Origin: an uncultured Planctomycetota bacterium
Lineage (GTDB): Bacteria; Planctomycetota; Planctomycetia; Gemmatales; Gemmataceae
NCBI GenBank assembly: GCA_963783095.1
Contig: CAWAMR010000018.1
Location: 9,920-73,919 of the forward strand
Length of the DNA: 64,000 nt
Direction of reading: 5' to 3'
This document shows positions 1 to 64,000 of the stretch, one piece after another. The notes beneath the pieces are model-generated. The model was given only the letters and a program-made list of their open reading frames with translations, did no database searches and was not told where the DNA came from. A program made the translations under genes and the position numbers. How positions within the stretch are numbered: the first letter of the stretch is position 1; every line of letters begins with the position of its first letter.

Positions 1-250
1 CAATTCGGAGTTGATTGACGGCAAAATCCGTCACGAGGACGGCACGGTTGCCAGGCTCCTGCGAAAGTTCGACGATAATAGGAAGCTGGTCGATGAATTG
101 TTCCTGATGTTTTATTCCCGGCTGCCGACCGATCATGAAAAGTTAATTGTGGCCGAGCACTTCCGCAAATATCCGAATAGCCGAAGAACTGCTGCGGAAG
201 ACTTGGTCTGGACGATGGTGAATAGTAAAGAATTTTTGTTTAATAGATGA
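1..250 (+). CDS. DUF1553 (PSD1-like) family protein, C-terminal fragment; gene continues upstream of window
   Basis: ORF frame open from window edge. The C-terminal motif ...LVDELFLMFYSRLPTDHEK... is typical of planctomycete DUF1553 proteins, which precede DUF1501 genes. Confidence 0.6.
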   Translation, partial: NSELIDGKIRHEDGTVARLLRKFDDNRKLVDELFLMFYSRLPTDHEKLIVAEHFRKYPNSRRTAAEDLVWTMVNSKEFLFNR

Positions 251-260
251 AAATAATATT

Positions 261-387
261 CTAACCACAGAGTCACAGAGGACACAGAGATGACAAAATA
301 CACCGCACACGTACATTGATGTTCATCCCTGTGTAATCTAGGCTTCATGTTTTGTCTTCTCTGTGACCTCTGTGACTCTGTGGTTAG
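261..387. repeat. Inverted repeat with ~29 bp arms built from tandem CACAGAG-like units and a ~67 nt spacer, lying between the DUF1553 stop and the DUF1501 start
   Basis: ctaaccacagagtcacagaggacacagaga ... tctctgtgacctctgtgactctgtggttag; the arms are reverse complements with 1-2 mismatches. Confidence 0.6.
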
Positions 388-414
388 GTTGATTTGAAAC
401 TGTTGGAGCAAATC

Positions 415-1743
415 ATGCCGAAAATATCCCCTGCTTTCTGCGATGGCTTGACCCGTCGAGACGCTCTTCGACTCGGCACTGCGGGTTTGTTCGGCATGGG
501 CCTGTCGCTTCCGCAACTGCTCGCGGCCGAGTCGCAGAAGCCCCACGCGCCGGCGAAGGCGATGATCTTTCTATTCCTTCATGGCGGCCTGAGCACCATG
601 GACACCTTCGATCTGAAGCCGGATGCGCCTGTCGAGTTTCGCGGCGAGTTCAAGCCGATCGCTACCAATGTCAAGGGAGTCCAGGTTTGCGAACACTTGC
701 CCAAGGTCGCACAGGTCATGGATAAAGTGTCGCTCATTCGTTCCTTCCGCCATCATAACTCGGATCACGGCGCTGCCGATCACTATATGCTGACCGGTTA
801 CTTTCCGGGGCCAGGGTTCAATCCCAATCTCAACCCCAACAATCAACGGCCCGCGCACGGCTCCATCATCGCGCGAAAGCTTGGCCCGCGCGGCTCCGTT
901 CCGCCGTACGTTTGCTTGCCGAAGATTCATCCCAGTTTCGGATCGGCCTATTTGGGTGCATCGGCCGCCCCCTTCGGCGTCGATGGCGATCCCAATGCAC
1001 CGACTTTTAGCGTCCCCGACGTGCTGCCGCCGATCAACATCGCCGCGAATCGCCTATCGGATCGCCGTCGGTTATTGACCGAGATGGATCATCTGCAACA
1101 AAGCGGTGAAGTCGCCGCCAATAAGCATGCCGAGACGGTGGATGTGTTTCAGAAGAAAGCATTCGAGTTGATGACCTTGCCCGCAGCGAAGAAAGCGTTC
1201 GACATTCAGTCCGAATCGGCGAAGTTGCGGGATGCTTACGGCCGGCATTCCCTGGGCCAGTCCTGCCTGATGGCCCGCCGGCTGGTGGAAGCCGGGGTAC
1301 GCTGCGTCTCGGTCGACCATAGCAACTGGGACACCCACGACAACAACTTTGCCATCTTGAAGAATAGCCTGGTTCCTTCGCTCGATAGTGCGATGTCAAC
1401 GCTGTTCCGCGACCTGGCCGATCGGGGAATGCTCGATTCCACACTGGTCGTCATCACCGGCGAGTTTGGCAGAACGCCGCGGATCAACAAGAACGCGGGC
1501 CGGGATCACTGGGGACCATCCTTCACGGTAATCCTGGGTGGCGGCGGGATCAAGGGTGGTCGAGTCATCGGCAAATCCGATGCGCGTGCGGAACGACCGG
1601 CCAGCGATCCTTTTGGTCCGGAAGATCTCTCGGCGACGATGTATCAACTACTGGGTATCGATCCGAAAGAGGAATTTCATACTCCCGACGGCCGGCCTGT
1701 TGCGATCGTCAACAACGGCAAGGTGATCCACGATTTGCTGTGA
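415..1743 (+). CDS. DUF1501 domain protein (sulfatase-like fold) with Tat-type signal
   Basis: N-terminus MPKISPAFCDGLTRRDALRLGTAGLFGMGLSL (twin-arginine motif). Motifs FDLKPDAP, HGSD, DHWG and a C-terminal GRP...I are typical of DUF1501. ATG at 415 is preferred over the TTG at 394. Confidence 0.85.
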   Translation: MPKISPAFCDGLTRRDALRLGTAGLFGMGLSLPQLLAAESQKPHAPAKAMIFLFLHGGLSTMDTFDLKPDAPVEFRGEFKPIATNVKGVQVCEHLPKVAQVMDKVSLIRSFRHHNSDHGAADHYMLTGYFPGPGFNPNLNPNNQRPAHGSIIARKLGPRGSVPPYVCLPKIHPSFGSAYLGASAAPFGVDGDPNAPTFSVPDVLPPINIAANRLSDRRRLLTEMDHLQQSGEVAANKHAETVDVFQKKAFELMTLPAAKKAFDIQSESAKLRDAYGRHSLGQSCLMARRLVEAGVRCVSVDHSNWDTHDNNFAILKNSLVPSLDSAMSTLFRDLADRGMLDSTLVVITGEFGRTPRINKNAGRDHWGPSFTVILGGGGIKGGRVIGKSDARAERPASDPFGPEDLSATMYQLLGIDPKEEFHTPDGRPVAIVNNGKVIHDLL

Positions 1744-1775
1744 CCAAAACTGGGCGAGCAGGGAACGGGAGCGGT

Positions 1776-2120
1776 ATGATCGTCGGCGCACATGTTGTCA
1801 TCTACAGCACGAATCCCGATGTGGACCGCGCTTTTCTGCGCGACGTGCTCAAACTGACACACGTCGACGTGGGTGGGGGTTGGCTGATATTCGGTTTGCC
1901 GCCGTCAGAAGTCGCCGTCCATCCCTCGGAAAAGAGTGATGTGCATGAGCTATATTTGATGTGCGACGACGTGCAATCGTTCATTGTCGAGATGCAGCGA
2001 CACGGTATTGCGTGCGGCCCAGTTCAAAGCATGGGCTGGGGCTTGTTGACACAGTTGACGCTGCCGGGCGGTGGGAAACTTGGGGTTTATCAGCCAAGGC
2101 ACGATCGGCCAAAGGCATGA
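1776..2120 (+). CDS. VOC/glyoxalase-bleomycin-resistance family small protein
   Basis: MIVGAHVVIYSTNPDVDRAFLRDVLKL...GGGWLIF...VHELYLMCDDV pattern, ~115 aa. Start could instead be the GTG at 1740, which overlaps the upstream stop. Confidence 0.5.
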   Translation: MIVGAHVVIYSTNPDVDRAFLRDVLKLTHVDVGGGWLIFGLPPSEVAVHPSEKSDVHELYLMCDDVQSFIVEMQRHGIACGPVQSMGWGLLTQLTLPGGGKLGVYQPRHDRPKA

Positions 2121-2169
2121 CCTCGGCGTGGGCTCTTGCCCTGCCTTGCGTCGTTTTGGGATTATTCAG

Positions 2170-4550
2170 ATGCAGCGCAGCATTAGCCGAGCCACGCGAA
2201 TCAGGTTTCTCTCAATTCTGCTGACTTGCCTTGCAGCAACTCCGCTGCGAGCGGAGCAGCCGGTCGGCGTTTACCTTTTTCCCGCCGGCGCTCAGCGCGG
2301 CACCTCTCCCGAGATCCTCATCGGCGGCTTGTTTCTCAACAAAACCTGCAACCTGGAAATCCTGGGTGCCGGCATCGAAGCACCCAAACAAATCCATCGC
2401 GCTATCTCACCCTGGTTCGAGGGGCCGGTCCTGCCCTTGCCGGAGTCGCAGCGACAAGAAGATTATCCGCGTGCGATGTCGGCGAAGTTCCAGATTCAAC
2501 CGGATGCCAAGCTGGGTAGTCGGGAAGTGCGGATGTGGACTTCGCAAGGCGTCACCGCCCCCCTGAAGTTCATCGTTGGCGACTTGCCGGAGATTGTCGA
2601 AAAGGAAATCGCCGGAGAGCCGATCCCCGTTCCGGTTAAGGCTCCGGTAACGATCAATGGCCGGATTTTTCCGCACGAAGACATCGATATTTACACGGTC
2701 TCCCTGAAGAAGGATGAGACGATTACCTGTTCCGTCGACGCCGCCAAGCTAGGCTCACCGTTGCAAGCTCATCTTGAAATTCGCGATGAGCAGCAGCGCC
2801 GACTCGCCGAGAGCAGCGAGTGCCGGTATGCCGAGCCTCGACTGGCTTTCACAGCGCCGAAACAAGGAATTTACCAAATCGTCATCCGCGACCTTCGCTT
2901 TGACGGTGGATCGGCGTTCGTCTATCGCCTGACCATCCTGACGGGGCCATCGGTTGCGCGAGTCTTCCCGCTGGGTGCCCGGCGCGGCACCCAGACTCGA
3001 TTTGAGATTTCCGGACCCTCGCTTCGGAACAACATCGCGAGCCTGACCATCCCGCAAGATGCTCCCTCGTCCTATCGGACTCGGTTTCACGTTGGCGAAG
3101 AGGACACGAATCCCGTCGTACTGGATGTGGACGATCTCCCGGAGATCGTCGAAACGCAGCCTGCAACGGATCCGATCAAAGCCAATTTCCTTTCCGTGCC
3201 CGCGATTGGCAACGGCCGAATTTCCAAACCCGGCGAGATCGATGACTGGAGTTTTTCCGCTCGAAAGGGCGACGTGCTCGACATCGAACTTCGTGCGGCC
3301 CGGCTCGGTTCTCCTCTTTTGGGAATGTTGACGATTGTCGATCGATCGGGCAAAGTGCTTGCTCGTGACGAACCCGGAATTAGTTCCCATCCATCACTGC
3401 GATTCACTGCCCCACAGGATGGGCTTTACCGCATTCGGGTCCAGGATCAGTTCCGCTCGCGCGGTGGTTCCGACTATTCCTATCGGCTCCGCGTCGATCG
3501 TCCCAAACAAAGTTTTGCACTGCATTTCAGCACGCCGTCGCTGACTGTTCTCCAGGGTGCTCAGACACCTTTGAAATTGACGGTCAATCGAATGGGTGGG
3601 TTCACCGGCCCCATATTCCTGCGTGTTGAGGGAGTTCCTCCGGGAATCACGCTGCCAAAAGAGTTGCTGATCGCCGCGAATCAAAGTAGCGTCGATGTTC
3701 CACTGAAGACGGAAAAAACCATACCGCTCGGTTCGTCGATTATTCGAGTTACCGGCACGGCGTTTTTGCCCAATGCGTTTAGCTCCATCCCGCTTCCGAT
3801 GCAGCGGGAAGCCGTTCTTGACGCGTATAGTGATGATCTGGCGTTCTCGCAGGTTCGTCTGGTTGTTGCGATCGCTACACCCTTCAAAATCGTCGGTGAA
3901 TATGTGTCCAACCAGGTGCCGCGCGGGACGATGTACACGCGCCGATACAAGATCGAGCGCGCAACGGCTTCACAGGGCCCATCGAGATTGCGATGGCGGA
4001 TCGCCAGGCCCGTCACCTGCAAGGTGCGGCAGGGCCAACGATCATCGTTCCGGCAGACAAGAATGAATTCGAATATAACGTGCAATTGCCGCCCTGGATG
4101 GAAACCGGGCGAACGTGCCGCGTTTGTGTGATGGGAACGGGTGTCATCAAGCAAAGCGACGGCACCGAGCATGTGGTGGTGTTCTCTTCTCGCGAGCAAA
4201 ACGATCAAATCATCGCGGTCGTCGAACCCGAAAGACTCGCTCTGATTGTGGATCGCACCAGTTTGCGGGTCGAAGCGGGACAGAAAATCGAGATTCCGGT
4301 TGAGATTCGGCGAGGTGAAGGATTGAAGGGCCCCGGACGGCTCGAATTGATCGTGCCGGAAACCATCTTGGACATTCGCGCAAATGCGGTGACAATTCCA
4401 GCCGATTCGGGTCGAGGCACTTTGACGGTCAGCTTCGGACCCAGCGCCAAAGGGCCATTTCCCGTACCGATTATCGTTCGCGCAACCGTCGATGATCGCG
4501 GCAAGCCTGTGGTGGCGGAAGCGAAACTCGACCTCGTAGGCAGTCGATAA
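2170..4550 (+). CDS. Large secreted protein with at least three PPC (bacterial pre-peptidase C-terminal)-like domains; apparent frameshift near 3965-3990
   Basis: Signal peptide MQRSISRATRIRFLSILLTCLAATPLRA. Repeated G(R/N)I...DIDxYTV/DDWSF...LGSPL...YR(L/I)RV modules. ORF 2071..4131 ends in an R-rich non-protein-like tail, whereas the overlapping ORF 3993..4550 in another frame is protein-like. Confidence 0.6.
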
Positions 4551-4655
4551 CGCTATGAAAATCCGTCGCCGATCGGGTGGCGATGAGGTTCATTTCCCCT
4601 TACAATGCCCTGTGTTGCCTCTCCGTGCTGCCCAAATACCTGGGAGTATTCAGTT

Positions 4656-5540
4656 ATGTTGATGCGTCGATGGTTTATTAGTGCGTTGCTGTGTTCCGTA
4701 CTCGTCGGTACGACACAGGCGGCGGAAACGCCGAAGAAACGGCTCCTGCTCGTGACCGATTCGGGCGGCTTTATCCACGATTCCGTGGGGCTGGCCGAGA
4801 AGATCCTCAAAGAGATCGGGCCCGATTACGGCTTTGAAGTGACCTGCTATCGCTTCACGCGCGATCCTGAAGATGCGAAGGTTTTTGACGAATACGCCAA
4901 GCGTTTTCGCGGAACCACCGGTGTGCCGGTCGAGAAAGAAAATTGCGGCCGGGTCAACGCCGAGACGCTGAAGAAATTCGATGTGGTGCTGTTCTTCACG
5001 ACGGGAAACCCGCTCAACGAACAGGAAGTCAACGATCTGGTTGCCTGGGTGAAGGCAGGAGGCGCAGTGGCCGGTACTCACTGCGGTTCGGACACGCTCT
5101 ATTTCAGCAAGGATCGCCCCTGGAACGCCGGTTACGGCGAGCTGATCGGGGCCTATTTCGACGGTCATCCCTGGCATCAGAAGATCAAGCTGAAAGTGGA
5201 AGACCCAAAACACGCCGCCGGGAAAAGTTTCAAGGATGGCGATGAAATCACCGACGAGATTTACCAGTTCAAACCGCAGCCGTATAGTCGGGAAAAACTG
5301 CACATCATCATGAGCGTGGACAATTCTTCGATCGACGTCAAGAAAGGCAAGCGGCCCGATAATGATTATGCCGTGGCGTGGTGCCGGGAAATCGGCAAGG
5401 GCCGAACCTTCTACACGTCGCTCGGACATCGCCAGGATGTCTGGAAAGACAAGCGGTTTCAAGAACACCTCATGAATGGTTTGAAGTGGACGGTTCGCAC
5501 AGCGGAGGGCGACGCCACACCGAGTGGCAAGGCGAAATAA
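4656..5540 (+). CDS. ThuA-domain (trehalose-utilisation-like, class I GATase-like fold) protein with signal peptide
   Basis: MLMRRWFISALLCSVLVGTTQA signal; RLLLVTDSGGFIHDS, VLFFTTGNPLNEQEVNDL, GGAVAGTHCGSDT and WCREIGKGRTFYTSLGH motifs. Confidence 0.7.
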   Translation: MLMRRWFISALLCSVLVGTTQAAETPKKRLLLVTDSGGFIHDSVGLAEKILKEIGPDYGFEVTCYRFTRDPEDAKVFDEYAKRFRGTTGVPVEKENCGRVNAETLKKFDVVLFFTTGNPLNEQEVNDLVAWVKAGGAVAGTHCGSDTLYFSKDRPWNAGYGELIGAYFDGHPWHQKIKLKVEDPKHAAGKSFKDGDEITDEIYQFKPQPYSREKLHIIMSVDNSSIDVKKGKRPDNDYAVAWCREIGKGRTFYTSLGHRQDVWKDKRFQEHLMNGLKWTVRTAEGDATPSGKAK

Positions 5541-5631
5541 TTAAGAACTCGACGCGTCAGCGAGGGATGAACTCCGACCCTCGCTGACGGCCGGGTGAAG
5601 GAAATTCCAAAAGCCCGACGCGGAAGTTCGC

Positions 5632-6544
5632 ATGGATCCATTTGCAGCGCTGGTTCCTCCCCTCTTGACGGCTGACCTTCCAGGCATCGGCGGACAAATC
5701 AAGGCCCAGCCCGAAGATTTCGAGGTCGAGGAGATACCGGCTTACGAGCCGGGCGGCAGCGGCGATCATCTCTTTTTGTGGATCGAAAAGCGCGATATGG
5801 GGCGGAATTCTTTAGCCGGCAGATCGTGCGCGACTGGGTATCGCGCCCGGCGACGTGGGCATGGCGGGGTTGAAAGATCGTCATGCCATCACCCGGCAAT
5901 ATGTTTCCGTGCCGGCATCTGCGGAAGAGAAACTTTCGCAATTGGAAGGCGATGGGATTCGCCTTCTTCGACATGCCCGACACAACAATAAACTTCGACC
6001 CGGCCATTTACGCGGCAATCTTTTCCGCATCTTGATCCGAGACGTCGATCCAGCGCTGGCTCCGAATCTGGAAGCAATCCTTTCTCGCATCGAACAATTC
6101 GGGCTTCCCAATTTTTATGGCGACCAGCGTTTCGGCAAGGACGGTGAAACCGCCCACCTGGGAATGGCCCTTCTCAAGGGCGAGGGGAAGCCGATCCGAG
6201 CGCCCTTTCTGCGAAAACTCTCATTGTCGGCGGCGCAATCTCTGTTGTTCAATGCCTATCTCGCACAGCGCATGAAAGATGGTTTGATGCGAACGGTGTT
6301 GCCGGGAGATGTAATGGCCAAATGGCCGGCAGGAGGGATGTTCACTGCTGAGGATGTCGAAGTGGAGCAGGTGCGCGTCGATGTGCGTGAAACCGTCCCT
6401 GCGGGACCGATGTTTGGTCGAAAGACATTCCCATCAAAAGGAGTTGCCGCCGAGCGAGAAGCGAAAATTCTCGAAGACGCAGGGTTGACGAAGCGATCGT
6501 TTCGACGGCTTTGGAAAACTGCTGATGGGAACCCGACGACATAA
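5632..6544 (+). CDS. truD: tRNA pseudouridine(13) synthase TruD; single apparent +1 frameshift near 5825-5830
   Basis: [31 protein letters not shown] in ORF 5632, then [28 protein letters not shown] in ORF 5855 in another frame. Together these match the conserved TruD N-terminus including the catalytic-Asp region GLKDRHA. Confidence 0.8.
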
Positions 6545-6778
6545 TTTCGTCTATGTGGGCGAAGTCCAGACGGCATGGGAAGCGGAAGGTGTCAGATTAT
6601 CGTTTAGTTTGCCTGCGGGCAGTTATGCGACGGTGTTGTTGTGGGAAATCACTCGCGGAGCGATGCCGGAGATCGGGGAAGGGTGATACGACCTGGCGGA
6701 ATGATTGGGCCTATCGCAACTATCGCAACAACAATTGCGTCGATCAGTGCTTCTTGTCACAATAACTATATATCGGGA

Positions 6779-7078
6779 ATGATTGAGCTGAAACGATCGC
6801 AGTCGCGGCCTTTGGATGATCTCTTGGAGAAACTTATGGCAAGCGTCCCGCTAAGAACGGAATCGGAATTGGTCCGGCAATCGGAGGCGACACAACCTAA
6901 GTCGCTGAAACGAGTCAATGGAGAAGAGCGAACCAGTGCGGTTGATTCCCTGCTTGAATCGGAAACAAACGATCGGGCAGTTTCATTTGAAGAATTTCTA
7001 AGTTGCGAATTCACCGATGCGCTACTCGATCACTTCCATCGCGCCAAAAGAGCCGCTCTGCTTGAGAATGGAGAGTAG
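6779..7078 (+). CDS. Small acidic protein immediately upstream of the zeta-toxin gene; putative antitoxin
   Basis: ~100 aa starting MIELKRSQSRPLDDLLEKL; the 7 nt gap to the toxin gene fits a TA operon. No recognisable family. Confidence 0.4.
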   Translation: MIELKRSQSRPLDDLLEKLMASVPLRTESELVRQSEATQPKSLKRVNGEERTSAVDSLLESETNDRAVSFEEFLSCEFTDALLDHFHRAKRAALLENGE

Positions 7079-7084
7079 TTTGAC

Positions 7085-7732
7085 ATGCAGGTTCCTCAGC
7101 TCTGGATCGTTGCTGGTCCGAATGGCGCAGGCAAAACGACTTGTGTGCAAAAAGAGCCAATTTCGCAAATTCTGCCCAGTGTTACTTTTCTCAATCCCGA
7201 TAATTTGACCTTGGAAAAACTGGTTGCAAGGGGATATTCTGGATTCGCCGATGCTCCTGTCGATATCCAAACCAGCTTGTTTTTTGAATCTGCGGATGAG
7301 GTTTTCGCTCGACTAACGGACGCATTATCCCAAAATCAGTCAGTAGGCGTTGAAACGGTTCTCAGCAGCGACAAGTATCGTCCACTGGTTGAGTTGGTCG
7401 AGGAAAAAGCCGGATTTGTCGGACTCATCTATATCACCTTGACATCTCCTGCAATTGCTCAGCAGCGCGTAGCCCAACGGGTCCGACGTGGTGGACATGG
7501 GGTTCCCGATGACAAGATCGAGAAGCGATTCTTTCGGTCGATCGAGAATTTGACCTGGTTCGCAAGTCGTGCAACGGCGTTCTGGGTAATAGACAATTCG
7601 GATTCTGATCCGAACAATCCTCCTCAGCTGATTGCGTTCGGCAAACGTGGAGTTCTCCATTTTCTCGATCTTCAAGCAAATCCCGCAATACAGTCGGCAT
7701 TCGCGATGTTTCCTCGCCATGAGCCGAGTTGA
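7085..7732 (+). CDS. Zeta-toxin family P-loop kinase (PezT/zeta-like)
   Basis: Walker A IVAGPNGAGKTT and the zeta signature ...RVRRGGHGVPDDKIEKRF... Confidence 0.75.
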   Translation: MQVPQLWIVAGPNGAGKTTCVQKEPISQILPSVTFLNPDNLTLEKLVARGYSGFADAPVDIQTSLFFESADEVFARLTDALSQNQSVGVETVLSSDKYRPLVELVEEKAGFVGLIYITLTSPAIAQQRVAQRVRRGGHGVPDDKIEKRFFRSIENLTWFASRATAFWVIDNSDSDPNNPPQLIAFGKRGVLHFLDLQANPAIQSAFAMFPRHEPS

Positions 7733-8529
7733 GTCTGAACCACGAAGCCACCAATTTATGGGACACCTTTAGAAACTACTTTTGCGGCATCAAACGTCCA
7801 ATCACTCGCCGAGCCGTTGCCGGCGTTGCCTGGCGAGTATATTTGCATCAATCGCCCCTCGATTATGCACATTATAATAGATTGGTGCAAGAACAACCGA
7901 TTTTTGTGGACGTTCTCTTGGCAAGAAGGCTGTCGTACGAAATGTGGCATGGGCAATTGTCATCGCCTCCGCGGAATCACAAGATGAAATTCACCGAATC
8001 CGACATCCAAACTCGCTTTGAAAAAGCACGCGACGAAGCGATGGAGTTGCTTTCCAGGCTGGAGGTAGCCAACGGCCGTAAACCAGAAAAACTGAGAGGA
8101 TTAACTGGCTGGATTTATGAGCAGACCATCCGCAGTTGCTTGGAAGAAGAATTGGAAATCCTGGGGATTGCACCCGAGATCAGTGAGCAGGTGCGTTTGG
8201 GCAAGACAGGGCGCATCACCCTTGATCTGGTCGTTGGTCAAGTTGTAATCGAAATCAAATATGGCGGTTTCATTGGCTCAGCGGATCCAGAAAAATATCG
8301 AAAATACAGGGAACAGAGAACCGAATGTTACAACTTGCTACAAGTTTTTCAGCAGTCAGAGCCGCGACCGTTAGTAGGAAGCGATGTGGCCGTGAACAAA
8401 ACGCTACAACTTGCTACAGATTTTCAGGTTGCTCAAAAACCGGGAAATGCAAACGAACAATCTGGTGAACAAAATATTACAATTGGATCAGCGTTACAGA
8501 AACCAACCGTGTGGAAGTCGTTTTCCTGA
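7729..8529 (+). CDS. Hypothetical protein, third gene of the zeta operon (start uncertain)
   Basis: ORF starts with a TTG overlapping the zeta stop (TTGA), but an internal ATG at MKFTESDIQ is also possible. No family recognised. Contains a 23 nt internal direct repeat. Confidence 0.4.
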   Translation: MSLNHEATNLWDTFRNYFCGIKRPITRRAVAGVAWRVYLHQSPLDYAHYNRLVQEQPIFVDVLLARRLSYEMWHGQLSSPPRNHKMKFTESDIQTRFEKARDEAMELLSRLEVANGRKPEKLRGLTGWIYEQTIRSCLEEELEILGIAPEISEQVRLGKTGRITLDLVVGQVVIEIKYGGFIGSADPEKYRKYREQRTECYNLLQVFQQSEPRPLVGSDVAVNKTLQLATDFQVAQKPGNANEQSGEQNITIGSALQKPTVWKSFS

Positions 8530-8613
8530 AACCCGTCCACACCGTTGTCGGGTACAATATGTACCACTATTCACACTCAACCATTGCCCCCGCCGAACAT
8601 CCGGGAGGAATCC

Positions 8614-10362
8614 ATGCGTACTGTCCCTCGAATGATCCTCGCCGGGTTTATCGCGTTCACTCTCTTTTGCCCCATTCTCGCGTCCGCGGCAACTAAAGAT
8701 CCGCTTCGATTCATCCCCGACAAAACCGACCTCGTCCTCAAAATTGAGCGGCCTCGCCAATTCATCGAAGCCTTCTCGAAACTGGATGCCGTCAAGGACG
8801 CTCAACAACTCGATCCCGTCCGGAAGGTGCTCGATACGGCCCCCGTGCGGCGATTTTTCCAACTGGTCGCCTATTATGAGCGTGACCTCGGTCATTCCTG
8901 GCCCGAACTCATCGACAAGCTGGCCGGCGGCGGCATTGCTCTGGGAGTGAAATACGAGAACGGCCCCGCAAGCCCGGCTCTTATCGCAATTCAGGGTACC
9001 GATGCAGCCGTCATGAAGAAGTTTCTGGAAAGTGCGAGCAAGGTTCTTGAACAGGAGTTCAACCGCGAGGAGGTGAGGACCAAACTGTCCAGGATCCGGT
9101 ACAAGGAATTTGAAATCTGGACCTATGGCGATGGACTTAATCTGGCACTGGTCAACGATGTCATTCTCGCTTCCAATAGCCCCAAAACTCTACATACGAG
9201 CCTCGACCTGGAGTCCGGTATGCGTGCCGGCAAGCCCGCGCCTTCCATTCTCGACGTCAAGGGAATCGTCGATGCGAAGAAGCTGTTGCCAGCCGATCCG
9301 CTCATGTGGGCCTGGCTTAACCTGGAATATGTCAAGCAACGGCCCGAAGCGAAGACCGTCTTCACCACACCGCGGAACGATAACAATCTCACAATCCTGT
9401 TCGCAGGTTTGCTCGATGCCGCCCGCCGGTCTCCCTTCCTCGCGTTTGGATTCTACAAGACTTCCCAGGGCTTCACTGCAACCCTGCGAATGCCGGCCGG
9501 CCGGGAAGGCCGTGGAGCAGATGTCGTGTTGCATCTTCCCGAAGATAAAAACAGCACCTGCACGCTGCCCCTCCTGGAGCCGAGGGGAGTCATCTTTAGT
9601 CACAGTTTCTATCTCGATCTGGGAGCCATTTGGGAAAAACGCGACAAGATCTTCAATGAGAAGAACGCCAAGGAATTTGAAAAATCGGTCAAGGAGGCGT
9701 CGCGATTTCTGCCTGGCGCGTCGATCGACAAGTTGTTTATGCAAAGCGGCGTTTACCATCGCTTCCTTGTCGTTCAACCCGCAAAGCTGCCTTACACCAG
9801 GGAGCCTGGCGTTCGCCTCCCGGCCTTCGCCTTCGTGACCACCATGCGCGACGCGAGCTTTGCCAAGTCGATTGAACTTCTGATTCGAGGCGGAAGCGTG
9901 CTGGCGGGAACTCAGGTCAAGTTCAAGTCATTCGAGGAAAAGGTTGGAGATGTTTCGATACTTGGCTATCGCTTCCTGGAGGATGGCACTTTTGCCGCCG
10001 ATGAGCAGAATATCCGCTTTAACTTTGTGCCCTGCTTCGCCCACGTCAAGGATCAGATGATCTTCTGCACCAATCTCGAGTTGTTGAAGGAACTGATTCA
10101 ACTGGTTCAGAAGGAGGATCGGACCAAGTTGACGAAGAATATGCAGATGCGAGTATATGCCAAAGGACTTGCTGAACTGGCGAACGCCTCTCCGGAACAA
10201 CTGCTTACGCAGTCGATTCTGGCCCAGGCAATCCCGGAAGCGGAAGCGAAGAAGCAGGTAGAATCGCTCTTGAAGTATGCCCAGAACCTGGGAACGCTTC
10301 AGTTTGAAACCGACTGGTCCGCGCACGAGTTTCGTTTCAATATTTCTTGGAAATACAAATAG
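8614..10362 (+). CDS. Secreted hypothetical protein (~580 aa)
   Basis: GGGAGGA RBS upstream of the ATG. Signal peptide MRTVPRMILAGFIAFTLFCPILASAA. No recognisable catalytic motifs. Confidence 0.6.
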   Translation: MRTVPRMILAGFIAFTLFCPILASAATKDPLRFIPDKTDLVLKIERPRQFIEAFSKLDAVKDAQQLDPVRKVLDTAPVRRFFQLVAYYERDLGHSWPELIDKLAGGGIALGVKYENGPASPALIAIQGTDAAVMKKFLESASKVLEQEFNREEVRTKLSRIRYKEFEIWTYGDGLNLALVNDVILASNSPKTLHTSLDLESGMRAGKPAPSILDVKGIVDAKKLLPADPLMWAWLNLEYVKQRPEAKTVFTTPRNDNNLTILFAGLLDAARRSPFLAFGFYKTSQGFTATLRMPAGREGRGADVVLHLPEDKNSTCTLPLLEPRGVIFSHSFYLDLGAIWEKRDKIFNEKNAKEFEKSVKEASRFLPGASIDKLFMQSGVYHRFLVVQPAKLPYTREPGVRLPAFAFVTTMRDASFAKSIELLIRGGSVLAGTQVKFKSFEEKVGDVSILGYRFLEDGTFAADEQNIRFNFVPCFAHVKDQMIFCTNLELLKELIQLVQKEDRTKLTKNMQMRVYAKGLAELANASPEQLLTQSILAQAIPEAEAKKQVESLLKYAQNLGTLQFETDWSAHEFRFNISWKYK

Positions 10363-10455
10363 TTTTCAGTTTTCAGTGTTCAGTGTTCAGTAAATGCAAA
10401 GGCAATCGACCCGCAAGTATTTACTGAACACTGAACACTGAAAACTGAAAACTGA
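10361..10455. terminator. Perfect ~33 bp-stem hairpin made of tandem TTTTCAG/TGTTCAG heptamers, immediately after the stop codon; putative intrinsic terminator / REP-like element
   Basis: ttttcagttttcagtgttcagtgttcagtaaat - 23 nt loop - atttactgaacactgaacactgaaaactgaaaa; arms are exact reverse complements. Confidence 0.6.
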
Positions 10456-10464
10456 GGGTGTGTT

Positions 10465-11837
10465 ATGTGGGAGCCTTACAAACCGAGCGCGAGAAATCCC
10501 TGGAACCTTCATAAGGTCGGCCATCTCTATCGCCGCGCAGCCTTCGGTGCCAACTGGAATGAACTTCAAGTCGGCCTTGAACTGGGACCGGACAAGCTCA
10601 TCGACAAGCTGGTCAAGGGTGGCACTGGCCTTGCTGATTTCGAGAAGGAGACGCTTCGCTGGGGGGCCTCGATCCGGAAGGTCAATAATGCACCCCAGTC
10701 ATCCGAGTGGTGGTTGTATCGGATGCTCTATACACCGCATCCGCTCAAAGAAAAGATGACACTATTCTGGCACAATCACTTTGCGACCAGTTTTGCCAAG
10801 GTGCTGAACACCTCATACATGATGGGTCAATATGACTTGATGTACCGGTCTGCCCTGGGCAATTTTGCCGAACTGCTCCAGGCGATCTCCAAAGATCCAG
10901 CGATGATGGTCTGGCTGGATACTGTGCAAAGCAAGAAAGGGATGCCCAACGAGAACTATGCCCGCGAGTTGATGGAACTGTTTAGTCTCGGCATCGGCAA
11001 TTACACCGAGGTGGATATACGCGAAGCTGCCCGTGCTTTCACCGGCTGGGAAATCAAGGAAGGCAAATTCTTCGACAACTCCAATCAGCATGACCGCACG
11101 GAAAAAACCGTACTCGGACGGAAAGGGAATTGGAAGGGCGATGACGTGGTTCGGATTTGCCTGGAACAGAAAGCGTGCCCGCGCTTCATCGTTCGGAAAC
11201 TCTACAAGTTCTTGATCAGCGAGAGTGAATCACCGGCTGCGGAAGTGATTGAACCGCTGGCGCTGCAATTCGCGAAGGACTATAATTTCGGCGCGGTCGT
11301 CGAAACCATGCTACGATCGAATTTGTTCTTTTCGGACTTCGCCTATCGGTCGCGCATCAAAGCGCCGGTCGATTACGTGCTGGGAATCGTGCGCGGACTT
11401 GAAGCCCGCCTCGGCGTGACCACCCTGGCCCGCGCTGGACCAGCTTGGACAGAACCTGTTCAATCCGCCTTCGGTCAAGGGCTGGGATGGTGGCGCGGAC
11501 CTGGCTCAACGGTCAAACTCTTTTGACCCGCCAGAACCTGGCATTGACCCTTTGCGAAACCCGGAACAAGGATGAAGGCGCAAAGGATTCATCGCCCCTG
11601 CCCGTGCTGCTGGCCCGGCATCATGGAAAGAAAGACAGCGAACTGGTCGATTTCTTCTTGGAGCTATTCCTCCAAGGTGCGGTGCCTCCCGAAACGAGAA
11701 AGCACCTCACCGATTATCTTGCTTCAACCTGGAAACAAACCTATCCGGTTTACTGGAGCAAAGAAGACATTGCCGATCATCGCATTCTGAGCATATGCCA
11801 TCTGGTGTTGACGTTACCTGAATTTCAACTGGACTGA
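10465..11837 (+). CDS. DUF1800 family protein; two apparent frameshifts (~11438 and ~11495)
   Basis: FWHNHFATS, VWLD and NENYARELMELF motifs. The three frames in succession read ...LEARLGVTTLARA / LDQLGQNLFNPPSVKGWDGG / TWLNGQTLLTRQNLAL...LVLTLPEFQLD, which reconstitutes a DUF1800 C-terminus. Confidence 0.8.
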
Positions 11838-11876
11838 CAATCTACCCCGTCTCAGCAACTCTTCCGGAGTTTACCC

Positions 11877-13105
11877 ATGCAAAATCGCCGCGATTTTTTG
11901 AAGAATACCAGCCTGGTTGGGATGGGAACGGTCATCCCGACATTCCTGGCGAAGACAGCACTCGCAGCGCCCAGTGCTTCCGCAACAGGGGCCAAGGATA
12001 CCATCCTCCTCGTCGTTCAGTTGACGGGCGGCAACGATGGCCTCAACACCGTCATCCCCTACAAGGATGATCATTACTATTCCTATCGCCCGACGATTCG
12101 CATCCCGAAAGACCGAGTCCGCAAGATAAACGATTCGTTCGGACTGCACCCATCCCTGGAAGGGCTGGCGGGATTGCTCGAAGACAAGGCTTTGTGTGTG
12201 GTGCAGGGGGTAGGTTATCCCAATCCCAGCCAGTCGCACTTCCGCTCCATGGACATCTGGCAAGCGGCCAGTACCGCCGAAACCCTGAACGAGGGCTGGG
12301 TTGGCAAGGCGCTCAAATCTCTCAAATCCCCAGCCTTCCATATCGCCACCGCCAACGAAGCGGCACCTCTCGCATTGACTGGTGCGCCGATTCGCGTTCC
12401 GTCGATCACCTCGATCGAAGACTTTCAGCTAAAGATGACGGCAGCAACGGCGGCAGACAAAAAGGATCAGAAGTCGTTGATTCAGGGAGCGGTCAAGAAC
12501 AGCAGTCAATCCGGGCTTCTCGATTTCGTTGCCAAGACAGCGCTGAATACTTATGCCAGCAGCGAAAAGTTGCAGGAGATCGGCAAGAATTATCAGGCCA
12601 AGTCTCCTTACCCTCAAGGCAACTTGCTCGCCAACCGTCTCAAACTGTGCGCACAACTGATCGATTCGGGGATCGGTGCGCGAATCTTTTACGTTTCGAT
12701 CGATGGGTTCGACACTCATGCCAATCAAGGTGGTCCAACCGGTGCCCATGCGAACTTGCTCACGCAGGTATCCGGCGCGATCACCGCGTTTTACAAAGAC
12801 CTGGCGGCACGCGGCCACAAAGATCGGCTCCTGGTGATGACGTTCTCCGAGTTCGGTCGGCGCGCCAAAGAAAACGGCAGCAAGGGAACCGATCACGGCA
12901 GCGGCGCTCCGATGCTGCTCGTTGGGGGCAAAGTGAAGGCCGGGATCGTCGGCGACATCCCGACTTGACCAAATTAGAGATGGGCAATCTCAAGCATGCC
13001 ATCGATTTCCGTCAGGTATATGCAGCGGTCCTCGATCAGTGGCTTGGGGTCAACAGCAAGGAAGTCCTGGGAGGGGAATACCAACACGTAGGGATTCTTG
13101 CATAG
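11877..13105 (+). CDS. DUF1501 domain protein (Tat signal); apparent 1 nt deletion near 12950
   Basis: MQNRRDFLKNTSLVGMGT... with GGNDGLNTV, DGFDTHANQ and MTFSEFGRR. The C-terminus ...DHPDLTKLEMGNLKHAIDFRQVYAAVLDQWLG is recovered in the overlapping frame (ORF 12194..13105). Confidence 0.85.
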
Positions 13106-13292
13106 TACCCCCAACGGTTGCAACTGAGACTCATTGGACCCAAGTTCATTCCGGAACTTTGGGTCCAGCTTTTTTCCTCGTTCAGCATTTTTGAAGGTAC
13201 GAACGATGAACTTTGGTGGGAATGAATTGATGTAAGATAGGCCGATCCGTAGAATGCGAGAGAACGCCATCGACAAAGAAGGTATCTGAATT

Positions 13293-13378
13293 GGAGAGGT
13301 GGCAGAGCGGTTGAATGCGTCGGTCTCGAAAACCGATATACCGCAAGGATATCGGGGGTTCGAATCCCCCCCTCTCCG
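13293..13378 (+). tRNA. tRNA-Ser (anticodon CGA), class II with long variable arm; no encoded CCA
   Basis: GGAGAGG acceptor stem pairing with CCTCTCC; D-arm GCAGAGCGGTTGAATGC; anticodon loop CTCGAAA; long variable arm; T-arm GGGGGTTCGAATCCCCC. Confidence 0.85.
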
Positions 13379-13500
13379 TTTTCATTTCATGTCATTTGAT
13401 GTAAATTATTGCAAATTAAATACTTACATCTCAAGTTTTCTCACTTATGAACCCTCCTGGTGCACGCTTGGTGCACATACCGTGCACAGGAGTGTGTTTC

Positions 13501-14850
13501 ATGAGGTCTCGTCGAAGAGGCTCACCGAAGCGATTTCGCATTGGACGAGTCTCGGTTTACCCTCACCACGGAGCATGGTGGGTTTATTATCGCGATGCCG
13601 GCCAACCCGTGCGTCAAAAAGTCGCACTGGAGCACAAGGATGCCGAACAGATTGCCGCTCAAATCAATAGCCAATTGGCGTCCGGTGCCCCGCTACTTCT
13701 CTCATTCAGTCCCACGACGGTTGCCCACTTGCGAGAATCTTTTCTCGGGCATCATGAGTTCGTCCTGAAATCTTCTGTGGCGACCATCCAGCGCTATCGA
13801 GCCGCAACGCAACATCTAGAAGCCTTCACATTACGGGACACAAAATCACCGCGGGTCCACGAAGTTTGCGCCGAAAACTTCGTCCGTTATCTGCGTGAGA
13901 TTCAAGTCGCTCCCAATGGTCATCAGAATACCAAGCGGCGAAACCTTCGCGACAAGGGGATTCAGTTCATTCCAGAAACCTGCCGTGCGATGTACGGATT
14001 CGCGGCAAGGCGACGGCATCTTCCACCGTATATGGGAAACCCGTTCGCAACATTGCCTCTCGACCGGCTCAAGATCGAAGACTCCAAGCCAATCTTCCTG
14101 TTTAATGCCGAGAGCGAACTCGCTTTTCTTCGTCGAGCCGATGTCTGGGGATTCCCCATCCATTTCACTCTTGCCAAGACCGGCATGCGAAGCGGAGAAC
14201 TCTGCCATCTGCTGATCGAAGAAGTTGACCTCGAAGGTGGTTGGCTGCACGTTCGTAACAAGACCTCGCTTGGCTGGCGAATCAAGACTGGGAATGAAAG
14301 GGCCATCCCGCTTCTGGGGGAATTGGTTGCTCTTCTACGGGTCGTCATTGCTAATCGGAAGGCGGGTCCGGTCTTTTCGCCAGCGGTCGCCGTCATCTCC
14401 CGGGCGTCACACTCAATCGCGCCGCTTGATTTTTTCAAAAACACTTTTCCTGAAGGTCCCACTGCGCGCGCCTTGGTTCGCCAAGCAAATTTCGCCACGG
14501 ACTTTGATCCATTTTCCCGTGAAAAAAGCCTGAACAGAACGCCACACAAGATTCGCTGGACTAACACACCCACTGCGCGCCTTGGTTCGCCAAGCAAATT
14601 TCGCCACGGACTTTTGCCGATTTTGCCCACGAAAACCAGTGAACATACCGCCACACGACATTCGCTGGACCAACACACCCGGCACACTTATCAACGATCT
14701 TGTACAGGATGCTCTATTTACTCCGCTTTCGCGCCACACTGGGCCGCACCGGATCCAGGACTCGGCTCACCTTGTTTTTCTGAAGGGTCTTTACCAGATG
14801 CGCACCAGCCGCTCTTGAGTTCCAGTTCCCGTTCCCGTTCCTCCGCATAG
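13501..14850 (+). pseudogene. Phage-type tyrosine integrase, C-terminally truncated/degenerate
   Basis: N-terminal arm-type region (VYPHHGAWWVYYRD) and the catalytic-Arg box (TLAKTGMRSGELCHL) are present. The HxxR...Y box II is missing, and the sequence after ~14385 is non-protein-like and repetitive. Confidence 0.65.
14458..14690. repeat. Two tandem degenerate ~115 bp repeats inside the integrase 3' remnant
   Basis: cccactgcgcgc(gc)cttggttcgccaagcaaatttcgccacggactt ... cgccacac.attcgctgga..aacacaccc occurs twice consecutively. Confidence 0.6.
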
Positions 14851-15780
14851 AGCGGCATCATCGTGTAGAACTGTACGACGCGTCCATCGTTGAGCGTCGC
14901 CGTCGGAATATCGGACATTTCTAGAAACAAGCCCATGCAACTGAGTTGGGTATTGGCTGCGAACGGCTGCGGCGGCTCGTCATTGGCAATGATCGTGACC
15001 GGCGCTCCCAGCCAGGTCTTGTTCTGGTGCGGATACAGGGCGATTCGACGCATCCATTCAATCGGCCAAAACAATTCGGGGTTGCCCAGCGATGCTTCAT
15101 CCAGCGGCCATTTCTTCCCGGGCGGAAGCTGCAGCACCAGTTCGGCGAACTGAAACTCTTCTTTGCCTTTCGGGACGGTCATGGGCTTGTCGCACATCCC
15201 GGTCGTGAAAAGCGTGTTGTAGGCCCTCTTGCGCGTGGAGGGCACGAAGTGAATGGCAATATCCGGATCCGTTGGCACGATGGATCGTAGTGCCAGCGTC
15301 TGGGCGCGCCGACGCGCCAGAAACATGTTCGAGAATTGCCTCACGCGAACGAACGAGCGGCTTGTCCGACGCCCACCAGGGTTCGGTATAACCGGAAGGC
15401 AGAACAGCACCCTTGGAAGCCAAATACTTGTAAATCTCTGGATGGCCAAGCGCGTTCGATAAAGCATTCATCCCTGCCCATTCGGCATTCACATCGGCAC
15501 CGTGCTCAACTAACAGCTTGACAATATCAACAAAACCGTGACTCGCAGCAGTTGAAAGAGCAAAATTACGGACGGCACCATCTACTGTGCAATTGGAGTC
15601 TGCGCCTTGTTCCAGCAGCCACCGGACGACAACTACATGACCTCCAAGTGAAGCGCTGTAAATCGGAGTTTCTGGACTCTCTGAGGGATTTTGAGGTCGG
15701 GGTGCGTTTACACTCAATCCCATGCTCACCAGCCTTTGAACAGTGGCTAGCATCCCTTTTTCGCCGCCATGTGAAGCCAA
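14718..15780 (-). CDS. Ankyrin-repeat + SUFU (suppressor-of-fused)-domain protein; putative immunity protein; apparent frameshift near 15310-15320
   Basis: ORF 15097..15780 carries ANK repeats (GADSNCTVDGAVRNFALSTAASHGFVDIVKLLVEHGADVN). ORF 14718..15467, in another frame, carries a bacterial SUFU-like core (HFVPSTRKRAYNTLFTTGMCDKPM...YPHQNKTWLG...NDEPPQPFAANTQL...MPLYAEERERELEL). The junction falls in a GC-rich run. Confidence 0.65.
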
Positions 15781-15907
15781 GTTTGATTCCCCACATCACG
15801 ATGTAGCAAATCGGGGTGCATGCTTAGTAGCCGCTGAATTTCGTCCGCGTCATCGCGATTCATTGCCCCACTTATTGTGTTTAGCAAGACATCTGTTTCA
15901 TCTAACG

Positions 15908-16867
15908 TCATGGTGATTTGAACTCTCCTTTTGCGAATCGGTCACCAAGATCCTTGAGCTTATTTATGATGTCTATCTTGTTTTTGGGAGTAGCCTTTAA
16001 TTCCTTGTAAACAGCTAACGCGTATTTCTTGGTATGGCTCCAATTCGGTGCCCACATAAGATTCTCAGGCCCATTTATTGGATCGATTTTGACATCCTTC
16101 AGGATTTGCTGGCTTTCTTGTACCGGGGTCGCCGACCCATCCGTTACACGATCGTATGTCGCCGACGGGCCTTTCCGCATGACGATATGGTGAGCGTGAA
16201 TCGTGACGTCATGATTGGTTTTTTTGGCATTGTTCAGGTAGCCTTGAATCGCAAGATCCGGAGTCGGCACGGATTGGCCTTGAAAGTATTGATGGCCCAG
16301 TGCGTCGCCGCCGTTATCTTTTTCGTATTTTTGCAGGAGCGCTTTGAATTTCGCCTCATCGGGGTCCTTGGGCTTCAGCAGGCCCTCAAGGAGTTCAACG
16401 AGATTGATTCCTTCTTTGGCAAGCTTCGGGTTTGCCGCCTCGAATTTCTGGTCGATGACGTAGCCTCGAACATCCTTGAGGCGTTCGTGCGGCTTTTGCA
16501 TCCCTTCAATGAGCTTGGCAAGTTGAAGGTGAATCGTGCTTTCCAGTTCCTTGAGCAGTTTCGCGCGGTTTTCCTGCTTCTGCTTTTTCTGCTCCGGCGT
16601 CCGTCCGCCCGGCTGGCTCCCCGCGACCTTGGCGAGCTTGTCGTAGGCATCCTTGATTGTTTTCTTGGCCGCGTCGAGTGATTTTCCTGTCAGTCGCGCG
16701 TTGACGCTCGCGACATAGATTTCAATTTCATCCTTGTCGTTGACCTCCACCCATAGTTCGTGTGTCCCTTCATATTCAAACGTCCGTGTTTTGCCCAGCC
16801 GGTTCGGGCGGTCGTTAAACAGTTTCCCAAGGCGGCCAAGGGTCGCCCCTACGATCTTGTTGATCAA
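15908..16867 (-). CDS. Toxin-like protein with C-terminal AHH-family (HNH/EndoVII-fold) nuclease domain; TTG start
   Basis: C-terminal ...TIHAHHIVMRKGP...ENLMWAPNWSHTKKYALAVYKEL matches the AHH motif pattern (AHH..P ... N..W.P..H...Y..V). Helical N-terminal region. Sits directly upstream of the ANK-SUFU gene on the same strand. Confidence 0.65.
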   Translation of the reverse strand: MINKIVGATLGRLGKLFNDRPNRLGKTRTFEYEGTHELWVEVNDKDEIEIYVASVNARLTGKSLDAAKKTIKDAYDKLAKVAGSQPGGRTPEQKKQKQENRAKLLKELESTIHLQLAKLIEGMQKPHERLKDVRGYVIDQKFEAANPKLAKEGINLVELLEGLLKPKDPDEAKFKALLQKYEKDNGGDALGHQYFQGQSVPTPDLAIQGYLNNAKKTNHDVTIHAHHIVMRKGPSATYDRVTDGSATPVQESQQILKDVKIDPINGPENLMWAPNWSHTKKYALAVYKELKATPKNKIDIINKLKDLGDRFAKGEFKSP

Positions 16868-16939
16868 GTCTTCGACAGGCTTTTTGACTTTGCTAAGAAG
16901 GTAGTTGTAACTCGATCATCCACTCAAGAACTCATCGCT

Positions 16940-16975
16940 GGTGCACAAGTGGTGCACAAGTGGTGCACAAGAAAG
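16940..16975. repeat. Three tandem copies of GTGGTGCACAA near the island's right end; putative recombinase-binding iterons
   Basis: gctggtgcacaagtggtgcacaagtggtgcacaag. The related ctggtgcacgcttggtgcacataccgtgcacagg occurs at 13448-13490 next to the integrase start. Confidence 0.55.
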
Positions 16976-17110
16976 TCAAGCTGGGGGCAAGGTTCTGATA
17001 GTGGAGGTTCGTGGAAGAATGATGAAAAAGGTGTTTTTTCCGAGGTTTTGTGCATCAGATGGGGTTCGCGAGTGAGAAAACAAGGCATGACGGAATAATT
17101 TCTCGGAGAG

Positions 17111-17125
17111 TCCCCCCTCTCCGTT
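17111..17125. repeat. Putative attR: direct repeat of the tRNA-Ser 3' end
   Basis: tcccccctctccgtt vs tRNA 3' atccccccctctccgtt (13362-13380). Confidence 0.5.
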
Positions 17126-17246
17126 GGTTTGTTGGCCTCTGTTTATTGTTGTTTTTCCGCGATGCAATAAAGAAAGCGTTCGCCGCGGAGGAACAGGTCC
17201 TGGCCGGCGAGCGCCGCCGAGGCGCTGAAGGAGTCGTCGAGGCGGT

Positions 17247-18502
17247 TTACGGCACAGCATTTTGACGTGTCGGCTCGCCGTGGCTGATGACCTGGGTGAC
17301 GCCGTCGAGGCTGGTGACGTAGATTCGGCCGGCGGCGCCGACCGGCGACGCATAGACGTTCCTGATGGCGTCCAAGCGCACGGGATCGCCCAGGTCTTTC
17401 CCCGTCTTGGCATCGATGCGCACGAGGACGCCCTGGTAGTGCTGCAGGTTATAAATCGTGCCGTCGTAAAGCAGCGGCGATGGAACGTAGGGCGTTCCCC
17501 GGTGGCGAGACCAGACGACCTGGTTGGTCCCCGTGATGTCGCCTTTGGCGCCGTCGAGTTGGATTGCCAGCATGGCGCGCGTGTCGTAGCTGCTGCCGGC
17601 GTAGACGAACCCGTTCGCCGCCACCGGCGACGCCACGATGTTGGACGACAGCCCACCGCACTCCCAGACGATCGCGCCGTTGGCCAAGTCGTAGGCGCGC
17701 ATGCGTTTCGTGCCCGGGACGATGACCTGGGCCTTGCCGTTGTGCTCGACCACAATCGGCGTCGCCCACGAAGTGTCCTCGGCGCGAGCCACGCGCCAGC
17801 GTTCCTTGCCGGTGCGTTTGTCGAGGGCGACGACAAACGATTTCTCTTCGTGGTCCCAGTTGATGATGAGCGTGTCGCCGTGAAGGGCCGGGGAACTGCC
17901 TTCGCCGTGGCCGTGCTTGGAGTGCATCTCGCCGAGGTCTTTTTTCCAGAGCAGCTTACCGGCTACTGTCCAGGCAGTACAGGCCGTACGAGCCGAAAAA
18001 CGCGAAGACATGCTCGCCGTCGGTGACGGGCGATGCCGAGGCGAGGCTGCCGGTGACATGACCGGCTTCGTGCGGCGTCGCCTTGTTGCAGCGTTTGCTG
18101 CCAGAGAATCTTGCCGGTGCCCGGCTGACGGCCAGCACTGCGAATTCGTGGTTGCGGGTCAGTGTCAAGTTGTCGTGAGCACCTGGACGAACGAAGCGGG
18201 GCTTCACCGGATCGCCGTAAGGGATCGCCGTGGTCAGGTAGAGGCGGTCGCCCCAAACGATCGGCGTGGAATGCCCCTTGCCGGGCAGCGCCGTCTTCCA
18301 GCGGATGTTCTTGTTCTTCGTTCCATTCGATCGGCGGCTGGGCATTCGGTGCCACGCCGGTTGCTAGCGGTCCGCGCCATTGCGCCCAGGAGTCCGGCGC
18401 TTCGACCTTGCCGCGCTCGGCATTTACCGCTCCGGCCAGCAAGCAGGTTGTCGCCAGATTGCCAATAATTGACATCATGACGATGCCCCCTTGGTTTGCC
18501 AC
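17247..18502 (-). CDS. Secreted PQQ-like beta-propeller repeat protein (BamB-like fold); at least two apparent frameshifts
   Basis: Signal peptide plus WAQWRGP start (ORF 17963..18502); propeller blades in ORFs 17956..18345 and 17247..18059 (PIVWGDRLYL, FVYAGSSYD, GRIYVTSLDG). Confidence 0.7.
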
Positions 18503-18714
18503 CTCGAGAAGTCCAAGTTGCCCCCTGACCGATTCTATACCCCGTCGCGCAAGTCTGGCAAGCGACAGTTACAATGCACGCTTTCGTATCTGAGGAACGG
18601 CACCTGCCGCCGCAAATCGTCGGCATTGCGCGGAGAAAATGTCCATTTTCTGACAGCTTAATAGAACAAAGCCACACAATATGCGCGTTTTCCAACACAC
18701 CTTGAGGATCATCC

Positions 18715-19463
18715 ATGTATACTGCTTTGTGTTTTGTTCTCGCCTCCATCCCCACCGACTACGAAGCCAATTATTCCAGGGCGATCGCAGAGGGCAAGCC
18801 GTTCATCGTTCTCGTCGGGACGGCCAAGCAGGTCGAAGTCGATGGCGCGCTCGTCGTCCGCGTCGATAAGCTGGAGGGCTATTCATCCGGCGTTGCCGTC
18901 GTGAGCACTCCGGAGGACGGCAAACTCTTTTGGCAAGCGACGGTCGAACCAACCACGGCGGCCATCCGCCAGGCCCTGCCTGTTTCCAGTGACGCGCTCG
19001 ACGAGGTGAACGCGGCTCGCGCCGCTCAGGGCCTCGCGCCGTTCACAAAAGACCACGGGCTTACCCTCGCGGCAACGGGCAGGCGGAATTTCGGGCGGCC
19101 AACTTGATTGCAGGCCACACCGAAAATGATTTTGCGTATGTGCCGACCGGATCGTCGGCAACCTCGGCGGGTTGTGCGGCGTGGGATGGCAACGACTGGG
19201 GCTCATGTTGCACCTACGACAACTATACCTATGCGGGCGCAGCGTGGAAACGCGGCAGCGACGGCCGGCGCGATACATGCACTTGTTTGTACGTTGACCG
19301 CGTAGACTTCGGTCGCACGGGCTGCCGCGATCTACAAATGCGACAGCCCTGTGACCAACCCTATTTCATTTTTCTGATGTTCAGCGTGGTCGGTTCGGCA
19401 GTAATCTTCATCCTCGGAACGGTGATGCATCCCGTGGCGTCTGGCCCGATTTCTTGTCGGTGA
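18715..19463 (+). CDS. Hypothetical protein; two ORFs likely joined by a frameshift near 19080; weak CAP/SCP-like N-region
   Basis: LDEVNAARAAQGLAPFTKDHGLTLAATG followed in the alternate frame by AEFRAANLIAGHTENDFAY, which loosely resembles the CAP-domain start (L..N..R...GL.PL......LA..A..H). Cys-rich C-terminal part. Confidence 0.3.
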
Positions 19464-19628
19464 GCTGATCGGGCCAGGGCAGCACGTCATTGGTCGAGGC
19501 GTTGGTGAATACCGGATAGGACTCGTTTTTCTTGACGCTGAGCCAGTCGAACGAGTTGATGAGGTCATTGACCTTCATGATATTCTCGTGGTTATTGGCG
19601 TGGCCGAACGGACGCCAATACATGAAAG

Positions 19629-20471
19629 TCAAACCAAAGCGATGGGCCGAATGGGCGAGCCGGTGGCACCCTGGAATTTCAGGGGAATTCCGATAAATGC
19701 AAACGTGTAAATCCCGGCCTTCGCCAGATCCCTGAGATCGAGGTTCTCGATGATGTAGATGCCTTTTTGCGTGAGCAGGTGGACATGGGCAAACAGCGTC
19801 GCACCGGTTTCGGGATCGATGTCTTTGGGGGCGTCCCATGCCATGTTATCCGCGCCGACGGCGACGACTCCTTTTTCCGCTGCCCAGAGTGTTCCCGATT
19901 TCCCAACCCCGGCCGCCTGAAGATACACTTCATCATCATCCCAAAGGGTATCGTATCCGGTTCGCACCAGGAGAACATCGCCCTTTTCGATCACCACATC
20001 TTGAGCTTTCGCGCACGCGATCAACTCATCGGCCCCGATGCTATAATCGCGAGGCAACGGGGTTTGCCGCTTCCATGTCGCCACATCCAGAAGAACGCCC
20101 CGCGTCACCAGGGGAGGAACATGCTCGATGCCGAGTTGCCTGAATCCCGCCGGGGTTTCAACACTGCTGGCATCCACGTCGCCGAATAATTTTAGGCAGC
20201 AGGCTTGATGGCAAAGCGCATCGATATGTGTTCCGGTATGCTCCATCATCGTCAAAATGCCGGATGCGCCCGAGCGCGGCCCGTGCACGGCCGGCTGATA
20301 GGTATCGCGATGCCGGCGATGCAGCGCATAATGGTAGCCGGGTTTATGCGAAGGATGGATTGGCATGCCTTGAAAGCGGGGCTGCTCAAGATCGATCACG
20401 CGCGCCTTCTGAAGCAGGCCAACGAGGGACGTTATCGCTTCCACAGGTGCTTTGTTTTGGGCAAACTGCAT
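19629..20471 (-). CDS. Putative cyclase family protein (kynurenine-formamidase-like)
   Basis: MEHTGTHIDALCH, GVLLDVATW and VLLVRTGYD motifs. Confidence 0.75.
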   Translation of the reverse strand: MQFAQNKAPVEAITSLVGLLQKARVIDLEQPRFQGMPIHPSHKPGYHYALHRRHRDTYQPAVHGPRSGASGILTMMEHTGTHIDALCHQACCLKLFGDVDASSVETPAGFRQLGIEHVPPLVTRGVLLDVATWKRQTPLPRDYSIGADELIACAKAQDVVIEKGDVLLVRTGYDTLWDDDEVYLQAAGVGKSGTLWAAEKGVVAVGADNMAWDAPKDIDPETGATLFAHVHLLTQKGIYIIENLDLRDLAKAGIYTFAFIGIPLKFQGATGSPIRPIALV

Positions 20472-20611
20472 ATTTCCGCACTTTCTTCAATGTTCCGCGT
20501 CGATGCCTTCGCGAATCAGGCCAGTTCTGGCCAACAAAATTCGCAACAGTGAGAAAGAGATTATCATACTCAACTGGCACAATGTGAAGTCAGTTGGCGA
20601 TTGAAAACTCC

Positions 20612-21449
20612 ATGATCCACGTTCGACCGATGACCGCCGCCGATTCGTCCCTAGGCCTTGACCTCAGCCGGGATGCGGGCTGGAACCAATTGCCTGCCGA
20701 CTGGCAGCGCAGCTCTGGACTTGCAGCCGAGCGGATGCTTCGTGGCCGAGTGGGCCGGCCAGCCGGTTGGCACAACGACGAGCTGCATTTTCGACCGCAT
20801 CGCCTGGATCGCGATGGTGCTGGTCGAGACAACGCATCGCGGCCGGGGTATTGGAAGGGCTTTGATGGAACATACTCTTGAGCATCTCGATCAACATGGT
20901 GTTGTCACCGTTCGGCTGGACGGGACACCTCTGGGACAACCCGTCTACGAACGTCTCGGTTTCGTGGAACAGTTTCAGTTGGCGCGGTATGAAGGAGTGT
21001 TCGCGCCGACCTCCGGAGTTTTAGGAGTTGAAGTTGCCATGCCGGAAGAGTGGGAAGCACTGGTCAGGTTGGACCGTACAGTCACGAACACCGATCGGCG
21101 GCAATTTCTATTGCGCCTATTTGCCGAAAACCCTCAAAACGTGTGTTATGTGCCAGGCACGGGCGGCGTGGCCGGCTTTATCACTGCCAGGCCGGGGGCC
21201 AACGCCCTGATGCTAGGCCCGTGCATTGGTACGCCCGACGCCGCCCATCTGCTCTTTGCAGATTCAGGTCGCAGGTACGCAGGCCAGCGCATCTTCGTCG
21301 ACGTTCCATTGGTGAACCGAGCGGCGACAATGCTTGTGGAGGCCCACGGTTTGACAGTACAGCGACGCCTGACTCGTATGTGCCGGGGTGCGGCGATCTG
21401 CGAGCGGGTTGAGTTAATGTGGGCTGGATCGGGGCCGGAGAAGGGGTGA
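20612..21449 (+). CDS. GNAT family N-acetyltransferase; apparent frameshift near 20710
   Basis: N-terminus MIHVRPMTAADSSLGLDLSRDAGWNQLPADWQR is in ORF 20594. It continues in ORF 20658 as FVAEWAGQPVG...HRGRGIGRALMEHTLEHL (acetyl-CoA-binding motif). Confidence 0.7.
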
Positions 21450-21517
21450 TGCCGTGCAAACAGCGGCGGATCAGCGCTTCTTCCACCGCTCATGCCGCCT
21501 CGCGTGATCGCTCGACT

Positions 21518-21760
21518 TCACTCCACCGTTTGAACTCGTCTCGTCCGGGCGGCTTCATAAAAGGCGAAGATGCTTCTGAGGACGTGAAGCCCCTCATCGG
21601 CAGTAATAGGCGGTTCCTCAAGCCCGGCACTGGCCCGTACTGCCGATCGGAGAAAATTCAAATATCCCCGCGTGTCCTTGGGATACTCAAACCGTTCAAC
21701 TTTTGCATCCTTAGCGTCTTTGCTGCTGTGCCATTCCAAAGGCGCTTCTTCTACCGCTGC
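21518..21760 (-). pseudogene. Remnant of the C-terminal ~80 aa of a Gfo/Idh/MocA-type oxidoreductase
   Basis: ...YLNFLRSAVRASAGLEEPPITADEGLHVLRSIFAFYEAARTRRVQTVE resembles the conserved C-terminus of Gfo/Idh/MocA proteins; the upstream part of the frame is not protein-like. Confidence 0.35.
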
Positions 21761-21949
21761 CAGCCTCAACCACCACCGGTGACGACAACGCGTCCGGAAA
21801 TGATCGCAGCGGACGGCGCGAGAAGTTTCTCGGGCATGGTGCCCACGACACTCCACGCGTTGACTGCGGGATCGAATTGCAGCAAGTCGCCGACCAAGTT
21901 TCGTGCCGGCTGCGAACTGTTGCACCGTCCACCGTGAAATGTCACTTTG

Positions 21950-22921
21950 TCATTTCCCCTTGGAGTCCTTGATCGCTTTTTCGATCGACTCCCCTTTGAG
22001 AACTCCCGTTACGACGAGCGCTTTACCCCTGGACATCACTTTCAACGAGTTGACTAACTCAACAATCGGTTCAAGTTCCGGCTGCTGCACCGCTGCAACT
22101 TTGACCTGCGCCTTCAACAGATCGAGGCCGCCTTGTGCCAATTGCTCAAAGGATTTCGCAACCTCAGCTGTTTCGACTCCGACACCGATCTTCAGATCGA
22201 CATCTTGGTGGGCCTTGAGATCGATCGTCAAGAAATAGATCTGCTCGAGAACCTTTTTGATATTCGGATCGGGCAGAGGGATCTTTTCCAGATTGCCTCG
22301 AACGATCGCGGCAAAATAGACGGACGATTGGCTATCCATCTTTGCCAATAGTTCGGCAAGCTCTTTTCGGATTTCGACCTTGGTGGTTCCTTGAGCGGCT
22401 TCAAAGGCTGCACCGATGTACTCTTTGCTCGTTCCCAGGACAATGGTCTTCGAGTCGATCACCGCGCCGTAGCTCGCCGGATGATCGCCATTGGTGAACT
22501 TGTAGATTGTCTTGCCGTTGACTACGTCGGTGCTGATCTTTTTGCTGTCTTTTTTGGCTTCAGCATCGAGAGTGGCAGTAATCTTTTTGGGATCGAATTT
22601 CCCTTCGATCAGGACCGATATCTTGGGCGTTTTTGCACCATCAATGGCAGCGCCGATGGTGACGCGCTCAAAGTCTTTCAAAGGGTCGAGTCCCGTCGCC
22701 TTCATGGCCAACTGGACTTCCTTGTTCTTCTCCAAAACGTCTTTCACCAGATCGAGAGCGTTCTTCTTGAAAACCAAGGAATCCAGAATCTGCTGAAAAT
22801 TCACCGACAAAACGGCATCGGTCTCTTTCGGCAGAAACTTCTCCAAGTCGGCAGCCCTTCCGGAGGCTGCAAGCACGAGCAGGCAGAGCGTGCCGAGAAA
22901 ACACGAACAAATCTGACGCAT
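21950..22921 (-). CDS. Secreted hypothetical protein (~320 aa), Lys-rich
   Basis: Signal peptide MRQICSCFLGTLCLLVLAASGRA; no recognised domain. Confidence 0.55.
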   Translation of the reverse strand: MRQICSCFLGTLCLLVLAASGRAADLEKFLPKETDAVLSVNFQQILDSLVFKKNALDLVKDVLEKNKEVQLAMKATGLDPLKDFERVTIGAAIDGAKTPKISVLIEGKFDPKKITATLDAEAKKDSKKISTDVVNGKTIYKFTNGDHPASYGAVIDSKTIVLGTSKEYIGAAFEAAQGTTKVEIRKELAELLAKMDSQSSVYFAAIVRGNLEKIPLPDPNIKKVLEQIYFLTIDLKAHQDVDLKIGVGVETAEVAKSFEQLAQGGLDLLKAQVKVAAVQQPELEPIVELVNSLKVMSRGKALVVTGVLKGESIEKAIKDSKGK

Positions 22922-23058
22922 ATCAATCCTTTCGAGCAAGGAGCGAGATTGGTTTTTGAGACTCAACACTATTACTTCCTTTGAACAATGCGAGTTTCGT
23001 AACTTTACCGTTGACTGTGATACCAGAAATCAAATGGGAAAGGGAGTTCGACTTCGTT

Positions 23059-23583
23059 TTATTTGTGTTGCAACAATCGGAGCATCGCCAGCATGAACGC
23101 GGGCAGGTCGTCCGGCTTTCGACTGGTGATGAGATTGCCGTCCACGACACATTCCTCATCCACGTATTGAGCGCCGGCATTAATCACATCATCCTTGATC
23201 GCCATGAAGCAGGTAGCCTTCTTGCCGCGCAGACCCGGCGTTGAACAGAGAACCCAAGGCCCGTGACAAATGGCTGCGACGACTTTGTTCTGAGCGACCA
23301 TATCGCGCGTGAATTTCAGCATCGCCTCGGATCGGCGGATGTAATCGGGTGCAAAGCCTCCGGGGATGACGATGCCATCGAAGTCTGCTGCGGAAATGTC
23401 TTTGGCGGCCTTGTCGCTCTTCGCCGGATAACCGAGCTTGCTGGGATACATGACTCCCGCTTCCGGTCCGACGAAAACGACCGTGCAGCCGGCCTCGCGC
23501 AAGCGATAAACGGGGTACCAGACTTCCAGTTCCTGATACTGTTGCTCGAGCAATATGGCAACCCGTTTGCCTTTGAGATCCAT
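23059..23583 (-). CDS. DJ-1/PfpI family protein
   Basis: KRVAILLEQQYQELE, GIVIPGGFAPD and VAAICHGPWVL (nucleophile-elbow Cys). Confidence 0.8.
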   Translation of the reverse strand: MDLKGKRVAILLEQQYQELEVWYPVYRLREAGCTVVFVGPEAGVMYPSKLGYPAKSDKAAKDISAADFDGIVIPGGFAPDYIRRSEAMLKFTRDMVAQNKVVAAICHGPWVLCSTPGLRGKKATCFMAIKDDVINAGAQYVDEECVVDGNLITSRKPDDLPAFMLAMLRLLQHK

Positions 23584-23800
23584 TGTTGTGTCTCCTGGAA
23601 GGTGTGGATGGGCTAGAGTAGTTATATGAGCGAGTTCAGGTTTCATGGAGAAGTCTGGATTACGAGTTTGACCCTATGAGTTGCGCAGCGAGAGCCAGTT
23701 GGCTGTCTTCGTTCCAGGTCAAGCTCTATCAGCCAACGTAGATCAGATCAAGTCTGCGTACTGACGTAGGGCGGCTACAGTCTGGGCAAGCCCCTGCCGT

Positions 23801-24313
23801 TCAAGAGAAAGAGAGGAACGCGTCAACTATCAACGGTGGGTTCTTCAGGCTCTCCCGCTGTTTCTTGGCCGCTGAGCACACAAGGTTTGGGGCCAGATCG
23901 ATCAGGCACATTACAAACTCGTCCGGATGCTGTACGTAGATGCCGTACTTGGCAAGCACGTCCTTCCGGAAGTCCGACAAGTTACTGGTTACGATTACAT
24001 CTGCACCTGCACGAATTGCGGCAGCCAGGACATGACGATCATCCGGATCAGGGAGAGTAATTGCCTCAATCAGATCTTCGTATCCAGTAACAAGACAATC
24101 CCGGACGTGGGAGTTCATAAGGTCGCGTGTCCGCTCGATCTTTTCTCGGGTGATGTCGGGATAGTCCTTTTGGACATTCCGCATCCACTCTTCATGAATT
24201 GCGTCGGTCCACTTTGCCCTGAATAAGTCGGTCATCGCAAGATACATCAGAAGGCTCCTCAAGGGAGCCGGATACAGGACGCATGCGTCGAAAACAGCAG
24301 TGACGTTACTCAC
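23801..24313 (-). CDS. PIN-domain toxin (VapC-like)
   Basis: AVFDACVLYPAPLRSLLMYLA...DPDDRHVLAAAIRAGADVIVTSNLSDF; its start overlaps the upstream antitoxin gene stop by 4 nt. Confidence 0.75.
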   Translation of the reverse strand: MSNVTAVFDACVLYPAPLRSLLMYLAMTDLFRAKWTDAIHEEWMRNVQKDYPDITREKIERTRDLMNSHVRDCLVTGYEDLIEAITLPDPDDRHVLAAAIRAGADVIVTSNLSDFRKDVLAKYGIYVQHPDEFVMCLIDLAPNLVCSAAKKQRESLKNPPLIVDAFLSFS

Positions 24314-24792
24314 TGTTCGTAACCCATCCCGCCCAATTCCTGGTCATGGGCGGATAATTCTTCAAGAGCGTTGAGCCTATCGGCATCAATCTTCTGTTTG
24401 TAGGTCATCAGATCCTGGAACTGGATGCGGCGATGCGTGCCCACTTTTCGATGCGGGATCAGGCCTTTCTCGACGAGTTCAATCATGAATGGCCTGGAGA
24501 CATTCAAGAGGTCTGCGGCCTCCTGGGTGGTTAGTTCAGCGTGGACAGGTATCAGCGTTACCGCGTTGCCTCGTGCCATTTCGGTCAGGACGTCCGCGAG
24601 CAAACGGAATGCGGCCAGCGGCACTTCGACCGTTTCTTCCGGCTCGCTGTCGGGCTGGATGCGGAGGCGCAGTTTGGGCTTCTTTCGTCCACTTAGAAGT
24701 CTGGTAAGCGTGCGGCTTGATTCTTGGGCGATTTTCGCTTCGGCAGGCGTCGGGGTGACGGTACCTGATCGGCCGATAAGTGCTGCGCTCAT
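24310..24792 (-). CDS. Helix-turn-helix DNA-binding antitoxin partner of the PIN toxin
   Basis: TTQEAADLLNVSRPFMIELVEKGLIPHRKVGTHRRIQFQDL is an excisionase/MerR-like HTH; operonic overlap with the PIN gene. Confidence 0.7.
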   Translation of the reverse strand: MSAALIGRSGTVTPTPAEAKIAQESSRTLTRLLSGRKKPKLRLRIQPDSEPEETVEVPLAAFRLLADVLTEMARGNAVTLIPVHAELTTQEAADLLNVSRPFMIELVEKGLIPHRKVGTHRRIQFQDLMTYKQKIDADRLNALEELSAHDQELGGMGYEQ

Positions 24793-25142
24793 AGTCAGTT
24801 CTCCTCCTCTTCTTTCATCTTAAATGCAGAGTATCCGAAAATCGAAGCAAACGCAATAGTCGAAATAATCGCAACTTCCATCCGGAACGAGGAATCGCGT
24901 TTCGCTGAACAGAAAAATCAGGACTGGATCTATCACATCGAGTTAAATCCGCCATCCTGGGCATGAATGCGGGAAATCACTTCGTTTACACCGAATATAA
25001 CGCCACTTCCCCGAGATCCCCACCTACCGCAAAGCGATTGTCGTTCGGTGCCCATTTTAGTTGTGAAACACCTGCCTCTGAGAACTGTGTAGTCGTCAAT
25101 ACCTTTTTCCAGACGGCCGGGTACCACAGCGCGATGACGCCA

Positions 25143-26030
25143 TCAGCGCACGCCAGAAGCCAGGATCGGTCCATTGTTTTGGAAAGCCAGCGCCGTCAAC
25201 GGCTTGAGGTGTAACTCAAAACTGATGGGAGTGGAACCTGCCGGCCCTTTGCCGGAACAATCCCAGATCGTGACTTGCTCACCGCCTCCGGTTGCCAGAA
25301 ATCGGCTGCTCGAATCCCAGGAAAGTTCTTTCACTTTCTGCGGATAGCCGGTCATTTCAAGGTTTTTTCCGTTCTTCACATGCCAGAAATGGACCAAGGC
25401 ATCCTGGCAACCACCCGCGATGAATTGACTATCCGGCGACACGGCCAGGGCGAGCACTGAGCCTTTCCACTCGAATCGGCGAATAAGACTGTCATTTTCC
25501 GGCGACCAAAAAAACACGCCCCCGTAGCAGGTGGTAATGAATTCTTTCCCTTTGGGCAACCAGGAAACCGCCGCGATCGTTGCTGCCTGATCCGGATAGT
25601 TTTGCAGAAGCTCTCCTTTGGCGTTCCAGAGACGGAGTTTTTTGCCGGCGGCGGACACAAGCCATTCGCCGCAAGGATGCCAGATAAGCTGTTCAACCCA
25701 GGCTGAGCCACCGTCCATCGCAACCATTTCCGAACCGGTTTCGCCATCCAGAGTCGAACTTTCCCATCTTGCCCGGCACTTGCGAGCAATTTGCCGCCGG
25801 GCTGCCAGGCGATCGCGGCCGTGCCAAAGCCATGACCTTTCAGAGTTTGTTTGACGCCGCCAGTAGTTGTGTCGAACAAGGTGATTGGTCCGCTTATCGA
25901 CCCGGCCGCGAGAACGGAACCATCTGTGGACCAGGCAAGAGAAATGACGTGGTCGCCGATATTTGCGAGCCAGGCGCTGTCTGAGAACGGGAGGTTGTGT
26001 CACCTTGGCCATGAGAGTTCCAAATTCCAA
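25143..26030 (-). CDS. WD40-repeat protein; at least one apparent frameshift near 25745
   Basis: Blades such as GHGFGTAAIAWQPGGKLLASAGQDGKVRLW (ORF 25376..25879) and LVHFWHVKNGKN...LATGGGEQVTIWD (ORF 25143..26030). Confidence 0.7.
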   Translation of the reverse strand: MEFGTLMAKVTQPPVLRQRLARKYRRPRHFSCLVHRWFRSRGRVDKRTNHLVRHNYWRRQTNSERSWLWHGRDRLAARRQIARKCRARWESSTLDGETGSEMVAMDGGSAWVEQLIWHPCGEWLVSAAGKKLRLWNAKGELLQNYPDQAATIAAVSWLPKGKEFITTCYGGVFFWSPENDSLIRRFEWKGSVLALAVSPDSQFIAGGCQDALVHFWHVKNGKNLEMTGYPQKVKELSWDSSSRFLATGGGEQVTIWDCSGKGPAGSTPISFELHLKPLTALAFQNNGPILASGVR

Positions 26031-26210
26031 GTTTCAAGTTCCAAGTTGGAGACCTGCCAGCCTTCAGGTTTTCAACGTGGAACTTGGAACTTAACGCGCT
26101 CTTAGGAGAAGATATGTACGTGTTGGGAACTTGAAAAGCGTATCACAGTTCCAGGTTGAAAACCGGAAGGATTACCGGTCTTCAACTTGGAACTTGGAAC
26201 CTGGAACTCA
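26015..26210. repeat. ~190 nt structured element of tandem TTCCAAG/CTTGGAA-type heptamers forming nested long-range stems
   Basis: gttccaaattccaagtttcaagttccaagttgga pairs with cttcaacttggaacttggaacctggaactc, and inner ttttcaacgtggaac pairs with gttccaggttgaaaacc. Lies 3' of the rimI-like gene and 5' of the WD40 gene. Confidence 0.5.
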
Positions 26211-26691
26211 GTTTTCTTCGTATTGGGCAATTCGGTTCGTTGGTTCTTCGGCTTCGACGCCGGAGTCTGAAGCAATGTGGAATTGCATCAGGATAGGCAT
26301 CTTCGCCGCTATCCTCGTAGTAGCTCTTCAGGACTTTGGCTGCTCGAAAATCCTGAGTCCGGAAGAACAGCTGCGCGGGCAGGTTCGATTCGCGAACTGC
26401 CAGCGTAATTCGTGTTCTCCGATGGCTCGATAGTTTGCCGATCAGTTTCGCTACCATCTGGCCGCCGATACCGACCCGGCGATTCTCCGGAGCCACCGCA
26501 AAATTCATGATGTGCAGTTTGTTCTTGTGCAACTCGTAGATCATGAAACCGATCACCTTTTCGCCTTGCTCGGCGACCATGCCGATGCAGTTGCGTTGCC
26601 GCAAGCAGCGAAGGAAATCTTCCTCGGTCCACGCGAAGTCAAAACTTTCCTGCTCGATTTGTAATACTTCCGGCATGTCTCGCCGAATCAT
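26182..26691 (-). CDS. RimI-like GNAT N-acetyltransferase (ribosomal-protein-alanine acetyltransferase family)
   Basis: MIRRDMPEVLQIEQESFDFAWTEEDF...IMNFAVAPENRRVGIGGQMV...YYEDSGEDAY; the C-terminal tail runs into the repeat element. Confidence 0.7.
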   Translation of the reverse strand: MIRRDMPEVLQIEQESFDFAWTEEDFLRCLRQRNCIGMVAEQGEKVIGFMIYELHKNKLHIMNFAVAPENRRVGIGGQMVAKLIGKLSSHRRTRITLAVRESNLPAQLFFRTQDFRAAKVLKSYYEDSGEDAYPDAIPHCFRLRRRSRRTNEPNCPIRRKLSSRFQVPS

Positions 26692-27024
26692 CCAGCGAAT
26701 ATGCACGCGAAGCTGTTGTTCCCTCTGTAATCGACCCGTGCTCATCGGCGGAATCCTCCCTCGCACGGAACACCCCGTATTCCTACGGTGGTTCTGCGAA
26801 CCGCTCCCTGGTTCGACTTGGCGGGCAGAGCGTTGCTGTTTTCCATCCAGCGAATTCCCTTGTCAAAAGGGGTGGCATCATGCACTCAATTCCCGGATAT
26901 TAACAGCCCCCCCGAACTGCCTCAAGTCCATCTCCACCCACATTGAGCGGAGAAGCCTATTTCTGTCATAAATCCAGACGATCGCTTTATGCTACGATCG
27001 TCTCCCCCAGCTCTCATAACTATG

Positions 27025-28872
27025 CTACTGCATGAAAAAGCTCGTACTTTCTTCTTTCACGATAGGCTGCTTCAATTGATCGCACGACATCTGGACCTTG
27101 AACCGCATATCCCCAGGGATTGTGCCCTTGGCTTTGACTTTGATGACCGCATCGGCCTTCATCGCCAGATTTGGGATCGGGTCGAAGTGCAACGCCTGCC
27201 CGACCGACTTGTAGGGTACCGGCCCTGTTGCAGTACCAGGCACTAATCCTTCCGACGTGATCGCAGTGATGCGAATGTTGGTGCAAGGACAAGTCCCTGT
27301 ATTCACAATTCGGATTTCGTAGGTCGTTTCTTTTCCTACCTCGATCGGATTTTCAAGATTTGCTACTTCGAAGCTCAGGGCCGGGACTCCTTCCGCTGCG
27401 ATAATCGCTTCGGATCGGGCACCGAGCTTCGGGCCGGCCTGAGCCACCGCTCGAACCGCGAGTGAACCAGCACCCGTCGAACGTGTCTTAATGGTGAGAT
27501 TGCGGCGCAGTCCCCGCATCCGCTGGCCCAAAGTTCCAACTCACCGTCCGAGTTGCGGCATCGTAAACGCCCCCGTCACTGGCCGAGACGAAGTCCAACC
27601 CTTCCGGGAAGGCAGTGGCAATCTGGACAGGCTGCGTAGCGCAGGTGCCCGGATTTCCAATCTCCAGTGTAAAGGTCGGCTCTGCCCGCACCATACAGCG
27701 GCGTGGCCCCGTCAACGCCAAGGCAAGTTTGGGCTGATTCAGTTGGATCTCTGCTCTGGCAATCGCCTTTGGCGATCCTTCACATGTTGCGCTCAGGCTG
27801 CAATTATGTGTTCCGGTGGCAATGGCCTGAACCTTGAGGGTGATGGACTGAGTGTCACCCGGTAGAATCCGGGGCAAAGTCGCTTCGATGTCTTTTCCTT
27901 CGGGATGTTTCAGGCCATCACTCAGCGGCGCTTTAATGCTGACCTTGTTTGCATCGCCTGTGCCGGTGTTCATTACCTGAATTTGGATTGGAATCTCATC
28001 TCCAACTTGGCGGCGTTGGGAGCAGTCAAAGTCACGCTCAAGGTCGGTCGAGTGACCTTGACGAGCATATGCGTGTGGGTCGAATAGGAGAGCGATGGGT
28101 TGGTGTTCAAATCGCCTTCCGGATTGGGCCGAACCGTGACCTGGATGCGCTTTTCGTCGTTTGGACCCATTGAGCCGAGCATCCACAGAATTTTTCCGCC
28201 GGCCTGTTCACCGGCCGGCTCGGCACTGATGTATTTTGTGCCCTGAGGCAACTCTTCCTCAACGCGGACATGCGTGACGGCCGCTTGGCCGACGTTCCTC
28301 ACGAGGATTTCGTAAGTAACGGGTAGGCCGTGGCCGACGGTATCCGGTCCTGTAGTTTCAATCGACAGACAAGGCACAATACGATTTCCGGAAGCTGCAT
28401 GGGTTTTCAGCGGCACCGGCCCCGGCAAGGTAGAGCCGGGATGATGGGTGGATTGAAACCGGAGTTCCGATGCCGGTGCTTTCGGAACAGTCCGTGGCTG
28501 GAGTAGTGTAGGTTTTGGCCTATCGGGCAACACGATCGCCGGCTCGCCCGCGGGTGCAATCGGCGATGCGCTGGTTTTGGGTTGGTTCGGGTCGATGACC
28601 GGCAACACGAGACTTGGCGAATCGTTTTTGGGTTGCGGCAAAGGGGCCAATGTTGTTGGCGCAGAAGGTGCCGATGGTATTTCAAGAGGCTCCGGTGTCG
28701 GAATTGCCGGCGTAGAGCTCGAGCCATCCTTCTTGGAGAATGAGTAGGTTGTGGGCTGGACTTGAGGGAGTTTCAAATCAGGTTGCGCGGTAACGATATC
28801 ACCATGGATCAACCCGATGCCGCAAAGACCCGCGATACCCAGCATCAGCGTAAACGCCTGAATTCGTCTCAC
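27025..28872 (-). CDS. Secreted protein with Pro/Thr-rich linker and three DUF11 (conserved repeat) domains; two apparent frameshifts (~27510, ~28180)
   Basis: Signal peptide MRRIQAFTLMLGIAGLCG; repeats ...TYEI.V.N.G.A..T.V.V.D.LP.GL.F... spread across ORFs 27973..28872, 27488..28186 and 27025..27531. Confidence 0.65.
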
Positions 28873-29065
28873 CGCTTGGCCCCCCTGCTCGGTCGATCGT
28901 CGGCGTCGGCGATCGGATCGCCTCCGTCCGACTTTGGATTTTTTCTCTTTCGATTGGTCGTGCGGGCCGAGGCGACGTTTTCCCCCCGGAAATCATCTCA
29001 TCGTGGCTTCCCACGACGGTATGCGTCGCCTCGTCCCGCACCAACCTGCCTGCCTGCTCTCAACC

Positions 29066-29150
29066 AGTAGTGTTCAGTGTTCAGTTTTCAGTTTTCAGCA
29101 TCCAAAGGTCTTGAACTGAAATCTGAACACTGAAAACTGAACACTACACT
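29066..29150. terminator. Hairpin of TGTTCAG/TTTTCAG heptamers, same family as 10361-10455 with an imperfect stem, overlapping the mazG-like stop codon
   Basis: agtagtgttcagtgttcagttttcagttttcag - loop - ctgaaatctgaacactgaaaactgaacactacact. Confidence 0.55.
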
Positions 29151-29470
29151 GGATATTTAACCTCGTTTTTCTTCATCTTCGCATGGACAACTGCGCTGAG
29201 ATCAATGCCGCTGTGGTTACTGAACTGGAAAACCAGGCAAGCCACATCGGCCAGTTCATCCGCGATGGCTTCTCGTTTCAGGGGATCGAGAATCGTCTGT
29301 TGCGATTCCTCACCCGTCAGCCAGAGAAAATGTTCCATCAGTTCCGAGGCTTCGCACGCCAATGCCATACTCAGGTTCTTGAGTGTGTGGTACACAGCCC
29401 AATGCCGAGCGCCGGCAAAATCGCGGACGATTTCCTTGAGCGATTCGATCGTCGTGATCGCATCGGACAT
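29144..29470 (-). CDS. MazG-like nucleotide pyrophosphohydrolase domain protein
   Basis: RHWAVYHTLKNLSMALACEASELMEHFLW...EAIADELADVACLVFQF motif pattern. Confidence 0.75.
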   Translation of the reverse strand: MSDAITTIESLKEIVRDFAGARHWAVYHTLKNLSMALACEASELMEHFLWLTGEESQQTILDPLKREAIADELADVACLVFQFSNHSGIDLSAVVHAKMKKNEVKYPV

Positions 29471-29649
29471 AGAGCCTTTTCGGGTTCTTGAACATTTTGC
29501 TCGGTAATTCGAGCCGCCAATGTCGCCCCCGGCGGTTCAATTCACGAGAGGGGGCATATAAACCCAATATGGAGGGCTGTCAAGATGAAGAAACGAATTC
29601 AAATCTTAACTCTCGTAGGCGTGACTGAACCGCCAAGTAGATTCAACTC

Positions 29650-29740
29650 GTAGCCGAATTCGCCAGAATTCGGGTCTGATTGCGGCAATCGGCGCGTGCG
29701 CATCCAAAGTCTGCCCGAATTCTGGCGAATTCGGCTACGG
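29650..29740. repeat. Long inverted repeat (~26 bp arms, ~38 nt spacer) in the divergent mazG / P-type ATPase promoter region
   Basis: gtagccgaattcgccagaattcgggtc ... gcccgaattctggcgaattcggctac; each arm contains two GAATTC sites. Confidence 0.5.
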
Positions 29741-29803
29741 AAAAGATCTGTCCAACCATAGACCTGGATTTTCCGCGCTTGAAGCTGACAATACCTCCAT
29801 CCC

Positions 29804-31888
29804 ATGCACCGTGAAATCTCACACACCGATGAAGTCTTCGGCGAATCGAGCAATGCCGGGCTGTACTTGCTCACCGCCCTCCTGGCGATTTTGCTTGCTC
29901 TGGATTTGTGGACGCCTCTCGCAAGCTGGCTCACGTCGCTGAATCTCGGCATCGAATGGCCCATCTGGCAGCGTGAGTTCTCGGGTTATCGCTATGCTCT
30001 CATCGCGGCAGTTCTCGGCGGTGCCCGCGTATTGTTCAATTCATTGGAAGCCCTCTTTGACGGCAAGCTTGGTGCCGACCTCGCCATTGCCGTTGCCTGT
30101 ATCGCAGCCATCCTGATCGGTGAGCCTTTGGTCGCTGCGGAGGTGGTCTTCATTGGCTTGATCGGAGAATGTCTCGAAGCGTTCACGTTCGCTCGTTCCC
30201 AGCGCGGCATTCGCAAACTCGTCGAAGTGTTTCCGCGCAAGTGCTGGTTATTGCGCAACGGGCAGGAAATCGCGGTCAACACCGATGAGGTTCGGGTCGG
30301 CGATCGAGTTGTGGTCAAACCGGGCAAGAAAGTCCCCGTCGATGGCGTTGTCGTCGAGGGCCGATCTGCCGTTGACGCTTCACCGCTCACCGGTGAGAGC
30401 TTGCCCATCGATAAGGAGCCGGGTAATGATGTGCTTGCCGGCAGCATCAACCAGTTCGGCTTGATGATCGTTGAGGCGAAGAAGGTTGCGGAGCAAACCG
30501 TCGCGGGCCGGGTGATCGAACTAACCTCGAAGGCGCTCAAGGACAAGGCCCCCATCCAGCGCGGAGGTCGATCGGCTCGCAAGATACTTTCTCCCGGCAG
30601 TGTTGGGGCTGGCATTTCTCAGTTTCTTGATCAATGCGATCTATCTGGCAGGGCCATTTCGACCAGAATCGAGCCGGCTCAACTGGTCCGCTGCCGCCCG
30701 GCTCAGCATGTATCCTACCCTGGGCGTACTCGTCGTTGCCTGCCCATGCGCTCTGGTGCTGGCAACGCCGGCAGCGGTCATTGCTGCGCTCGGCAGGCTT
30801 GCGGGAACCGGTGTGCTCATCAAAGGAGGCAGCGTCCTCGAACGGCTCGCGACGGTGAAGACTTTTGCTTTCGACAAAACCGGAACTTTAACCGAGGGTC
30901 GGCTCGAGCTTGGCGACATCATTCCCGCAGATGGGATTGAAGCGAATGAGGTATTGCGAACCGCTGCACTTGCAGAACAAGGAAGCGAACACCCCATTGG
31001 GCAGTTGCTGATCCACACTGCGCGGGATCGGTCAATCTCCCTGGAGCCCTTGACGGAATTTCAGGCCCATCCGGCGCAGGAATCTCAGCGCTTGTTTCCG
31101 GTCATCATCTTCTCGTCGGTACGCATCAGCTGTTGGAATCCGAAGGTGTCGCGATCCCTGCCGCGATCAGGGACGCCTTGACTCACCTGGATGAATCCGG
31201 GCAAACTTCCCTCGTCGTTGTTCGCGATGGTGTGGTTCTGGGAACGATCGGGATGCGCGACAAGATTCGCCTGGACGCAGCAGACATCGTTGCGGAATTG
31301 CGCAGCGCCGGTGTCACTCGAATGATGTTGTTGACCGGCGATCGCGCTTCGGTTGCCCGCACGGTTGGTGAGCAATTACGGATCGAAGAAGTCCACGGCG
31401 AATTGCTGCCGGCCGACAAGGCAAACTTGATTTCCCAGGGGCAAGCCGCAACCGGCCCCAGCACCGCTTTTGTCGGGGACGGCATCAACGATGCTCCCGC
31501 ACTGGCCGTTGCAACGGTCGGGATCGCCGTGAGCGGTTCGGATATCGCTGCCGAGGCGGGCGATGTGGTCTTGATGGGCGAGCCGCTACGACACCTCCCT
31601 CTATTGCTCCGGCTCTCGCGCGAAACAATGCGCATCATCCGCCAAAACATTGTCTGGTTTGCTTTTGGTGTAAATCTGGTCGGTGTGTTGATCACCGGCA
31701 TTCTCTGGCCGCTGTTCGCCACGTCGCCCGACTGGTACGACAAGTCTCCGCTGTTCGGTGTCATCTATCATCAGGCCGGCTCGTTGCTGGTTTTACTCAA
31801 CTCCATCCGACTACTGGCCTTTGAGCGCCGATCGACGCATGCAGGCTGGCGGCGCTGGACGGACCGATTCGCCGCAATTGACCTGTGG
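29804..31888 (+). CDS. P1B-type heavy-metal-translocating ATPase with no N-terminal metal-binding domain; two apparent frameshifts (~30590, ~31090)
   Basis: TM-first N-terminus; TGESLPIDKEPGN actuator region, CPC in VVACPCALVLATP, DKTGTLT phosphorylation site, GDGINDAPAL. Spread across ORFs 29804..30940, 30600..31181 and 31133... Confidence 0.8.
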
Positions 31889-33119
31889 ATGCAACGAAAC
31901 CTGACGGTCGATAGCGCCTTGCACGAATTGACTCACCGCTGGCGTTGGGCGCTGGGCGGACTGGGAACGCTGGCCCTGATTGCCTGGCTGTCGACGAGCC
32001 TGGTGCAGGTTTCACCCGATCAGGTAGGAGTGTTAAAGCGATTTGGACGAATCGAGGAAATCTTACGGCCGGGGCTTCACATTCGCTGGCCCTGGCCGGT
32101 CGAGATTGTGATGAAACTGGCTCCCGATGAAGTGAAAACAGTAGGGCTTGGGTATCGCTCACCCGAAGAAGAAGAAACGGATGAGGATTTGCCGCGCAAG
32201 CGAGTTATGAAACCGAAAGCAGGTCAGGCACCGCAAGGGGCAACCTGGACCAGCCTGCATGGTGGAACCGAGAGCTTTGCCGAAGAAGCAGTGATGATAA
32301 CCGGCGATGGCAACCTCGTCGAGATTCTTGCGACCGTCGAATACCGAATCGACGACCCGAAACAGTATCTTCTCGCCGCACGGCAACGAAAACCGATACT
32401 GCGTTCGGCAATGGAATCGGTGCTGCGGGAGATGGTCGCGGGCCGGACTTTCGCCGATTTGTTGACGGTCTATCGAGCCGAATTCGAAGCCTCAGCACAG
32501 GCTCATCTCAAGCAACGAATTCGAGAACTGGCACCCGAAGGCTTAGGCATCCATCTCAATGGCTTCATCGTTCACGATCTCCATCCGCCCAGAGCTGTGG
32601 TGGCCGACTATTACGAAGTGGCCCGCGCCATTCAGGCCCGCGATCGGATGATTAACGAGGCGCAAGCCGAGGCGATCCGCAAACGTCGCCGAGCTGAGGA
32701 GGATGCCATTCGACTGGTGAATTCGGCCGGCACCGCGGCGAATGAGCACGTTGGCAGACAGGCGCTGAAACGGCGAAATTCTCGCGCTGCAACAGGCCCG
32801 TCAACAACTCGAACTGGTCGATGAGGCCAACCTGGCAGCGGAATTAAACCTTGCGCTGATAATGGGACAAGACCAAGCCACTGCGGTGAGCGACTATCTG
32901 CTTCGGCGTAAGAGATTGTTGTTGCTCAGGCGATCGATGATCGATTCGCGTCTCGCCTGGGAAGCATTGACGGAAGTTCTCCGCAAGAGAGACAAGATCA
33001 TTCTCGACATCGAAAAGCTACCGGGCCGGCGGCACTTATTTCTGGTCGATCCCGAATGGTTAAAGCCAACGATGCTGGTTCCCCCCGGCCCGCTGCTTCC
33101 CAATAGGGAAAGTAATTAG
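31889..33119 (+). CDS. SPFH/band-7 HflK-like protein, in frame with (no stop after) the ATPase; apparent frameshift near 32765
   Basis: TM helix ALGGLGTLALIAWLSTSLV followed by VSPDQVGVLKRFGRIEEILRPGLHIRWPWPVE...NGFIVHDLHPP...EAQAEAIRKRRRAEEDAI. The C-terminus RLAWEALTEVLRKRDKIILD continues in ORF 32862..33119. ATG at 31889 is a possible independent start. Confidence 0.6.
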
Positions 33120-33344
33120 AGCGATCGAGAGAAACTGCTCTCGTAACTTGACGGCGCAGAGCATCGGCAGCGCGTTCCCGACTACGATACATCTCGGCAT
33201 CGAGACCAGCGATCCAATCGCTCACTTTCGCTGCCGACAACGGTTGGCTTGGAGGCAATTTATCTTTGATGAACCGCACCGCGTTGGGTGAGCTTTGCGA
33301 GCCGAGAGTTGAGCATGGGATTCTCCTCGTCGTTCCAAAAGGAT

Positions 33345-33410
33345 GGATTGTCGTAGCACAAGCGTCTCGCTTGTGTGTGCCTAAATGCACAAGCGAGACG
33401 CTTGTACTAC
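33345..33410. terminator. Nested palindrome (23 bp arms, each internally palindromic) downstream of the aminotransferase gene
   Basis: gtagcacaagcgtctcgcttgtg tgtgcctaaatg cacaagcgagacgcttgtactac. Confidence 0.5.
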
Positions 33411-33436
33411 GGCTTTCCGGATATGCTGTCAGCGCT

Positions 33437-34810
33437 CTAAATCATACCCTCCGCCTTCAATATCTCCAGTGTCGCCCCGACCGCCTCGACCGTTTGATCC
33501 AGGTCGGTCTCGCTGTGTGCTGCGGTCAACCAGCCCCCCAAGCCCGGCAAGTCCACGCCGTTTAGTAACATTCCTTGACGGAATGCACTCACCAACTTGG
33601 CATCGCGTGGGCCATCGAGTTTGTTCATATCGCCGCCGTAGGGAATGATGCCATCGTTATCGCACTTCGCTTCGTGGGCCGGTGTGCCGTTGTAGTTCGG
33701 CAAGAGCCGAAACATCGAAAAATCAACATAAGCGACCCAGTTCCAACCTTGCTCCGCAAACATGGCGTTGAGTCGATTCTTCAATAACCTGCCCATTTCA
33801 TTGGCTTTTTGCGTCGGTTCGCCCGTTGCGATCCGCTTCAGTGTGGCAATACCCGCTGCTGCGGAAAGGGGGTTCGCATTGTAGGTGCCCGGATGTTGCA
33901 TCTTCGGTTTGCCGGGCCGGCTCGCGATCTGGTCCAGGATGTCGGCCCGGCCGACCAGACAGCCTCCGGGCAATCCTCCGGCGAGAATCTTGGCCAAAGT
34001 CGTCAGATCCGGTACGACGCCATAAAACTGCTGCGCTCCGCCGGGTGCAACGCGGAACCCCGTTATCACCTCGTCAAATATCAGCAGTTGACCATAGTTG
34101 CTGGTCAACTCGCGCAGCACCATGAGAAAGTCGCCGCGAATCGGCACCGCTCCCCAGTGGCCGCCGGTCGGTTCGAGAATAACGCCACCAATTTCGGGAT
34201 CGGTTGCCAGCGTCTTTTCGAGCAAGGCCAGATCGTTCGGCGGTATGACAACCGTGTTTGCCAGTACCTCGGCAGGGACGCCCGGAACCGAAACCGTATC
34301 GTAAGGCGGGGCTGCGCCCGGCAGGACGGCATCGTGCCAGCCGTGAAAGTGACCGAAGAATTTTAGGATCTTTCGACGCCCCGTGTACATTCGGACCAGC
34401 CGAACGGCCATGAGAGTTGCTTCGGTGCCCGACCCGGTGAAGCGCATCTTTTCCGCACAAGGAATGAGCCGTTGCACCCAGTGCGCCCATTCGATTTCCC
34501 CTTCGTGGCAGCCGCCGGCGTGGGTCGATCGCGCAGCCTGTCCCTGCACTGCCCCTGCCACTTCCGGATGCGAATGACCCAAAAGCATCGATCCGTGACC
34601 CGACCAGTAATCGACGAATTCATGGCCGTCGATGTCCCACTTCCGGCTCCCCAGTTGCCGGTCCACATAAATCGGGAAGGGGTCGAGATAGCGTAAGTCG
34701 TGCGTCACGCCGTTCGGAAAGAGTTTCTTCGCTTCCTCGAATCGGCGCTGTGAATTTGCGAAGGTTTCGTGAAATTGATCGCGCAAGAGCATCGTTGCAT
34801 CGGAAATCAT
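33437..34810 (-). CDS. Class III (PLP-dependent) aminotransferase, glutamate-1-semialdehyde-aminomutase-like family
   Basis: MISDATMLLRDQ...; GSGTEATLMAVRLVR, LIFDEVITGFR, and a lysine-region AKILAGGLPGG typical of the family. Confidence 0.75.
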   Translation of the reverse strand: MISDATMLLRDQFHETFANSQRRFEEAKKLFPNGVTHDLRYLDPFPIYVDRQLGSRKWDIDGHEFVDYWSGHGSMLLGHSHPEVAGAVQGQAARSTHAGGCHEGEIEWAHWVQRLIPCAEKMRFTGSGTEATLMAVRLVRMYTGRRKILKFFGHFHGWHDAVLPGAAPPYDTVSVPGVPAEVLANTVVIPPNDLALLEKTLATDPEIGGVILEPTGGHWGAVPIRGDFLMVLRELTSNYGQLLIFDEVITGFRVAPGGAQQFYGVVPDLTTLAKILAGGLPGGCLVGRADILDQIASRPGKPKMQHPGTYNANPLSAAAGIATLKRIATGEPTQKANEMGRLLKNRLNAMFAEQGWNWVAYVDFSMFRLLPNYNGTPAHEAKCDNDGIIPYGGDMNKLDGPRDAKLVSAFRQGMLLNGVDLPGLGGWLTAAHSETDLDQTVEAVGATLEILKAEGMI

Positions 34811-34888
34811 CTTGTCCTCCTTTCCCCGCGATTGTAGGCAATCTTGGGACGGTGTGAACCGATCCGAGGAAAATTGCGGAGATCGAGC

Positions 34889-35803
34889 ATGGGATTGATG
34901 GAACGATTCATGGGCGAGGCGGACCCGGATCGTCCCTTTGCGGACCTCGTTGCCAACCCCGCCATCGAGCGCCCTCTGAGCTATCAAGTGCTCTTCATGA
35001 CGCCTCTGGATCTCGATGCCGACGCCATTGAACTGGCTCTGCGCAATTATCATCCCGATTTGGCACAGGCCCGATCGGAGTTGATGGAACTGCCTCCGGA
35101 AGAAGAAAATCCAAACGAAGCACATTCGCTCATCGGTTTGGTGGGCTGGAAGAATCACGTCATCAAGCTCATCGGGTTCAATGCACTTCTTCCGGAATCA
35201 GTCTATGAAGCCTGTGTTCGTCCCGCCCATTTCAGCCAACAGCTCAAGGCCGATGCCCGGGAACATCGTTCCCATGTTTTGCTCTTCTACGCCGGTCATG
35301 AAACCGATCCGCTGGAGCAGTATGTCGCTCTGACCGTCCTGGCCGCTGCCCTGGCTCGATTCGATGCCATTCTGGTTCTGAATGAAGCTGCACGGTCGGC
35401 ATTCCCGGCCGAGGCGCTTCTGGCCGATGAACCCGACCAGGATCGACTCGAGCAGTTACGCGGCTTACCGATACCGCTTCTTTATGGCGGGTTTATCAAG
35501 ATTGAAGTGGAAGGAACGGAAGGCGTCTGGATGCGAACCTTCGGCAACACCTTGCTTGGACTGCCCGATCTGGCAATGTTGCGCATGGGGCACGATCAGG
35601 GAGTTGAGACCTTTGAAGTGTTCTCCAACATGCTCGCCTACCTGCGTGCATCGGGATCGGAATTTGCGCCGGGCCACACCATGCAAATCGGTCAGCACGA
35701 TTATTTACGTCTGCGTGAGCCGGCAACTCAGGAATGGTGGCTCAACAGCGAAGGACAACTTCTCGTCGTGGAGCAGATCGAACCGGATCAAATCAACCGC
35801 TGA
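34889..35803 (+). CDS. Hypothetical protein (~300 aa)
   Basis: Protein-like composition from MGLMERFMGEADPDRP; no recognised motifs. Confidence 0.5.
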   Translation: MGLMERFMGEADPDRPFADLVANPAIERPLSYQVLFMTPLDLDADAIELALRNYHPDLAQARSELMELPPEEENPNEAHSLIGLVGWKNHVIKLIGFNALLPESVYEACVRPAHFSQQLKADAREHRSHVLLFYAGHETDPLEQYVALTVLAAALARFDAILVLNEAARSAFPAEALLADEPDQDRLEQLRGLPIPLLYGGFIKIEVEGTEGVWMRTFGNTLLGLPDLAMLRMGHDQGVETFEVFSNMLAYLRASGSEFAPGHTMQIGQHDYLRLREPATQEWWLNSEGQLLVVEQIEPDQINR

Positions 35804-35922
35804 TCGGTGCCGGTCACCAGCACTTATATGTACCCACAAGTTGGAGGAATTTCTTTTATGTTGGGGTTGTCAACTTCTTTCTCCGGTTTTGTTAGAATAA
35901 CATCAATCTTGTGGAGAATGCC

Positions 35923-36225
35923 ATGCCGATTCCGATTTTCGACACCCTGAAATACGCAAACGCGCTGAAGGCGGCCGACGTCCCGGAGAAGCAGGCCGAA
36001 GCCCAAGCGATGCTGATGGGAGAGGCGCTGTCGGTGAACTTGAAGGAGCTTGTTACCAAAGATGACTTGCTCCAGGTGGAACAACGGCTCAACGCCAAGA
36101 TCGACGTCCAGTCAGCCAAATTCTCCGGCGACATCAATCAGTTGCGCTGGATGATGGGGATTTCGCTCAGTCTAACACTGGCGGTCCTGGCGCTCCTGAT
36201 TCGACTCCTATTCGTCAAGCTTTAA
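35923..36225 (+). CDS. DUF1640-like small coiled-coil membrane protein
   Basis: MPIPIFDTLKYANALKAADVPEKQAEAQA...LVTKDDLLQVEQRLNAKID...LRWMMGISLSLTLAVLALLIRLL (C-terminal TM). Confidence 0.6.
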   Translation: MPIPIFDTLKYANALKAADVPEKQAEAQAMLMGEALSVNLKELVTKDDLLQVEQRLNAKIDVQSAKFSGDINQLRWMMGISLSLTLAVLALLIRLLFVKL

Positions 36226-36449
36226 GAACACAACTCTTTGGCAACTTCGTCAATCCTGGCATGAGATCCTGATCGGGTTGGGCGTCTTCATGGCCGCCGG
36301 CAGGTTGCGTTTGACGATATCGGGGATCGGTGCCGAATGACCCAGAGTGGCTGGGTATTTCACCCCGGCAATCGCCGTGTTTTGTAAGAATTTCCCTTGT
36401 GCGATCTTCGATTCAAGGTATCGTCTCGCTCCTGGAAAGGACACCCTCA

Positions 36450-36872
36450 ATGAATCGGAGATTACCCATGTTTGCGCATCTGAGGCTAATTGCCGCGGGT
36501 CTTGTCGCCATGCTGTTCACCATCACGCCAACTCATGCGAAACCTCCCGAATTGCCCGGCCAGCCCATCGAGTTCAAGGTTGTACCGGAGCGGACACAGG
36601 AATTCTTCCAGCCGGAACGCACATCGGCTGATCCCGTTGAAGAAGTTTTTCCTGGCGTTCCCGACGAAGCACCCTATTCCGATTCGAAGACTCTTTCGGC
36701 CCGCGCTGCCTTGATGTTCTTTGCCGGCGGCCTTTCGACCGAGATCGAACCGAACCAGATGCGTCCCGAAACTCTGGAAAAATGGTGGTCGATCAAAGCA
36801 TTCTTCGAGATCGTGATACCGCACGACCCGAGAAGAGATTGTCATGAAGCAGGACGTTGCACGCGACCATGA
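36450..36872 (+). CDS. Secreted hypothetical protein (~140 aa)
   Basis: Signal MNRRLPMFAHLRLIAAGLVAMLFTITPTHA. Confidence 0.45.
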   Translation: MNRRLPMFAHLRLIAAGLVAMLFTITPTHAKPPELPGQPIEFKVVPERTQEFFQPERTSADPVEEVFPGVPDEAPYSDSKTLSARAALMFFAGGLSTEIEPNQMRPETLEKWWSIKAFFEIVIPHDPRRDCHEAGRCTRP

Positions 36873-36902
36873 GCGGCCCCCCATAGGGCCCACGTCTTAA
36901 GA

Positions 36903-37001
36903 GGCCGGCTATCCTAATCGTAATCATAATCATAATCGTAATCTTAATCGGATTAGGATTACGATTATGATTATGATTATGATTATGAAAAACCCGCCGG
37001 C
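36903..37001. terminator. Near-perfect ~45 bp-stem hairpin of tandem TAATCG/TAATCA hexamers between convergent genes; putative bidirectional terminator
   Basis: ggccggctatcctaatcgtaatcataatcataatcgtaatcttaatc g gattaggattacgattatgattatgattatgattatgaaaaacccgccggc. Confidence 0.6.
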
Positions 37002-37091
37002 AGGATTGCAACAGTAAATGGCCTCTAACGAGATCAATCGATAGATTTTTGGCGTTGGCCGGATGAACCAGTCGCCCCTCCGATGTACCAA

Positions 37092-38138
37092 TTATCGGTC
37101 ATCGGGGTGGGCGAGCATTTCCAGAAACTCCGGATCGACGTCGCTTCGGAATGTTCTGACACTGCCATCGGCCATACCGAACATCGTGATTCCCTTTCTT
37201 GGACCGCCAAAACCATCCGGCGACCGTTGCAAACCAAGATTCGGATCGCGCACATTCATCGGTTTTCCCCAGGCGGGATAATTTTCAGCAGCATCGCCGA
37301 TCAAGAGAAAATTGGAGGTTCCGCGCCCCTCCATGATTTCGTCAATTTTCGCGTTCCCACTCGGACTGACGGCGTGAATGTTCAATGAGTAGGATGTGAT
37401 TGCATAACCGTCCGCTCCGATGGTGGGGTACACGTATGGTGATTGATAAGTTCTCACATTTTTGGAAAATGCACTTCGATTGGCGGAATGGTTCCAGGGC
37501 TTCGTCAAATCAATCTGTTGAAAAAGTGCATTTTGTTCCAAGTAGGGCAGAAGGTATGTCTCCCATCCGTGCAACTGCCTACCATTTGAGTCAAAAGTGG
37601 CCGGAAGAGGAACTGCACCATGGGCATCGTGATAGTTCCAGAAACCGATGGTAATTTGTTTCAAGTTGTTCGCCGATTTGGCGCGCCCATCTCCACCCCT
37701 TCTATCTCTTAGTCGTGGTTCATCTGATGTCAGCAACCACAAAGTCTGATGGGCCAATCCCACGGCGGAGATGCCTGCCGTGAACACCAGAATGATGATT
37801 CCAACGAGAGAAATCGTCCACCGGAACCGCCAGTTTCGAGCAGTCCCCACTTCGTCAAAATGCCGGGTAAAGAATCGTCGGCACAACAGATGCATCCCGG
37901 CCGTCAGCAGCAACAACGCACCAACCCCTGTGGCGACAGCCTCTGGCGAAACATTTATCGAGGGAATCTTTCGGAAAAGAAAATACGCCCAACCAGTAAG
38001 AAGAACCTTCAAGAGAACACAGAGCACAGACAAGAGACTGGTGAAGAGTGCAACAAGGATAATAACAATGGCACTGATGACCCCAAGGACGATCAGCACA
38101 TCTGCGCCACGATACTTGTAAATTTGTGGTTCTGTCAT
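37092..38138 (-). CDS. DUF1559-domain protein with polytopic N-terminal membrane anchor (paralog C)
   Basis: MTEPQIYKYRGADVLIVLGVISAIVIIL... (3-4 TM), then ANNLKQITIGFWNYHDAHG...WETYLLPYLEQ...SPDGFGGPRKGITMFGMADGSVRTF (DUF1559, H-X9-DG-like C-terminus). ATG overlaps the upstream stop (ATGA). Confidence 0.65.
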   Translation of the reverse strand: MTEPQIYKYRGADVLIVLGVISAIVIILVALFTSLLSVLCVLLKVLLTGWAYFLFRKIPSINVSPEAVATGVGALLLLTAGMHLLCRRFFTRHFDEVGTARNWRFRWTISLVGIIILVFTAGISAVGLAHQTLWLLTSDEPRLRDRRGGDGRAKSANNLKQITIGFWNYHDAHGAVPLPATFDSNGRQLHGWETYLLPYLEQNALFQQIDLTKPWNHSANRSAFSKNVRTYQSPYVYPTIGADGYAITSYSLNIHAVSPSGNAKIDEIMEGRGTSNFLLIGDAAENYPAWGKPMNVRDPNLGLQRSPDGFGGPRKGITMFGMADGSVRTFRSDVDPEFLEMLAHPDDR

Positions 38139-39167
38139 TTTCCACTTCCTCCCGGATCGGTGAGAGCATTCAGAACCTCCGGATCGACATCGTCTGTGAA
38201 TATACGCACGCTGCCGTCGGCCATTCCAAACATTGTGCGCCCTTTTCGTTGGACCTCCGAAACCGTCTGGAGATCTCCCGAGACCCAACTTCGGATCGCG
38301 CACGTTCCAAGCATTTCCCCACGCAGGAAAGTTGCCTGCGGATTCACCAATCAAGAGGAAGTTGGACGAGCCGTGAACTCTTTCAATCTCTTGCATCGTG
38401 AACGGGCGGTCGCCGCGAATCGCCGTTTTGCAGAGCGAATACGTCGTGATTGGATATCCATCGATTCCAGTGGTGGCGGCAACCCTCGGATCTCGGTAAG
38501 CGCTGACTTCAGTCAAAAACGGCGCACGATTGTCGGGGTGCATCCAGGGTTTGCTCAAATCGATTTGCTGATAAAGCTTTTCTTCGCCGATGTAAGGCAG
38601 CAAGCTGGTTTGCCAGCCATGCATCTGTCTGCCAACCGGATCGAATGTTCCCGGAACTGGAATCGACTTCTTTTCCTGGTCAAAATTCAGCACGCCGAGC
38701 GCCATCTGTTTCAAGTTGTTCATTGATCTTGACCCGTTCAAAGGGTTGCTGCGATTAAGTAACGGCTCATCGGATCTGACCAGCGCCGTAGTTTGATGAG
38801 CGAACCCGGAAGCGAAAATGCCGGCCGATATCATGAGGATCACACCGCCGACAATCGCCGCCGTCCAGCGGAACCGCCAGATTCTCACCGTCTTCGATTG
38901 CGTATCTGCTCCGTTGAAAAAATGCCGAAAAACAAGGTGAATTGCAGCAAAGACGAAAACAAGTGTTACAAGCCCAATCGCCAATAACGCAGGCGAATGC
39001 TGAATGTGAGAAAATGTCTGATTACCTGATTCAGCCCAGCCCAGCACGAGCGGCTTCGCGATCTTGCGAAGCTCTTCGGAAGCCAAAAATACAAAGAATC
39101 CGATCGATCCCAGTCCAATCAGCGCCAAGCGGATGGGACCGCCGATGGATTTGTGAAGCAGGCTCAT
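38135..39167 (-). CDS. DUF1559-domain protein with polytopic membrane anchor (paralog B); apparent frameshift near 38245
   Basis: MSLLHKSIGGPIRLALIGLG... with NNLKQMALGVLNF...SPDGFGGPTK; the C-terminus RTMFGMADGSVRIFTDDVDPEVLNALTDPGGSGK is in ORF 38135..38350. Confidence 0.6.
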
Positions 39168-40177
39168 TTTGCTTGTTCTCGGGGATAGGTGAGAGCTTTC
39201 AGAACCTCCGGATCAACATCGTTCGTAATGGTTCGCACACTGCCATCCGCCATCAGGAATTGAGTGCCATTTCTCCAGGGGCCGCCAAATCCATCCGGCG
39301 AGCGATTCAGGCCGAGATTTGGATCGCGGACGTTGAGCGGATAACCCCAGGGCTTGAAGTTGCCTGCTACCTCGCCGACCAAAAGAATGTTGGATGCGCC
39401 ATTCTCAAAATCGGCAAGCTTCGGCGGGTGCGGCCCGCTCCAGGCGTGAACATTGGTGGCATAAGTGGTGATTCCAAAGCCATCAGAGTCTTTAGCATTC
39501 GGCACCGGCACTCCCACATGGAAATAGCACTCAACTCCGTGGCGAAAGTACTCTGCGTTTTCGGAGTGATTCCAGGGTTTTTTCGGATCGATTTGTCTAA
39601 AAAGGGAGTTTTGTTCGATATATGGAAGCAAAAAATAATGCCACCCGTGCAAAGCTCTTCCGTCTTCATTGAAGATGGTCGTTGCCGGCAATGCTCCGAA
39701 GCCTGTCGCGTAGTTTGCTGTTGCATTACCAATTTGTTTCAGATTGCTTGCAGACTTACTTCGAGCGGCATCATGCTTGGGGATATTCTCCTTGGAGCGG
39801 TCGTTCATGGCACGCCAAAGTTGCCCAGACTGCTCTTTCATTCCGACAACCGAAAGTCCGGCACAAAACACCACACCAATCAAGCCCACTGCAACGAGTG
39901 TCGATCGAAATCGCCATCGCGAAATGGAACCATTCTCTGCAAGTGACCGGGAAGTAAGCCAGCGCATGACTCGATGCAGCACCACGATCACCAGCATGAG
40001 CACGATCAGACCGGTTACGATCGCATCGAGTTGAAGATGCATGCGGGGGATGTTCCATTCAAGAAACTCAGTCCATTCCGTTAATAGTTGCCACGCGATC
40101 ATCGGCCAGATACAACCCCAAACGACAACGAGTAGGATTGCGATTCGCACGAACCACCTGCTGATGAAGGATGTCAC
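39164..40177 (-). CDS. DUF1559-domain protein with polytopic membrane anchor (paralog A)
   Basis: MTSFISRWFVRIAILLVVVWGCIW... with SASNLKQIGNATANY...WHYFLLPYIEQ...SPDGFGGPWRNGTQFLMADGSVRTITNDVDPEVL. Confidence 0.65.
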   Translation of the reverse strand: MTSFISRWFVRIAILLVVVWGCIWPMIAWQLLTEWTEFLEWNIPRMHLQLDAIVTGLIVLMLVIVVLHRVMRWLTSRSLAENGSISRWRFRSTLVAVGLIGVVFCAGLSVVGMKEQSGQLWRAMNDRSKENIPKHDAARSKSASNLKQIGNATANYATGFGALPATTIFNEDGRALHGWHYFLLPYIEQNSLFRQIDPKKPWNHSENAEYFRHGVECYFHVGVPVPNAKDSDGFGITTYATNVHAWSGPHPPKLADFENGASNILLVGEVAGNFKPWGYPLNVRDPNLGLNRSPDGFGGPWRNGTQFLMADGSVRTITNDVDPEVLKALTYPREQAK

Positions 40178-40896
40178 GGTTTGGCTCCCTTCAGCAGCGC
40201 TTCGATCTGATCGGCTTTCAATTTCCGGATCGACCCGTTCGTGAAAAGGGTGTACTGCCCATCGCCAAACAACTCAGGCTCCCAGGCGAGCGGCCTGGCC
40301 TCGCCTTTCCGCTTCAAACCGCCGACGTAGATGTACGGCAGCTCGGTCGGGTGCGGCACTTTCCACAGGTCGGCTGGGATCGCATATTGCGTAACCGATA
40401 GAGGAAACGCGCCATCGTTCATTTGGGCATAATCCCAGAGCGCAAATCGCAACTCCTCCAACTTGGCTTTGCGGTCGCGGTCAACGATGTCGGATCCGGA
40501 AGCCGGCTTATCCTGGACCTTGAAGGTTCGTCCATCGCGTTCCCACGCCGCCGGCGTCATCAGCTCGCGGGCTCCGGAGATCATCGTCAACACCAGGACA
40601 AAAATCAAACCCCACAACAACGTCACGCCGAGAGCCAGACGATACGACAATCTCGGCAGTTGAGTAAACTGGCTCTGAAGATAGTTCCACAAGAGACGGA
40701 TCAGGAACGCGGAAACAAAGAAACCAACCAGGAAGAAAGAGATGTTCTGGAGCCGAATCTCCGCCATCTCGGTGAGCGTAACTGTGACGGTGGGCATTCC
40801 CGCAGAAACGACACCGGGTAAACAGGTCGCGCTCAGTACAACCAGAAGTGTTGTGAAATGTGTCCGCATGGCTTCACCTGTTGCGAGTTGATTCAT
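40174..40896 (-). CDS. Hypothetical membrane protein, first gene of the four-gene operon
   Basis: Signal/TM N-terminus MRTHFTTLLVVLSATCLPGVVSA plus two internal TM helices; its stop overlaps the next gene's start. Confidence 0.5.
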   Translation of the reverse strand: MNQLATGEAMRTHFTTLLVVLSATCLPGVVSAGMPTVTVTLTEMAEIRLQNISFFLVGFFVSAFLIRLLWNYLQSQFTQLPRLSYRLALGVTLLWGLIFVLVLTMISGARELMTPAAWERDGRTFKVQDKPASGSDIVDRDRKAKLEELRFALWDYAQMNDGAFPLSVTQYAIPADLWKVPHPTELPYIYVGGLKRKGEARPLAWEPELFGDGQYTLFTNGSIRKLKADQIEALLKGAKP

Positions 40897-41034
40897 CGGC
40901 GTTCATTATATCCTGCCGCCCTGCGGGTGTTACAGAGTTTGATCGACAATTCTCCGCACTTGCCCGTTTCCTTCCTCGGTATGAGTTATTACACTTGACA
41001 GAAGCGTACATTCCCACTCTCCAGGAATGCCCCC

Positions 41035-42810
41035 ATGTCCATTCGCATCCGTCTCGCTGCGCCACTTCTGCTCCTGGCTCTTGGCCTGCCCGGTTGGGCG
41101 GATGAACCTTCGGAGGGCATCAAGGAAATTGCCGAGTTGAGCAAGACCGGCAAGCTCTTCGATAAGGAGAACTACAAGGCCGTTCGAGCGGCCTGTACCA
41201 AGGTCTTTGTCGAGAAGCACAAAGACCAAATCCAGGCGGCGTATAGTGAGGATTTCGATGCCTTCAGCGCCTGGCTCGACAAGAATGTGGCCATCAAGGA
41301 AGAGTTCTACACCGCGATCAACGAAAAACTCGACAATATTCCCGGCGTGCTCAAGCTCTTCAAGGATCTGTGGAAGAAGTATCCCGAACAGGTTCAAAAG
41401 TATTACAACCTCGCCATTGCCACCGCAGTAGTCTGGGATCAGTCGCGCGGGCTTTACGACTATCGACAACACCAGGTTCGCACGCACAGCAGCTTGCCGG
41501 AATCGTATTCCAAGGTCGATGCAATCGATTCCTTCAAGTTCCTGATCGACAATCAAAAAGAGTTGCTGGGAAGTGAGAAAGTCAATCGTCTCGAGAAGTT
41601 GCCCTGGGAATTCCTCGTTTATGTGGTGGATCACCAGACTCCGTTCGACGAACGAAAATGGGCGATGAAGAAATATATTCCCAGACGGCCCATGATCGGC
41701 AAGATTTACAGCGACGTGCAATACGACTACGAGATGTTGCGAACCCAGAGCAAGACATGCAAGCTCGGCGACAAGCCGTACACGCTGGCGAACATCTTGA
41801 CGTATGGCGGAGTCTGCGCCATGCAGGCCGATTTCTCGGCACGAGTGGGCAAGAGCATTGCCGTGCCGGCAGCGTATGTCGGCGGCGAATCGCAATTCGG
41901 CGAACTGCATGCCTGGGTCATGTGGGTGGAAGTTCGCTCGGTCGTGGCCGGCAAGGTGAACTTCACCCTCGAATCGCACGGCCGATACCTGGGCGACAAT
42001 TATTACACCGGAACGCTGCACGATCCCCAGACGATGCAGCAGATTCTCGATCGCGACATGGAACGCCGGCTGGCCGCGGTGGCAAGCGATCGCATCGGCA
42101 AGCGCCAGGCCGAATTGGCCATGAAATATTACGACGAAGTGGTGGTAGCACGCGAACTGCCGCAAGCCCGCAAAATCCGCTATCTCGACGGCTGCCTGAA
42201 GTTATGTCACTTCAACGAAGCGGCCTGGCTGGAGTTGGCCAGGCAAGTTGCGCAGGGCGAGCTGGAAGCGGAATTGAAGACGATCGTTCTGCAACACTGC
42301 GAATCGATGTTGAAGACCTTTGCCAAGTATCCGGATTTCACATTCAAGCTGGCCAACGATCTGTTGAAGATCCAGCCTAACAAGGCAGCGCGCAATAAGT
42401 TCTACGAAAGGCTGGTGAACCTGTACGAAGCCGCTGGACGACCCGACCTGGCCTGCGAAGCCCGGCTCAAGTGGGCCGATTTCATCGCGGAAGAGGAGAA
42501 ATGGACGATCGCGGCGAAGGGGATTGCGCTGACAGTTCAAAAGTTCCCGGCGGAGGGGCGCTATATCCCCAAGCTGATGGCCAAGCTGGTCGAAGTATGC
42601 GGCAAGTACAAAACGGGTAACGACTTTCTCGCGCAGCAATACCTTCTGTTGCTGAAAAACATCCCAACGAAGCGCGGCAACGATCCCAGCAAGTTCTGCA
42701 TCGACATGCACGAGAAGGCAATCCTATACTTCAAGACGCTGCCGAAGAAGGACAAGGTGGTGAGGGAGTTGGAACAGCGCCTGGCGGCGATCAAAACCGG
42801 AAAGTCGTGA
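41035..42810 (+). CDS. Secreted transglutaminase-like (papain-fold Cys protease-like) domain protein
   Basis: Signal MSIRIRLAAPLLLLALGLPGWA; core YGGVCAMQADFSARVGKSIAVPAAYVGG ... HAWVMWVEV (Cys...His of a transglutaminase-like fold). Confidence 0.55.
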   Translation: MSIRIRLAAPLLLLALGLPGWADEPSEGIKEIAELSKTGKLFDKENYKAVRAACTKVFVEKHKDQIQAAYSEDFDAFSAWLDKNVAIKEEFYTAINEKLDNIPGVLKLFKDLWKKYPEQVQKYYNLAIATAVVWDQSRGLYDYRQHQVRTHSSLPESYSKVDAIDSFKFLIDNQKELLGSEKVNRLEKLPWEFLVYVVDHQTPFDERKWAMKKYIPRRPMIGKIYSDVQYDYEMLRTQSKTCKLGDKPYTLANILTYGGVCAMQADFSARVGKSIAVPAAYVGGESQFGELHAWVMWVEVRSVVAGKVNFTLESHGRYLGDNYYTGTLHDPQTMQQILDRDMERRLAAVASDRIGKRQAELAMKYYDEVVVARELPQARKIRYLDGCLKLCHFNEAAWLELARQVAQGELEAELKTIVLQHCESMLKTFAKYPDFTFKLANDLLKIQPNKAARNKFYERLVNLYEAAGRPDLACEARLKWADFIAEEEKWTIAAKGIALTVQKFPAEGRYIPKLMAKLVEVCGKYKTGNDFLAQQYLLLLKNIPTKRGNDPSKFCIDMHEKAILYFKTLPKKDKVVRELEQRLAAIKTGKS

Positions 42811-43222
42811 ATCGAATCGGAACTGGCGATCGGGTTGCTGCGCAACGGAGGCACGATGGTGCCTCCGTTTGTTTGCGTATCCCCAGAGGTGCAAATATAC
42901 TGCATCCAGCCAAGAACGAGCCTGGGGACGTGGGGTACGCGTCTCGCGTGCCCGTCAGCCGATGCCGAAGGCGACGCGGAACGGCCCCTCGAATCATTGA
43001 AATGCGCTTTGTATTTGAACATAATTTCAGTATAATAGGTGTGGTGAATTCGCCGATGAATCGGATGGGTGGGTCAAACGATTATCGATTTGATACACCA
43101 ACGCTACTACTGAATTTGGTTGTCTATCTTGCAACCAGACTGCAATCATGGGATAAGAAAACGCCCACACGATCGTGGGTATCGAATCGCTTCTTCCTCA
43201 TGGAGAAGAACCAGGAGCGACT

Positions 43223-44338
43223 ATGAACAGTTTTCGTCTTGTCAGTCTCGCGTTTCTTTTCTCGATGTCGCCGGCGTTTGCGGCGGGCGATGACACTCGG
43301 GCAATCGCTGCCAACAAGCGCGGGAATAAACACGCTGATGCCGGAGAATACGACAAGGCAATCGAATCTTACAGTGAAGCTATCCGTCTCGATCCAAACT
43401 TCGCGAAAGCGTACCGCAACCGGGGCTGGGTATACGGCCATAAAGGTAACCACGACAAGGCGATTGACGATTTCACCGATGCGATTCGCCTCGATCCGAA
43501 GAATGCGGATGCCTACCGAAGCCGGGGTGTCGCCTACGAGAAGAAAGGCGACCTCAACAAAGCAATTGAAGACTACACGGGTGCGACTCGCTTGAATTCG
43601 AAGGATAGCACTGCTTACAACAACCGGGGCAATGCATACCAACTGAAGGACAATTTCGACAAGGCAATTGAAGACTACACCGAAGCGATCAAGATCAACC
43701 CGAAGTATGCCAAAGCCTACTCCAATCGCGGTTTGGCATACTGCAACAAGGGTGATCTCGGCAAGGCAATTGAGGACTACACCGAAGCGATTCGCCTCGA
43801 TCCAAAGGATGCCAAAACCTACTGCAACCGGGGTTGCGCCTACGAGGACAAGGGAAACCTTGACAAGGCAATCGACGACCACTCCGAAGCGATTCGCCTG
43901 AATCCGAAGTCGCCTACTTCGCGCTTTAACCGTGGTATCGTATGGACAAAGAAGGGTAACCTGGACAAAGCGATTGTCGATTTCACCGAATCCATTCGCA
44001 TCAATCCGATGGATTCGGATGCCTATTACGCCCGAGCAACGACTTACATCGTGCAAGAAAAGCTCGACGAGGCGATTGCGGACTTCACCGAAACCATTCG
44101 CCGCGATTCCAAGTATGGCAAAGCCTTCAACAACCGAGGTGCCGCATACGTTAGGAAGGGTGAGTTCAACAAGGCAATCGAGGACTTCACCGAAGCGATT
44201 CGCCTCGATCCGAAAAATGCAGGAGCATTCCACAATCGAGGCAACGCATACAAACTGAACGGCGATCTGGACAAAGCCAAAGCCGACTACATCGAGGCTG
44301 CCCGGCTCAATTCGAAGATTGGGGAGAAATTGAAGTGA
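43223..44338 (+). CDS. Secreted tetratricopeptide (TPR) repeat protein
   Basis: Signal peptide, then ~10 tandem 34-aa units (DKAIEDYTEAIRLDPK.A.AY.NRG.AY..KG). Confidence 0.85.
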   Translation: MNSFRLVSLAFLFSMSPAFAAGDDTRAIAANKRGNKHADAGEYDKAIESYSEAIRLDPNFAKAYRNRGWVYGHKGNHDKAIDDFTDAIRLDPKNADAYRSRGVAYEKKGDLNKAIEDYTGATRLNSKDSTAYNNRGNAYQLKDNFDKAIEDYTEAIKINPKYAKAYSNRGLAYCNKGDLGKAIEDYTEAIRLDPKDAKTYCNRGCAYEDKGNLDKAIDDHSEAIRLNPKSPTSRFNRGIVWTKKGNLDKAIVDFTESIRINPMDSDAYYARATTYIVQEKLDEAIADFTETIRRDSKYGKAFNNRGAAYVRKGEFNKAIEDFTEAIRLDPKNAGAFHNRGNAYKLNGDLDKAKADYIEAARLNSKIGEKLK

Positions 44339-44503
44339 GAGGAGCCATGCGCCCTCTTTGCCCACGCAATCGTTCCTGCGAGTTTCCCTTCCGATCATTC
44401 TCCCCTTTTTCGGATGCAGTCCATTGAACCGCCATCGGATGTCGGTTAGACTTTCCTTATATGGTGCCCGCCTTCCTTCCCTCCCTTTTCGTTTGAGGCT
44501 TTT

Positions 44504-45994
44504 ATGGGTCCGTTCAATCGTCGTGAATTTCTTCAACAGTCGGCCGTCATCAGCGCAGCCCTCGCTGCTCTCGAAGGTGGTTCCTTAGTCGCCGAAGAAC
44601 CCAAACCTACTGCTGCCCGTTCGGTCGGAGCCAACGACAAGCTGCGCGTGGCCGTCGTCGGCGTTCACGGGCGCGGCATGGCCCACGTCAACGGCTTCAA
44701 CAACATCGAAGGCTGCGAAATCGTCACCATCTGCGATTGCGATGAAGCCGTCATCGGCTCCGCGATGAAGTCGGTCGAGAGGAAAAACGGCAAAGCGCCC
44801 AAGTACGAGCAGGACTTGCGCAGAGTCGTCGAAGATAAGAGCATCGACATCGTTTCCATCGCCACACCCAACCACTGGCATGCTCTTGCTGCCATCTGGG
44901 CACTGCAAAACGGCAAGGATGTCTACGTCGAAAAGCCGGTTAGCCATAATGTCTGGGAAGGCCGGCAAATCGTCGAGTCGGCGCGCAGGATGAAGAAGAT
45001 CTGCCAGGCGGGCACGCAAAGCCGATCGACGACCGGGATGCGCGATGCCATGCAGTACATTCACGACGGCAAAATCGGCACGGTGAAACTCGCCTACGGC
45101 ACTTGCTACAAGCGGCGCGGCAGCATCGGCAAAGTCACCGAGGACCAGGCCGTTCCCAAGAGCATGAACTACGATCTGTGGTCCGGCCCCGCTCCGATTC
45201 TGCCGGTCCATCGCAAGAGCCTGCACTACGACTGGCACTGGATCTGGGCCTACGGCAACGGCGATCTCGGCAACCAGGGCATTCATGAGATGGACAAGGC
45301 TCGCTGGGGGCTCGGCAAAATGGATCTGCCCAAGAGCGTCATAAGCGTCGGCGGCCGCTTCGGTTACGTCGATGACGGCGAGACGGCCAACACCCAACTG
45401 GCGCTGTTCGATTACGGCGACTCGGAACTGATCTTCGAAGTCCGCGGGCTGGAAAGCATCAGCCCCTATCCCGGCAAGGTGGCGGCTGCCAAGAAGGGGA
45501 GCAATTTCGTCGGCAACATTTTCTACGGCGATCAGGGCACGGTCGTCTGCCCGAACTACGGCAGCGGCATCATCCTCGACAAGGATCTGGCGGTGGTGAA
45601 GAAATTCTCCGGCGGCGGTGATGGTGCCCACTTCGAGAATTTTGTCAAGGCGGTGCGGAGCCGAAAGGCCGAGGAACTCAACGGTCCTATTCTCGAAGGG
45701 CATCTTTCCAGTGCGCTGTGTCACCTGGCCAATATCAGTTACCAGCTTGGCACTTCCAAGCCCATGAGCGAGGTGAAAGAGTTCACCGACAACAAGGACG
45801 CTCAGGAAGCCTTCACTCGAATGATGGCTCACCTGGAAGATAACAAGGTCGATCTCAGCCAGGCGATGGGCCGGGTTGGACCATTGCTGCAAATCGCTGC
45901 GAAGTCGGAGAAGTTCACCGGCAACGTCAAGGCCAATGGGTTATTGACGCGAGAATATCGCAAGGGTTTTGAAGTCACGGCACCGACCGTTTGA
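44504..45994 (+). CDS. Gfo/Idh/MocA family oxidoreductase with Tat signal
   Basis: RREFLQQSAVISAALAAL; Rossmann LRVAVVGVHGRGMAHV; EKPVSHNVWEGRQIV. Confidence 0.85.
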   Translation: MGPFNRREFLQQSAVISAALAALEGGSLVAEEPKPTAARSVGANDKLRVAVVGVHGRGMAHVNGFNNIEGCEIVTICDCDEAVIGSAMKSVERKNGKAPKYEQDLRRVVEDKSIDIVSIATPNHWHALAAIWALQNGKDVYVEKPVSHNVWEGRQIVESARRMKKICQAGTQSRSTTGMRDAMQYIHDGKIGTVKLAYGTCYKRRGSIGKVTEDQAVPKSMNYDLWSGPAPILPVHRKSLHYDWHWIWAYGNGDLGNQGIHEMDKARWGLGKMDLPKSVISVGGRFGYVDDGETANTQLALFDYGDSELIFEVRGLESISPYPGKVAAAKKGSNFVGNIFYGDQGTVVCPNYGSGIILDKDLAVVKKFSGGGDGAHFENFVKAVRSRKAEELNGPILEGHLSSALCHLANISYQLGTSKPMSEVKEFTDNKDAQEAFTRMMAHLEDNKVDLSQAMGRVGPLLQIAAKSEKFTGNVKANGLLTREYRKGFEVTAPTV

Positions 45995-46062
45995 TCCTTC
46001 CTCTCCCACGACATGCAATCTTGCATTGGGTGTCGTGGGAGACTTTCTTTTCGGAGTCCACC

Positions 46063-47091
46063 ATGCGCTTTCTTCTCCTCGTTCTCTTGGTCACCTCACC
46101 CGCTTTCGCCGAAGATGCCAAGAAACCCGCAGTCACACGAGGCGATGAGCCGATCGCCAAGACGTTTTCTGCCGAGAAAAGTGCAGAATTTCTCGACGGC
46201 ATCAACTTGGCTTGGACGCGCGAGCGGAAATGCTTTGCCTGCCATACCAACGTCTTTTTCATGCACGCCAGGCCGCTGGTTCAAACCGGAAAATCAGCAG
46301 CGCTGGATGAACTGCGGACGTTCTTGGAGGAGCGCGTCGCCAACTGGGAAACCAAAGCACCCGGAGCAGATTACAACGTCCTCGCTTCCGCCATGGCACT
46401 GGCCGGAAATGATGCTGCCACCACGGGGAAATTGCACCCAATGACCCGGAAGGCACTGGACTGGTCGATCAAACTGCAAAAAGCCGATGGCCGCTGGAAC
46501 TGGCCCAAGTGCGACTGGCCGCCACTGGAACACGACGATTACTATGGCGTTGTCTTCATGACACTGGCCATCGGTATCGCACCGGAAGAGTACGCCAAGA
46601 CGGAAGCGGCAACAGCTGCTCTGGAAAAAGCCAGGGCTTACTTGAAGAAAAATCCAGCACCCGATCTGCACCACAAGGCCATGTTGTTGTGGGCATCAAT
46701 GAAAGTAGATGCGTTGATGTCGCCTGAAGACCGGCAAGAAACGATCAAGGAATTGCGAGCCAAGCAGCACGAAGATGGCGGCTGGAGTTTGCCTTCCTTG
46801 GGCACCTATAAGCGCCGAGACAAGCAAAAAACACTGAACGATCCCAATGCGCCGAGCGACGGCTATGGGACGGGCTTTGTCACTTATGTATTGCGGCAAG
46901 CCGGGGTGAAGGCGGATGATGAAGCGCTGAAGAAGTCGGTGCATTGGCTGGTCAAGAACCAACGCGAATCGGGCCGATGGTACACGCGGTCGCTGAACAC
47001 CGATACGGTGCATCTCATCACCAACGCCGGTTCCGCGTTTGCCGTGCTGGCCCTCGATGCGTGTGGTGTGCCGATGAAGAAAGTCGATTAA
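46063..47091 (+). CDS. Secreted protein with an N-terminal CxxCH haem-c motif and a terpenoid-cyclase/prenyltransferase-like repeat region
   Basis: Signal MRFLLLVLLVTSPAFA; KCFACHTN; repeated DGRWNW / DGGWS / SGRWY motifs reminiscent of alpha-alpha toroid repeats. Confidence 0.45.
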   Translation: MRFLLLVLLVTSPAFAEDAKKPAVTRGDEPIAKTFSAEKSAEFLDGINLAWTRERKCFACHTNVFFMHARPLVQTGKSAALDELRTFLEERVANWETKAPGADYNVLASAMALAGNDAATTGKLHPMTRKALDWSIKLQKADGRWNWPKCDWPPLEHDDYYGVVFMTLAIGIAPEEYAKTEAATAALEKARAYLKKNPAPDLHHKAMLLWASMKVDALMSPEDRQETIKELRAKQHEDGGWSLPSLGTYKRRDKQKTLNDPNAPSDGYGTGFVTYVLRQAGVKADDEALKKSVHWLVKNQRESGRWYTRSLNTDTVHLITNAGSAFAVLALDACGVPMKKVD

Positions 47092-47163
47092 CCGAAAGGA
47101 GGTTGAACGATGGTCGTCGAGGCACCCCGGCGGAGCTATGGCTCAGCCGATCATGGACGAGCG

Positions 47164-47358
47164 ATGAGTTTGAAGACGTTTCTCGCCGCCAACTGGGAGG
47201 AAGGTTTCAAATACGAGCTGATCGATGGGAAAGTCTACGTGTCGCCAAAGGCCAATTTACCTCACGATCGGATCAATCTCTGGTTATCCGACGAAGTCTA
47301 CGAGACCAGGATACTGCCGGGATTCTCGCTGGTCGTCGATCCATTCCACAAAGGTTAG
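47164..47358 (+). pseudogene. Uma2 (DUF820) family endonuclease remnant, internally deleted (65 aa)
   Basis: MSLKTFLAANWEEGFKYELIDGKVYVSP (Uma2 N-terminus) directly followed by ...LPGFSLVVDPFHKG (Uma2 C-terminus); the middle ~120 aa are missing. Confidence 0.35.
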
Positions 47359-47453
47359 ACGCTGGGTTAGCAGATCGCATCAGAACTTTTGCCCACAGCA
47401 ATCCGTAGAAAATGTCCCCTGCCGACGATTCCTCCAACACGAGAGATTCTCCG

Positions 47454-49811
47454 ATGTTTCGTCTCCTTGTTCCTGTGCTGTTCGTTTCTGCCCCGGCCTT
47501 CGCCGACGAGCCGAAGACTCCGGACAACCTCGCCGAATGGTTGCGAAAACAGAACGCCAATGTCCTCGCCACTTCTCCCGAGAAGACGAAACAACTCGCG
47601 TCGATGGTGAACGACGATCTCCGGAAACGCCGCGATCTGATCCACGACCGCGAACGCAAGGCCTGGGCGGAAATCTCGACTCGCGCCCAGTGGGAGAAAT
47701 ATCGCGATGAGAAAATTGCCGCACTGCGCCAAACCATCGCCGATTTTCCAGAGACCCCGAAAGCAGTCCGGACGCTCATCGCAAAAACGATCGAAGGCGA
47801 CGGTTACGCGATCGAGAATATCGTCTTTGAAAGCAGGCCCGGTTTTTGGGTCACGGGGAATCTCTATCGGCCCGCGAAGCTGGGGGCAAAAATGCCTGGT
47901 ATCCTTATCGCTCACAGTCATCACAATCCAAAAACCGAAGGCGAGCTTCAGGATATGGGCGTGACCTGGGCCAGGGCCGGCTGCCTGGTCCTGGTGATCG
48001 ATCAACTGGGCCACGGCGAGCGTCGGCAACATCCTTTCGTCAACGAAAAATCGTATCCCGAACCTTTCCGAGTTGGCCGGCAGGATTATTATTTTCGCTA
48101 CAACTCAGGCGTTCAATTAGCGCTGGTCGGAGAAAGTCTCATCGGCTGGATGGCCTGGGACTTGATGCGCGGCGTCGATGTGTTATTGGCACGTCCCGGC
48201 ATTGACAAAGAGGCGATCATCTTGCTGGGCGCGGTCGCGGGCGGCGGCGATCCTGCTGCTGTTACAGCTGCACTCGATCCCCGTATCAAAACAGTTGTTC
48301 CCTTTAACTTTGGCGGCCCGCAGCCTGAAACGAGATTCCCACTTCCGGAGGGTGTGGAAAAGACTTTTAACTATATGGGCGGCGGCAGTTGGGAATCGAC
48401 CCGAAACATGCGGCTATCCGGGCAGGCCGGTTTTTTGCCTTGGGTCATCGTCGCGGCCTCTGCGCCGCGCGGAATGATTGATGCTCATGAGTTTGCCTGG
48501 GATAAAGAGCACGATCCTGCCTGGGCACGCTACCAGAAAATCTGGGGATTTTACGATGCCGGCGACAAACTCGCCTCGACTCACGGTAGCGGCTCCGTGA
48601 CCGGCAAGCCACCCGAGTCCACTCACTGCAACAATATCGGTCCGGTTCATCGAAAAGATATTCATGCCGCGTTCGAGAAGTGGTTCGGCATCAAGTCCGT
48701 GGAATCGAAGGATCGCCACAAGGCCGATGAGCTGCGATGTCTCAACGAGGATCTGGTCGAGCAAATCCGGCCAAAGTCACTTGTTGATGTCTTGAAAGAA
48801 CGCACGAATTCGCTCTTGAAAACAACTGCCTCGGAACGGGAACAAGTTCCTTCATCCGACCGGGCAGCTCATCTCCGAGAAGTCTGGGCTAAAACGCTTG
48901 GTATCAACGAGGTCGCATTCGAAGCTACAATCGCCGAAGTGAGCAAATTCGGCGATTATACATGCGAACGGATCGACATCCGGTCCGAACGGAACATCCA
49001 TGTCCCCACCCTGCTCCTGATGCCGATGAGGAAGGAAAAGGAATCCTTTCCGGTGGTAATCTGCGTTTGCGGTGACGGCAAACAGCGGTTCTTAACGGAA
49101 AACGCCGAAGCGATCGATCATCTCCTGAAGAATCGAATAGCGGTCTGTCTGCCGGATGTTCGAGGTACGGGCGAGACAAAACCGGGCGACAGCCGAAGTC
49201 GAACCAGCACGTTGACCAGTCTTTGCTCGACGGAGCAGATGCTGGGCGGCACCCTGTTAGGCGGGCGACTGAACGATGTCAACGCGGTTTTCCAGTATCT
49301 GACCACGAAACGCAAGGAAGAAATCAATCCCAAAAAGGTGGCGATGTGGGGAGAGAGTTTTGCGAAGGCCAATGCTCCCGATCGCAAATTCGCCGTACCG
49401 CACGAAGCGGACAGGTATCCGAACCTTGCCGATCCTACGGGTGGATTGCTTGCCGCATTCAGCGGACTCTACCATGACTCGATCCGTGCTCTCGCGATCC
49501 GGGGCAGCCTGGTGAATTATCGTTCGATACTGGAGAGTCCCTTTTTGTATGTGCCTTATGATGCCATCGTTCCCGGGGCGATTTTTGCGGGCGACCTGGA
49601 TCGAGTGTACGCGATCAAGAAAGGCCGACCACTTCTGATCGAAGGCACGGTGGACGGTCTGAATCGTCGGCTCTCGACCAAAGCGATCAACGAGAGCATG
49701 AAACCGCTTCGAGCGGCTTATGGGAAGGATGAGGCAGTATTGGAAATTCGCGCGGAGCCGCGCCCCGCAATGGAAGTGGCAAAGTGGTTGGTGAAGGCTT
49801 TGAATCGATGA
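47454..49811 (+). CDS. Secreted two-domain alpha/beta-hydrolase-fold protein (acetylxylan-esterase/dienelactone-hydrolase-like)
   Basis: Signal MFRLLVPVLFVSAPAFA; GILIAHSHHNPKTEG...IDQLGHGER and a second module VVICVCGDGKQRF...MWGESFA. Confidence 0.5.
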   Translation: MFRLLVPVLFVSAPAFADEPKTPDNLAEWLRKQNANVLATSPEKTKQLASMVNDDLRKRRDLIHDRERKAWAEISTRAQWEKYRDEKIAALRQTIADFPETPKAVRTLIAKTIEGDGYAIENIVFESRPGFWVTGNLYRPAKLGAKMPGILIAHSHHNPKTEGELQDMGVTWARAGCLVLVIDQLGHGERRQHPFVNEKSYPEPFRVGRQDYYFRYNSGVQLALVGESLIGWMAWDLMRGVDVLLARPGIDKEAIILLGAVAGGGDPAAVTAALDPRIKTVVPFNFGGPQPETRFPLPEGVEKTFNYMGGGSWESTRNMRLSGQAGFLPWVIVAASAPRGMIDAHEFAWDKEHDPAWARYQKIWGFYDAGDKLASTHGSGSVTGKPPESTHCNNIGPVHRKDIHAAFEKWFGIKSVESKDRHKADELRCLNEDLVEQIRPKSLVDVLKERTNSLLKTTASEREQVPSSDRAAHLREVWAKTLGINEVAFEATIAEVSKFGDYTCERIDIRSERNIHVPTLLLMPMRKEKESFPVVICVCGDGKQRFLTENAEAIDHLLKNRIAVCLPDVRGTGETKPGDSRSRTSTLTSLCSTEQMLGGTLLGGRLNDVNAVFQYLTTKRKEEINPKKVAMWGESFAKANAPDRKFAVPHEADRYPNLADPTGGLLAAFSGLYHDSIRALAIRGSLVNYRSILESPFLYVPYDAIVPGAIFAGDLDRVYAIKKGRPLLIEGTVDGLNRRLSTKAINESMKPLRAAYGKDEAVLEIRAEPRPAMEVAKWLVKALNR

Positions 49812-49877
49812 TGAAGGTACCTTGCATGCAACGAGGCCGGATTGGTTTTGTTCAAGCCAGTTTTGCAAGGTCTCGAT

Positions 49878-50759
49878 TCAATCGGTTTCGAGCAGTTCCT
49901 GCCAAGTTTTGACTTTGTGAATTCTCTCGATCATCCGGTCAAGTCGATCGAGTTCCTCCGCAGTGCCCAAGGCGGTCAATCGAGCGGTAACCGATTCGTC
50001 GGGAGGGCCTATTGACGCCTTGCCCAACCGCACAATCATTTTCTTGGCGTGTTCGATCGCCCCTTCTTCGAGGATGCCCATATAAGTTTCGGATTCACGC
50101 ATGGCTTTGACTCCTTGAAACATTTGCAGCGATAGCTGTTTGGGAATTCGCAATCCTGTGAGGACGTAGGCCGCAGTCAGCAACCTTCGAACTTGCTCGG
50201 GCGGTGCCTCAATTAGCAGTCGTTCGATGATCTGGTGAATCACTGCCGCCAACCCGGCTTCCAGATCAACTCCGGGTGGCAACTCTCCCAGCACGGCCAA
50301 CGGCAGAACGCCCACATCAGCCTTGAGCAGATCGGCAACGGGAATTTCCCAAAGCCGCACGACCTCGTAACGAAAATCCATTTTACCCCGTTCGGGACGA
50401 GGCGAATAGGCCACTGCTCCCTGAAGATTGCTGTGCGCAGCCTTTGGACGCAAAAGAACTGCGATGCTGTGGACCGGGACGAGGTACTGACGATATAGCA
50501 GCGCACTATATACGAGTACATCGGCATGCTTGGTCGCTGAGGCGCTGGCCTGAAAATCGAGATGCACGATTTCTTGAAGCGGAAGGCCAAGACCGAAGAC
50601 CAGGTCGGCAGCGGTGGTAACGGTGGATAAATCGATGTTGAGCAAGGATACCGGCAATGTTGGTGCGGCATCGAACGTGGTGAGTATACCGCGTGGGCTT
50701 ACCTTGCCCATGTCTTTCAGCGTGGCATCGAAAGGTAATGACATAAGAGCGTTCTCCAA
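49878..50759 (-). CDS. DUF4351-containing Rpn-family-like (putative recombination-promoting nuclease / transposase-like) protein
   Basis: C-terminal ...LLTAAYVLTGLRIPKQLSLQMFQGVKAMRESETYMGILEEGAIEHAKKMIVRLG resembles DUF4351; N-terminal family assignment is uncertain. Confidence 0.4.
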   Translation of the reverse strand: MENALMSLPFDATLKDMGKVSPRGILTTFDAAPTLPVSLLNIDLSTVTTAADLVFGLGLPLQEIVHLDFQASASATKHADVLVYSALLYRQYLVPVHSIAVLLRPKAAHSNLQGAVAYSPRPERGKMDFRYEVVRLWEIPVADLLKADVGVLPLAVLGELPPGVDLEAGLAAVIHQIIERLLIEAPPEQVRRLLTAAYVLTGLRIPKQLSLQMFQGVKAMRESETYMGILEEGAIEHAKKMIVRLGKASIGPPDESVTARLTALGTAEELDRLDRMIERIHKVKTWQELLETD

Positions 50760-50943
50760 CGTTTGCTGTGGTAGGTTACATTATCCACCCACATCTCGCT
50801 ATGACATACTCGCAGGAATTGTTCGCCCTATGCCGGAAAAAGTGTTGCATGAACGTGAAGAGAAGTTAAACTACATCTTCCTGCCAAGAGTACGTCATTC
50901 CATACCTGCCTTGTGTTCTTCCCTTTTCACTCCGGACATTACC

Positions 50944-52353
50944 ATGTTCCCCACCCGTTCCACTACCCTGTTGCTTTGCGTTCTTTTCGCCAATCTCGTC
51001 AGCGCTCAGGAGACCATCGGCTTTCGCACCGACGGCACGGGCCGGTATCCCAATGCTCAACCGCCAATATCGTGGGGGCCGGAGAAAAACGTCGTCTGGA
51101 AAATCAAACTGACCCAGAGCAATGCCATCCCAGTCATTCTCGGCGACAAACTCTTCACCTGCACCGATCCATGTGTGCTCCTCTGCATCAACAAGGCTGA
51201 TGGCAAAATACTCTGGCAACACGAATCCTTCTACAAGGAAATCGAACCATCCGATAATGAGAAGGTCCAAATCGAAGTCGAAAGGAAACAAGATGTCGTC
51301 CTTGCCGAGCAGCAATCTGCGCTCGAGAAGCGCATAAACATTTTGCGGAAAATGACCTCTTCGCTTCCGTATCTGCTTTCGGGGCTGTGCCTGCCGGTCA
51401 AAGTGATGGAGAAGGAGGCGAATGCCATCCGAAACAAACGCAAAGCGTTCACTACGCTCGAACGCTACAAGGAGCCTGGCAAGACAACCGGTGCTTATCA
51501 TCCTGTGGGCGGCTATACCTCTGCCACGCCGGTGACGGATGGTAAAAACGTCTACGTCATCTATGGCAACGGACTGGCAGCTGCTTACGATCTCGAAGGC
51601 AAACGCCTCTGGCTCAAACTGATCGAACACTCGACGGCCGCCTTTGGGCATGGCGCTTCGCCGGTCCTGGTCAAAGATAAACTGATCGTCCATTTCGCAG
51701 ACCTGGTCGCCCTGGACACCAAGGATGGCAGCGAAGTTTGGCGCACGAAGATATCGCCGAGCCACGGCACGTCCATGCCCACGCGCATCGGCGACGTCGA
51801 TGTCCTCATTCATCCAACCGGCCTGGCCATCCGCGTCGCCGACGGCAAGATTCTAGCCAAGAATCTTGGTTCGTGCGGCCCCAACTCGCCTCTTATCCAG
51901 GATGGCAAAGTTTACTTCATGGCGGGTCAGGCACGCGGATTTACGCTGCCAACCTCTCTGGAAGGGACGGCCGCCTGGGAGCCGCTCTGGAAACGAAAGG
52001 GCGCAAACATGAAGGGCGGCGGTTATTGGTTTCCTTCGCCCATCCTGTACGAAGACCTGCTTTATGCTCTGAATGCAACCGGAAATTTTACGGTGGTTGA
52101 TGCCAAGACCGGCGCGAAGATTTACGAGGACAAGTTGAACTTTGGCGGAGGCCAGTGCTATCCCAGCATTACTCTGGCGGGTAAATATCTATTCGTCAGC
52201 AGCGACAATGGTCGAACGCTCGTCCTGGAGCCGAGCCGAGAGTACAATGAGATCGCCAAAAACTCTTTGGAGACCTTCCGCAGTTCACCAGTGTTTGAGG
52301 GGAAGAGAATGTATGTCCGCACCGTCAAGCATCTGTGGTGCATCGGGGAATAG
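50944..52353 (+). CDS. Secreted PQQ-like beta-propeller repeat protein
   Basis: Signal MFPTRSTTLLLCVLFANLVSA, GFRTDGTGRYP...WGPEKNVVWK start, repeated blade motifs. Confidence 0.75.
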   Translation: MFPTRSTTLLLCVLFANLVSAQETIGFRTDGTGRYPNAQPPISWGPEKNVVWKIKLTQSNAIPVILGDKLFTCTDPCVLLCINKADGKILWQHESFYKEIEPSDNEKVQIEVERKQDVVLAEQQSALEKRINILRKMTSSLPYLLSGLCLPVKVMEKEANAIRNKRKAFTTLERYKEPGKTTGAYHPVGGYTSATPVTDGKNVYVIYGNGLAAAYDLEGKRLWLKLIEHSTAAFGHGASPVLVKDKLIVHFADLVALDTKDGSEVWRTKISPSHGTSMPTRIGDVDVLIHPTGLAIRVADGKILAKNLGSCGPNSPLIQDGKVYFMAGQARGFTLPTSLEGTAAWEPLWKRKGANMKGGGYWFPSPILYEDLLYALNATGNFTVVDAKTGAKIYEDKLNFGGGQCYPSITLAGKYLFVSSDNGRTLVLEPSREYNEIAKNSLETFRSSPVFEGKRMYVRTVKHLWCIGE

Positions 52354-52365
52354 GTCGGCGAATTC

Positions 52366-52530
52366 TTGTAGGGCGGGTCGAGGCTTTGCGAGGCCCGCCA
52401 GAACTACGAACACCTGAAGCCGATCATGGAAGTCAGCGAATTCTTGTAGGCCGGGTCGAGGCTTTGCGAGGCCCGCCAGAGTGAGAGCTGCTTCATGGCG
52501 GGCCTCGCAAAGCCTCGACCCGCCCTACCT
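52366..52530. repeat. REP-like element: two direct copies and one inverted copy of a ~45 nt GC-rich palindromic unit
   Basis: gcgaattcttgtagg.cgggtcgaggctttgcgaggcccgccaga x2, then ctggcgggcctcgcaaagcctcgacccgccctac. Confidence 0.55.
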
Positions 52531-52565
52531 CGAATCCGCACATGAGCGGTTTCGCAGCCAGGCTT

Positions 52566-53825
52566 CTATCGTGTGCCGACTTCTCGCTTCTCCTCTATTT
52601 GAGACCTCTCCGTCGCGGAGGCGGGAATGACTTCGCTTTCGGCCAGTCCAAGCCCAGCGCGGATTTCTACGAAATTCAACACATCTCGCAAAGTCAGTAG
52701 CCCCACAAGTTTCCCGTTATCCAGCACGGCCAATCGACTCTCCCCGCTTTCTGCCAGTTTTCGCCAGGCGCGAATGACCGATTGGGTCGGGTGGAGAACG
52801 GGTAAAGATGATCGTCGCTCGATGACATCCGATACGTGCAACTCATCCCATTGAACCGCGCTCGACTTCTTGAGCCGCTCGTAGAGTCAGCAAGCCCAGA
52901 AATCGACCGTCCTCGACCACGGGATAAGCCTTGTGAGAGTATCGCGTGAAATACCGGTACACGGCTTCGTGTACCGTCAGTTGCGAGTCAATGGTAATCG
53001 GGTTGCGGTTCATGATCTCCGCAACCGTAACCCCGTGCAATAACTGCTGAAGTTGAGCATAGCCCATGCTCGATTGGGCAGCGCTTCGTAAAAACATTCC
53101 CAGGAAGAAGAGCCACAAGCCTCCGATCAAGTTGCCCCCAATTACCGAAAAAAATCCGCCGATGAACATCAGGTACGAAAAAAGTATGCCAATTCCGCCG
53201 GCAATGCGCGTCCCGGTCAGGTAGTCGCCGGTGGCACCCCAGATGATCCCGCGCAGGATTCTTCCACCGTCCAGAGGAAACGCAGGGATGAGATTGAAAA
53301 TCAACAGCACCAGGTTGATCATTGTCAGGTAAAACAGCAAGCCGGCGGCACCTAGGGCAACCAATGATTCGCCTGTTAACTGGAATTGGTTGCCTTCAAA
53401 CTCCCAGGAGATGTTGTTGGCGCTGAGCACCAGGGTCAGGGCAACCCCAAAGAGGCCGATCAATCCGAGGGTGACGAGCGGCCCGGCCGCGGCAATAGCG
53501 ATCTCGTGACTGGGTTTCTTGGGGTCGCCTCGAAATTCGGCGATACCGCCAAAAACAAAGAACCGAATTCCATGAACCGATACTCCCAATCGCCGCGCAG
53601 CAGCGCATGACCCATCTCATGAAGAAGCACTGAACCAAAAAGGGCCAGCGCAGCGATCACGCCCAAAGCCCAGTACACCTCGGGTTTATTCTGATATTGC
53701 GGAAGAGTTTCGGGGAAATAACCGATGGAGAGCGTCCAAACGATCAGAAAGACGGCCAGGAACCAACTCCAGTGCAGCCGAAACGGTATTCCGAATATTT
53801 TCCCAAGATAAATGTCGCCTGACAT
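52566..53825 (-). CDS. Site-2 protease (M50 family) with C-terminal CBS domain pair; two apparent frameshifts (~52845, ~53590)
   Basis: HEMGHAL (HExxH) in ORF 53460..53825; NLIPAFPLDGGRIL and TM core in ORF 52843..53589; CBS residues in ORF 52566..52841. Confidence 0.75.
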
Positions 53826-54353
53826 GGTCGTTCCTCTATGTGGATGACGTCACTCCTACCGTTGAGCAATGTGCGTGTTGCCAAATGAGTTCTTGCGGAC
53901 CACTTCACGACTAAAACAGAGCAAAATCGATGCCACTCCCGTCAGGGCCTCGGGTTTGTACGCCAAAATCAGCCATTCTACGCCAACCCAAGCGTATGAA
54001 GTGCACATCCCTGTTTTTGGCCGCCAGTGCTTGACAATTGAAATTACGTACACTATTATGAATTATGGGTAAGGTTATGTTGACGGAGATAGTTTGAAAG
54101 ATATGCGGACCAAAAAGTCAATCTGCTACAGAATGCATCAAAAGTGAAAACGCTTGGGAGCCAAAAATCGGTATTGAGGGGTTTTTCATCAGCCCGCCCG
54201 GAGCTTCTTTGCCATGAGCTGCCTCTTGTCGTCAGTGCACAGGAGTTCGACAATCACTCCGGTGGATCGTTTCCCTCACTCAAACGTCTTGAAAAATTCG
54301 GCCGATGCGTCATTGGCCGATGAATTTGACGCTGAATCGCATAGAGGAGTTTG

Positions 54354-54929
54354 ATGGACTCCGATGGCACGGCTTCTGCCCCGAACCTGGAGCGCTTTCG
54401 GGAATACCTCCGCCTGTTAGCCAGGCTTCAGTTGGATCCTCGTCTCCAGGGAAAAGTCGATCTCTCTGGTGTCGTGCAGCAAACCTTGCTGGAAGCCTAT
54501 CAGGCGCAGGAACAACTGCGGACCATGGACGATGCCCGGCAGGCGGCCTGGCTGCGACGAGCTTTGGCAAACAACTTGACCGATGAAGTTCGACGGCTCG
54601 GCCGAGTATCGCGCAATCTGAGACTCGAGCAATCTCTTGAGGCCGCTTTGGAGTCCTCATCGTGCCGGTTGGAAAGTTTATTGGCATCGGAACAGAGTTC
54701 ACCCAGCGAGCAGTTGATCCGAAACGAACAACTGTTGCTGCTCGCCAATGCGCTGAACCAGTTGCCGGATGACCAGCAAACTGCGGTGATCCGGCATCAC
54801 CTGCAAGGCTGCCCCCTGGCGGAGATTGCACAGGAGCTGAACCGAAGTAAGGGTGCCATCGGTGCACTTCTGCTTCGAGCCATGAAGAAGCTGCGACAAT
54901 TGCTCGAAGAACCCCATGCGGATGCATAA
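54354..54929 (+). CDS. ECF-type RNA polymerase sigma factor
   Basis: Region-2-like DLSGVVQQTLLEAYQ and region-4 HTH LPDDQQTAVIRHHLQGCPLAEIAQELNRSKGAIGALLLRAMKKLR; its stop overlaps the kinase start (TAATG). Confidence 0.75.
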   Translation: MDSDGTASAPNLERFREYLRLLARLQLDPRLQGKVDLSGVVQQTLLEAYQAQEQLRTMDDARQAAWLRRALANNLTDEVRRLGRVSRNLRLEQSLEAALESSSCRLESLLASEQSSPSEQLIRNEQLLLLANALNQLPDDQQTAVIRHHLQGCPLAEIAQELNRSKGAIGALLLRAMKKLRQLLEEPHADA

Positions 54930-57900
54930 TGGATTACGCCACAGAAACTTTCGACGACCGGGAAGAACGGCTCGGCGAGCTTTTTTCGGACTGGCTTGAA
55001 GTTCTGGAGTCGGGCCAGTCGCCCGATCGGCAAGAATGGCTGGCCCGTTATCCGGAATATGCCTCCGAGCTGGAAGAGTTTCTCGCCGATGAGGACCGAA
55101 TGCGGTCTCTCGCAGCACCGTTGCGAGAAGCAGCCCAGGCCGCATTCGTCGCCACGCCTTTGCCCTGGGAAACCCTCTCTCCACAGTGTCTCTGGAAGAA
55201 CCTCAACCCGGTTCTTTTGGAGACTACGAGTTGTTGGAAGAAATCGGGCGAGGCGGCATGGCGGTTGTTTTACCGCGCCCGGCAAAAGGGGTTGGAACGA
55301 TTCGTTGCCCTGAAACTCTTCCGCACCGATCGACTCGGTCGAGTGACGGATCTCGAGCGCCTTTCGGCATGAGGCGCAATCGTCGCGCAGCTGGATCATC
55401 CTCTGGTTGTGCCGATCCACGAAGTGGGGGAACACCAGGGGTATATCTATTTCACGATGAAGTTGATCGAGGGTGGAAGCCTCGATGCCCATCTGGCTCG
55501 AATTCATCGCCGACCCTGCGCCGCTGCCCGCCTGATGGCAGCTATCGCCAGGGCTGTGAATCATGCTCATCAGCCAGGCATTCTGCACCGCGACCTCAAA
55601 CCTTCCAATATCCTCGTCACCGGATCGCTCAATGATCCTCTCGACCTTCTGATTCCGCACATCAGTGATTTTGGTCTCGCAAAGCGTTTAGACACCGATA
55701 TGAGTCTCACTCAAACCGGAGCGGTGGTGGGCACTCCTGCCTACATGGCACCCGAACAAGCTGCGAATGAAAAGAACGCCGTCACAACCGCGACCGATGT
55801 CTATGGCCTGGGAGCTATTCTTTATGCCTTACAAACGGGAAAGCACCCTTCCGAGGCGAATCGGTCCTCGAAACATTGGCCCAGGTAAAGGAACGCGAAC
55901 CCGAACCTCCCGGGCGGATCAATCCGAAGGTGCCGCGCGATCTTGAGACGATTTGCTTGAAGTGCCTCAGAAAGGAGCCGCTTCGACGATATGAATCGGC
56001 GTCGGCTCTGGCCGATGATCTGGAACGCTGGCTCAAGGGAGAACCGATCTGGGCGCGGCCGGTCGGTCGGGTGGAACGGCTATGGCGCCGGTGCCGCCGG
56101 CAGCCGATCCAGGACGCCGTCAGCGGGACTAATCCTGGCAGTAGTAGTTGGATTCATCCTGGTCCTTTGGCAATGGCGGCGAGCCGAGGACAACTTCGTC
56201 CGGGCAGATGAGAACTACCTTTCCGCAGAACGGCACCGAGAGGAGGCCGCAACGCGCGGCGTCGAGTCGGACGAGAGCTTCCGTCTGGCGCATGACGTGG
56301 TCCGGGATTTTACCGGAATCCTGGAGGAAAGCGGGCAGCTTGAAAACCGTGGATTGGACCCCATCCGACGAGAACTGCTGCTGAAAGTACAAAGCTACTA
56401 CCGGAGGTTCCTCGAACAGCGGAAACATGATCCCACACTCAAGCTGGAACTTGCCCAAGCTTCGGCAACTCTTGCCGATATCATCCGTCAGATCGGCACG
56501 CCGCAAGAAGCTCTCGAAGCCTACGTAGAAGCCAGAGACCAAGCGCCTGAAGCTGGCGCAGGACGATCCCAATAATGTGTCGATTCAACTGGCTCTGGCT
56601 GAATTGCATAACCATCTAGGATCGGTTTATGCCTTGCTTGGCCGGCCGGAAGATTCTCTTGAGTCCATGAAAGAAACGAGACGAATACTCGATGCCCTCC
56701 TGATCGCGCATCCGGATGACAGTTCGGTTCAGGTTAAACTGGCCCAGACACTTCACAATGTGGGAATGCATCACTCGAATTCCAACCGTGTGCAGGAGGC
56801 GATGCGATGCTATGCCGATGCCGAACAGATTCTGGAAAAACTGCTCAACTGGCAGCCTGACGACGTTAATGTTCGGAGAAATCTGGCCAACACCCTCAAT
56901 AGCATAGGCCTAGCCTATTCTCGGCAGGGCAAGATTACGGATGCCTTGCAGAACCTGTGCAGGGCCGTTGACCTGAGCGATCGGATCGCGCAGTCCAATC
57001 CCAACGATCGGCTGTTGCAGCACGTCTTCGCGTTTTATCTATGTAATCTTGGCGAATGCCTTTGCAAACTTGAGAATCCAAAAGAGGCGCTGACCCATTT
57101 CAACCGTGCCCGAGGCATCCTCGAAGACCTGGCATGCGAACCCATCAATCGCATCCATCCAGGCGACTCTTGGGAGGTGCTGTTCGCTTATGGCCCGCGC
57201 CTCGATCGATGTCAATGATCTTGATCGGGCAGCAGAATCCCATAACCGCGCCAAGGCGGTTTTCAGGCAACTGACAAAAGACTACCCGAATAGCCTCGAA
57301 TATCCGTATCGGCTGATCCTGGTTTTGATCGAGATCGCTCAAACCCATACCAGGTTCAAACAACTCAAGCAGGCAGATGATGTGTATGAGGAAGCTCGCG
57401 ACGTCAGTGTTCGGCTCGTGGAGATGTTCCCGGACGAGTCAAAATACCTCGCCCAACTGGCGGGAATTCTTCACGATTTGTCGGCCGGGCAAGCGGATCA
57501 GGGTCGGTTCGGGGATGCACGAGAGATGATTCTCCAGGCCATCAAGCACACAACTCGACTGCTGGAAAAAGACCCATCCGATGTTAATCAGCGACATCAA
57601 TTGAGCAACCATTATGCTTTTCTCGCCTATTTCAACCGCGAGCTGGGACGGATCGATGAGGCAATAGACGCAGCGGACAAACGGCTGAAACTGTGGTCGA
57701 AGGAGCCGATTGAGTTGTATGGTGTCGCAGCGGACTATGCCCTCACGGGTGCTGCTGCCAAAACCGACATGAAGTTGCAACTGCGTTGTGCCGATCTCGC
57801 TATCGAGACGCTTCATCGCGCGATCAAAGCCGGCTATCATGATGTCGAGCACGCCCAGACGAATCCCCAACTGGACTTTATACGTTCTCGGCCGGAGTTC

Positions 57901-57954
57901 CAGAAACTGCTGACCGAAATGAGCAAGATTCCGCGACAACTGAAGAAAGAATAG
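54929..57954 (+). CDS. Ser/Thr protein kinase with TM segment and C-terminal TPR repeats, ECF-coupled; at least five apparent frameshifts
   Basis: [18 protein letters not shown] (Gly loop), [11 protein letters not shown] (catalytic loop), DFGLAK, and GTPAYMAPE, spread over ORFs 54929, 55186, 55409, 55876 and 55991. TPR in ORFs 56577..57218 and 57106..57954. Confidence 0.7.
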
Positions 57955-58039
57955 CAAGCCAAAGGCCAGAAGATACGAACGGTTCAAACCAACTGGCCAT
58001 TGACGCGTCTGGCGGAAAGTTTGGGCGAACTAAAGTGAA

Positions 58040-58115
58040 AGATTTCCGCTTACTACGTGTCGCGGCTCTCTCCGAGAGCTAAAGAGCCTGCGCACGTAGT
58101 AAGCGGTTGCGGGCA
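58040..58115. terminator. Putative bidirectional terminator hairpin between convergent genes
   Basis: ccgcttactacgtg ... cacgtagtaagcgg stem followed by ttttgtttttgcc. Confidence 0.5.
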
Positions 58116-58136
58116 ATTTTGTTTTTGCCGCTCGCC

Positions 58137-59631
58137 TTACTTTCCGAACGCATAAAGATGTTTGGCCGTTCGGATGTACAAAGTGTTGTCGGCGATCGCC
58201 GGGGTTGCTGCCACGCGCTCGCCCAGTTTCGGGTTCTTGACGACAACCTCCGGCGCATCGGTGCCTGCCTTGAGAACCGTTACCGTGCCGTCGTCGAGCG
58301 TCGTGAAATAAATGTTGCCGTTGGCAGCCACGGGCGAGGCATAGTATCTGCCGGCGGCAACGGCTCGATCGAGGAGGTAGATCTCTTTGCCTGACTTTGC
58401 ATTATAGGCAGTCAGCAACCCGCCATCCTTCACCATGAGAAGCTGGTTGCGATAGACGATCGCGGAAGGTACGTAGGGTAATCCCTTGGTTTTCTTCCAG
58501 AGTAAATGGGTCTTGCTCACATCTCCGGTTCCACCCGCCTTGAGGGCAAATGCGCTGTTTTTCGATGCCGACATGTATTTCATGGAAGCATCCCACTCGT
58601 CGCGGGTCAACTTGCCGTCTTTGTTCGTATCGTTGTTGTCGAAGAACCCTTTGAGCATGGTTTTTTCGGACCCGGGTTTGGTCAGATACCCCTGCTTCTG
58701 CTCACCTGCCTGCTTGAGGATGTCGTCGAAGGACGGCATCTTGAAATCTTTCTCCTCGGGATCGCCCGGCGACCAGCCTGCAAAGAACAGAGTACCATCG
58801 ACCACCGAAGGAGATGCGCAGCACGCAGAAGGCATTCCGGCAACCGACCATTTCTCGTCCCCCGTCTTCAGATCGTAGCCGATCATCCGTCCGAAACCTG
58901 CGGCAACCACTTGTTTGCCGGCTGGGGTGTCCCAGATAACCGGCGTGGCAAACGAAGTGGGAGATTGGCGTTTCTTTTCCCATTTCAACTTCCCGGTTGC
59001 GGCGTCGATCGCCAGGATTTTCGCATCCTTGGTTTCATCGCGCACAAGGACGACGACCCCGTCGGCCAGCACCGGCGAAACGCCCGTGCCGAAGTCCGCG
59101 AACGTGACAGCGGTCGGGAGGTCGTACTTCCAGAGTTGCTTTCCGTACAGGTCATAGCAGAACAACCCGCACGAGCCAAAATACGATACAATCCGCTCCC
59201 CATCGGTCACGGCAGTCGACGCCGCCGGGCTTCCTTCCGTCTTGTGATATGCTTCGATCTTTTTTGCGGGTGCTTCAGCGCCAGACCTCTTTTCCATCGG
59301 TACGCCGATAGGCGATCGTATACAGTTTCCCATCGTCAAACGCAGTAATGATCAGGTTCTCACCTGCCACGATCGGTGATGAGAAGCCGCTTGGAACCGG
59401 AACCTTCCATTTGACATTCTTCTGAGGGCCTAACTCTATCGGTGGTTTTTGATCGTCCGCCACTCCCGATCCACTCGGTCCACGAAACTGCGACCAGGCA
59501 AGAGGCCCCTCCGCAGCATGTGCTGACCGCGCGAGCAATCCGAGTAGCGCAATAGCTATCAATCTCTTCATCACTATTCCCTCCGAAGTTTTGGATGCCG
59601 CCCGGGAGAGGTGGGGGATTCCTTGAGACAT
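58137..59631 (-). CDS. Secreted PQQ-like beta-propeller protein with an inserted EF-hand-like Ca-binding loop; apparent frameshift near 59300
   Basis: Signal MKRLIAIALLGLLARSAHA; blades (ITAFDDGKLYT, TLFFAGWSPGD); DTNKDGKLTRDEWD is a canonical EF-hand loop pattern. Confidence 0.7.
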
Positions 59632-59911
59632 GGATCTTGTCGATTGCCTATCAGGAATGATCCATGATAGCCAATTGAAAGCCTATCTTTTGTGGCGATA
59701 ATCGGCAATATCGAACCGATCCGGTAACGGTTCCATTCGACCGTTTGAGAAAGATTAACAAATTCTCAGTCCCGGCGTCATCATTTCTGAATTTCATCGC
59801 TTCTCCAATAGAGACCGCAATGAGTTCTTTCCTCCGAGCGGAGCTGGGCTGCTCAAAATTCGGAGAAGGCGACTTCATTTTTTGAAATGCCCCCTTGGGT
59901 GAGGACTTTCC

Positions 59912-60316
59912 ATGATTCGCTTGAGTGCCAAGGCAGTTGTTGTCCTTTTCTTGGCGAGCCACGCTCACGCGCAGCCTGGGATTACCGGGCGCGGCATCAA
60001 CGGCGGGATTCAGGGCGGCTTTCAAGGTCAGCCGGCGATGGGGATCACCGGCATTCAAGGCCGCCCAGCCATGGGGATAAACGGAAATTTCAATGGTGGC
60101 ATCACTGGAAATCCGGCGATGGGGATTAACGGTACCGGGATCACCGGAATGCCGGCCATGGGGATCAATGGCGGCATGCCGGGAAACATGACAGGCAATC
60201 CTGGAATGGGAATGACAGGGAATGGCCCCGGCAACATGATGGGTAACGGCAATATGGGGATGCCGGGCGGCATGCCCGGAGCCGGCGAGAAGCAGTGGCA
60301 ATGCACGAGTTTGTAA
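59912..60316 (+). CDS. Small secreted Gly/Met-rich repetitive protein
   Basis: Signal MIRLSAKAVVVLFLASHAHA, then PAMGI(T/N)G repeats and GNMTGNPGMGMTGNGPGNMMGNGNMGMPGGMPG. Confidence 0.55.
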   Translation: MIRLSAKAVVVLFLASHAHAQPGITGRGINGGIQGGFQGQPAMGITGIQGRPAMGINGNFNGGITGNPAMGINGTGITGMPAMGINGGMPGNMTGNPGMGMTGNGPGNMMGNGNMGMPGGMPGAGEKQWQCTSL

Positions 60317-60359
60317 AGCGATCGTAGCGACCGGACCCACGCCTCCGAAAATTGACAAA

Positions 60360-60594
60360 TGTCCCCAGTGCGGTACGCGCATCGGCTACTATCAGGACGG
60401 CACGGGCAAGCACGACATGCCCGATTCGGAAGGCTCGATCGGCAACAGCAAGGTCTTGAAGATTGTCCTCGGCGTTGTCGTCGGCGCGGGCGTCGTGATC
60501 GGGATCATTGTGGGAATCGTGAAGGGAACTTCTTCCGGGAAAAAGAAGAAACGCCGAAAACGTATCCCAAGCAATGACTGGTAAGGCGCATTTC
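60360..60594 (+). CDS. Possible small CPxCG-motif membrane protein with polybasic tail; no canonical start codon found
   Basis: Frame reads ...KCPQCGTRIGYYQDGTGKHDMPDSEGSIGNSKVLKIVLGVVVGAGVVIGIIVGIVKGTSSGKKKKRRKRIPSNDW*. May be joined to the upstream gene by an indel, or spurious. Confidence 0.25.
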
Positions 60595-60686
60595 TTGCTG
60601 ACCAAAGCCCTACACAAAATCGAAACTCGCGTCATTGATCAACGAGGAGAGAGTTTCTGTCTCGATACCAGGATCAAAATTCACAT

Positions 60687-60881
60687 ATGCCGTTCACGTT
60701 GAAATGTCCCAATTGTCGGGCCGGATTAAACTCTCCAGTCGAAATTCCCACTGGGAAATCGATCCGCTGCCCTCGATGCAAAACGGAATTCAAAGTCACA
60801 AATCAGACGGGGAACAACGACGACGTACAGCATACCGCCAAACGCAAAAACCCCGTCGGCAGCAGCGACTTCCAAGGCTAA
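60687..60881 (+). CDS. Small zinc-ribbon protein
   Basis: MPFTLKCPNCRAGLNSP...IRCPRCKTEF (two CxxC pairs). Confidence 0.55.
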   Translation: MPFTLKCPNCRAGLNSPVEIPTGKSIRCPRCKTEFKVTNQTGNNDDVQHTAKRKNPVGSSDFQG

Positions 60882-60935
60882 TTCCACCTCGGAGCAATTG
60901 AAGGAAACCGAATCAAGGAAGAAGCGGCAATAAAG

Positions 60936-61988
60936 TTGAGGAGGATATACCCAAAGCTCCGAAACGCGATCGAGACGAAGATAATGATGGCGGTGAACGT
61001 CGCAATTCCAAAGATGAGGAAAAGGATCGACGGAGGCGATCCAGGGAAGAAAATGACGAAAAACCACGTTCGAGACGCCGGCGCGAAAGACGAGAGCGAC
61101 TCGGAAGATCTCGATGATGAAGATCGGCCCCGCTCAAGGCGTCGCAGCAGGTCCGATGACGACGATCGAAATGCCGATCGCCGAAGTAGGGACAATGGCC
61201 GCGATTCCAAACGCAAGAAAAAGCAACCCAGGAAATCGAGAACGGTGTGGATCGTTGCCGGTGCGGGTTTGCTTATCGGTGTCGCATTGTTGGTCTGGTT
61301 TCTCTTCCTGAGCGGCAACAGCTTTGACAGCGAAATAATTGCCCTGCTGCCTGCCGAAGTAACCGATGTGTACGGGATCGAAGTCGAAGATCTTCTGTCG
61401 GCGGCAATTGACAAAGACAAAGAGTTGCTTCGTTTCGAACACCCCGAAATCGCCGAATTTGGGCTTGAACTGGACCAGGTCAGGCGAATCATCGTCGCCG
61501 GCGGGAAAAATCTCGGCATGATCATGGTGATCCGCCTGACCAGGGATGCCGGCAAGGAAAAACTGAGCAAAGACTCGACCGAAATGAAAGAAAACGGCAA
61601 AACCTATTACAAGTCCAATAAGGATAGTTCTTGCATCAGCCTCGTATCCGGCAAGTTGATCGTGGCGGCCGAACGAGAGGACACGATAAAGAGCATTCTC
61701 AAGCAACCGGAAGGCAAGGTCCAAATCTCCGAAGACCTCCTGTCACTCGTCAAGAAAGCCGCGAAGGGGCACAATTGGGTTGCGTCCATTTCCGAAGGAG
61801 CGGGACACATGGGATTCATGCTCGCGCCCGAAGAGTTGAAAAAACTAAAAGGAAACTATGGCTATACGAAGTTAAGCGGCCGATCCGTGGATTATCGATC
61901 GTTCATTGTCTGCGACAGCGAAGGAAACAGCCTCGAAGATCACCGACGCCTGTCAGCATCACATCGACGAATACAAGAAGAAAGCTGA
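60936..61988 (+). CDS. Membrane protein with highly charged (D/R/K/S-rich) N-terminal region, one TM helix and a C-terminal globular domain
   Basis: TTG start; ...DDEDRPRSRRRSRSDDDDRNADRRSRDNGRDSKRKKKQPRKSRTVWIVAGAGLLIGVALLVWFLFL... Same frame as the zinc-ribbon ORF, separated by one TAA. Confidence 0.5.
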   Translation: MRRIYPKLRNAIETKIMMAVNVAIPKMRKRIDGGDPGKKMTKNHVRDAGAKDESDSEDLDDEDRPRSRRRSRSDDDDRNADRRSRDNGRDSKRKKKQPRKSRTVWIVAGAGLLIGVALLVWFLFLSGNSFDSEIIALLPAEVTDVYGIEVEDLLSAAIDKDKELLRFEHPEIAEFGLELDQVRRIIVAGGKNLGMIMVIRLTRDAGKEKLSKDSTEMKENGKTYYKSNKDSSCISLVSGKLIVAAEREDTIKSILKQPEGKVQISEDLLSLVKKAAKGHNWVASISEGAGHMGFMLAPEELKKLKGNYGYTKLSGRSVDYRSFIVCDSEGNSLEDHRRLSASHRRIQEES

Positions 61989-62276
61989 AAACGGCACGTC
62001 CCGAGCAATGCAGAATCTGGACGAGCAGAGCAAACGGCTCTATCGTCGCCGCCGCCACGCGAGCGATTAGCCGGAGCGGACGGGTCGTGGAGTACTCTGT
62101 TACGCAGGAAATGAAGGAAGGGTCGGCGGCGAATATCGGATTTCCGGGACGACCCAGCCGTGTGAACCGGCCAGCCGCAGTTCCCAAAACAATGAACTGG
62201 ATTTGCCTGCGAAACCCGGAAGAACGCGGGATGAAATGGATCGCTGCCTGCAGCATAAGTTTCTTTGCATGCTGCT

Positions 62277-62570
62277 TCACGACAACTTTCTGATGGTAAA
62301 ATCAAGGGAAAGGATCAACTTCAAGGTTTCGAGCGCTGTTTTGCGATCATACTCCTTCTCGGACTCAGGCAGATCGGCATAGGGTACCAGACATGGATGC
62401 TTCTTGCCGGCGTCATCGCGCATTTCGCCATAGGTCCAACCTTGATTGATCCGCTGTAATGCCCAGACATCGTGGTTATTCTCGGCCAGTTTTTCCTGGA
62501 GTTCCAGGATATCGGCAGGGAGTGTAATGTGAGCAGTGTCAATGGGCCGAGGATGATAGGTGATCCGCAT
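62277..62570 (-). CDS. RyR (ryanodine-receptor-type) domain protein
   Basis: ...AENNHDVWALQRINQGWTYGEMRDDAGKKHPCLVPYADLPESEKEYDRKTA matches the bacterial RyR-domain pattern. Confidence 0.6.
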   Translation of the reverse strand: MRITYHPRPIDTAHITLPADILELQEKLAENNHDVWALQRINQGWTYGEMRDDAGKKHPCLVPYADLPESEKEYDRKTALETLKLILSLDFTIRKLS

Positions 62571-62667
62571 CAGGTGATTCTCCTATAGCTTTCTTCCCTG
62601 GCTGCAGGGCAGCTCGCCTTCACCAACAGAAATTTTACCATATCACCGACCTTTCTCCCGTCAACCC

Positions 62668-63410
62668 TCAGTTGCCGTCGAACGCAGAGGTGCCATGACG
62701 AGTTGAATAAGAGCAGCGCGTAAGATTGCGTGCAGCCAGATTCGTGTGTTTCGCCAGTCGAATGCACTCCGGAATGAGTTGAGGGTAGCGAAGGCAATTC
62801 CAGGCCACCCGCCACGGAGAAACCTCACCACCGGAAAGGAGCTGAGTCAATCGGGGCGATAGAGCGTCATGGACGGTATCTGAAATCGCGCGCACGGCCG
62901 CAAACGATATGCCGGCAGCATGACATCGGCGAGCGATCGTGGCCGATTCCATATCCACCGCGACAGCTCCGAACTGGCGAGCGATTTCGCGTTTCTCTTC
63001 GCGCGACGCCACGAGATGATCGGCGCAGAATAGCCGAGTTTTGGGATCGCCGAGCTGTGCCAACCACTCTGAGCCAGTCGAATCCGCCATGGTGCCGGGT
63101 CTCACGACATCACCGATATTGAGCGATTCGGTGTAGGCCGCCGGCAAAGCCTGAACTGATGATGAGTTGGGGTTTTGTGTGGCACAGTAACCAGTCAACG
63201 CGCAGGGTTAATGCGAGCGTTCCCCACTCCTGGAGCCAGGATCAGCACGCGGCGATCGGGAATTTCACGAAACTGGGCCAGCCAGACTGGAAAAGGTGTC
63301 GCATCCACGCGCAGGCGCTGAGTCGGATGCACGCAGAAACGGCTTGGCTTCACGCTTGAGCGCAAAGCAAATACATATGCCCGCAAAGTTTTCAATTGCA
63401 GTTCCGGCAA
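62668..63410 (-). CDS. hpnG: Hopanoid-associated phosphorylase/nucleosidase (PNP/MTAN family, HpnG-like); apparent frameshift near 63195
   Basis: RVLILAPGVGNAR in ORF 63195..63410, then ...AVAVDMESATIARRCHAAGISFAAVRAISD in ORF 62668..63198. Adjacent to hpnH. Confidence 0.55.
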
Positions 63411-63419
63411 CGAACGAAC

Positions 63420-64000
63420 TCACGTCACCTGCCACATCAGCATCTTGAAGGTATCACCGAACTGGGCGTTCACTCCCAGCGCAGCGGAAGGTTCGTAGCC
63501 GCAGTGGACCATGCAGTGTTCGCAGCGAGGGTCGTTGCCGTAGCCGTACTCTTCCCAGTGCGTATCGTTCATGAGACCCTCAAAGGTCTCGTGATGCTCA
63601 TCGGTGATGAGGTAGCAAGGCCCCTTCCAGCCTTTGACGTTTCGAGTTGGATTGCCCCAGGCCGTGCATGTCAGCTCGCGTTTTCCTTGCAGAAATTCGA
63701 TGTAAATCGGCGAGGTCGCCATCTTATACTTCTTGGTCAGATGATCGGCTTCCTTGAATTTTTCACGGATCTCATCGCGCGTAAGGAAGATCTGCGACGC
63801 ACCATTGGGATTGGTCTTCTGAACCGCTTCATACCCATACGCCGGCGACATCATGAAGCCATCGACGCCGAGTTTCGTCAAGTAGCCGAAGAGGAGATCG
63901 AGTTCCTCCATATTCGTTTCCTTGTAGACCGTCGTGTTGGTGCAAACGAGGAAACCGGCTTTCTTCGCGGCCTTGATTCCCTCGACGGCTTGCTGAAACA
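63420..64000 (-). CDS. hpnH: Adenosylhopane synthase (radical-SAM, HpnH), C-terminal DUF3463 part; continues beyond window
   Basis: ...CEHCMVHCGYEPSAALG... and the frame stays open to the window edge (…KAAKKAGFLVCTNTTVYKE upstream). Confidence 0.6.
   Translation of the reverse strand, partial: FQQAVEGIKAAKKAGFLVCTNTTVYKETNMEELDLLFGYLTKLGVDGFMMSPAYGYEAVQKTNPNGASQIFLTRDEIREKFKEADHLTKKYKMATSPIYIEFLQGKRELTCTAWGNPTRNVKGWKGPCYLITDEHHETFEGLMNDTHWEEYGYGNDPRCEHCMVHCGYEPSAALGVNAQFGDTFKMLMWQVT

Follow-up and report, generated by a model that had tools for sequence, protein, structure and literature searches.

The stretch of DNA analysed here (the window), 64 kb from a metagenome-derived Gemmataceae contig, contains truD and genes for a Zeta-toxin-like kinase, a GNAT acetyltransferase, a P1B-type ATPase, a Site-2 protease, a Ser/Thr kinase-TPR protein (STK-TPR), and an hpnG-like nucleoside phosphorylase, together with genes for PQQ beta-propeller, WD40, DUF11-repeat, DUF1501, DUF1559, DUF1800, and PPC-domain proteins, many of which are interrupted by small insertions and deletions (Table 1). 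A preliminary description had counted at least 25 single-base frameshifts in the 64 kb. Nearly all of those that it listed were confirmed by the continuity of Pfam profiles, by tblastn searches with homologues, and by a gene model that allows frame switches, and its count proved too low, the window being estimated to hold about 50 to 60 small indels. The gene model, a codon-usage Viterbi with a frameshift state, was run at penalties of -10 and -8 and placed 20 and 30 frameshifts, respectively, in the window, versus 0 and 2 in 46.5 kb of related Gemmataceae DNA used as a control; the true number exceeds the modelled counts because compensating pairs of indels escape the model. The control set includes contig L004 (contig_34016_np1212), whose name hints at a nanopore assembly; the model placed no frameshift in this contig, which contains 256 GCGC sites.

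Table 1. Interrupted or fused reading frames in the window, with the sites of the indels and the frameshift positions given by the Viterbi model
Feature	Coordinates	Strand	Indels	Modelled frameshift
PPC-domain protein	2170..4550	+	extra GC at 3957-3958 (GCGCGC vs GCGC)	3958
truD	5632..6686	+	bases missing at 5802 and 5829, both at GCGC/CGCG; extra T at 6500 (TTT vs TT); extra C at 6674	
Zeta-toxin-like kinase and following ORF	7085..8529	+	C missing at 7731 (weaker site)	7721 (penalty -8)
DUF1800	10465..11837	+	frame 1 to 2 at ~11432-11435 (CCGCGCTGG); frame 2 to 3 at 11492 (extra G in GGTGGCGCGG)	
DUF1501-B	11877..13105	+	one base missing and one miscalled at 12955-12956	
PQQ beta-propeller 1	17143..18502	-	17253, 17268, 17963, 18092, 18120, 18261	
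WD40 protein	25143..26170	-	cluster at 25742-25748; also 25153, 25973	25752
GNAT acetyltransferase	26208..26706	-	extra G at 26291	26295
DUF11-repeat protein	27025..28872	-	extra A at 27509 (GGCGCA); C missing at 28010	27532, 28001
P1B-type ATPase fused to SPFH/Band_7 domain	29804..33119	+	three frameshifts: extra base at 30562-30564 (CAGCGCGG); base missing at 31073 (CCGGCGCAGG); 32772-32775	
Unannotated ORF region	36315..36869	+	candidate errors at 36356, 36473, 36778 (model only)	
Two tandem DUF1559 genes fused as 691-aa ORF	37092..39167	-	extra T at 38243 (TTTT vs TTT, adjoins GCGC)	
Site-2 protease (Peptidase_M50 and two CBS domains)	52566..53825	-	extra C at 52857-52861 (CGCGC); ~2 extra bases near 53590-53600 (GCGCTGCTGCGCGG)	52887, 53563
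Ser/Thr kinase-TPR	54929..57954	+	55181, 55268, 55360, 55379, 55501, 55518, 55837, 56114-56115, 56546, 57132	
PQQ beta-propeller 3	58137..59463	-	shift at 59282 (CAGCGCC)	at penalty -8
Two ORFs of unknown function	60038..62070	+	extra T at 60310; indels at 60835, 60926, 61086, 61921, 62048	60296, 61911
hpnG-like nucleoside phosphorylase	62668..63415	-	extra bases at 62720 (CAGCGCG), 63130, 63199 (CGCGC)	

A public protein collection contains the window's gene calls, with the truncated fragments of the ATPase and DUF1501 among them, under a 356-kb NCBI/ENA contig, and the deposited public record carries the window's own frameshifts. Other assemblies of the same population were reached through 90% clusters of the window's proteins. 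Six comparison contigs were used: L050, L052, L053, and L055 from ENA ERZ25039528 (98.25%, 98.6%, 99.38%, and 99.51% identical to the window, respectively) and the Logan contigs L051 (99.91%) and L054 (99.45%). Combined, they cover 46.3 kb, or 72% of the window; the intervals of 29.2 to 36.3 kb and 43.7 to 52.3 kb (about 28%) are represented by the window's assembly alone, and the ATPase sites rest on homologues. At sites with two assemblies, the wrong one was chosen by reading-frame logic and homology, the ERZ contigs being themselves error-rich.

Profiles, homologues, and comparison contigs located the breaks in individual genes. The truD match to Pfam is split between positions 5632 to 5991 (profile 7 to 62) and 5816 to 6541 (profile from 67 on), and the alleles of L050 restore the frame, giving a repaired protein that matches in a single stretch (profile 7 to 188, 259 bits). 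L050 also lacks the two extra bases of the PPC-domain gene, where its sequence restores the frame, and its allele at 7731 raised the coding score of the Zeta-toxin-like kinase region. DUF1800 had been described as shifted twice within 60 nt, which was borne out by a Pfam match in two frames (profile 1 to 328 and 340 to 419) and by tblastn HSPs that pass through frames 1, 2, and 3 with switches at about 11432 and 11492. These sites were also compared by eye with homologues and L050, and at 11432 to 11435 both assemblies are garbled, differently. In DUF1501-B, the Pfam match stops at 335 of 390 and tblastn with more than 20 homologues switches from frame 3 to frame 2 at about 12957 to 12962; L050 has GGCGCGCATCCC at the indel. 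The frameshift previously placed at about 12952 is therefore real, but the repair then proposed is not the one found, since the other assembly has GGCGCGCATCCCGAC (G-A-H-P-D) and not gaccatcccgac at 12952 to 12956. For PQQ beta-propeller 1, L050 alleles clear all of the modelled frameshifts, an intact homologue of 434 aa (about 32% identity) aligns by tblastn in frames -2, -3, -1, and -2 with switches at the indel sites, and the PQQ_2 match of the repaired protein crosses a junction.

L055 contains an intact 341-aa WD40 gene whose alleles remove the frameshift, and the repaired N-terminus gains one more WD40 repeat in a match that spans the junction. The same contig restores the frames of the GNAT gene and of the DUF11-repeat gene, whose domains are scattered over three overlapping ORFs in the window. 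Both of the frameshifts noted earlier in the Site-2 protease were recovered by the model, and the repaired protein matches the M50 profile from 2 to 202 and has two CBS domains; the second site is shifted in both assemblies, by unequal amounts. In STK-TPR, three-frame reading found 10 indel sites where at least five frameshifts had been noted. Every segment between them is still coding, L053 (gene call of 833 aa) has a frame-restoring allele at 9 of the 10, and the repaired kinase domain matches Pkinase from 1 to 259 of 263 in a single stretch. Two readings in this region required correction: the supposed frameshift at 54927 is a normal TAATG stop/start overlap, and the stop codon at 55370 is the product of two compensating indels. 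Both assemblies appear short at 59282 in PQQ beta-propeller 3, by unequal amounts, with a residual L053 frameshift at 59265, and repair lengthens the PQQ_2 match to profile 7 to 144. L053 also supplied the swaps in the two ORFs of unknown function, where the window is additionally contradicted by L054 at 61921 and 62048. The long hpnG-like ORF holds only 148 to 202 of the 233 positions of the PNP_UDP_1 profile; L053 has an intact 248-aa PNP_UDP_1 gene, and at 62720 L053 and L054 share an allele that differs from the window's.

The preliminary description had warned that some apparent fusions might be artefacts, which applies to one of two cases. The E1-E2 and Hydrolase domains of the P1B-type ATPase are split over three frames in Pfam, and tblastn passes through frames 2, 3, 2, and 3 with switches at 30562, 31073, and about 32775, in agreement with the three frameshifts noted before; the indels were placed by an exhaustive single-edit search against 12 homologues. 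The repaired protein retains the TGES, CPC, DKTGT, and GDGINDAPAL motifs, and the identity of its four segments to homologues (73, 73, 57, and 42%) tracks the identity among intact homologues. Its fusion to Band_7 is conserved in all of the 120 top homologues and is genuine. The warning does apply to the 691-aa DUF1559 ORF, which owes its existence to a single extra T at 38243, the best candidate for the frameshift formerly assigned to "DUF1559-B". This is the sole indel between the window and L051 over 2.2 kb, L052 agrees with L051, and the other assemblies have separate 348-aa and 185-aa products, so that the ORF is a false fusion. In the nearby unannotated region, L052 alleles at 36356, 36473, and 36778 raise the coding score, but errors of the window there are doubtful because L051 agrees with the window.

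When the window's indel alleles were exchanged for those of the other assembly, modelled frameshifts fell from 17 to 2 (15 of 17 removed) with 49 alleles replaced; with a gain threshold of 2 nats, some of these 49 may be neutral, and 3 are the alleles contradicted by L051. The two leftovers are a normal TAATG gene junction and one site garbled in both assemblies. In the reverse exchange, 68 replacements brought the modelled frameshifts of the ERZ contigs down from 25 to 4. In stretches covered by three sources, the frameshifted sequence is the odd one out; L054 and L053, for example, are 100% identical across 1268 bp, with 4 indels separating the window from either. The comparison with a close genome proposed earlier was made here with the six contigs. 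Substitution differences among the assemblies are 0.1 to 1.1%. About 49 indel errors of the window are estimated within the 46.3 kb covered, roughly one per kilobase; alongside them there are no nonsense codons, and no stop-removing mismatch improves the gene model. The errors are private to each assembly, consist of indels only, and leave protein conservation untouched.

The sequence context of the errors is far from uniform. GCGC lies within about 3 nt in either allele at 26 of the 49 window-error sites, against a background of 5% (p = 7e-21), and the remaining sites are mostly miscounts of 2- to 5-nt homopolymers. The earlier attribution to homopolymer or GC runs therefore holds for short homopolymers, with GC runs narrowed to the motif GCGC at about half of the sites. 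Between positions 2012 and 18520, 57% of 96 GCGC sites are discordant between the window and L050, and indels number 28 per kb in the neighbourhood of GCGC versus 3.9 per kb elsewhere. Mismatches between the two are C/G in the window and T/A in L050 in 79 of 186 cases and lie in CpG in 83 of 186, versus 18% expected. Because two assemblies are garbled differently at some of the same GCGC sites, the errors appear systematic rather than random. No methyltransferase gene was seen in the window.

Assembly consensus errors, and not mutations of the organism, are very probably the source of the frameshifts, about half of them at GCGC with what looks like a modification signature and the rest mostly homopolymer miscounts. 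A basecalling, assembly, and polishing pipeline would have left insertions and deletions of one or two bases in the contig; nanopore-only assembly with Flye and one round of Medaka has been described for MAGs (PMC12313526). The source platform was probably Oxford Nanopore, judging from contig names in the style of Flye and from the spectrum of errors. At or beside GCGC, a base modification, most likely cytosine methylation, may distort the nanopore signal, and short homopolymers would account for most of the other errors. The pattern fits a nanopore-type systematic error, probably linked to methylation. The draft or long-read assembly error proposed earlier is supported by the private frameshifts and the allele swaps, and because the broken genes are one- and two-base assembly mistakes, they represent a data-quality artefact rather than biology.

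A generic alternative, in which low coverage or too little polishing left long-read indel noise, DNA modification played no part, and GCGC is a context that the basecaller handles badly, is possible but unlikely. It would account for the short-homopolymer half of the sites, for those GCGC sites, 3957 and 12956 among them, at which a (GC)n dinucleotide run has the wrong length, and for the unequal error density of L050 and L053 within one assembly, as coverage-dependent noise would produce. It sits poorly with the absence of modelled frameshifts at the many GCGC sites of L004, with the differently garbled GCGC sites, and with mismatches that are CpG enriched and often C/G versus T/A, as in methylation-induced errors (PMC11610573).

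Massive recent pseudogenisation, in which an organism in genome decay has dozens of frameshifted genes, would explain the many interrupted ORFs in conserved genes and a public record with the same frameshifts, but it is very improbable given that contigs 98.2 to 99.9% identical from other assemblies lack them, that indels are unaccompanied by nonsense codons, that conservation beyond the frameshifts equals that of intact homologues and catalytic motifs are preserved, that a gene with 10 indels is still coding in all segments, and that half of the sites fall at one 4-nt motif. Strain-level indel polymorphism or phase variation, with each assembly representing a strain with its own slipped-strand variants, can draw on the substitutions between assemblies, which leave room for some strain diversity, and on short homopolymers as the classical substrate of slippage. 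It is scarcely credible, however, in requiring that about 50 and about 70 frame-breaking indels, each private to one assembly, arose within 46 kb while the sequences diverged by 1% or less and acquired no nonsense changes; moreover, the runs of 2 to 5 nt are far below the length of phase-variable tracts, housekeeping-type genes are struck indiscriminately, and L054 and L053, although from different sources, are identical over 1.27 kb. Programmed ribosomal frameshifting or other recoding that restores the proteins in vivo has in its favour only that downstream frames stay coding and is exceedingly improbable: no interruption occurs at these positions in homologues (120 ATPases and about 45 loci with DUF1800, mostly with DUF1501 too), assemblies of one and the same population have their shifts at different sites, the shifts are of +1, -1, and +/-2 and lie in many unrelated contexts, and up to ten shifts per gene would be incompatible with any known recoding efficiency, such as that of prfB or dnaX.

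Decaying genomes, such as those of Mycobacterium leprae and recent obligate symbionts, carry nonsense mutations, deletions, and IS insertions in addition to frameshifts; close strains have the lesions in common, and the dead genes are under relaxed constraint. The window resembles such genomes in its many interrupted conserved genes but shows none of these other features. In programmed frameshifting (+1 in prfB, -1 in dnaX), as in the window, the remainder of a functional protein is encoded in a downstream frame, but the window has no conserved slippery site, and its shifts are absent from homologues, assembly specific, and as many as ten per gene. Watson and Warr reportedly described, in 2019, how homopolymer indel errors of long reads truncate or split predicted proteins. 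Such indels inflate CDS counts (PMC11649196), and the window likewise has single-base length errors that yield more ORFs and shorter proteins than in homologues, at a density of about 1 per kb that is within the range of an insufficiently polished long-read assembly; unlike in homopolymer-error assemblies, only about half of its errors are homopolymer miscounts, in runs of 2 to 5 nt, and the dominant class is motif specific. Motif-centred, modification-mediated ONT errors that survive Medaka have been reported (PMC10687267, Chiou et al. 2023; PMC11610573, Lohde et al. 2024), and the window shares with them a short lineage-specific motif, survival through consensus polishing, purine/purine and pyrimidine/pyrimidine confusion, and disagreement of independent assemblies of the same DNA at the same loci. 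Those reports stress mismatches over indels, whereas in the window indels at the motif are prominent and break genes, and the motif is GCGC, with both the platform and the modification being deduced here.

The window has a G+C content of 55%, and its genes include DUF1501, DUF1800, DUF1559, PQQ-propeller, Ser/Thr-kinase-TPR (STK-TPR), and hopanoid genes. The listing of open reading frames (ORFs) contained abundant short, overlapping same-strand ORFs where one gene was expected, and Pfam scans found neighbouring ORFs in different frames covering successive portions of one profile. Searches with tblastn recovered the frame switches that the preliminary description had reported from the sequence, namely, those of the P1B-type ATPase (three), DUF1800 (two, no more than 60 nt apart), and DUF1501-B (one, near position 12952). 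Exhaustive single-edit placement against homologues leaves the exact nucleotide of a shift ambiguous within 1 to 3 nt, too coarse for a homopolymer test based on homologues alone. After repair, junction-spanning Pfam matches were obtained for TruD (profile 7-188, 259 bits), PQQ-1, WD40, S2P (Peptidase_M50 2-202 and two CBS domains), PQQ-3, and the kinase domain (Pkinase 1-259/263). The frameshifts described in the STK-TPR gene are present, but the estimate of at least five was too low, with ten indel sites in this gene; the apparent in-frame stop at 55370 results from compensating indels, a C gained at GAGCGCC and a base lost at GGCGCAA 20 nt downstream. In the same way, the frameshifts were correctly called pervasive, at a density that is really about twice that first stated.

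Frameshifts were also predicted from codon usage with a Viterbi gene model in which a frameshift is a state of its own, self-trained per data set. The model called 20 frameshifts in the window at a penalty of -10 and 30 at -8, versus 0 and 2, respectively, in 46.5 kb of related Gemmataceae DNA (contigs L001 and L004). It is conservative, overlooking close compensating pairs and several homology-proven shifts, and its shift positions are off by up to ~50 nt. Calls at 2070, 39171, and 54927 proved on inspection to be false positives at tight gene junctions and were dropped; at 54927, TAATG is just the usual overlap of a stop with a start codon. Simple scoring of codon usage ORF by ORF could not tell real ORFs from shadow ones. 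The related contigs L001 to L004 were used solely as controls because their ATPase neighbourhoods are not syntenic with the window; the DNA of the cyclase-linked relatives L056 to L061 is too distant for alignment, and their PQQ protein alone was used.

An exact-sequence look-up found the window's own gene calls on one public 356,022-bp NCBI/ENA contig, where they include a truncated 378-aa ATPase stub and a 363-aa DUF1501 stub; the same frameshifts are thus present in the deposited record. Other assemblies of the same population were reached via members of the 90%-identity clusters of the window proteins, and the six contigs fetched span 72% of the window (46.3 kb) between them. Although the four ENA contigs belong to one assembly, L050 and L052 differ from the window by ~5.5 indels per kb and L053 and L055 by ~3 per kb; the several-fold spread in error density among the contigs of this assembly is consistent with uneven coverage.

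Frameshift evidence, overlapping contigs, and other loci by window coordinate
Feature	Window position	Observation	Source
L050	2012-18520	98.25% identity	ENA ERZ25039528
L055	18521-29180	99.51% identity	ENA ERZ25039528
L051	36193-38428	99.91% identity	Logan, run ERR10755938
L052	36305-43678	98.6% identity	ENA ERZ25039528
L053	52271-64000	99.38% identity	ENA ERZ25039528
L054	61767-63035	99.45% identity	Logan, run ERR11523671
TruD		profile 7-62 in one frame, from 67 on in another	Pfam
DUF1800		profile 1-328, then 340-419, in separate frames	Pfam
DUF1800	~11432, 11492	frames 1/2/3	tblastn
DUF1501-B		match ends at 335/390	Pfam
DUF1501-B	~12957	frame 3 to 2	tblastn
ATPase		E1-E2_ATPase 3-134; then 104-179 and Hydrolase 1-61; then Hydrolase 53-190	Pfam
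ATPase	30562, 31073, ~32775	frames 2/3/2/3	tblastn
Pkinase (STK-TPR)		long ORF holds positions 51-203 only	Pfam
hpnG-like ORF		PNP_UDP_1 profile 148-202/233 only	Pfam
Indel site	3957	window GCGCGC, other assembly GCGC	contig comparison
Indel sites	5802, 5829	bases absent from window	contig comparison
Indel site	6500	window TTT, other assembly TT	contig comparison
Indel site	11492	extra G in window	contig comparison
Indel site	12956	window GGCGA-CAT, other assembly GGCGCGCAT	contig comparison
Further sites	17963, 25742-25748, 26291, 27509, 28010, 38243, 52857	restored by other assembly	contig comparison
Further sites	9/10 STK sites, 60310, 61921, 62720, 63130, 63199	restored by other assembly	contig comparison
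Intact ORF, 605 aa	8545-10362	strong coding signal, no Pfam family	
Direct repeats	14470-14680	two adjoining ~100-bp copies, ~85% identical	secondary blastn matches
AHH-family HNH/EndoVII nuclease-domain protein	14721-16915 (-)	adjoins SUFU-like protein	
PIN_3-domain protein	23804-24819 (-)	beside HTH_17/MerR-like protein	
P1B-type heavy-metal ATPase	29804-33119	C-terminal SPFH/Band_7	
DUF1559 (SBP_bac_10)	37092-40177 (-)	three tandem paralogues	
Intact ORF, 591 aa	41035-42810	strong coding signal, no Pfam family	
Gly/Met/Asn-rich ORF	60038-60584	repeats of type GMxGN, PAMGING	
Hopanoid gene cluster	62277-63998	at 6001-9910 in L053	

Between the window and the ENA contigs there are 199 small indels, and inside the overlaps the other assembly has the frame-restoring length at almost every window frameshift. 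In a greedy hybrid test, single indel alleles or adjacent pairs were swapped between assemblies and kept if the gene-model score rose. Forty-nine swaps to the other assembly's alleles reduced the modelled frameshifts of the window from 17 to 2, and in the reverse direction 68 swaps to the window allele reduced those of the ENA contigs from 25 to 4. The comparison with a close genome that had been proposed as a check thus removed 15 of the 17 modelled frameshifts. The two residual calls are the TAATG junction and a position in S2P around 53590-53600, at which neither assembly is in frame and the shifts, within GCGCTG(G)CGCGG, are of unequal size. DUF1800 (~11432) and PQQ-3 (59282) each contain a site at which both assemblies are likewise wrong, in different ways. 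Where three assemblies overlap, they settle that the wrong assembly is the frameshifted one: the Logan contig L054 and the ENA contig L053 are 100% identical over 1268 bp, from which the window differs by 4 indels and 2 mismatches, and in 2.2 kb shared by the Logan contig L051 and the window there are a single mismatch and a single indel, an extra T in the window at 38243 that is also missing from L052. Candidate window errors at 36356, 36473, and 36778, drawn from L052 allele swaps, are doubtful, as L051 contradicts them.

These comparisons support the conclusion that the window frameshifts are an artefact and represent no real biological feature. Lesions inherited through pseudogenisation would be common to contigs that are 99.4 to 99.9% identical, yet those contigs are without them. 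In pseudogenes decaying neutrally, nonsense codons are comparable in number to frameshifts; across the 46.3 kb compared, 0 of 285 mismatches improved the gene model by removing a window stop, versus ~49 indels. Coding constraint also appears to have been kept throughout. Identity of the four ATPase segments to homologues is 73, 73, 57, and 42%, compared with 70 to 82, 69 to 82, 57 to 67, and 39 to 50% among the intact homologues themselves, and the repaired protein retains TGES, CPC, DKTGT, and GDGINDAPAL, all of its catalytic motifs. TruD, S2P, and the kinase, once repaired, each match their Pfam profiles over the full length in one stretch. The kinase gene is irreconcilable with both decay and recoding in that each segment between its ten indels still encodes recognisable protein. 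Programmed frameshifting would call for a conserved shift site with a slippery sequence, whereas the homologues are collinear and uninterrupted and such a site was not found. The original preference for assembly error over decay is upheld by frameshifts that are private to an assembly, consist of indels only, and leave constraint intact.

The caution that apparent fusions may be artefacts applies to one of two cases. The 691-aa DUF1559 ORF is a false fusion, because the extra T at 38243 reads the first gene through into the second; each of the three paralogues at this locus has a ~150-aa N-terminal membrane segment. The fusion of the ATPase to SPFH/Band_7, on the other hand, is genuine, judging from domain content: PF00122, PF00702, and PF01145 occur together in all of the best 120 ATPase homologues (783 to 1154 aa) except one partial entry. 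The top homologues are Gemmataceae (Planctomycetota) proteins with 57 to 67% identity, and homologues are mostly about 1050 to 1130 aa long. In relatives, two more Band_7 genes lie directly downstream of the ATPase; in the window, a convergent class-III aminotransferase occupies this place.

Several other loci were observed in the window. Both copies of the ~100-bp direct repeat differ between assemblies in GC-dinucleotide length (14466 and 14577). The AHH nuclease and SUFU-like genes resemble a polymorphic toxin and immunity pair, and the PIN_3 and HTH_17/MerR-like genes, both intact in both assemblies, are likely a toxin-antitoxin pair. The 605-aa ORF had no relative in scans of genome contigs or metagenome contigs. 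After the Gly/Met/Asn-rich repetitive ORF, which matched no family, come a segment containing Cys and a membrane helix. The hopanoid cluster in L053 has the order squalene-hopene cyclase, hpnH (radical SAM and DUF3463), hpnG, and then a small RyR-domain protein; hpnG in the window is interrupted by three indels.

The errors themselves are unevenly distributed. In an unbiased enrichment of 4-mers at indels between the window and L050, GCGC ranked first (28 of 90 indels lay no more than 2 nt from it, versus 4 expected; p = 1e-15) and CGCG second. Over these 16.5 kb, 57% of 96 GCGC sites were discordant, with an indel density of 28 per kb up to 4 nt from GCGC versus 3.9 elsewhere and 49 mismatches per kb near GCGC versus 8.7 elsewhere. 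GCGC occurs 347 times in the 64 kb, and disagreements between assemblies gather there. Among the 49 window errors, 26 had GCGC within ~3 nt in either allele, against a background of 5% (p = 7e-21), and window deletions often destroyed the motif (5802, 12956, 56114, and 57132). The other window errors were mostly miscounted homopolymers of 2 to 5 nt; in all, 32 errors were extra bases and 17 were missing bases. Sites beyond the overlaps are alike, with CAGCGCGG at 30562 and CCGGCGCAGG at 31073. The cause can therefore be refined to GCGC-centred errors, accounting for about half, together with short-homopolymer consensus errors. Of the 186 mismatches between the window and L050, 79 have C/G in the window versus T/A in L050 (transitions to transversions overall only 100:86), and 83 lie in CpG versus 18% expected.

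The matter is practical rather than biological. ORF-based annotation is badly fragmented on this contig and presumably on the whole 356-kb contig and the genome bin, and the deposited proteins include truncated products (such as the 378-aa ATPase and 363-aa DUF1501 stubs) as well as at least one fusion that is false (the 691-aa DUF1559 ORF). Counts of genes or pseudogenes, estimates of coding density, and claims of "novel" short proteins or fused domains drawn from this record would be misleading; CDS counts are known to rise by hundreds when a few hundred differences are left in an assembly (PMC11649196). Because of the GCGC bias, extra coverage or ordinary read-pileup polishing would leave half of the errors, and what is required is basecalling that takes methylation into account, polishing with short reads, or correction guided by homology.

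A mildly useful by-product is the hint that this planctomycete modifies GCGC. Methylation of GCGC in the organism is what we infer from the motif-centred errors, which would suggest a modification of HhaI-like specificity; no methyltransferase domain was found by Pfam among the window ORFs scanned. That the hot spots mark a real GCGC-specific modification on which the basecaller was untrained, possibly not ordinary 5-methylcytosine, seems quite improbable. If this reading is true, restriction-modification specificity could be inferred directly from the error pattern of flawed assemblies. In a weaker variant of it, the few sites shifted in both assemblies (~11432, ~53595, and 59282) would conceal a real lesion. 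No frameshift was modelled in the relative's contig L004 despite its 256 GCGC sites, and its name is suggestive of a nanopore assembly; the effect therefore looks organism specific and not generic. Flye-style names (contig_179597 and similar) and the error spectrum suggest native-DNA Oxford Nanopore sequencing as the source, and nanopore-only Flye assembly with one Medaka round is a standard route to such metagenome-assembled genomes (PMC12313526). The pattern seen here appears to match what has been published for modification-mediated nanopore errors, which are recurrent, motif centred, lineage specific, and not cleared by Medaka (PMC10687267; PMC11610573).

Follow-up and report, generated by a model that had tools for sequence, protein, structure and literature searches.

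A Probable tRNA-Ser(CGA) Island Remnant With an AHH Nuclease-Toxin and Ankyrin-SUFU Operon in a Planctomycete

The element at 13367-17125 of the window, as we call the whole 64,000-nt (64-kb) stretch of planctomycete DNA analyzed here, is probably a shrunken and immobilized remnant of a tRNA-Ser(CGA) island that has kept an operon for an AHH nuclease toxin and its ankyrin-SUFU (ANK-SUFU) antidote (Table 1). The parent family appears to be common in Gemmataceae-like Planctomycetota, and its target would be the 3' end of tRNA-Ser(CGA). We infer that an internal deletion took the final ~155 integrase codons and, presumably, most of the cargo. Both recombination ends survived, and each still has its copy of the 14-nt core repeat and a GTGCAC arm-type triplet. 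The deleted codons would have held the second catalytic Arg, the His/Trp and the Tyr nucleophile, and with these catalytic residues lost the element would be unable to excise by its own enzyme. Inside the producer cell the ANK-SUFU protein may bind and block the nuclease, and the operon was probably retained because its immunity gene guards against this same toxin. The element would then be a natural case of tRNA-island decay, in which recombination sites and a self-protecting toxin-immunity operon outlive the integrase and the remaining cargo.

Table 1. Features of the element and its target site, with positions in the window.
Feature	Position	Strand	Remarks
tRNA-Ser(CGA), integration target, intact	13292-13379	+	ARAGORN; Rfam tRNA 61.8 bits
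attL core, left 14-nt repeat copy CCCCCCTCTCCGTT	13367-13380	+	Last 13 nt of tRNA plus 1
Integrase-side GTGCAC triplet, 11-nt spacing (CTGGTGCACGCTTGGTGCACATACCGTGCACAGGA), candidate arm-type/operator sites	13457-13491	+	
Tyrosine integrase gene, 5' two-thirds	13501-14376	+	aa 1-292 of ~447; no frameshift; 69% identical to P0006
Two tandem copies of ~110 nt	14458-14680	+	83% identical; first 45 nt nearly identical
Ankyrin-repeat + SUFU gene, predicted immunity protein	14718-15911	-	~397 aa; two 1-nt frameshifts
Toxin gene	15908-16867	-	319 aa; stop overlaps immunity start as ATGA (15908-15911)
Toxin C-terminal AHH (HNH/EndoVII-type) domain	15911-16237	-	aa ~211-319
attR-side triplet TGGTGCACAAG, candidate arm-type sites	16938-16972	+	
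TTTTGTGCATCAG, extra GTGCA-type site	17046-17058	+	~60 nt 5' of core; aligned sequences
attR hairpin/inverted repeat CGGAGAG-TCCCCC-CTCTCCG	17104-17125	+	Encloses right repeat copy, 17112-17125

The Island and Its Attachment Sites

An initial annotation of this DNA described an element of ~3.8 kb integrated at tRNA-Ser, and this is borne out: an integrase gene lies beside the tRNA, a direct repeat of the tRNA 3' end lies at the distal end 3.75 kb away, integrases of the same family adjoin tRNA-Ser(CGA) elsewhere and the attR layout is conserved. The direct repeat, placed at 17111-17125 with a length of 14-15 nt, proved to be exact and a unique pair in the window, with a length of 14 nt and a right copy at 17112-17125. 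Even with one mismatch permitted, CCCCCCTCTCCGTT has exactly two copies in the 64 kb (13367-13380 and 17112-17125) against a chance expectation of 0.04. At the right boundary the GC content climbs from ~0.50 to ~0.66 over 17100-17200.

The sequences around both cores recur in related loci. A GTGCAC triplet is also found directly 5' of the integrase ATG in four of these (L001-L004), while the attR-side triplet arrangement recurs 166-193 nt ahead of the core in 10 metagenome contigs. These represent about 8 distinct elements, with almost no difference among L115, L120, and L149. The full layout of GTGCAC repeats, ~140 nt and then GGAGAGTCCC..CTCTCCG is present at the spacing of the window in 10 metagenome contigs, the position of TTTTGTGCATCAG is conserved across related attR loci, and sequence alignment indicates that GGAGAGTCCCnnnCCTCTCCG at attR is retained among them. 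In other genomes, two of which were examined on long contigs, intact integrase homologues directly follow tRNA-Ser(CGA). Because these homologues adjoin the same tRNA and the attR layout recurs in the 10 metagenome contigs, the element can be read as a reduced representative of a family of islands. Its siblings exceed 10 kb, compared with 3.75 kb here, and carry defense-type cargo such as DNA methylases, a NERD-kinase, PIN-TPR-GreABC, and HTH + peptidase M78. In one sibling locus (L143) the attR is directly followed by another integrase gene, i.e., islands are stacked in tandem at the same tRNA, and sibling integrases can therefore co-occur.

No empty attB was found; a contig scan with the left-flank gene DUF1501 gave the orthologous loci L005-L008, and in the nearest genomes (DUF1501 67-78% identical) synteny stops exactly at the DUF1501 stop, with no tRNA there. 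An exact search of the metagenome collection with a 25-mer spanning attR and flank returned no match. A prophage origin was also considered and set aside, the integrase not being found in IMG/VR. In its overall plan the element resembles the tRNA-gene islands of the Islander concept, with an integrase gene beside the tRNA, a regenerated tRNA 3' end and a displaced tRNA fragment, here the 14-nt repeat, marking the far end, whereas its length of 3.75 kb and an integrase predicted to be catalytically dead set it apart (PMC4383910). A literature search on the island family found neither the GTGCAC triplets nor the acceptor-stem-like attR hairpin, and we regard the tRNA-Ser(CGA) islands of Planctomycetota as a conventional and apparently undescribed family. 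The combination of GTGCAC arm repeats and the acceptor-stem-like attR hairpin could serve as a signature for finding the borders of islands in a phylum that has received little study.

The Truncated Integrase

Homology supports an integrase start at 13501, 122 nt past the tRNA and in keeping with the 120 nt first proposed. More than 580 homologues of ~445 aa were found, and when one of these (P0006) was compared with the window by tblastn, its residues 1-292 aligned in a single frame and nothing beyond residue 292 matched anywhere. Residues 293-447 of the homologue (~155 aa, the catalytic C-terminus) have no counterpart in the 64-kb window. The Pfam Phage_integrase match spans just profile positions 31-88 of 172. 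Accordingly, the catalytic residues (R, K, H, R, H/W, Y) are incomplete, and the ...KSWRHSFAT...LGH...Y... segment of the homologues is absent from the window. The integrase had been described as lacking its catalytic C-terminal half; the catalytic part is indeed missing, although the loss amounts to about 35% (155 of ~447 aa) and not to half. The same truncation is found in L085, an independent second assembly of the same organism. An NCBIfam search gave an Xer match below threshold and generic ankyrin matches, and nothing else.

The integrase ORF continues through unrelated sequence up to 14850. The public annotation lists an 'integrase' of normal length (449 aa), of which the final 157 residues are read-through junk.

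The AHH Toxin

The cargo is a two-gene minus-strand operon with the toxin first and the immunity gene second, overlapping by ATGA. That the 319-aa protein ends in an AHH nuclease domain, as first suggested from the letters of the DNA, is supported by a marginal Pfam match (AHH, PF14412) that spans aa 211-296 and scores 23.0 bits (cut-off 22.3; E = 8e-5). Domain homologues (92 HMMER hits) align solely to aa ~220-317 and invariably at protein C-termini. In a scan of 91 sequences (the window protein and 90 of its distant homologues), AHH was recognized in 46/91 with a best E of 4e-10, PT-HINT in 15/91, and RHS in 2/91. In the domain alignment H20 and H23 are invariant and A21, H22, E64, N65, W68, A69, P70, N71, and H74 are conserved in at least 90% of sequences. 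The window toxin keeps every conserved residue (H-A-H-H, E-N-L-x-W-A-P-N, H, Y) within the signature TIHAHHIVMRKG ... ENLMWAPNWSHTKKYA, and an [AG]HH motif with downstream N, H, and Y is the signature listed for Tox-AHH (PMC3482391). By homology, the toxin is thus predicted to be a metal-dependent DNase with an AHH-type His-Me-finger nuclease domain. Fold searches with AlphaFold models did not recover an HNH nuclease, sequence searches returned no homologous solved structure, and PADLOC gave no match to the toxin.

The N-terminal ~210 aa of the toxin are an orphan, mostly helical region. Neither the 92 homologues nor 1.8 billion representative proteins gave a significant match to the first ~210-215 aa. 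A 47-aa resemblance to P0189 was weak (E = 0.001 against the 92-sequence database), is not significant globally and was discarded. A signal peptide, PT-HINT, RHS, and a trafficking domain are all absent from the protein, in which Pfam recognizes AHH alone, and the rest of the window holds nothing HINT- or RHS-like. There is no room for a longer toxin ORF because an in-frame stop lies upstream at 16916-16918 and the arm-type sites begin at 16938. The description of the module as polymorphic-toxin-style consequently stands for the cassette but not for a complete exported toxin, as the delivery domain is absent.

The Ankyrin-SUFU Immunity Gene

The initial annotation placed an ankyrin-repeat and SUFU protein after the toxin on the same strand, at 14718-15780. 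Domains and position agree with this, although the gene extends over 14718-15911. Profile searches of the region gave 100.4 bits for SUFU and 75.4 bits for Ank_2. As sequenced, the gene forms three overlapping ORFs because its pieces occupy three frames: ANK and SUFU lie in different frames, and the N-terminal piece (15747-15911) lies in a third, with frameshifts at ~15300-15310 and ~15750-15760 of the window assembly. The reconstructed 397-aa protein is covered to ~90% by more than 100 clusters of ANK+SUFU fusions of ~380-395 aa. PADLOC matched the protein to the generic ankyrin PDC-M72A alone and identified no known anti-phage defense system.

These frameshifts look like long-read assembly noise, since neighboring housekeeping genes are frameshifted too: the conserved neighbors DUF1800 and DUF1501 are broken in the window and intact at the orthologous locus L005. 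The immunity gene of L085 is also noisy, with frame breaks at other places than in the window, and the two assemblies differ at 87 indel positions across 13.8 kb. Assembly error is thus the likely, though not proven, origin of the breaks, and an intact immunity ORF would underlie them. As a practical warning, frequent indel errors in such an assembly mimic pseudogenes.

The reading of the ANK-SUFU protein as an immunity-type partner gains from gene order. A toxin followed by an ANK(-SUFU) gene recurs in four other contexts (L090, L091-93, L094, and L095), so that the immunity gene lies directly downstream on the same strand and the pairing is repeated in unrelated genomes. In L090 the ANK-SUFU homologue begins 11 nt past a PT-HINT protein ending in ...THAHHI...NLEWAPNWGH, and in L091-93 it follows a PT-HINT protein of 2400-2700 aa ending in ...VHAHHIVMRN. 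Two stand-alone AHH proteins (P0124 and P0138) each have an ANK gene as their immediate downstream neighbor. Some ANK-SUFU homologues are solitary, with no toxin gene nearby. The ANK-SUFU protein of the window would be expected to neutralize the toxin.

Relationship to Known Toxin Systems

SuFu was proposed as an immunity protein by Zhang, Iyer & Aravind (2011; PMC3113570), and Tox-AHH with Imm-ank and Imm-SuFu was tabulated, planctomycetes included, by Zhang et al. (2012; PMC3482391). The window pair resembles these systems in its AHH C-terminus, in homologues fused to PT-HINT and RHS, in an immunity gene directly downstream, in ankyrin repeats fused to SUFU and in the planctomycete phylum (PMC3113570; PMC3482391). 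Unlike them, the window protein lacks the trafficking, repeat and HINT regions and has a homologue-less N-terminus of ~210 aa instead, and the pair occupies a tRNA island remnant rather than the neighborhood of a secretion-system/RHS locus. Such modules had been called little characterized, which holds for experiments but not for the association itself, already tabulated in planctomycetes (PMC3482391). The AHH and ANK-SUFU pair is real but ordinary, a further putative toxin-immunity pair of a class that comparative genomics had catalogued by 2012.

Since a signal peptide, PT-HINT, RHS, and a trafficking domain are absent, we favor reading the pair as an 'orphan' or stand-alone toxin-cassette-plus-immunity unit like those found alongside polymorphic toxin loci. 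CDI and Rhs orphans (CdiA-CT/CdiI, Rhs-CT/RhsI) are displaced toxin C-terminal modules with their cognate immunity genes in which the large delivery protein is missing; the classical ones are found downstream of the full-length gene, where they retain part of the conserved core for recombination. The window pair shares with them a toxin C-terminal module and an immunity gene without a large delivery protein, whereas here the parent gene is absent within 64 kb and the N-terminus holds no HINT or RHS fragment.

Persistence of the Operon on the Remnant

The absence from the 319-aa protein of a signal peptide, PT-HINT, RHS, and trafficking domain, and of HINT- or RHS-like sequence elsewhere in the window, would also suit an intracellular addiction or abortive-infection (toxin-antitoxin-like) module whose nuclease stays inside the cell at all times. 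If ANK-SUFU were lost or inactivated, for example during phage attack or loss of the island, the nuclease would be free to degrade the cell's own DNA, and the outcome would be a stabilized island remnant or a protected population. The defense-type cargo of the sibling islands fits this explanation, as does the survival of the module through a deletion of almost all else. We consider it unlikely, however, as the homologues of the toxin domain are C-termini of exported PT-HINT/RHS polymorphic toxins, the toxin-then-immunity arrangement is the polymorphic-toxin gene order, PADLOC offered only the generic ankyrin match for the immunity protein and none for the toxin, and the locus has neither a protease gene nor any other gene that could act as a trigger.

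A bolder and still less likely combination is that the homologue-less N-terminal ~210 aa form a new, self-contained module for delivery, regulation or release, and that the pair is an addiction or defense module holding in place a non-autonomous mini-island that is possibly mobilizable in trans by way of its intact att and arm sites. If true, the AHH protein, though HINT-less, would with its novel N-terminal module be a complete toxin whose architecture is of a new type.

Continued mobility can also be weighed by itself, the element then being a non-autonomous mini-island whose intact att core and arm-type sites are recognized in trans by a related, full-length integrase from the same family with its gene elsewhere in the genome. 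The conserved family architecture at both ends would allow for this, and the attR with an adjoining integrase gene in L143 suggests that sibling integrases may share a tRNA. Nevertheless, the 64-kb window contains no second integrase of the family, no excised or empty form was seen and the occupied state is identical in two assemblies, which leaves this a slim prospect.

Finally, it is very improbable that the cassette is a dead relic, its toxin and immunity genes decaying without function since the deletion, as the truncated integrase, the spread of the immunity gene over three frames, a TTG toxin start without obvious upstream signals and only three, weak promoter-like matches in the region might suggest, for the toxin ORF is open over 319 codons with all conserved AHH residues kept and the frameshifts fit assembly noise, given the breaks in DUF1800 and DUF1501 (intact in L005), the 87 indels in 13.8 kb between window and L085, and the differing places of the immunity frame breaks. 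An immobilized island remnant with a retained toxin-immunity operon remains our preferred reading.

Tandem Repeats at the Integrase-Immunity Junction

Two ~110-nt tandem repeats separate the truncated integrase from the immunity gene's 3' end, and they are present in L085 too. Further copies are absent from the window and from 84 loci, and Rfam gave no match. No convincing fold was obtained (z = +1.3, +0.1, and +1.4), and just a single strand of copy 2 reached -2.0. The repeats encode PH(K/D)IRWTNTP, which was considered as the HxxR box of the integrase; this was rejected because tblastn finds nothing past aa 292 and the homologues differ, carrying ...CPKSWRHSFATLL... at that place.

Layout of the Element

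An initial annotation from the sequence had described a tRNA, a repeat of its 3' end, an integrase, an AHH domain, ankyrin repeats and a SUFU domain, and this description is correct, because the tRNA, the unique repeat pair, the open reading frames and the Pfam matches were all found (see table). CCCCCCTCTCCGTT has two copies in 64 kb, with one mismatch tolerated, against 0.04 expected; four gene-sized ORFs lie between them, and GC content shifts from ~0.50 to ~0.66 at 17100-17200. The predicted attB junction of the element would read GGTTCGAATCCCCCCCTCTCCG directly followed by TTGGTTTGTTGGCC. Taking anatomy and predicted roles jointly, we consider it probable, with good confidence, that the element is what remains of an immobilised island, with a predicted AHH DNase toxin cassette and a cognate ANK-SUFU immunity gene as its surviving cargo. 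All of its components are of known kind, namely a tDNA island in the sense of the Islander concept (PMC4383910) and a Tox-AHH protein with Imm-ank/Imm-SuFu; new are the particular tRNA-Ser(CGA) island family with its att/arm signature and an AHH protein without HINT whose N-terminal region is an orphan.

Features of the element and of its chromosomal flanks (window positions)
Feature	Position	Strand	Description
tRNA-Ser(CGA)	13292-13379	+	ARAGORN, sole tRNA in window; Rfam 61.8 bits
14-nt direct repeat	13367-13380 and 17112-17125		final 13 nt of the tRNA and the base that follows
Integrase-like ORF	13501-14850	+	Pfam Phage_integrase 32 bits, profile positions 31-88 of 172 only
Tandem ~110-nt copies	14458-14568 and 14569-14680		between truncated integrase and immunity gene 3' end
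SUFU ORF	14718-15467	-	Pfam SUFU 100 bits
Ankyrin ORF	15097-15780	-	Pfam Ank_2 75 bits
Immunity gene frameshift 1	~15750-15760		run A5G3
Immunity gene frameshift 2	~15300-15310		GC-rich palindrome
319-aa ORF	15908-16867	-	Pfam AHH 23.0 bits (cut-off 22.3), aa 211-296
DUF1800 gene	10465-11837		conserved chromosomal, split over at least two frames
DUF1501 gene	11877-13105		conserved chromosomal, split over at least two frames
PQQ-like beta-propeller gene	17247-18502		conserved chromosomal, split over at least two frames

A Truncated Integrase

More than 580 homologues of the integrase, usually with a length of ~445 aa and 62-70% identity, occur in Gemmataceae, Fimbriiglobus and other Planctomycetota. 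Residues 1-292 of a full-length representative (P0006) align with window positions 13501-14376 in a single frame, ungapped, at 69% identity, while residues 293-447 have no counterpart anywhere in the 64-kb window. The absent part includes the ...CPKSWRHSFATLLQDANVDP...LGH...Y... segment of the homologues, which in tyrosine recombinases generally supplies the nucleophilic tyrosine as well as the second Arg and the His/Trp. Judged by these alignments the integrase is truly truncated, and the proposed loss of its catalytic C-terminal portion holds. The ORF remains open beyond the end of homology as far as 14850, and the deposited protein (P0002, 449 aa) therefore has the normal family length and seems full-length despite its missing catalytic C-terminus; its tail consists of 157 unrelated read-through residues, partly antisense to the SUFU gene. 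A PH(K/D)IRWTNTP peptide encoded in the downstream repeats was considered as the integrase HxxR box and is excluded by the homologues. These ~110-nt repeats are nearly identical over their initial ~45 nt, which include a CTTGG-TTCG-CCAAG hairpin, and ~70% identical over the remainder; the window and the 84 loci fetched by then held no further copy, and neither an Rfam match nor a convincing fold was found.

The Predicted Toxin and Its Immunity Partner

In a word-indexed search the toxin matched only itself, and HMMER, run exhaustively against 1.8 billion representative proteins, gave 92 hits which, except for one query fragment and one repeat-rich protein, align to residues ~220-317 only (identity 36-62%, most 40-50%). 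The aligned part lies nearly always at the C-terminal end, in proteins of 67-1857 aa; Pfam found AHH in 46 of the 91 sequences scanned, PT-HINT in 15 and RHS in two, and the pattern among homologues is a classic HINT ending ...VWAHN, a linker and then HAHHIV...NLxWAPNxxH. When the domains are aligned, H-A-H-H begins and ends with an invariant His; its A and middle H, like E, N, W, A, P, N and a later H, reach 90% conservation or more. The window toxin holds every one of these residues, its motif agrees with the signature that Zhang et al. (2012, PMC3482391) give for Tox-AHH and its Pfam score exceeds the cut-off, all of which bears out an AHH domain, a predicted nuclease, at its end. For the N-terminal ~210 residues the same HMMER scan detected no homologue; a small sheet and long helices are predicted there with low to medium confidence. 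A longer toxin ORF is excluded by an in-frame stop (16916-16918) and by candidate arm-type sites from 16938, on which both available assemblies agree, and no HINT- or RHS-like sequence lies elsewhere in the 64-kb window.

The ankyrin ORF and the SUFU ORF lie in different frames and overlap each other, and the N-terminus is encoded by a third piece (15747-15911). We read the three as one gene with two 1-nt frameshifts because their joined product of 397 aa matches, over ~90% of its length, more than 100 clusters of ANK+SUFU fusion proteins (~380-395 aa) of Planctomycetota. The start of this gene overlaps the toxin stop in an ATGA (15908-15911). In one genome (L090, GCA_040772845.1) an ANK-SUFU homologue lies 11 nt downstream of a PT-HINT protein of 813 aa whose sequence ends ...THAHHILPQ...NLEWAPNWGH, in L091-93 such a homologue is preceded by a 2400-2700-aa PT-HINT protein ending ...VHAHHIVMRN, and two stand-alone AHH proteins (P0124, P0138) each have an ankyrin protein directly after them. 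Because this toxin-then-ankyrin order recurs, the ankyrin part is, by gene neighbourhood, the constant partner of this AHH clade, with SUFU as a possible second immunity domain. The immunity position assigned to the ANK-SUFU protein in the initial annotation thus stands, and Zhang et al. list Tox-AHH with Imm-ank and Imm-SuFu, ankyrin-SuFu fusions and planctomycetes among the carriers (PMC3482391, PMC3113570). Some ANK-SUFU genes occur alone, as expected for orphan immunity genes.

The toxin is without any export domain and the cargo of sibling islands is rich in defence genes, and the pair could on these grounds be an intracellular addiction or abortive-infection module; however, the architecture of the toxin homologues and a negative PADLOC result speak against this, and we hold it to be unlikely. 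A cognate toxin and immunity pair, comparable to the orphan cassettes of polymorphic toxin loci, remains our preferred reading.

The closest full-length ANK-SUFU homologue (51% identity) is found in L086-L089 (in L086 at 3167-4333), where it adjoins a PIN-domain pair and is an apparent orphan immunity gene; upstream of it there is no toxin gene, and ~960 nt hold no convincing ORF. Downstream of ANK-SUFU in the giant PT-HINT/AHH loci (L091-L093, 6104-9009) lie an 871-aa protein with no Pfam match and a DUF7660 protein, which may form a further toxin-immunity pair.

A Family of tRNA-Ser(CGA) Islands

On two long contigs (L002, L003) homologous integrases begin 110-120 nt after tRNA-Ser(CGA) in the same orientation, in islands of >10 kb with varied, often defence-like cargo. 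Directly upstream of the integrase start codon, L001-L004 and the window share a GTGCAC triplet with 11-nt spacing; TGGTGCACA has four copies in the window, all within the element, one integrase-proximal and three in tandem at 16939-16969. A metagenome scan with GGTGCACAAGTGGTGCAC gave 67 loci, ten of which (about eight distinct elements, L115, L120 and L149 being near-identical) carry 2-3 GTGCAC sites 166-193 nt upstream of GGAGAGTCCCnnnCCTCTCCG. The right end of the window element matches them, with GTGCAC sites at offset 177 from CGGAGAGTCCCCCCTCTCCG (17104-17123), and a TTGTGCA(T/C)CAG site ~60 nt before the core is common to the window and related attR loci. Because layout, spacing and the ~60-nt site match, this end is, to judge from its motifs, a typical attR of a family of tRNA-Ser(CGA) islands, to which the element belongs. 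The attR inverted repeat GGAGAG-N7-CTCTCC resembles the tRNA acceptor stem. No empty site was demonstrable: the nearest genomes in the species collection (DUF1501 67-78% identity) are without a tRNA there, their synteny stops exactly at the DUF1501 stop codon, and the attR junction 25-mer had zero matches in the metagenome collection.

With both ends intact and tandem arrays in existence (L143), the element might still be moved in trans as a non-autonomous mini-island, but no sign of excision was found, and we think this distinctly improbable beside an immobilised remnant.

L143 (reverse strand ~896-1580) has an end of attR type, with GTGCAC repeats and then GGAGAGTCCCGCCCTCTCCG, and another integrase of this family starts no more than ~180 nt further on, which points to islands accreting in tandem at a single tRNA-Ser site. 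A 20-nt inverted repeat of 85% complementarity (13435-13454 and 17062-17081) flanks both att cores, its arms lying ~54 nt and ~30 nt from the core on either side in a circular attP; it has no conserved counterpart in L002 or L003 and could be an accessory-protein site. Defence-like genes surround the sibling integrases (L003 95-9025 and 11241-20756; L002 11966-21341), with PIN-TPR-GreABC, HTH + peptidase M78, HMUDK helicase/MazG and NERD-protein kinase genes on the island side, downstream of the integrase; upstream of its tRNA, L003 also carries a second integrase along with four DNA-methylase genes, possibly in another element.

Frameshifts and Assembly Quality

Neighbouring genes of the window are likewise damaged, DUF1800 being divided between two frames and DUF1501 losing its final ~45 codons through a missing C; orthologues of the frame-split chromosomal genes are intact in L005. 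A second assembly of the same organism (L085, ENA ERZ25039528) is 98.06% identical to the window across 13.8 kb; the two are separated by 182 substitutions and 87 indel positions, many in GCGC/CCGG-like contexts. The frame of its immunity gene breaks elsewhere than in the window, and the N-terminal, ANK and SUFU parts share a net frame. Because of the damaged neighbours and the differing breaks, long-read errors are the most probable source of the small frameshifts, and the immunity gene is probably intact, as judged from this comparison rather than read from the sequence. In the window assembly there seems to be an indel about every 1-2 kb, with short homopolymers or GC-rich palindromes as frequent sites, and its apparent pseudogenes are therefore not to be trusted. 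Given this assembly noise and an intact toxin ORF, it is very improbable that the cassette is a dead relic. By contrast, the two assemblies agree exactly on the integrase truncation, on both copies of att, on the arm sites and on the 110-nt tandem repeats.

Follow-up and report, generated by a model that had tools for sequence, protein, structure and literature searches.

A Tox-AHH/Imm-SuFu pair in a planctomycete tRNA-Ser islet, with frame breaks in the immunity gene that very probably reflect assembly errors at GCGC

The window, by which we mean the whole 64-kb stretch of DNA analysed here, from an uncultured planctomycete, contains an ordinary Tox-AHH/Imm-SuFu toxin-immunity pair carried in a 3.7-kb islet at a tRNA-Ser gene. 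The immunity gene, which encodes ankyrin repeats followed by a SUFU domain, is interrupted by three frame breaks. We consider it very probable that the cassette is a conventional one and that the three breaks are consensus errors of the assembly rather than mutations. In such a cassette, the 319-aa Tox-AHH protein would be followed, across an ATGA overlap of stop and start codons, by an ankyrin + Imm-SuFu protein of ~399 aa. Judging from the family, the immunity protein would bind and neutralise the nuclease within the producing cell, and the pair would be the cargo of the ~3.7-kb islet at tRNA-Ser(CGA). The breaks would be indels of 1-2 bases at or beside the palindrome GCGC, where a modification would disturb long-read (nanopore-type) base calling that had not been polished with accurate reads. 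The features of the locus are collected in Table 1.

Table 1. Features of the tRNA-Ser islet and its toxin-immunity pair (positions in the window).
Feature	Position	Strand	Evidence
tRNA-Ser(CGA), islet integration site	13292..13379	+	ARAGORN; Rfam tRNA 61.8 bits
att-like direct repeat copy 1, tRNA 3' end, CCCCCCTCTCCGTT	13367..13380	+	repeat search
tyrosine-recombinase (integrase) remnant, first half of catalytic domain only	13447..14400	+	Pfam Phage_integrase 31-88/172
complete ankyrin + SUFU (Imm-SuFu) gene, 399 aa reconstructed	14714..15911	-	three-frame translations, tblastn, Pfam, alignment
SUFU domain PF05076, residues ~216-390 of repaired protein	14741..15266	-	Pfam, alignment, motif list PMC3482391
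ankyrin-repeat region, residues ~17-143 of repaired protein	15484..15863	-	Pfam Ank_2, Ank, Ank_4, Ank_3
break 3, extra T at 14804 beside GCGC: GGCTGG[T]GCGCATC	14800..14806	-	L001, SUFU profile
break 2, three overlapping GCGC sites and C run	15301..15314	-	tblastn, two assemblies, alignment
break 1, C of a GCGC missing; window GGCGGCG-AAAAAGGG	15758..15770, ~15762	-	L001, homologs, tblastn
toxin gene, 319 aa; AHH (HNH/EndoVII) nuclease domain ~15917-16237, C-terminal	15908..16867	-	Pfam, motifs, HMMER
att-like direct repeat copy 2, between toxin start and PQQ gene	17112..17125	+	repeat search

The toxin gene and its tRNA-Ser islet

A first-pass annotation of this DNA had placed an AHH-nuclease gene directly upstream of the ankyrin and SUFU reading frames, and we confirmed its presence. 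The Pfam AHH match (PF14412) is marginal, its 23.0 bits lying just above the cut-off of 22.3. HAHHIV and NLMWAPNWSH in the toxin align with HAHHIL and NLEWAPNWGH at the C-terminus of a PT-HINT toxin (L005) with an E-value of 4e-8. The 92 HMMER matches to the toxin cover only residues ~220-317, a region that is usually C-terminal in the matched protein as well. Homologs of the N-terminal ~200 residues were not found, no Pfam or NCBIfam family matched residues 1-210, and NCBIfam gave no match to the toxin as a whole. Among the N-terminal trafficking, repeat or processing modules looked for (RHS, PT-HINT, LXG, PAAR, filamentous haemagglutinin and the like), none was present in the toxin, and the ~330 nt upstream of it are non-coding in all frames. 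The AHH gene and its partner may represent a stand-alone or orphan toxin cassette.

The proposal that the SUFU gene is the immunity partner of this toxin was also supported. The stop codon of the toxin gene and the ATG of the immunity gene share bases in the sequence ATGA, and a toxin domain adjoins an ankyrin-SUFU gene in GCA_040772845.1 as well. One homolog of the immunity protein (P0019) begins 11 nt past a PT-HINT toxin whose C-terminal domain is related, and another (P0057) is located in an immunity-gene cluster.

Concerning the surroundings of the pair, the elements by which a tRNA-integrated islet is recognized were all found: a tRNA gene, an adjoining integrase and, closing the islet on its other side, a direct repeat of the tRNA 3' end. 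The exact 14-nt repeat occurs in only two copies in the 64 kb, where 0.04 are expected, and bounds the islet of ~3.7 kb. A 109-bp tandem repeat (14466-14680) was considered as a duplicated HxLRHT box of the integrase and rejected, as the Pfam match grew no longer when one copy was removed. Decay of the islet is visible in its truncated integrase, and real decay of its cargo is conceivable, an observation that counts against an artefactual origin of the breaks. A scan for promoters and terminators gave results at chance level, and an Rfam search returned only the tRNA.

Reconstruction of the immunity gene

Two minus-strand ORFs in different frames, with an overlap of 371 nt (15097-15467), were present as the first-pass annotation had described. 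The ankyrin ORF (15097..15780, 227 aa) matches Ank_2 with an E-value of 5.4e-21 in Pfam, and the SUFU ORF (14718..15467, 249 aa) matches PF05076 with an E-value of 1.4e-28 (100.4 bits, profile positions 3-145 of 172); both values are far beyond chance. The gene had been given the span 14718-15780, which proved too short at both ends. The first half-repeat, together with the true ATG, sits in a 54-aa ORF (15747..15911, minus strand), and beyond the break at 14804 a third frame encodes the last ~30 residues, among them the DxxR motif. The tblastn HSPs of homologs run in frames -3/-2/-3 along the gene. A fusion split across frames, as had been proposed, is thus present, but it contains three breaks rather than one, and bridging a single frameshift does not restore the gene.

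Inspection at the level of reads was approximated by comparison with L001, a 34-kb contig that belongs to a second assembly of this population and is 98.1% identical to the window across 13.8 kb. L001 is very noisy, above all across 15-18.5 kb of the window, which corresponds to its contig end, and is not a reference; it may also have been built from the reads that underlie the window. At break 1, the C missing from the window is present in L001, and tblastn places the frame change at 15750-15762. The intact reading is GCG GCG CAA AAA GGG, or AAQKG, and the homologs P0002 and P0003 have AAQKG and AAQRG, respectively. Break 2 is the junction that had been assigned to a GC-rich run, and this location was borne out; tblastn with three intact homologs places the frame change at 15301-15308, within the minus-strand sequence GCGTCGGCGCGCC (15302-15314). 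The window reads GCGTC-GGCGCGCCCAG where L001 reads GCGTTGGGCGCCCCCAG, and break 2 is in frame in neither assembly alone. The repair combines the extra G of L001 with one C absent from both, which gives HVSGALGAPQTLALRSIVP as the probable intact sequence, and the invariant G202 is recovered by alignment across the repaired site. At break 3, L001 lacks the additional T and reads ELKSGWAHLVKTLQ in frame, and the end of the SUFU profile is reached only once this break is corrected. An initial repair (A6 at break 1, deletion of a C at break 2 and GG at break 3) was dropped, as L001 and the homologs gave better solutions.

The repaired protein matches the SUFU profile from position 3 to 172 of 172 with 110.9 bits (cut-off 25), in addition to the Ank families. 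The ankyrin scores, with tandem 33-residue repeats, exceed the Pfam thresholds (Ank_2 71-75 bits, Ank 51-57, Ank_4 51-58). NCBIfam returned only far sub-threshold ankyrin-effector matches for the immunity protein. When the protein was aligned with 12 intact homologs, no gaps were found at the junctions and the invariant residues G202, G369, L373 and R390 were recovered. In terms of the SUFU motifs, DxxR is present as DPVR and the glutamate of AEL is kept, and the GxS position reads GMC, with Cys for Ser, in both assemblies. Apart from its indels the gene displays no signs of decay: there are no in-frame stops and no deletions, and invariant residues are retained.

The homologs clearly agree with a single protein. 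Among the best 102 database matches, ~90 are single ORFs of 370-410 aa with both ankyrin repeats and a SUFU domain, covering 93-100% of the repaired query. The contiguous ANK-SUFU homologs that the first-pass annotation had suggested looking for therefore exist; ~100 of them, mostly from Planctomycetota, align end to end with the 399-aa protein. The closest intact relative is only ~50% identical, and scans of genome and metagenome contigs with the repaired protein revealed no close relative and no third copy. If the breaks are artefacts, the gene should be an uninterrupted ORF of ~399 codons that reads ...WLHMAAQKGML..., ...HVSGALGAPQTLAL... and ...ELKSGWAHLVK... across the three sites.

GCGC and the cause of the breaks

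Split genes are not confined to the islet. At least six others were found in the window, including P-type ATPase, DUF1800, DUF1501, DUF11, PQQ and TPR genes. The P-type ATPase is spread over three frames (E1-E2 profile 3-134; 130-179 together with Hydrolase 1-61; Hydrolase 76-190), the DUF11 gene is in three pieces, the TPR gene is in two, and the PQQ propeller is likewise split. Positions 1-328 and 340-419 of the DUF1800 profile match in different frames, and the DUF1501 match ends at 335 of 390. A search for same-strand overlapping ORFs gave 337 pairs, which are uninformative alone, and continuity of Pfam domains on selected pairs was used instead. A self-trained codon-usage frame plot for frame switches across the window gave nothing usable, with too little signal at 55% GC. 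All seven breaks that could be placed within a few bases (15762, 15301-15314, 14804, 12955, 11493, 30559 and 31074) are at or beside GCGC, against a background of 5.4% for lying that close to the motif. Of those outside the immunity gene, 12955 is the DUF1501 break site, 11493 that of DUF1800, and 30559 and 31074 belong to the ATPase.

The same motif emerged from the comparison of the two assemblies, which differ by 62 indels and 206 mismatches. GCGC adjoins 34% of the indels (P = 5e-12) and 24% of the mismatches (P = 2e-19), and ranks first among all 256 4-mers at the differences. Unlike GCGC, homopolymers were not enriched at the indel sites between the window and L001. The mismatch spectrum near GCGC, compared with that away from it, was not clearly diagnostic. 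Twelve of the indel sites fall inside the immunity gene, including the junction at break 2. Breaks 1 and 3 are not reproduced in the error-rich L001, and break 2 is different there. The error pattern suggests that this uncultured planctomycete modifies GCGC, with HhaI-type specificity. It is from this pattern that we infer the sequencing platform and GCGC methylation as the cause, and the status of each indel as an error is likewise deduced.

The number of GCGC sites also differs among the genes. The toxin gene has 3, the immunity gene 10 and the PQQ gene 18. With 3 sites against 10, an open toxin gene next to a broken immunity gene needs no biological cause. Several long genes of the window remain unbroken despite containing 7-12 GCGC sites, and thus only a minority of the sites is affected.

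The first-pass annotation had raised the possibility that the frameshift is real and inactivates the immunity gene while the toxin is spared. The occurrence of breaks throughout the window, their placement at GCGC, the disagreement of the second assembly and the 3 versus 10 GCGC sites all speak against this. We regard it as unlikely that the gene is a real pseudogene, with at least one of the three indels true and the immunity function dead in a decaying, immobilised islet whose toxin ORF is still open. Such a history would be in line with an integrase cut down to positions 31-88 of its 172-position profile and with a break 2 that neither assembly alone puts in frame. Some breaks are also shared, the DUF1800 break for example having an equal net frame effect in the window and in L001. 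Systematic errors, however, should recur at the same motif across assemblies, and shared breaks are no proof of reality. Three independent inactivating indels within 1.2 kb, all at GCGC, fit the window-wide artefact pattern, and L001 either lacks breaks 1 and 3 or has them placed differently. The otherwise undecayed state of the gene points the same way, and an active AHH nuclease with intact motifs should be selected against if it were not neutralised. That at least one break, with break 2 as the best candidate, is a true mutation leaving an open, motif-intact AHH gene beside a dead immunity gene appears to us distinctly unlikely. In that case the toxin would be silent or repurposed, or another immunity protein would neutralise it in trans.

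It is very improbable that the two ORFs are separate overlapping genes, one for an ankyrin protein and the other for a SUFU immunity protein, each standing alone. Stand-alone SUFU proteins do occur among the matches (for example P0071, P0100, P0101 and P0112), and in L006 stand-alone Ank genes adjoin an ANK-SUFU gene. On the other hand, the homologs align through the junction, with part of the linker and of the SUFU-domain start (ILEHV...G.P.PLA...IVP) in one frame and part in the other. The first ~65 residues of the 249-aa ORF are out-of-frame sequence with no family match, the Pfam match beginning at residue 68, and the 227-aa ORF lacks both an ATG and the first half-repeat, which are found in the third ORF. 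Programmed ribosomal frameshifting or phase variation controlling production of the full-length immunity protein can be dismissed as extremely improbable; an A5 run lies beside break 1 and the breaks fall in repetitive GC-rich sequence, but three shifts in differing directions (-1, then +1 or -2, then +1) would be needed, no homolog requires one, all close homologs being single ORFs, housekeeping genes carry the same breaks, and the indel sites are enriched for GCGC and not for homopolymers.

Assembly error at GCGC therefore remains our preferred explanation of the three breaks, and the locus provides a caution. What looks like a live toxin next to a dead immunity gene very probably results here from assembly errors concentrated at GCGC, and other frameshifts, pseudogenes or overlapping ORFs noted on the same contig should be discounted unless they lie away from GCGC or are confirmed by accurate reads.

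Comparison with known systems

The family was described in 2012, and the locus adds one further Tox-AHH/ankyrin-Imm-SuFu pair to it. Of minor interest are the compactness of the 3.7-kb tRNA-Ser islet and the N-terminal region of the toxin without known relatives. To our knowledge, no member of the ankyrin-fused planctomycete Imm-SuFu group has been tested experimentally. Fusion of Imm-SuFu to ankyrin repeats, its presence in planctomycetes and its pairing with Tox-AHH have all been listed, with GxS, E, E and DxxR as the conserved motifs of the immunity family (Zhang, de Souza, Anantharaman, Iyer & Aravind 2012, PMC3482391). As in Imm-SuFu (PF05076), the locus has a full-length SUFU domain, in a gene that directly follows and overlaps one for a nuclease toxin. 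The protein differs in having GMC at the GxS position and, relative to its homologs, a two-residue insertion (ER) before the last helix.

Tox-AHH is defined by [AG]HH with downstream N and H residues (PMC3482391), and the toxin of the locus has both elements (HAHHIV and NLMWAPNWSH) at its C-terminus, as in PF14412. The C-termini of long polymorphic toxins carry this domain too, and one of these toxins, a PT-HINT protein, likewise has an ANK-SUFU gene downstream. Unlike the Tox-AHH polymorphic toxins, the protein is short (319 aa) and its N-terminal 200 residues contain no recognizable secretion, repeat or processing domain.

In nanopore assemblies, consensus errors tied to sequence motifs are documented, as are the false pseudogenes that follow from them (Wick et al. 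2019, PMC6591954; Huang et al. 2021, PMC8011154); a methylation motif is reported to contain ~70% of the consensus errors, and pseudogenes to be in excess (PMC6591954; PMC8011154). The small indels and substitutions of the window resemble these cases in that they cluster at one short palindrome, split conserved genes and vary between assemblies. The motif here is GCGC and not the Dcm motif CCWGG, and both the platform and the modification are presumptive. Finally, although the islet is very small (3.7 kb) and its integrase is truncated and probably non-functional, it resembles tRNA-inserted integrative islets with toxin-immunity cargo in its combination of a tRNA-Ser gene, an integrase, the cargo itself and a 14-nt repeat of the tRNA 3' end.

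A fragmented ankyrin-SUFU gene

The minus-strand immunity gene is found in pieces. The first-pass annotation had described ankyrin repeats and a SUFU core in different frames, overlapping by about 370 nt and joined as one protein across a single frameshift in a GC-rich run. The two ORFs do differ in frame and share 371 nt, and when three intact homologs were used as tblastn queries, the frame changed at 15301-15308, inside that run. Three-frame translation, however, revealed three breaks and not one, at about 15762, 15301-15314 and 14804 (breaks 1, 2 and 3). The true ATG and the first half-repeat (MTLDET...NQTWLHMAA) are on a separate ORF, and the final ~30 residues (...AHLVKTLQKNKVSRVLDPVRPSVARKRSK), including the DxxR motif of the family, are in a third frame past ~14804, so that the gene extends over 14714-15911. 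With three small corrections its product is a protein of ~399 residues that covers the full SUFU profile (3-172/172, 110.9 bits). In an alignment with 12 homologs, the invariant residues G202, G369, L373 and R390 are visible only in the corrected protein. The GxS motif of the SUFU domain reads GMC. In both assemblies the C-terminus of the domain has a two-residue insertion at a hexanucleotide-repeat stretch (14830-14850, minus strand GAACGGGAACGGGAACTGGAACTC), giving LYAEERERELEL where homologs have LYTEERDLE.

Coordinates of the cassette, its surroundings and other genes in the window
Feature	Position	Strand	Remarks
DUF1501, intact copy	388-1740		profile 1-390/390
DUF1800	within 10456-13102		profile 1-328 and 340-419, frames differ
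DUF1800 break	about 11493		directly past KGWDGG
DUF1501, broken copy	within 10456-13102		profile match ends at 335/390
DUF1501 break	about 12955		window GGCG-ACAT; GGCGCACAT in L001 restores VGAHPDLTKL
tRNA-Ser(CGA)	13292-13379
Exact 14-nt direct repeat CCCCCCTCTCCGTT	13367-13380 and 17112-17125		tRNA-Ser 3' end; second copy just past toxin start
Tandem repeat, 109 bp, 2 copies	14466-14680		85% identical; between integrase remnant and immunity-gene 3' end; also in L001
SUFU-domain ORF	14718..15467	-	249 aa; PF05076, E = 1.4e-28
Ankyrin-repeat ORF	15097..15780	-	227 aa; Ank_2, E = 5.4e-21
ORF with true ATG	15747..15911	-	54 aa
AHH-family nuclease toxin gene	15908..16867	-	319 aa; HAHHIV; directly upstream of immunity gene
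PQQ propeller, neighbour of cassette	17190-18568		at least 3 or 4 pieces; end (...LYCIAEKQQ, stop) in yet another frame
DUF11 protein	27028-28992		three pieces
P-type ATPase	29789-32100		three frames: E1-E2 3-134; 130-179 + Hydrolase 1-61; Hydrolase 76-190
ATPase break	30559		PIQR / EVDRLARYF at CAGCGCGG; placed without L001
ATPase break	31074		EFQAHP / GAGISALV at CCGGCGCAGG; placed without L001
TPR gene	56529-57951		two pieces

The toxin gene and the tRNA-Ser islet

As the first-pass annotation had it, the immunity gene lies directly downstream of an AHH toxin gene, whose stop codon shares ATGA with the immunity-gene ATG. The AHH match is barely over threshold (23.0 bits against 22.3). In a full HMMER scan, all 92 matches to the toxin were confined to residues ~220-317; the proteins hit are as long as 1857 aa, and in most of them the matching part is the extreme C-terminus. 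The first ~200 residues of the toxin are Lys/Glu-rich, and two large protein searches found no relatives of them; Pfam and NCBIfam gave no match to residues 1-210. Translation starts at TTG, with no upstream ATG. On the coding strand, an 11-mer (TGGTGCACAAG) occurs three times in perfect tandem at 16939-16971, ~70-100 nt 5' of the start, and may act as an operator or regulatory element.

Reading from the tRNA gene, an integrase remnant (Pfam profile 31-88/172 only) and the 109-bp tandem repeat are followed by the immunity and toxin genes, converging. The 109-bp repeat encodes PH(K/D)IRWTNT in one frame; as a disruption of the integrase it was rejected, since deleting one copy does not restore the gene. 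The 14-nt repeat of the tRNA 3' end occurs only twice in 64 kb (0.04 expected), and its downstream copy is contained in a hairpin (17104-17123). The cassette is therefore carried as cargo by a ~3.7-kb islet that is inserted at the tRNA gene, has this exact repeat at both ends and comprises integrase remnant, immunity gene and toxin gene; the islet is probably no longer mobile.

Frame breaks and GCGC sites

The best database match to the immunity protein, P0001 (258 aa, 82% identity), is encoded by the copy of this gene on L001, a 34-kb ENA metagenome contig. L001 is 98.1% identical to window 18520-4710, with 62 indel events and 206 mismatches over 13.8 kb; 12 of the indel differences fall within the 1.2-kb immunity gene. 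At break 1, a C absent from the window is present in L001, and the intact reading GCG GCG CAA AAA GGG (AAQKG) matches the homologs P0002 and P0003. Break 3 is due to an additional T at 14804 in the window; L001 is in frame across this site. At break 2 the assemblies disagree (window GCGTC-GGCGCGCCCAG, L001 GCGTTGGGCGCCCCCAG). L001 is a second opinion and no reference, as it is noisier than the window, above all near its contig end: in positions 1-3500 (window 15000-18520) the differences per kb reach 72 mismatches and 11 indels, compared with 0-7 in the rest, consistent with poor contig-end consensus or strain mixing.

The differences between the assemblies concentrate at GCGC, which ranked first among the 256 tetramers: 21 of the 62 indels (34%) and 50 of the 206 mismatches are no more than 3 nt away from this motif, the background being 5.4% (P = 5e-12 and 2e-19). 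All frame breaks of the window whose position could be narrowed to a few bases are likewise at GCGC (11493, 12955, 14804, 15301-15314, 15762, 30559 and 31074). Indels bound to one 4-bp palindrome are no mutational pattern. They suggest that the organism modifies GCGC (HhaI-type specificity), disturbing base calling; we infer a nanopore-type platform, on which such motif-specific modification would produce consensus errors and hence indels. In the work of Wick et al. (2019, PMC6591954), a methylation motif held ~70% of the consensus errors; an excess of false pseudogenes from such errors was reported by Huang et al. (2021, PMC8011154).

The same type of break was found in unrelated genes, and the damage is patchy: the GFO_IDH gene and a second PQQ gene are unbroken. 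A 563-aa ORF at 31133-32824 joins a C-terminal portion of the Hydrolase domain of the ATPase (residues 20-127) to a complete SPFH/Band_7 domain (292-514); it represents either two genes fused by a further indel or lost stop, or an unusual arrangement.

Assembly errors are the best explanation for all three breaks in the immunity gene, and we consider this very likely. That the gene is a true pseudogene appears improbable, even though break 2 is in frame in neither assembly alone and the islet has decayed. The possibility raised earlier, of an inactivated immunity gene beside an intact toxin gene if the frameshift is real, was not borne out: the breaks are at GCGC, L001 disagrees with them, and the A/K-rich toxin gene has only 3 GCGC sites (3.1 per kb), compared with 10 in the immunity gene (8.3 per kb) and 18 in the PQQ gene (13.7 per kb). 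This difference in motif content is alone enough to account for an intact toxin gene next to a broken immunity gene. Pseudogene, frameshift or overlapping-ORF remarks on this window are suspect, and frame breaks near GCGC should be distrusted anywhere along the contig.

Intact homologs and the Imm-SuFu family

When the repaired protein was searched against 5.8 billion proteins, 528 matches were obtained. Among the best 102, ~90 consist of one ORF of 370-410 aa that carries both ankyrin repeats and PF05076 and covers 93-100% of the query at 32-50% identity; those named are Planctomycetota, e.g. Pirellulales and Gemmatales. Twelve homologs align end to end with the reconstruction with no gaps at the junctions. 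The homolog alignments effectively exclude both separate overlapping ankyrin and SUFU genes and programmed frameshifting.

No toxin is called upstream of the closest intact homolog (50% identity). In GCA_040772845.1, the ankyrin-SUFU gene begins 11 nt past the end of an 813-aa PT-HINT polymorphic toxin, the last ~90 residues of which match the AHH region of the window toxin (E = 4e-8), with HAHHI and NLxWAPNWxH common to both. A homolog in a Gemmatales genome lies amid other Ank genes and a deaminase-toxin/Imm10 pair. Ankyrin-repeat fusion, occurrence in planctomycetes and association with Tox-AHH, among other nuclease toxins, are listed for Imm-SuFu by Zhang et al. (2012, PMC3482391); architecture and context are therefore already known, and the locus is an ordinary Tox-AHH/ankyrin-Imm-SuFu pair.

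Follow-up and report, generated by a model that had tools for sequence, protein, structure and literature searches.

The question raised by this locus is how to understand a 319-aa protein that ends in an AHH nuclease domain and is encoded at the edge of a small integrative element, that is, whether it is a toxin cassette, a complete effector, a defence gene or a remnant. Based on the results described below, we suggest, with a probability of roughly 60%, that the ORF encodes the toxin of a toxin–immunity cassette of the polymorphic-toxin kind, that this cassette is carried on a tRNA-Ser islet, and that the present copy is solo or 5′-shortened and not self-delivered. The whole stretch of DNA analysed, 64,000 nucleotides (64 kb) in length, is referred to as the window, and its features are collected in Table 1.

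Table 1. Coordinates of the islet, of the toxin–immunity cassette and of split genes in the window (positions are those of the whole 64,000-nt stretch).
Feature	Position	Strand	Characteristics
TruD	5855–6544		probably split
DUF1501 gene	11877–13105		split; one base seems to be missing at the junction, which was read to the nucleotide
Integrative islet	13292–17125		~3.76 kb; toxin–immunity cassette is the sole cargo
tRNA-Ser(CGA)	13292–13379	plus	ARAGORN; Rfam tRNA, 61.8 bits; 3′ end is the integration site
attL core CCCCCCTCTCCGTT	13367–13380	plus	exact 14-nt direct repeat with 17112–17125
Left arm	13457–13491	plus	three GTGCAC(A) repeats, 11-nt spacing; directly upstream of the integrase start
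Tyrosine integrase	13501–14850	plus	phrog_1, 2e-17, and partial Pfam Phage_integrase; begins ~120 nt after the tRNA
Putative Ank + SuFu immunity frame	14718–15911	minus	three frames as assembled; Pfam Ank_2, 5e-21, and SUFU, 1.4e-28
Toxin ORF	15908–16867	minus	319 aa; TTG is the first start; ORF listing and upstream translation
Predicted toxin module (residues ~172–319)	15908–16354	minus	lead-in helix with 'GGDALG', then AHH core (HNH/EndoVII, beta-beta-alpha-metal)
Pre-toxin region (residues 1–171)	16355–16867	minus	lineage-restricted; no known domain
Right arm	16938–16972	plus	three GGTGCACA repeats, 11-nt spacing; ~70 nt upstream of the toxin start
attR core CCCCCCTCTCCGTT	17112–17125	plus	right end of the ~3.76-kb islet
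PQQ-propeller gene adjoining the islet	17247–18502		appears split from overlapping ORFs; one of three ORFs matches Pfam
DUF11-repeat protein	27025–28872		split
P-type ATPase	29804–32824		in three frames

The first-pass annotation had described a 319-aa ORF with the motifs HAHHIVM and NLMWAPNWSH, beginning with TTG after an upstream stop. The ORF was confirmed on the minus strand, which that annotation had not stated, both motifs were located in it, and translation of the upstream sequence showed that the TTG at 16867 is indeed the first in-frame ATG, GTG or TTG past the upstream TGA, the 16 sense codons between them containing no start. The next possible in-frame start is codon 40 (GTG), and ATG does not occur in frame before codon 123. 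Upstream of the ORF, stops occur in all three minus-strand frames within ~100 nt, and an out-of-frame ATG lies 46 nt upstream of the TTG. No Shine–Dalgarno-like sequence or other obvious ribosome-binding site was seen ahead of the TTG, which lies within the islet, just ~245 nt from its edge. Given the indel-rich assembly discussed below, the gene could in fact begin elsewhere, and its 5′ end cannot be certified. The NCBI/ENA record holds an identical 319-aa protein on a 356-kb contig. In addition, a 49-aa fragment from the representative library (P0002) is 100% identical to residues 271–319 of the toxin, so at least one further dataset contains the same sequence.

The C-terminal ~150 residues are predicted to constitute a divergent AHH-clade HNH/EndoVII nuclease whose putative active site is intact. 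The HAHH motif occupies residues 224–227 (nt 16187–16198) and NLMWAPNWSH occupies residues 269–278. The Pfam AHH model (PF14412) matched residues 211–296 with E = 8.1e-5 and 23.0 bits, narrowly passing the gathering score of 22.3. The same model matched 61 of the 78 aligned relatives (best E = 4.3e-10), and the AHH domain named in the first-pass annotation is supported accordingly. When 1.84 billion representatives were searched exhaustively with phmmer, 92 proteins were retrieved; with few exceptions these aligned only over residues ~220–317, at 40–50% identity. In the family alignments A1 and A2, H224 and H227 were invariant, while H226, N269, W272, A273, P274 and H278 were kept in at least 90% of the sequences; the window toxin has every one of these residues. 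The catalytic motif of Tox-AHH, namely [AG]HH followed by N and H, is represented by H224-A225-H226-H227, N269 and H278. In all relatives the AHH domain forms the end of the protein, with 86–129 residues beyond HAHH. Family conservation begins ~50 residues ahead of HAHH with a helix and a 'G.DALG' motif, and the toxin module was therefore placed at residues ~172–319. Judged by its sequence, the toxin is a member of Tox-AHH, within a divergent sub-clade that barely reaches the Pfam threshold.

The AlphaFold2 model built with an alignment was good for the C-terminal half of the toxin only. In this model the toxin module had pLDDT > 90 and consisted of a strand (223–227), an insert, a second strand (270–274) and a helix (280–292). 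Such a strand–strand–helix order would fit a beta-beta-alpha-metal core. The single-sequence model was unusable (pLDDT 41), and searches of PDB sequences with the toxin protein and with the family profile gave no match.

If the module is a toxin tip, homologous AHH tips may be sought on larger proteins in other genomes, as the first-pass annotation had proposed, and they were found there behind PT-HINT, RHS, annexin plus PT-HINT, and PKD/GEVED bodies. PT-HINT was joined to the AHH tip in 13 of the 78 members, and RHS in two or three. The large proteins ending in this tip (PT-HINT, RHS and PKD-domain ones) are 900–1857 aa long. They include a 1221-aa protein with annexin repeats and PT-HINT (P0024), a 906-aa PT-HINT protein (P0090), an 1857-aa protein with RHS repeats and LysM (P0083), a 1277-aa protein (P0031) and a 1423-aa PKD/GEVED protein from a Gemmata MAG (locus L004), each with the AHH tip at its end. 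The presence of one AHH tip on differing N-terminal bodies across genomes is the defining behaviour of a polymorphic-toxin tip.

The toxin gene is directly followed by a candidate cognate immunity gene, as in polymorphic toxin loci. The TGA of the toxin overlaps the ATG of a reading frame for ankyrin (Ank) and SuFu domains (ATGA at 15908–15911). A tblastn search with the Ank and SuFu genes of the loci L006, L001 and L004 mapped them onto the window frames at 41–43% identity. Downstream of the gene for the 481-aa AHH protein P0069, two independent metagenome contigs (L006 and L007) have an Ank gene (199 aa) and a distinct SuFu gene (207 aa); in L001 an AHH remnant is followed by an Ank–SuFu fusion, and in L004 the 1423-aa giant AHH toxin is followed by an Ank gene. 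Imm-ank and Imm-SuFu were listed as partners of Tox-AHH, planctomycetes included, by Zhang et al. 2012 (PMC3482391), where a fusion of Ank to SuFu was noted and solo cassettes of toxin followed by immunity gene were described. By analogy with these families, the Ank and/or SuFu protein is predicted to bind and neutralise the nuclease in the carrier cell.

The locus L001 (9363–12831) contains a decayed version of this cassette in which, of the toxin, only the AHH core from HAHH onward is left, fused behind an unrelated ORF. Its Ank–SuFu fusion is frameshifted and is followed by a possible transposase ORF, as judged by eye. The contig is labelled Alcaligenaceae and bears planctomycete-type genes.

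As assembled, the Ank–SuFu frame of the window is broken twice. Read directly, the shifts lie near 15757 (an A5G3 run, −1) and near 15300 (+1). A −1 shift at a homopolymer in the Ank part was observed at two independent loci, namely at the A5G3 run, which is an A_AAG_GGA-like heptamer, and at a T5 run in L001 (~10557). Coincidence, decay and slippage are all conceivable causes. For the A5G3 run of the Ank gene, programmed −1 frameshifting was considered and not adopted, since the window also has frameshifts in its core genes.

Indeed, several conserved genes outside the islet are split (Table 1), so the breaks in the Ank–SuFu frame are poor evidence of decay. Two junctions, the A5G3 run in Ank and that in DUF1501, were resolved to the base, and each resembles a single missing base. 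The assembly looks indel-rich, and a genome full of pseudogenes is less probable; calls of pseudogenes and of start codons are therefore unsafe here. The window ORFs that were scanned show typical planctomycete content (DUF1501, DUF1800 and DUF1559), and no secretion genes were found among them.

For residues 1–170, in the pre-toxin region ahead of the toxin module, no known or trafficking domain was found in Pfam, NCBIfam, PHROGs, PADLOC or PDB sequences, which bears out the first-pass statement that no secretion or trafficking domain is recognisable, and the window toxin contains no signal peptide or known loading motif. A weak PHROG tape-measure match of the toxin (E = 0.031) was put down to coiled-coil composition. 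The N-terminal region had also been described as only helical. In the AlphaFold2 model with an alignment it consists of an amphipathic helix, a three-stranded sheet (27–54, low confidence), a helical hairpin (62–123, pLDDT 72–82) and short helices; the hairpin agrees with that description and the small low-confidence sheet does not.

Among 1.8 billion representatives, P0069 was the only relative of the pre-toxin region. It is 26% identical to the window toxin over window residues 20–315 (pairwise E = 7e-15). The global alignment reaches back to window residue 2 and leaves ~138 residues of P0069 without a counterpart. In other words, the window toxin from residue 2–20 on aligns to P0069 from ~139–166 on, and P0069 carries ~140 extra N-terminal residues. 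The comparison of the toxin N-terminus rests on this one relative at 26% identity, and the 140 extra residues could be accessory in P0069 and need not have been lost by the window copy. A profile of the window N-terminus and P0069 recovered only its two inputs from 5.8 billion clusters, and a word-index homologue search with the whole toxin protein found only itself.

It was also considered whether the junction of the 1423-aa L004 protein is continued in the first ~55 residues of the toxin and the 9 codons ahead of the TTG, and whether this might belong to a DUF4157/eCIS-type core. This idea was rejected as unproven, since the match of window residues 1–55 to the pre-toxin junction of L004 was weak (pairwise E = 0.006), that of P0069 to L004 was not significant, and no family could be collected, the L004 pre-toxin region finding nothing as a word-index query.

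The cassette is the only cargo of an integrative islet. As in tRNA islands, the element is bounded by a repeat of the tRNA 3′ end, and an integrase adjoins the tRNA. Only two 14/14 matches to the core repeat CCCCCCTCTCCGTT occur in the 64-kb window, where chance alone would give 0.04, and just beyond attR the G+C content changes from ~0.52 to ~0.65. The octamer GGTGCACA has four matches in the window, all of them in one or other islet end. Near both ends there is also an inverted repeat of 20 nt (13435–13454 and 17062–17081). As the right-arm repeats are so close to the toxin start (Table 1), they fall inside the presumed toxin promoter region. No Rfam families besides the tRNA were found in the islet.

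The integrase has been kept to about residue 315 and is degenerate thereafter, according to the alignment to intact homologues from L016 and L045. Its HxxR...GH...Y catalytic part is not in frame, and an intact catalytic R...HxxR...Y series was not found in it. The 3′ region of the gene contains a 109-nt tandem duplication (14466–14573 and 14575–14680), and since 109 is not divisible by 3, this breaks the integrase frame. The two copies agree fully over their first 40 nt and at ~80% of positions thereafter; both encode an HxxR-like 'PH(K/D)IRWTNTP' segment. The sequence suggests that the islet is probably no longer mobile and is best called a decayed islet.

A metagenome scan for the triplet pattern found loci with homologous integrases among many unrelated tandem repeats. 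In four of these loci (L016, L102, L029 and L085), the GGTGCACA triplet lies just upstream of a homologous integrase adjoining tRNA-Ser. The identity of the window integrase to its homologues ranges from 49 to 68%, being 68% for L016 and L102 and 52% for L029. With these shared triplets and the homologous integrases beside tRNA-Ser, the window element belongs to an apparent tRNA-Ser islet family. Cargo varies among the islet relatives, L016 carrying a large serine recombinase of 770 aa. A scan of the metagenomes for an unoccupied tRNA-Ser site gave no match. In the four loci (L016, 3858–5415; L029, 8544–9364; L102 and L085), the tRNA-Ser has a GGA or GCT anticodon.

Taken together, the sequence data show an AHH module, its active-site residues intact, and a coupled Ank–SuFu frame on a decayed tRNA-Ser islet. 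From what is known of the family, the AHH nuclease would degrade DNA on reaching a cytoplasm, and the Ank and/or SuFu protein would neutralise it in the carrier cell. Less firmly, the window copy is more likely a solo or 5′-shortened cassette than an autonomously delivered effector. This reading relies on the lack of a signal peptide and of a trafficking domain, on the TTG at the islet edge and on the absence of ~140 residues of P0069. The stops in all upstream frames speak for a shortened form as well, and neither a larger partner nor a parent gene for the toxin was found within the 64-kb window; elsewhere in the genome there could be genes for a parent toxin or for delivery machinery. Since the toxin has no trafficking domain of the polymorphic-toxin type, it qualifies as a solo cassette only and not as a full-length polymorphic toxin. 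The name orphan toxin cassette given in the first-pass annotation is thus apt in so far as a trafficking body is absent; the toxin is not isolated, however, being accompanied by the Ank–SuFu frame and the islet. The evidence that weighs against this reading is that the 960-nt ORF is intact, has all catalytic residues and is coupled to the immunity frame by the ATGA overlap. Such an intact, coupled ORF would be compatible both with a silent cassette and with a functional toxin that is expressed. Two roles seem likeliest for the cassette today: preserving the linked immunity genes, which would protect against the same toxin from relatives, and providing a toxin tip that can move together with the matching immunity.

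It is possible, although we consider it doubtful, that the protein is a complete self-contained antibacterial effector, in which residues 1–170 form a new trafficking or entry domain and the delivery machine is encoded elsewhere. The intact ORF and active site would be expected of such an effector, and the conservation with P0069 from residue 20 onward across the pre-toxin part argues for selection there. P0069 is itself a stand-alone protein of 481 aa between housekeeping genes and not the tip of a giant protein, and the post-HINT fragment of the PT-HINT relatives is comparable in size and helical make-up. A parallel is provided by the two-part CdiA-CT toxins, in which an N-terminal entry sub-domain precedes the nuclease. 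However, the protein has no signal peptide or known loading motif, the window ORFs that were scanned include no secretion genes, the toxin has no counterpart to the first ~140 residues of P0069, and no clear ribosome-binding site precedes the TTG start. Moreover, the pre-toxin region has a single relative in 1.8 billion representatives and is therefore not a widespread trafficking module. In a still broader and improbable form of this idea, residues 1–170 may be an unrecognised delivery or cell-entry module, AHH nucleases of ~300–480 aa may act as stand-alone effectors of Planctomycetota, and tRNA-Ser islets with GGTGCACA triplets may be their dedicated vehicles. If this were true, tiny tRNA-Ser islets would move complete toxin–immunity units between genomes.

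The two remaining explanations start from the islet. Small islands commonly bear stabilising or defence cargo, and the cassette might serve the islet inside the cell, for addiction or defence, its nuclease never being exported. Much as in toxin–antitoxin or abortive-infection systems, the toxin, being more stable, would kill cells from which the islet has been lost, or phage infection would free it from inhibition by Ank/SuFu. In favour of this, the mobile element has no cargo besides the cassette, the toxin bears no export signal, and its promoter region overlaps the arm-type repeats of the integrase. We nevertheless regard this as unlikely, because the toxin precedes the immunity gene, the Ank and SuFu families are those of secreted polymorphic toxins (PMC3482391), the AHH tip is joined elsewhere to the PT-HINT and RHS export architectures, no PADLOC match was found for the toxin, and the P0069 cassette is not on a recognisable mobile element. 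It is more unlikely still that the whole islet, including the toxin, is a dead and unexpressed remnant whose ORF is open by chance or owing to recent decay. The integrase without its catalytic part and with the 109-nt duplication, the Ank–SuFu frame broken twice as assembled, and the related locus L001, a clearly decayed AHH remnant with a frameshifted Ank–SuFu, could all be read in this way. On the other hand, conserved core genes (P-type ATPase, DUF1501 and PQQ propeller) are frameshifted as well, so the breaks are more likely to be assembly errors than decay, and a 960-nt open frame with all conserved catalytic residues is unlikely in a long-dead gene.

The toxin–immunity cassette, in its solo or 5′-shortened form, can be compared with several known systems. 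It resembles Tox-AHH (PF14412; Zhang et al. 2011 NAR, PMC3113570; Zhang et al. 2012 Biol Direct, PMC3482391) in the predicted HNH/EndoVII fold, in [AG]HH with downstream N and H, in the nuclease at the extreme C-terminus, in the immunity gene after the toxin and in the Ank and SuFu partners. It differs from Tox-AHH at large in that the sub-clade of the window toxin has a lead-in helix 'W..YL..G.DALG' ~50 residues ahead of HAHH, and in that the 319-aa window copy has no T5SS, T6SS, T7SS, RHS or HINT part. Like the orphan cassettes of CDI and Rhs systems, it is a short toxin unit without a trafficking body, its cognate immunity gene lies directly downstream, and the tip occurs on large proteins elsewhere. 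The classical orphans of these systems are arrayed directly behind the full-length gene and still share a homologous stretch with this parent, whereas the window cassette has no parent gene nearby (in the 64-kb window), a junction in common with a full-length toxin gene could not be demonstrated for it, and it is located on its own integrase islet. The three-part order of toxin, Ank and SuFu is shared with the P0069 cassette, in which, unlike the window, Ank and SuFu are separate genes, and the P0069 contig has no integrase or tRNA. As for the element, it is similar to small tRNA-targeting integrative islands, with the att duplication of a tRNA 3′ end, the integrase by the tRNA, the arm-type repeats and the varying cargo, but it is unusually small (an integrase and one cassette) and its integrase appears inactivated.

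AHH toxins with Ank/SuFu immunity and solo cassettes were already catalogued in 2012, planctomycetes included (PMC3482391), and the locus does not overturn the current understanding. Its value lies in annotation and in a warning about calls made on a frameshifted assembly. What the analysis adds is a well-delimited case of an AHH/Ank–SuFu unit carried, with no other cargo, by a very small tRNA-Ser element in a planctomycete-like genome. It also delineates a divergent AHH sub-clade that shares a conserved lead-in helix, and it draws attention to the pre-toxin region of ~170 residues, for which one relative is known.

Two further pairs of overlapping ORFs were observed in the window. A Zeta-toxin/AAA_33-like kinase ORF (7085–7732) overlaps by 4 nt a 266-aa ORF (7729–8529) that has no Pfam match, and this pair (7085–8529) may be another toxin–antitoxin-like pair. 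On the minus strand, a PIN_3 ORF (23801–24313) overlaps an HTH_17 ORF (24310–24792), which is the typical arrangement of a PIN toxin–antitoxin system.
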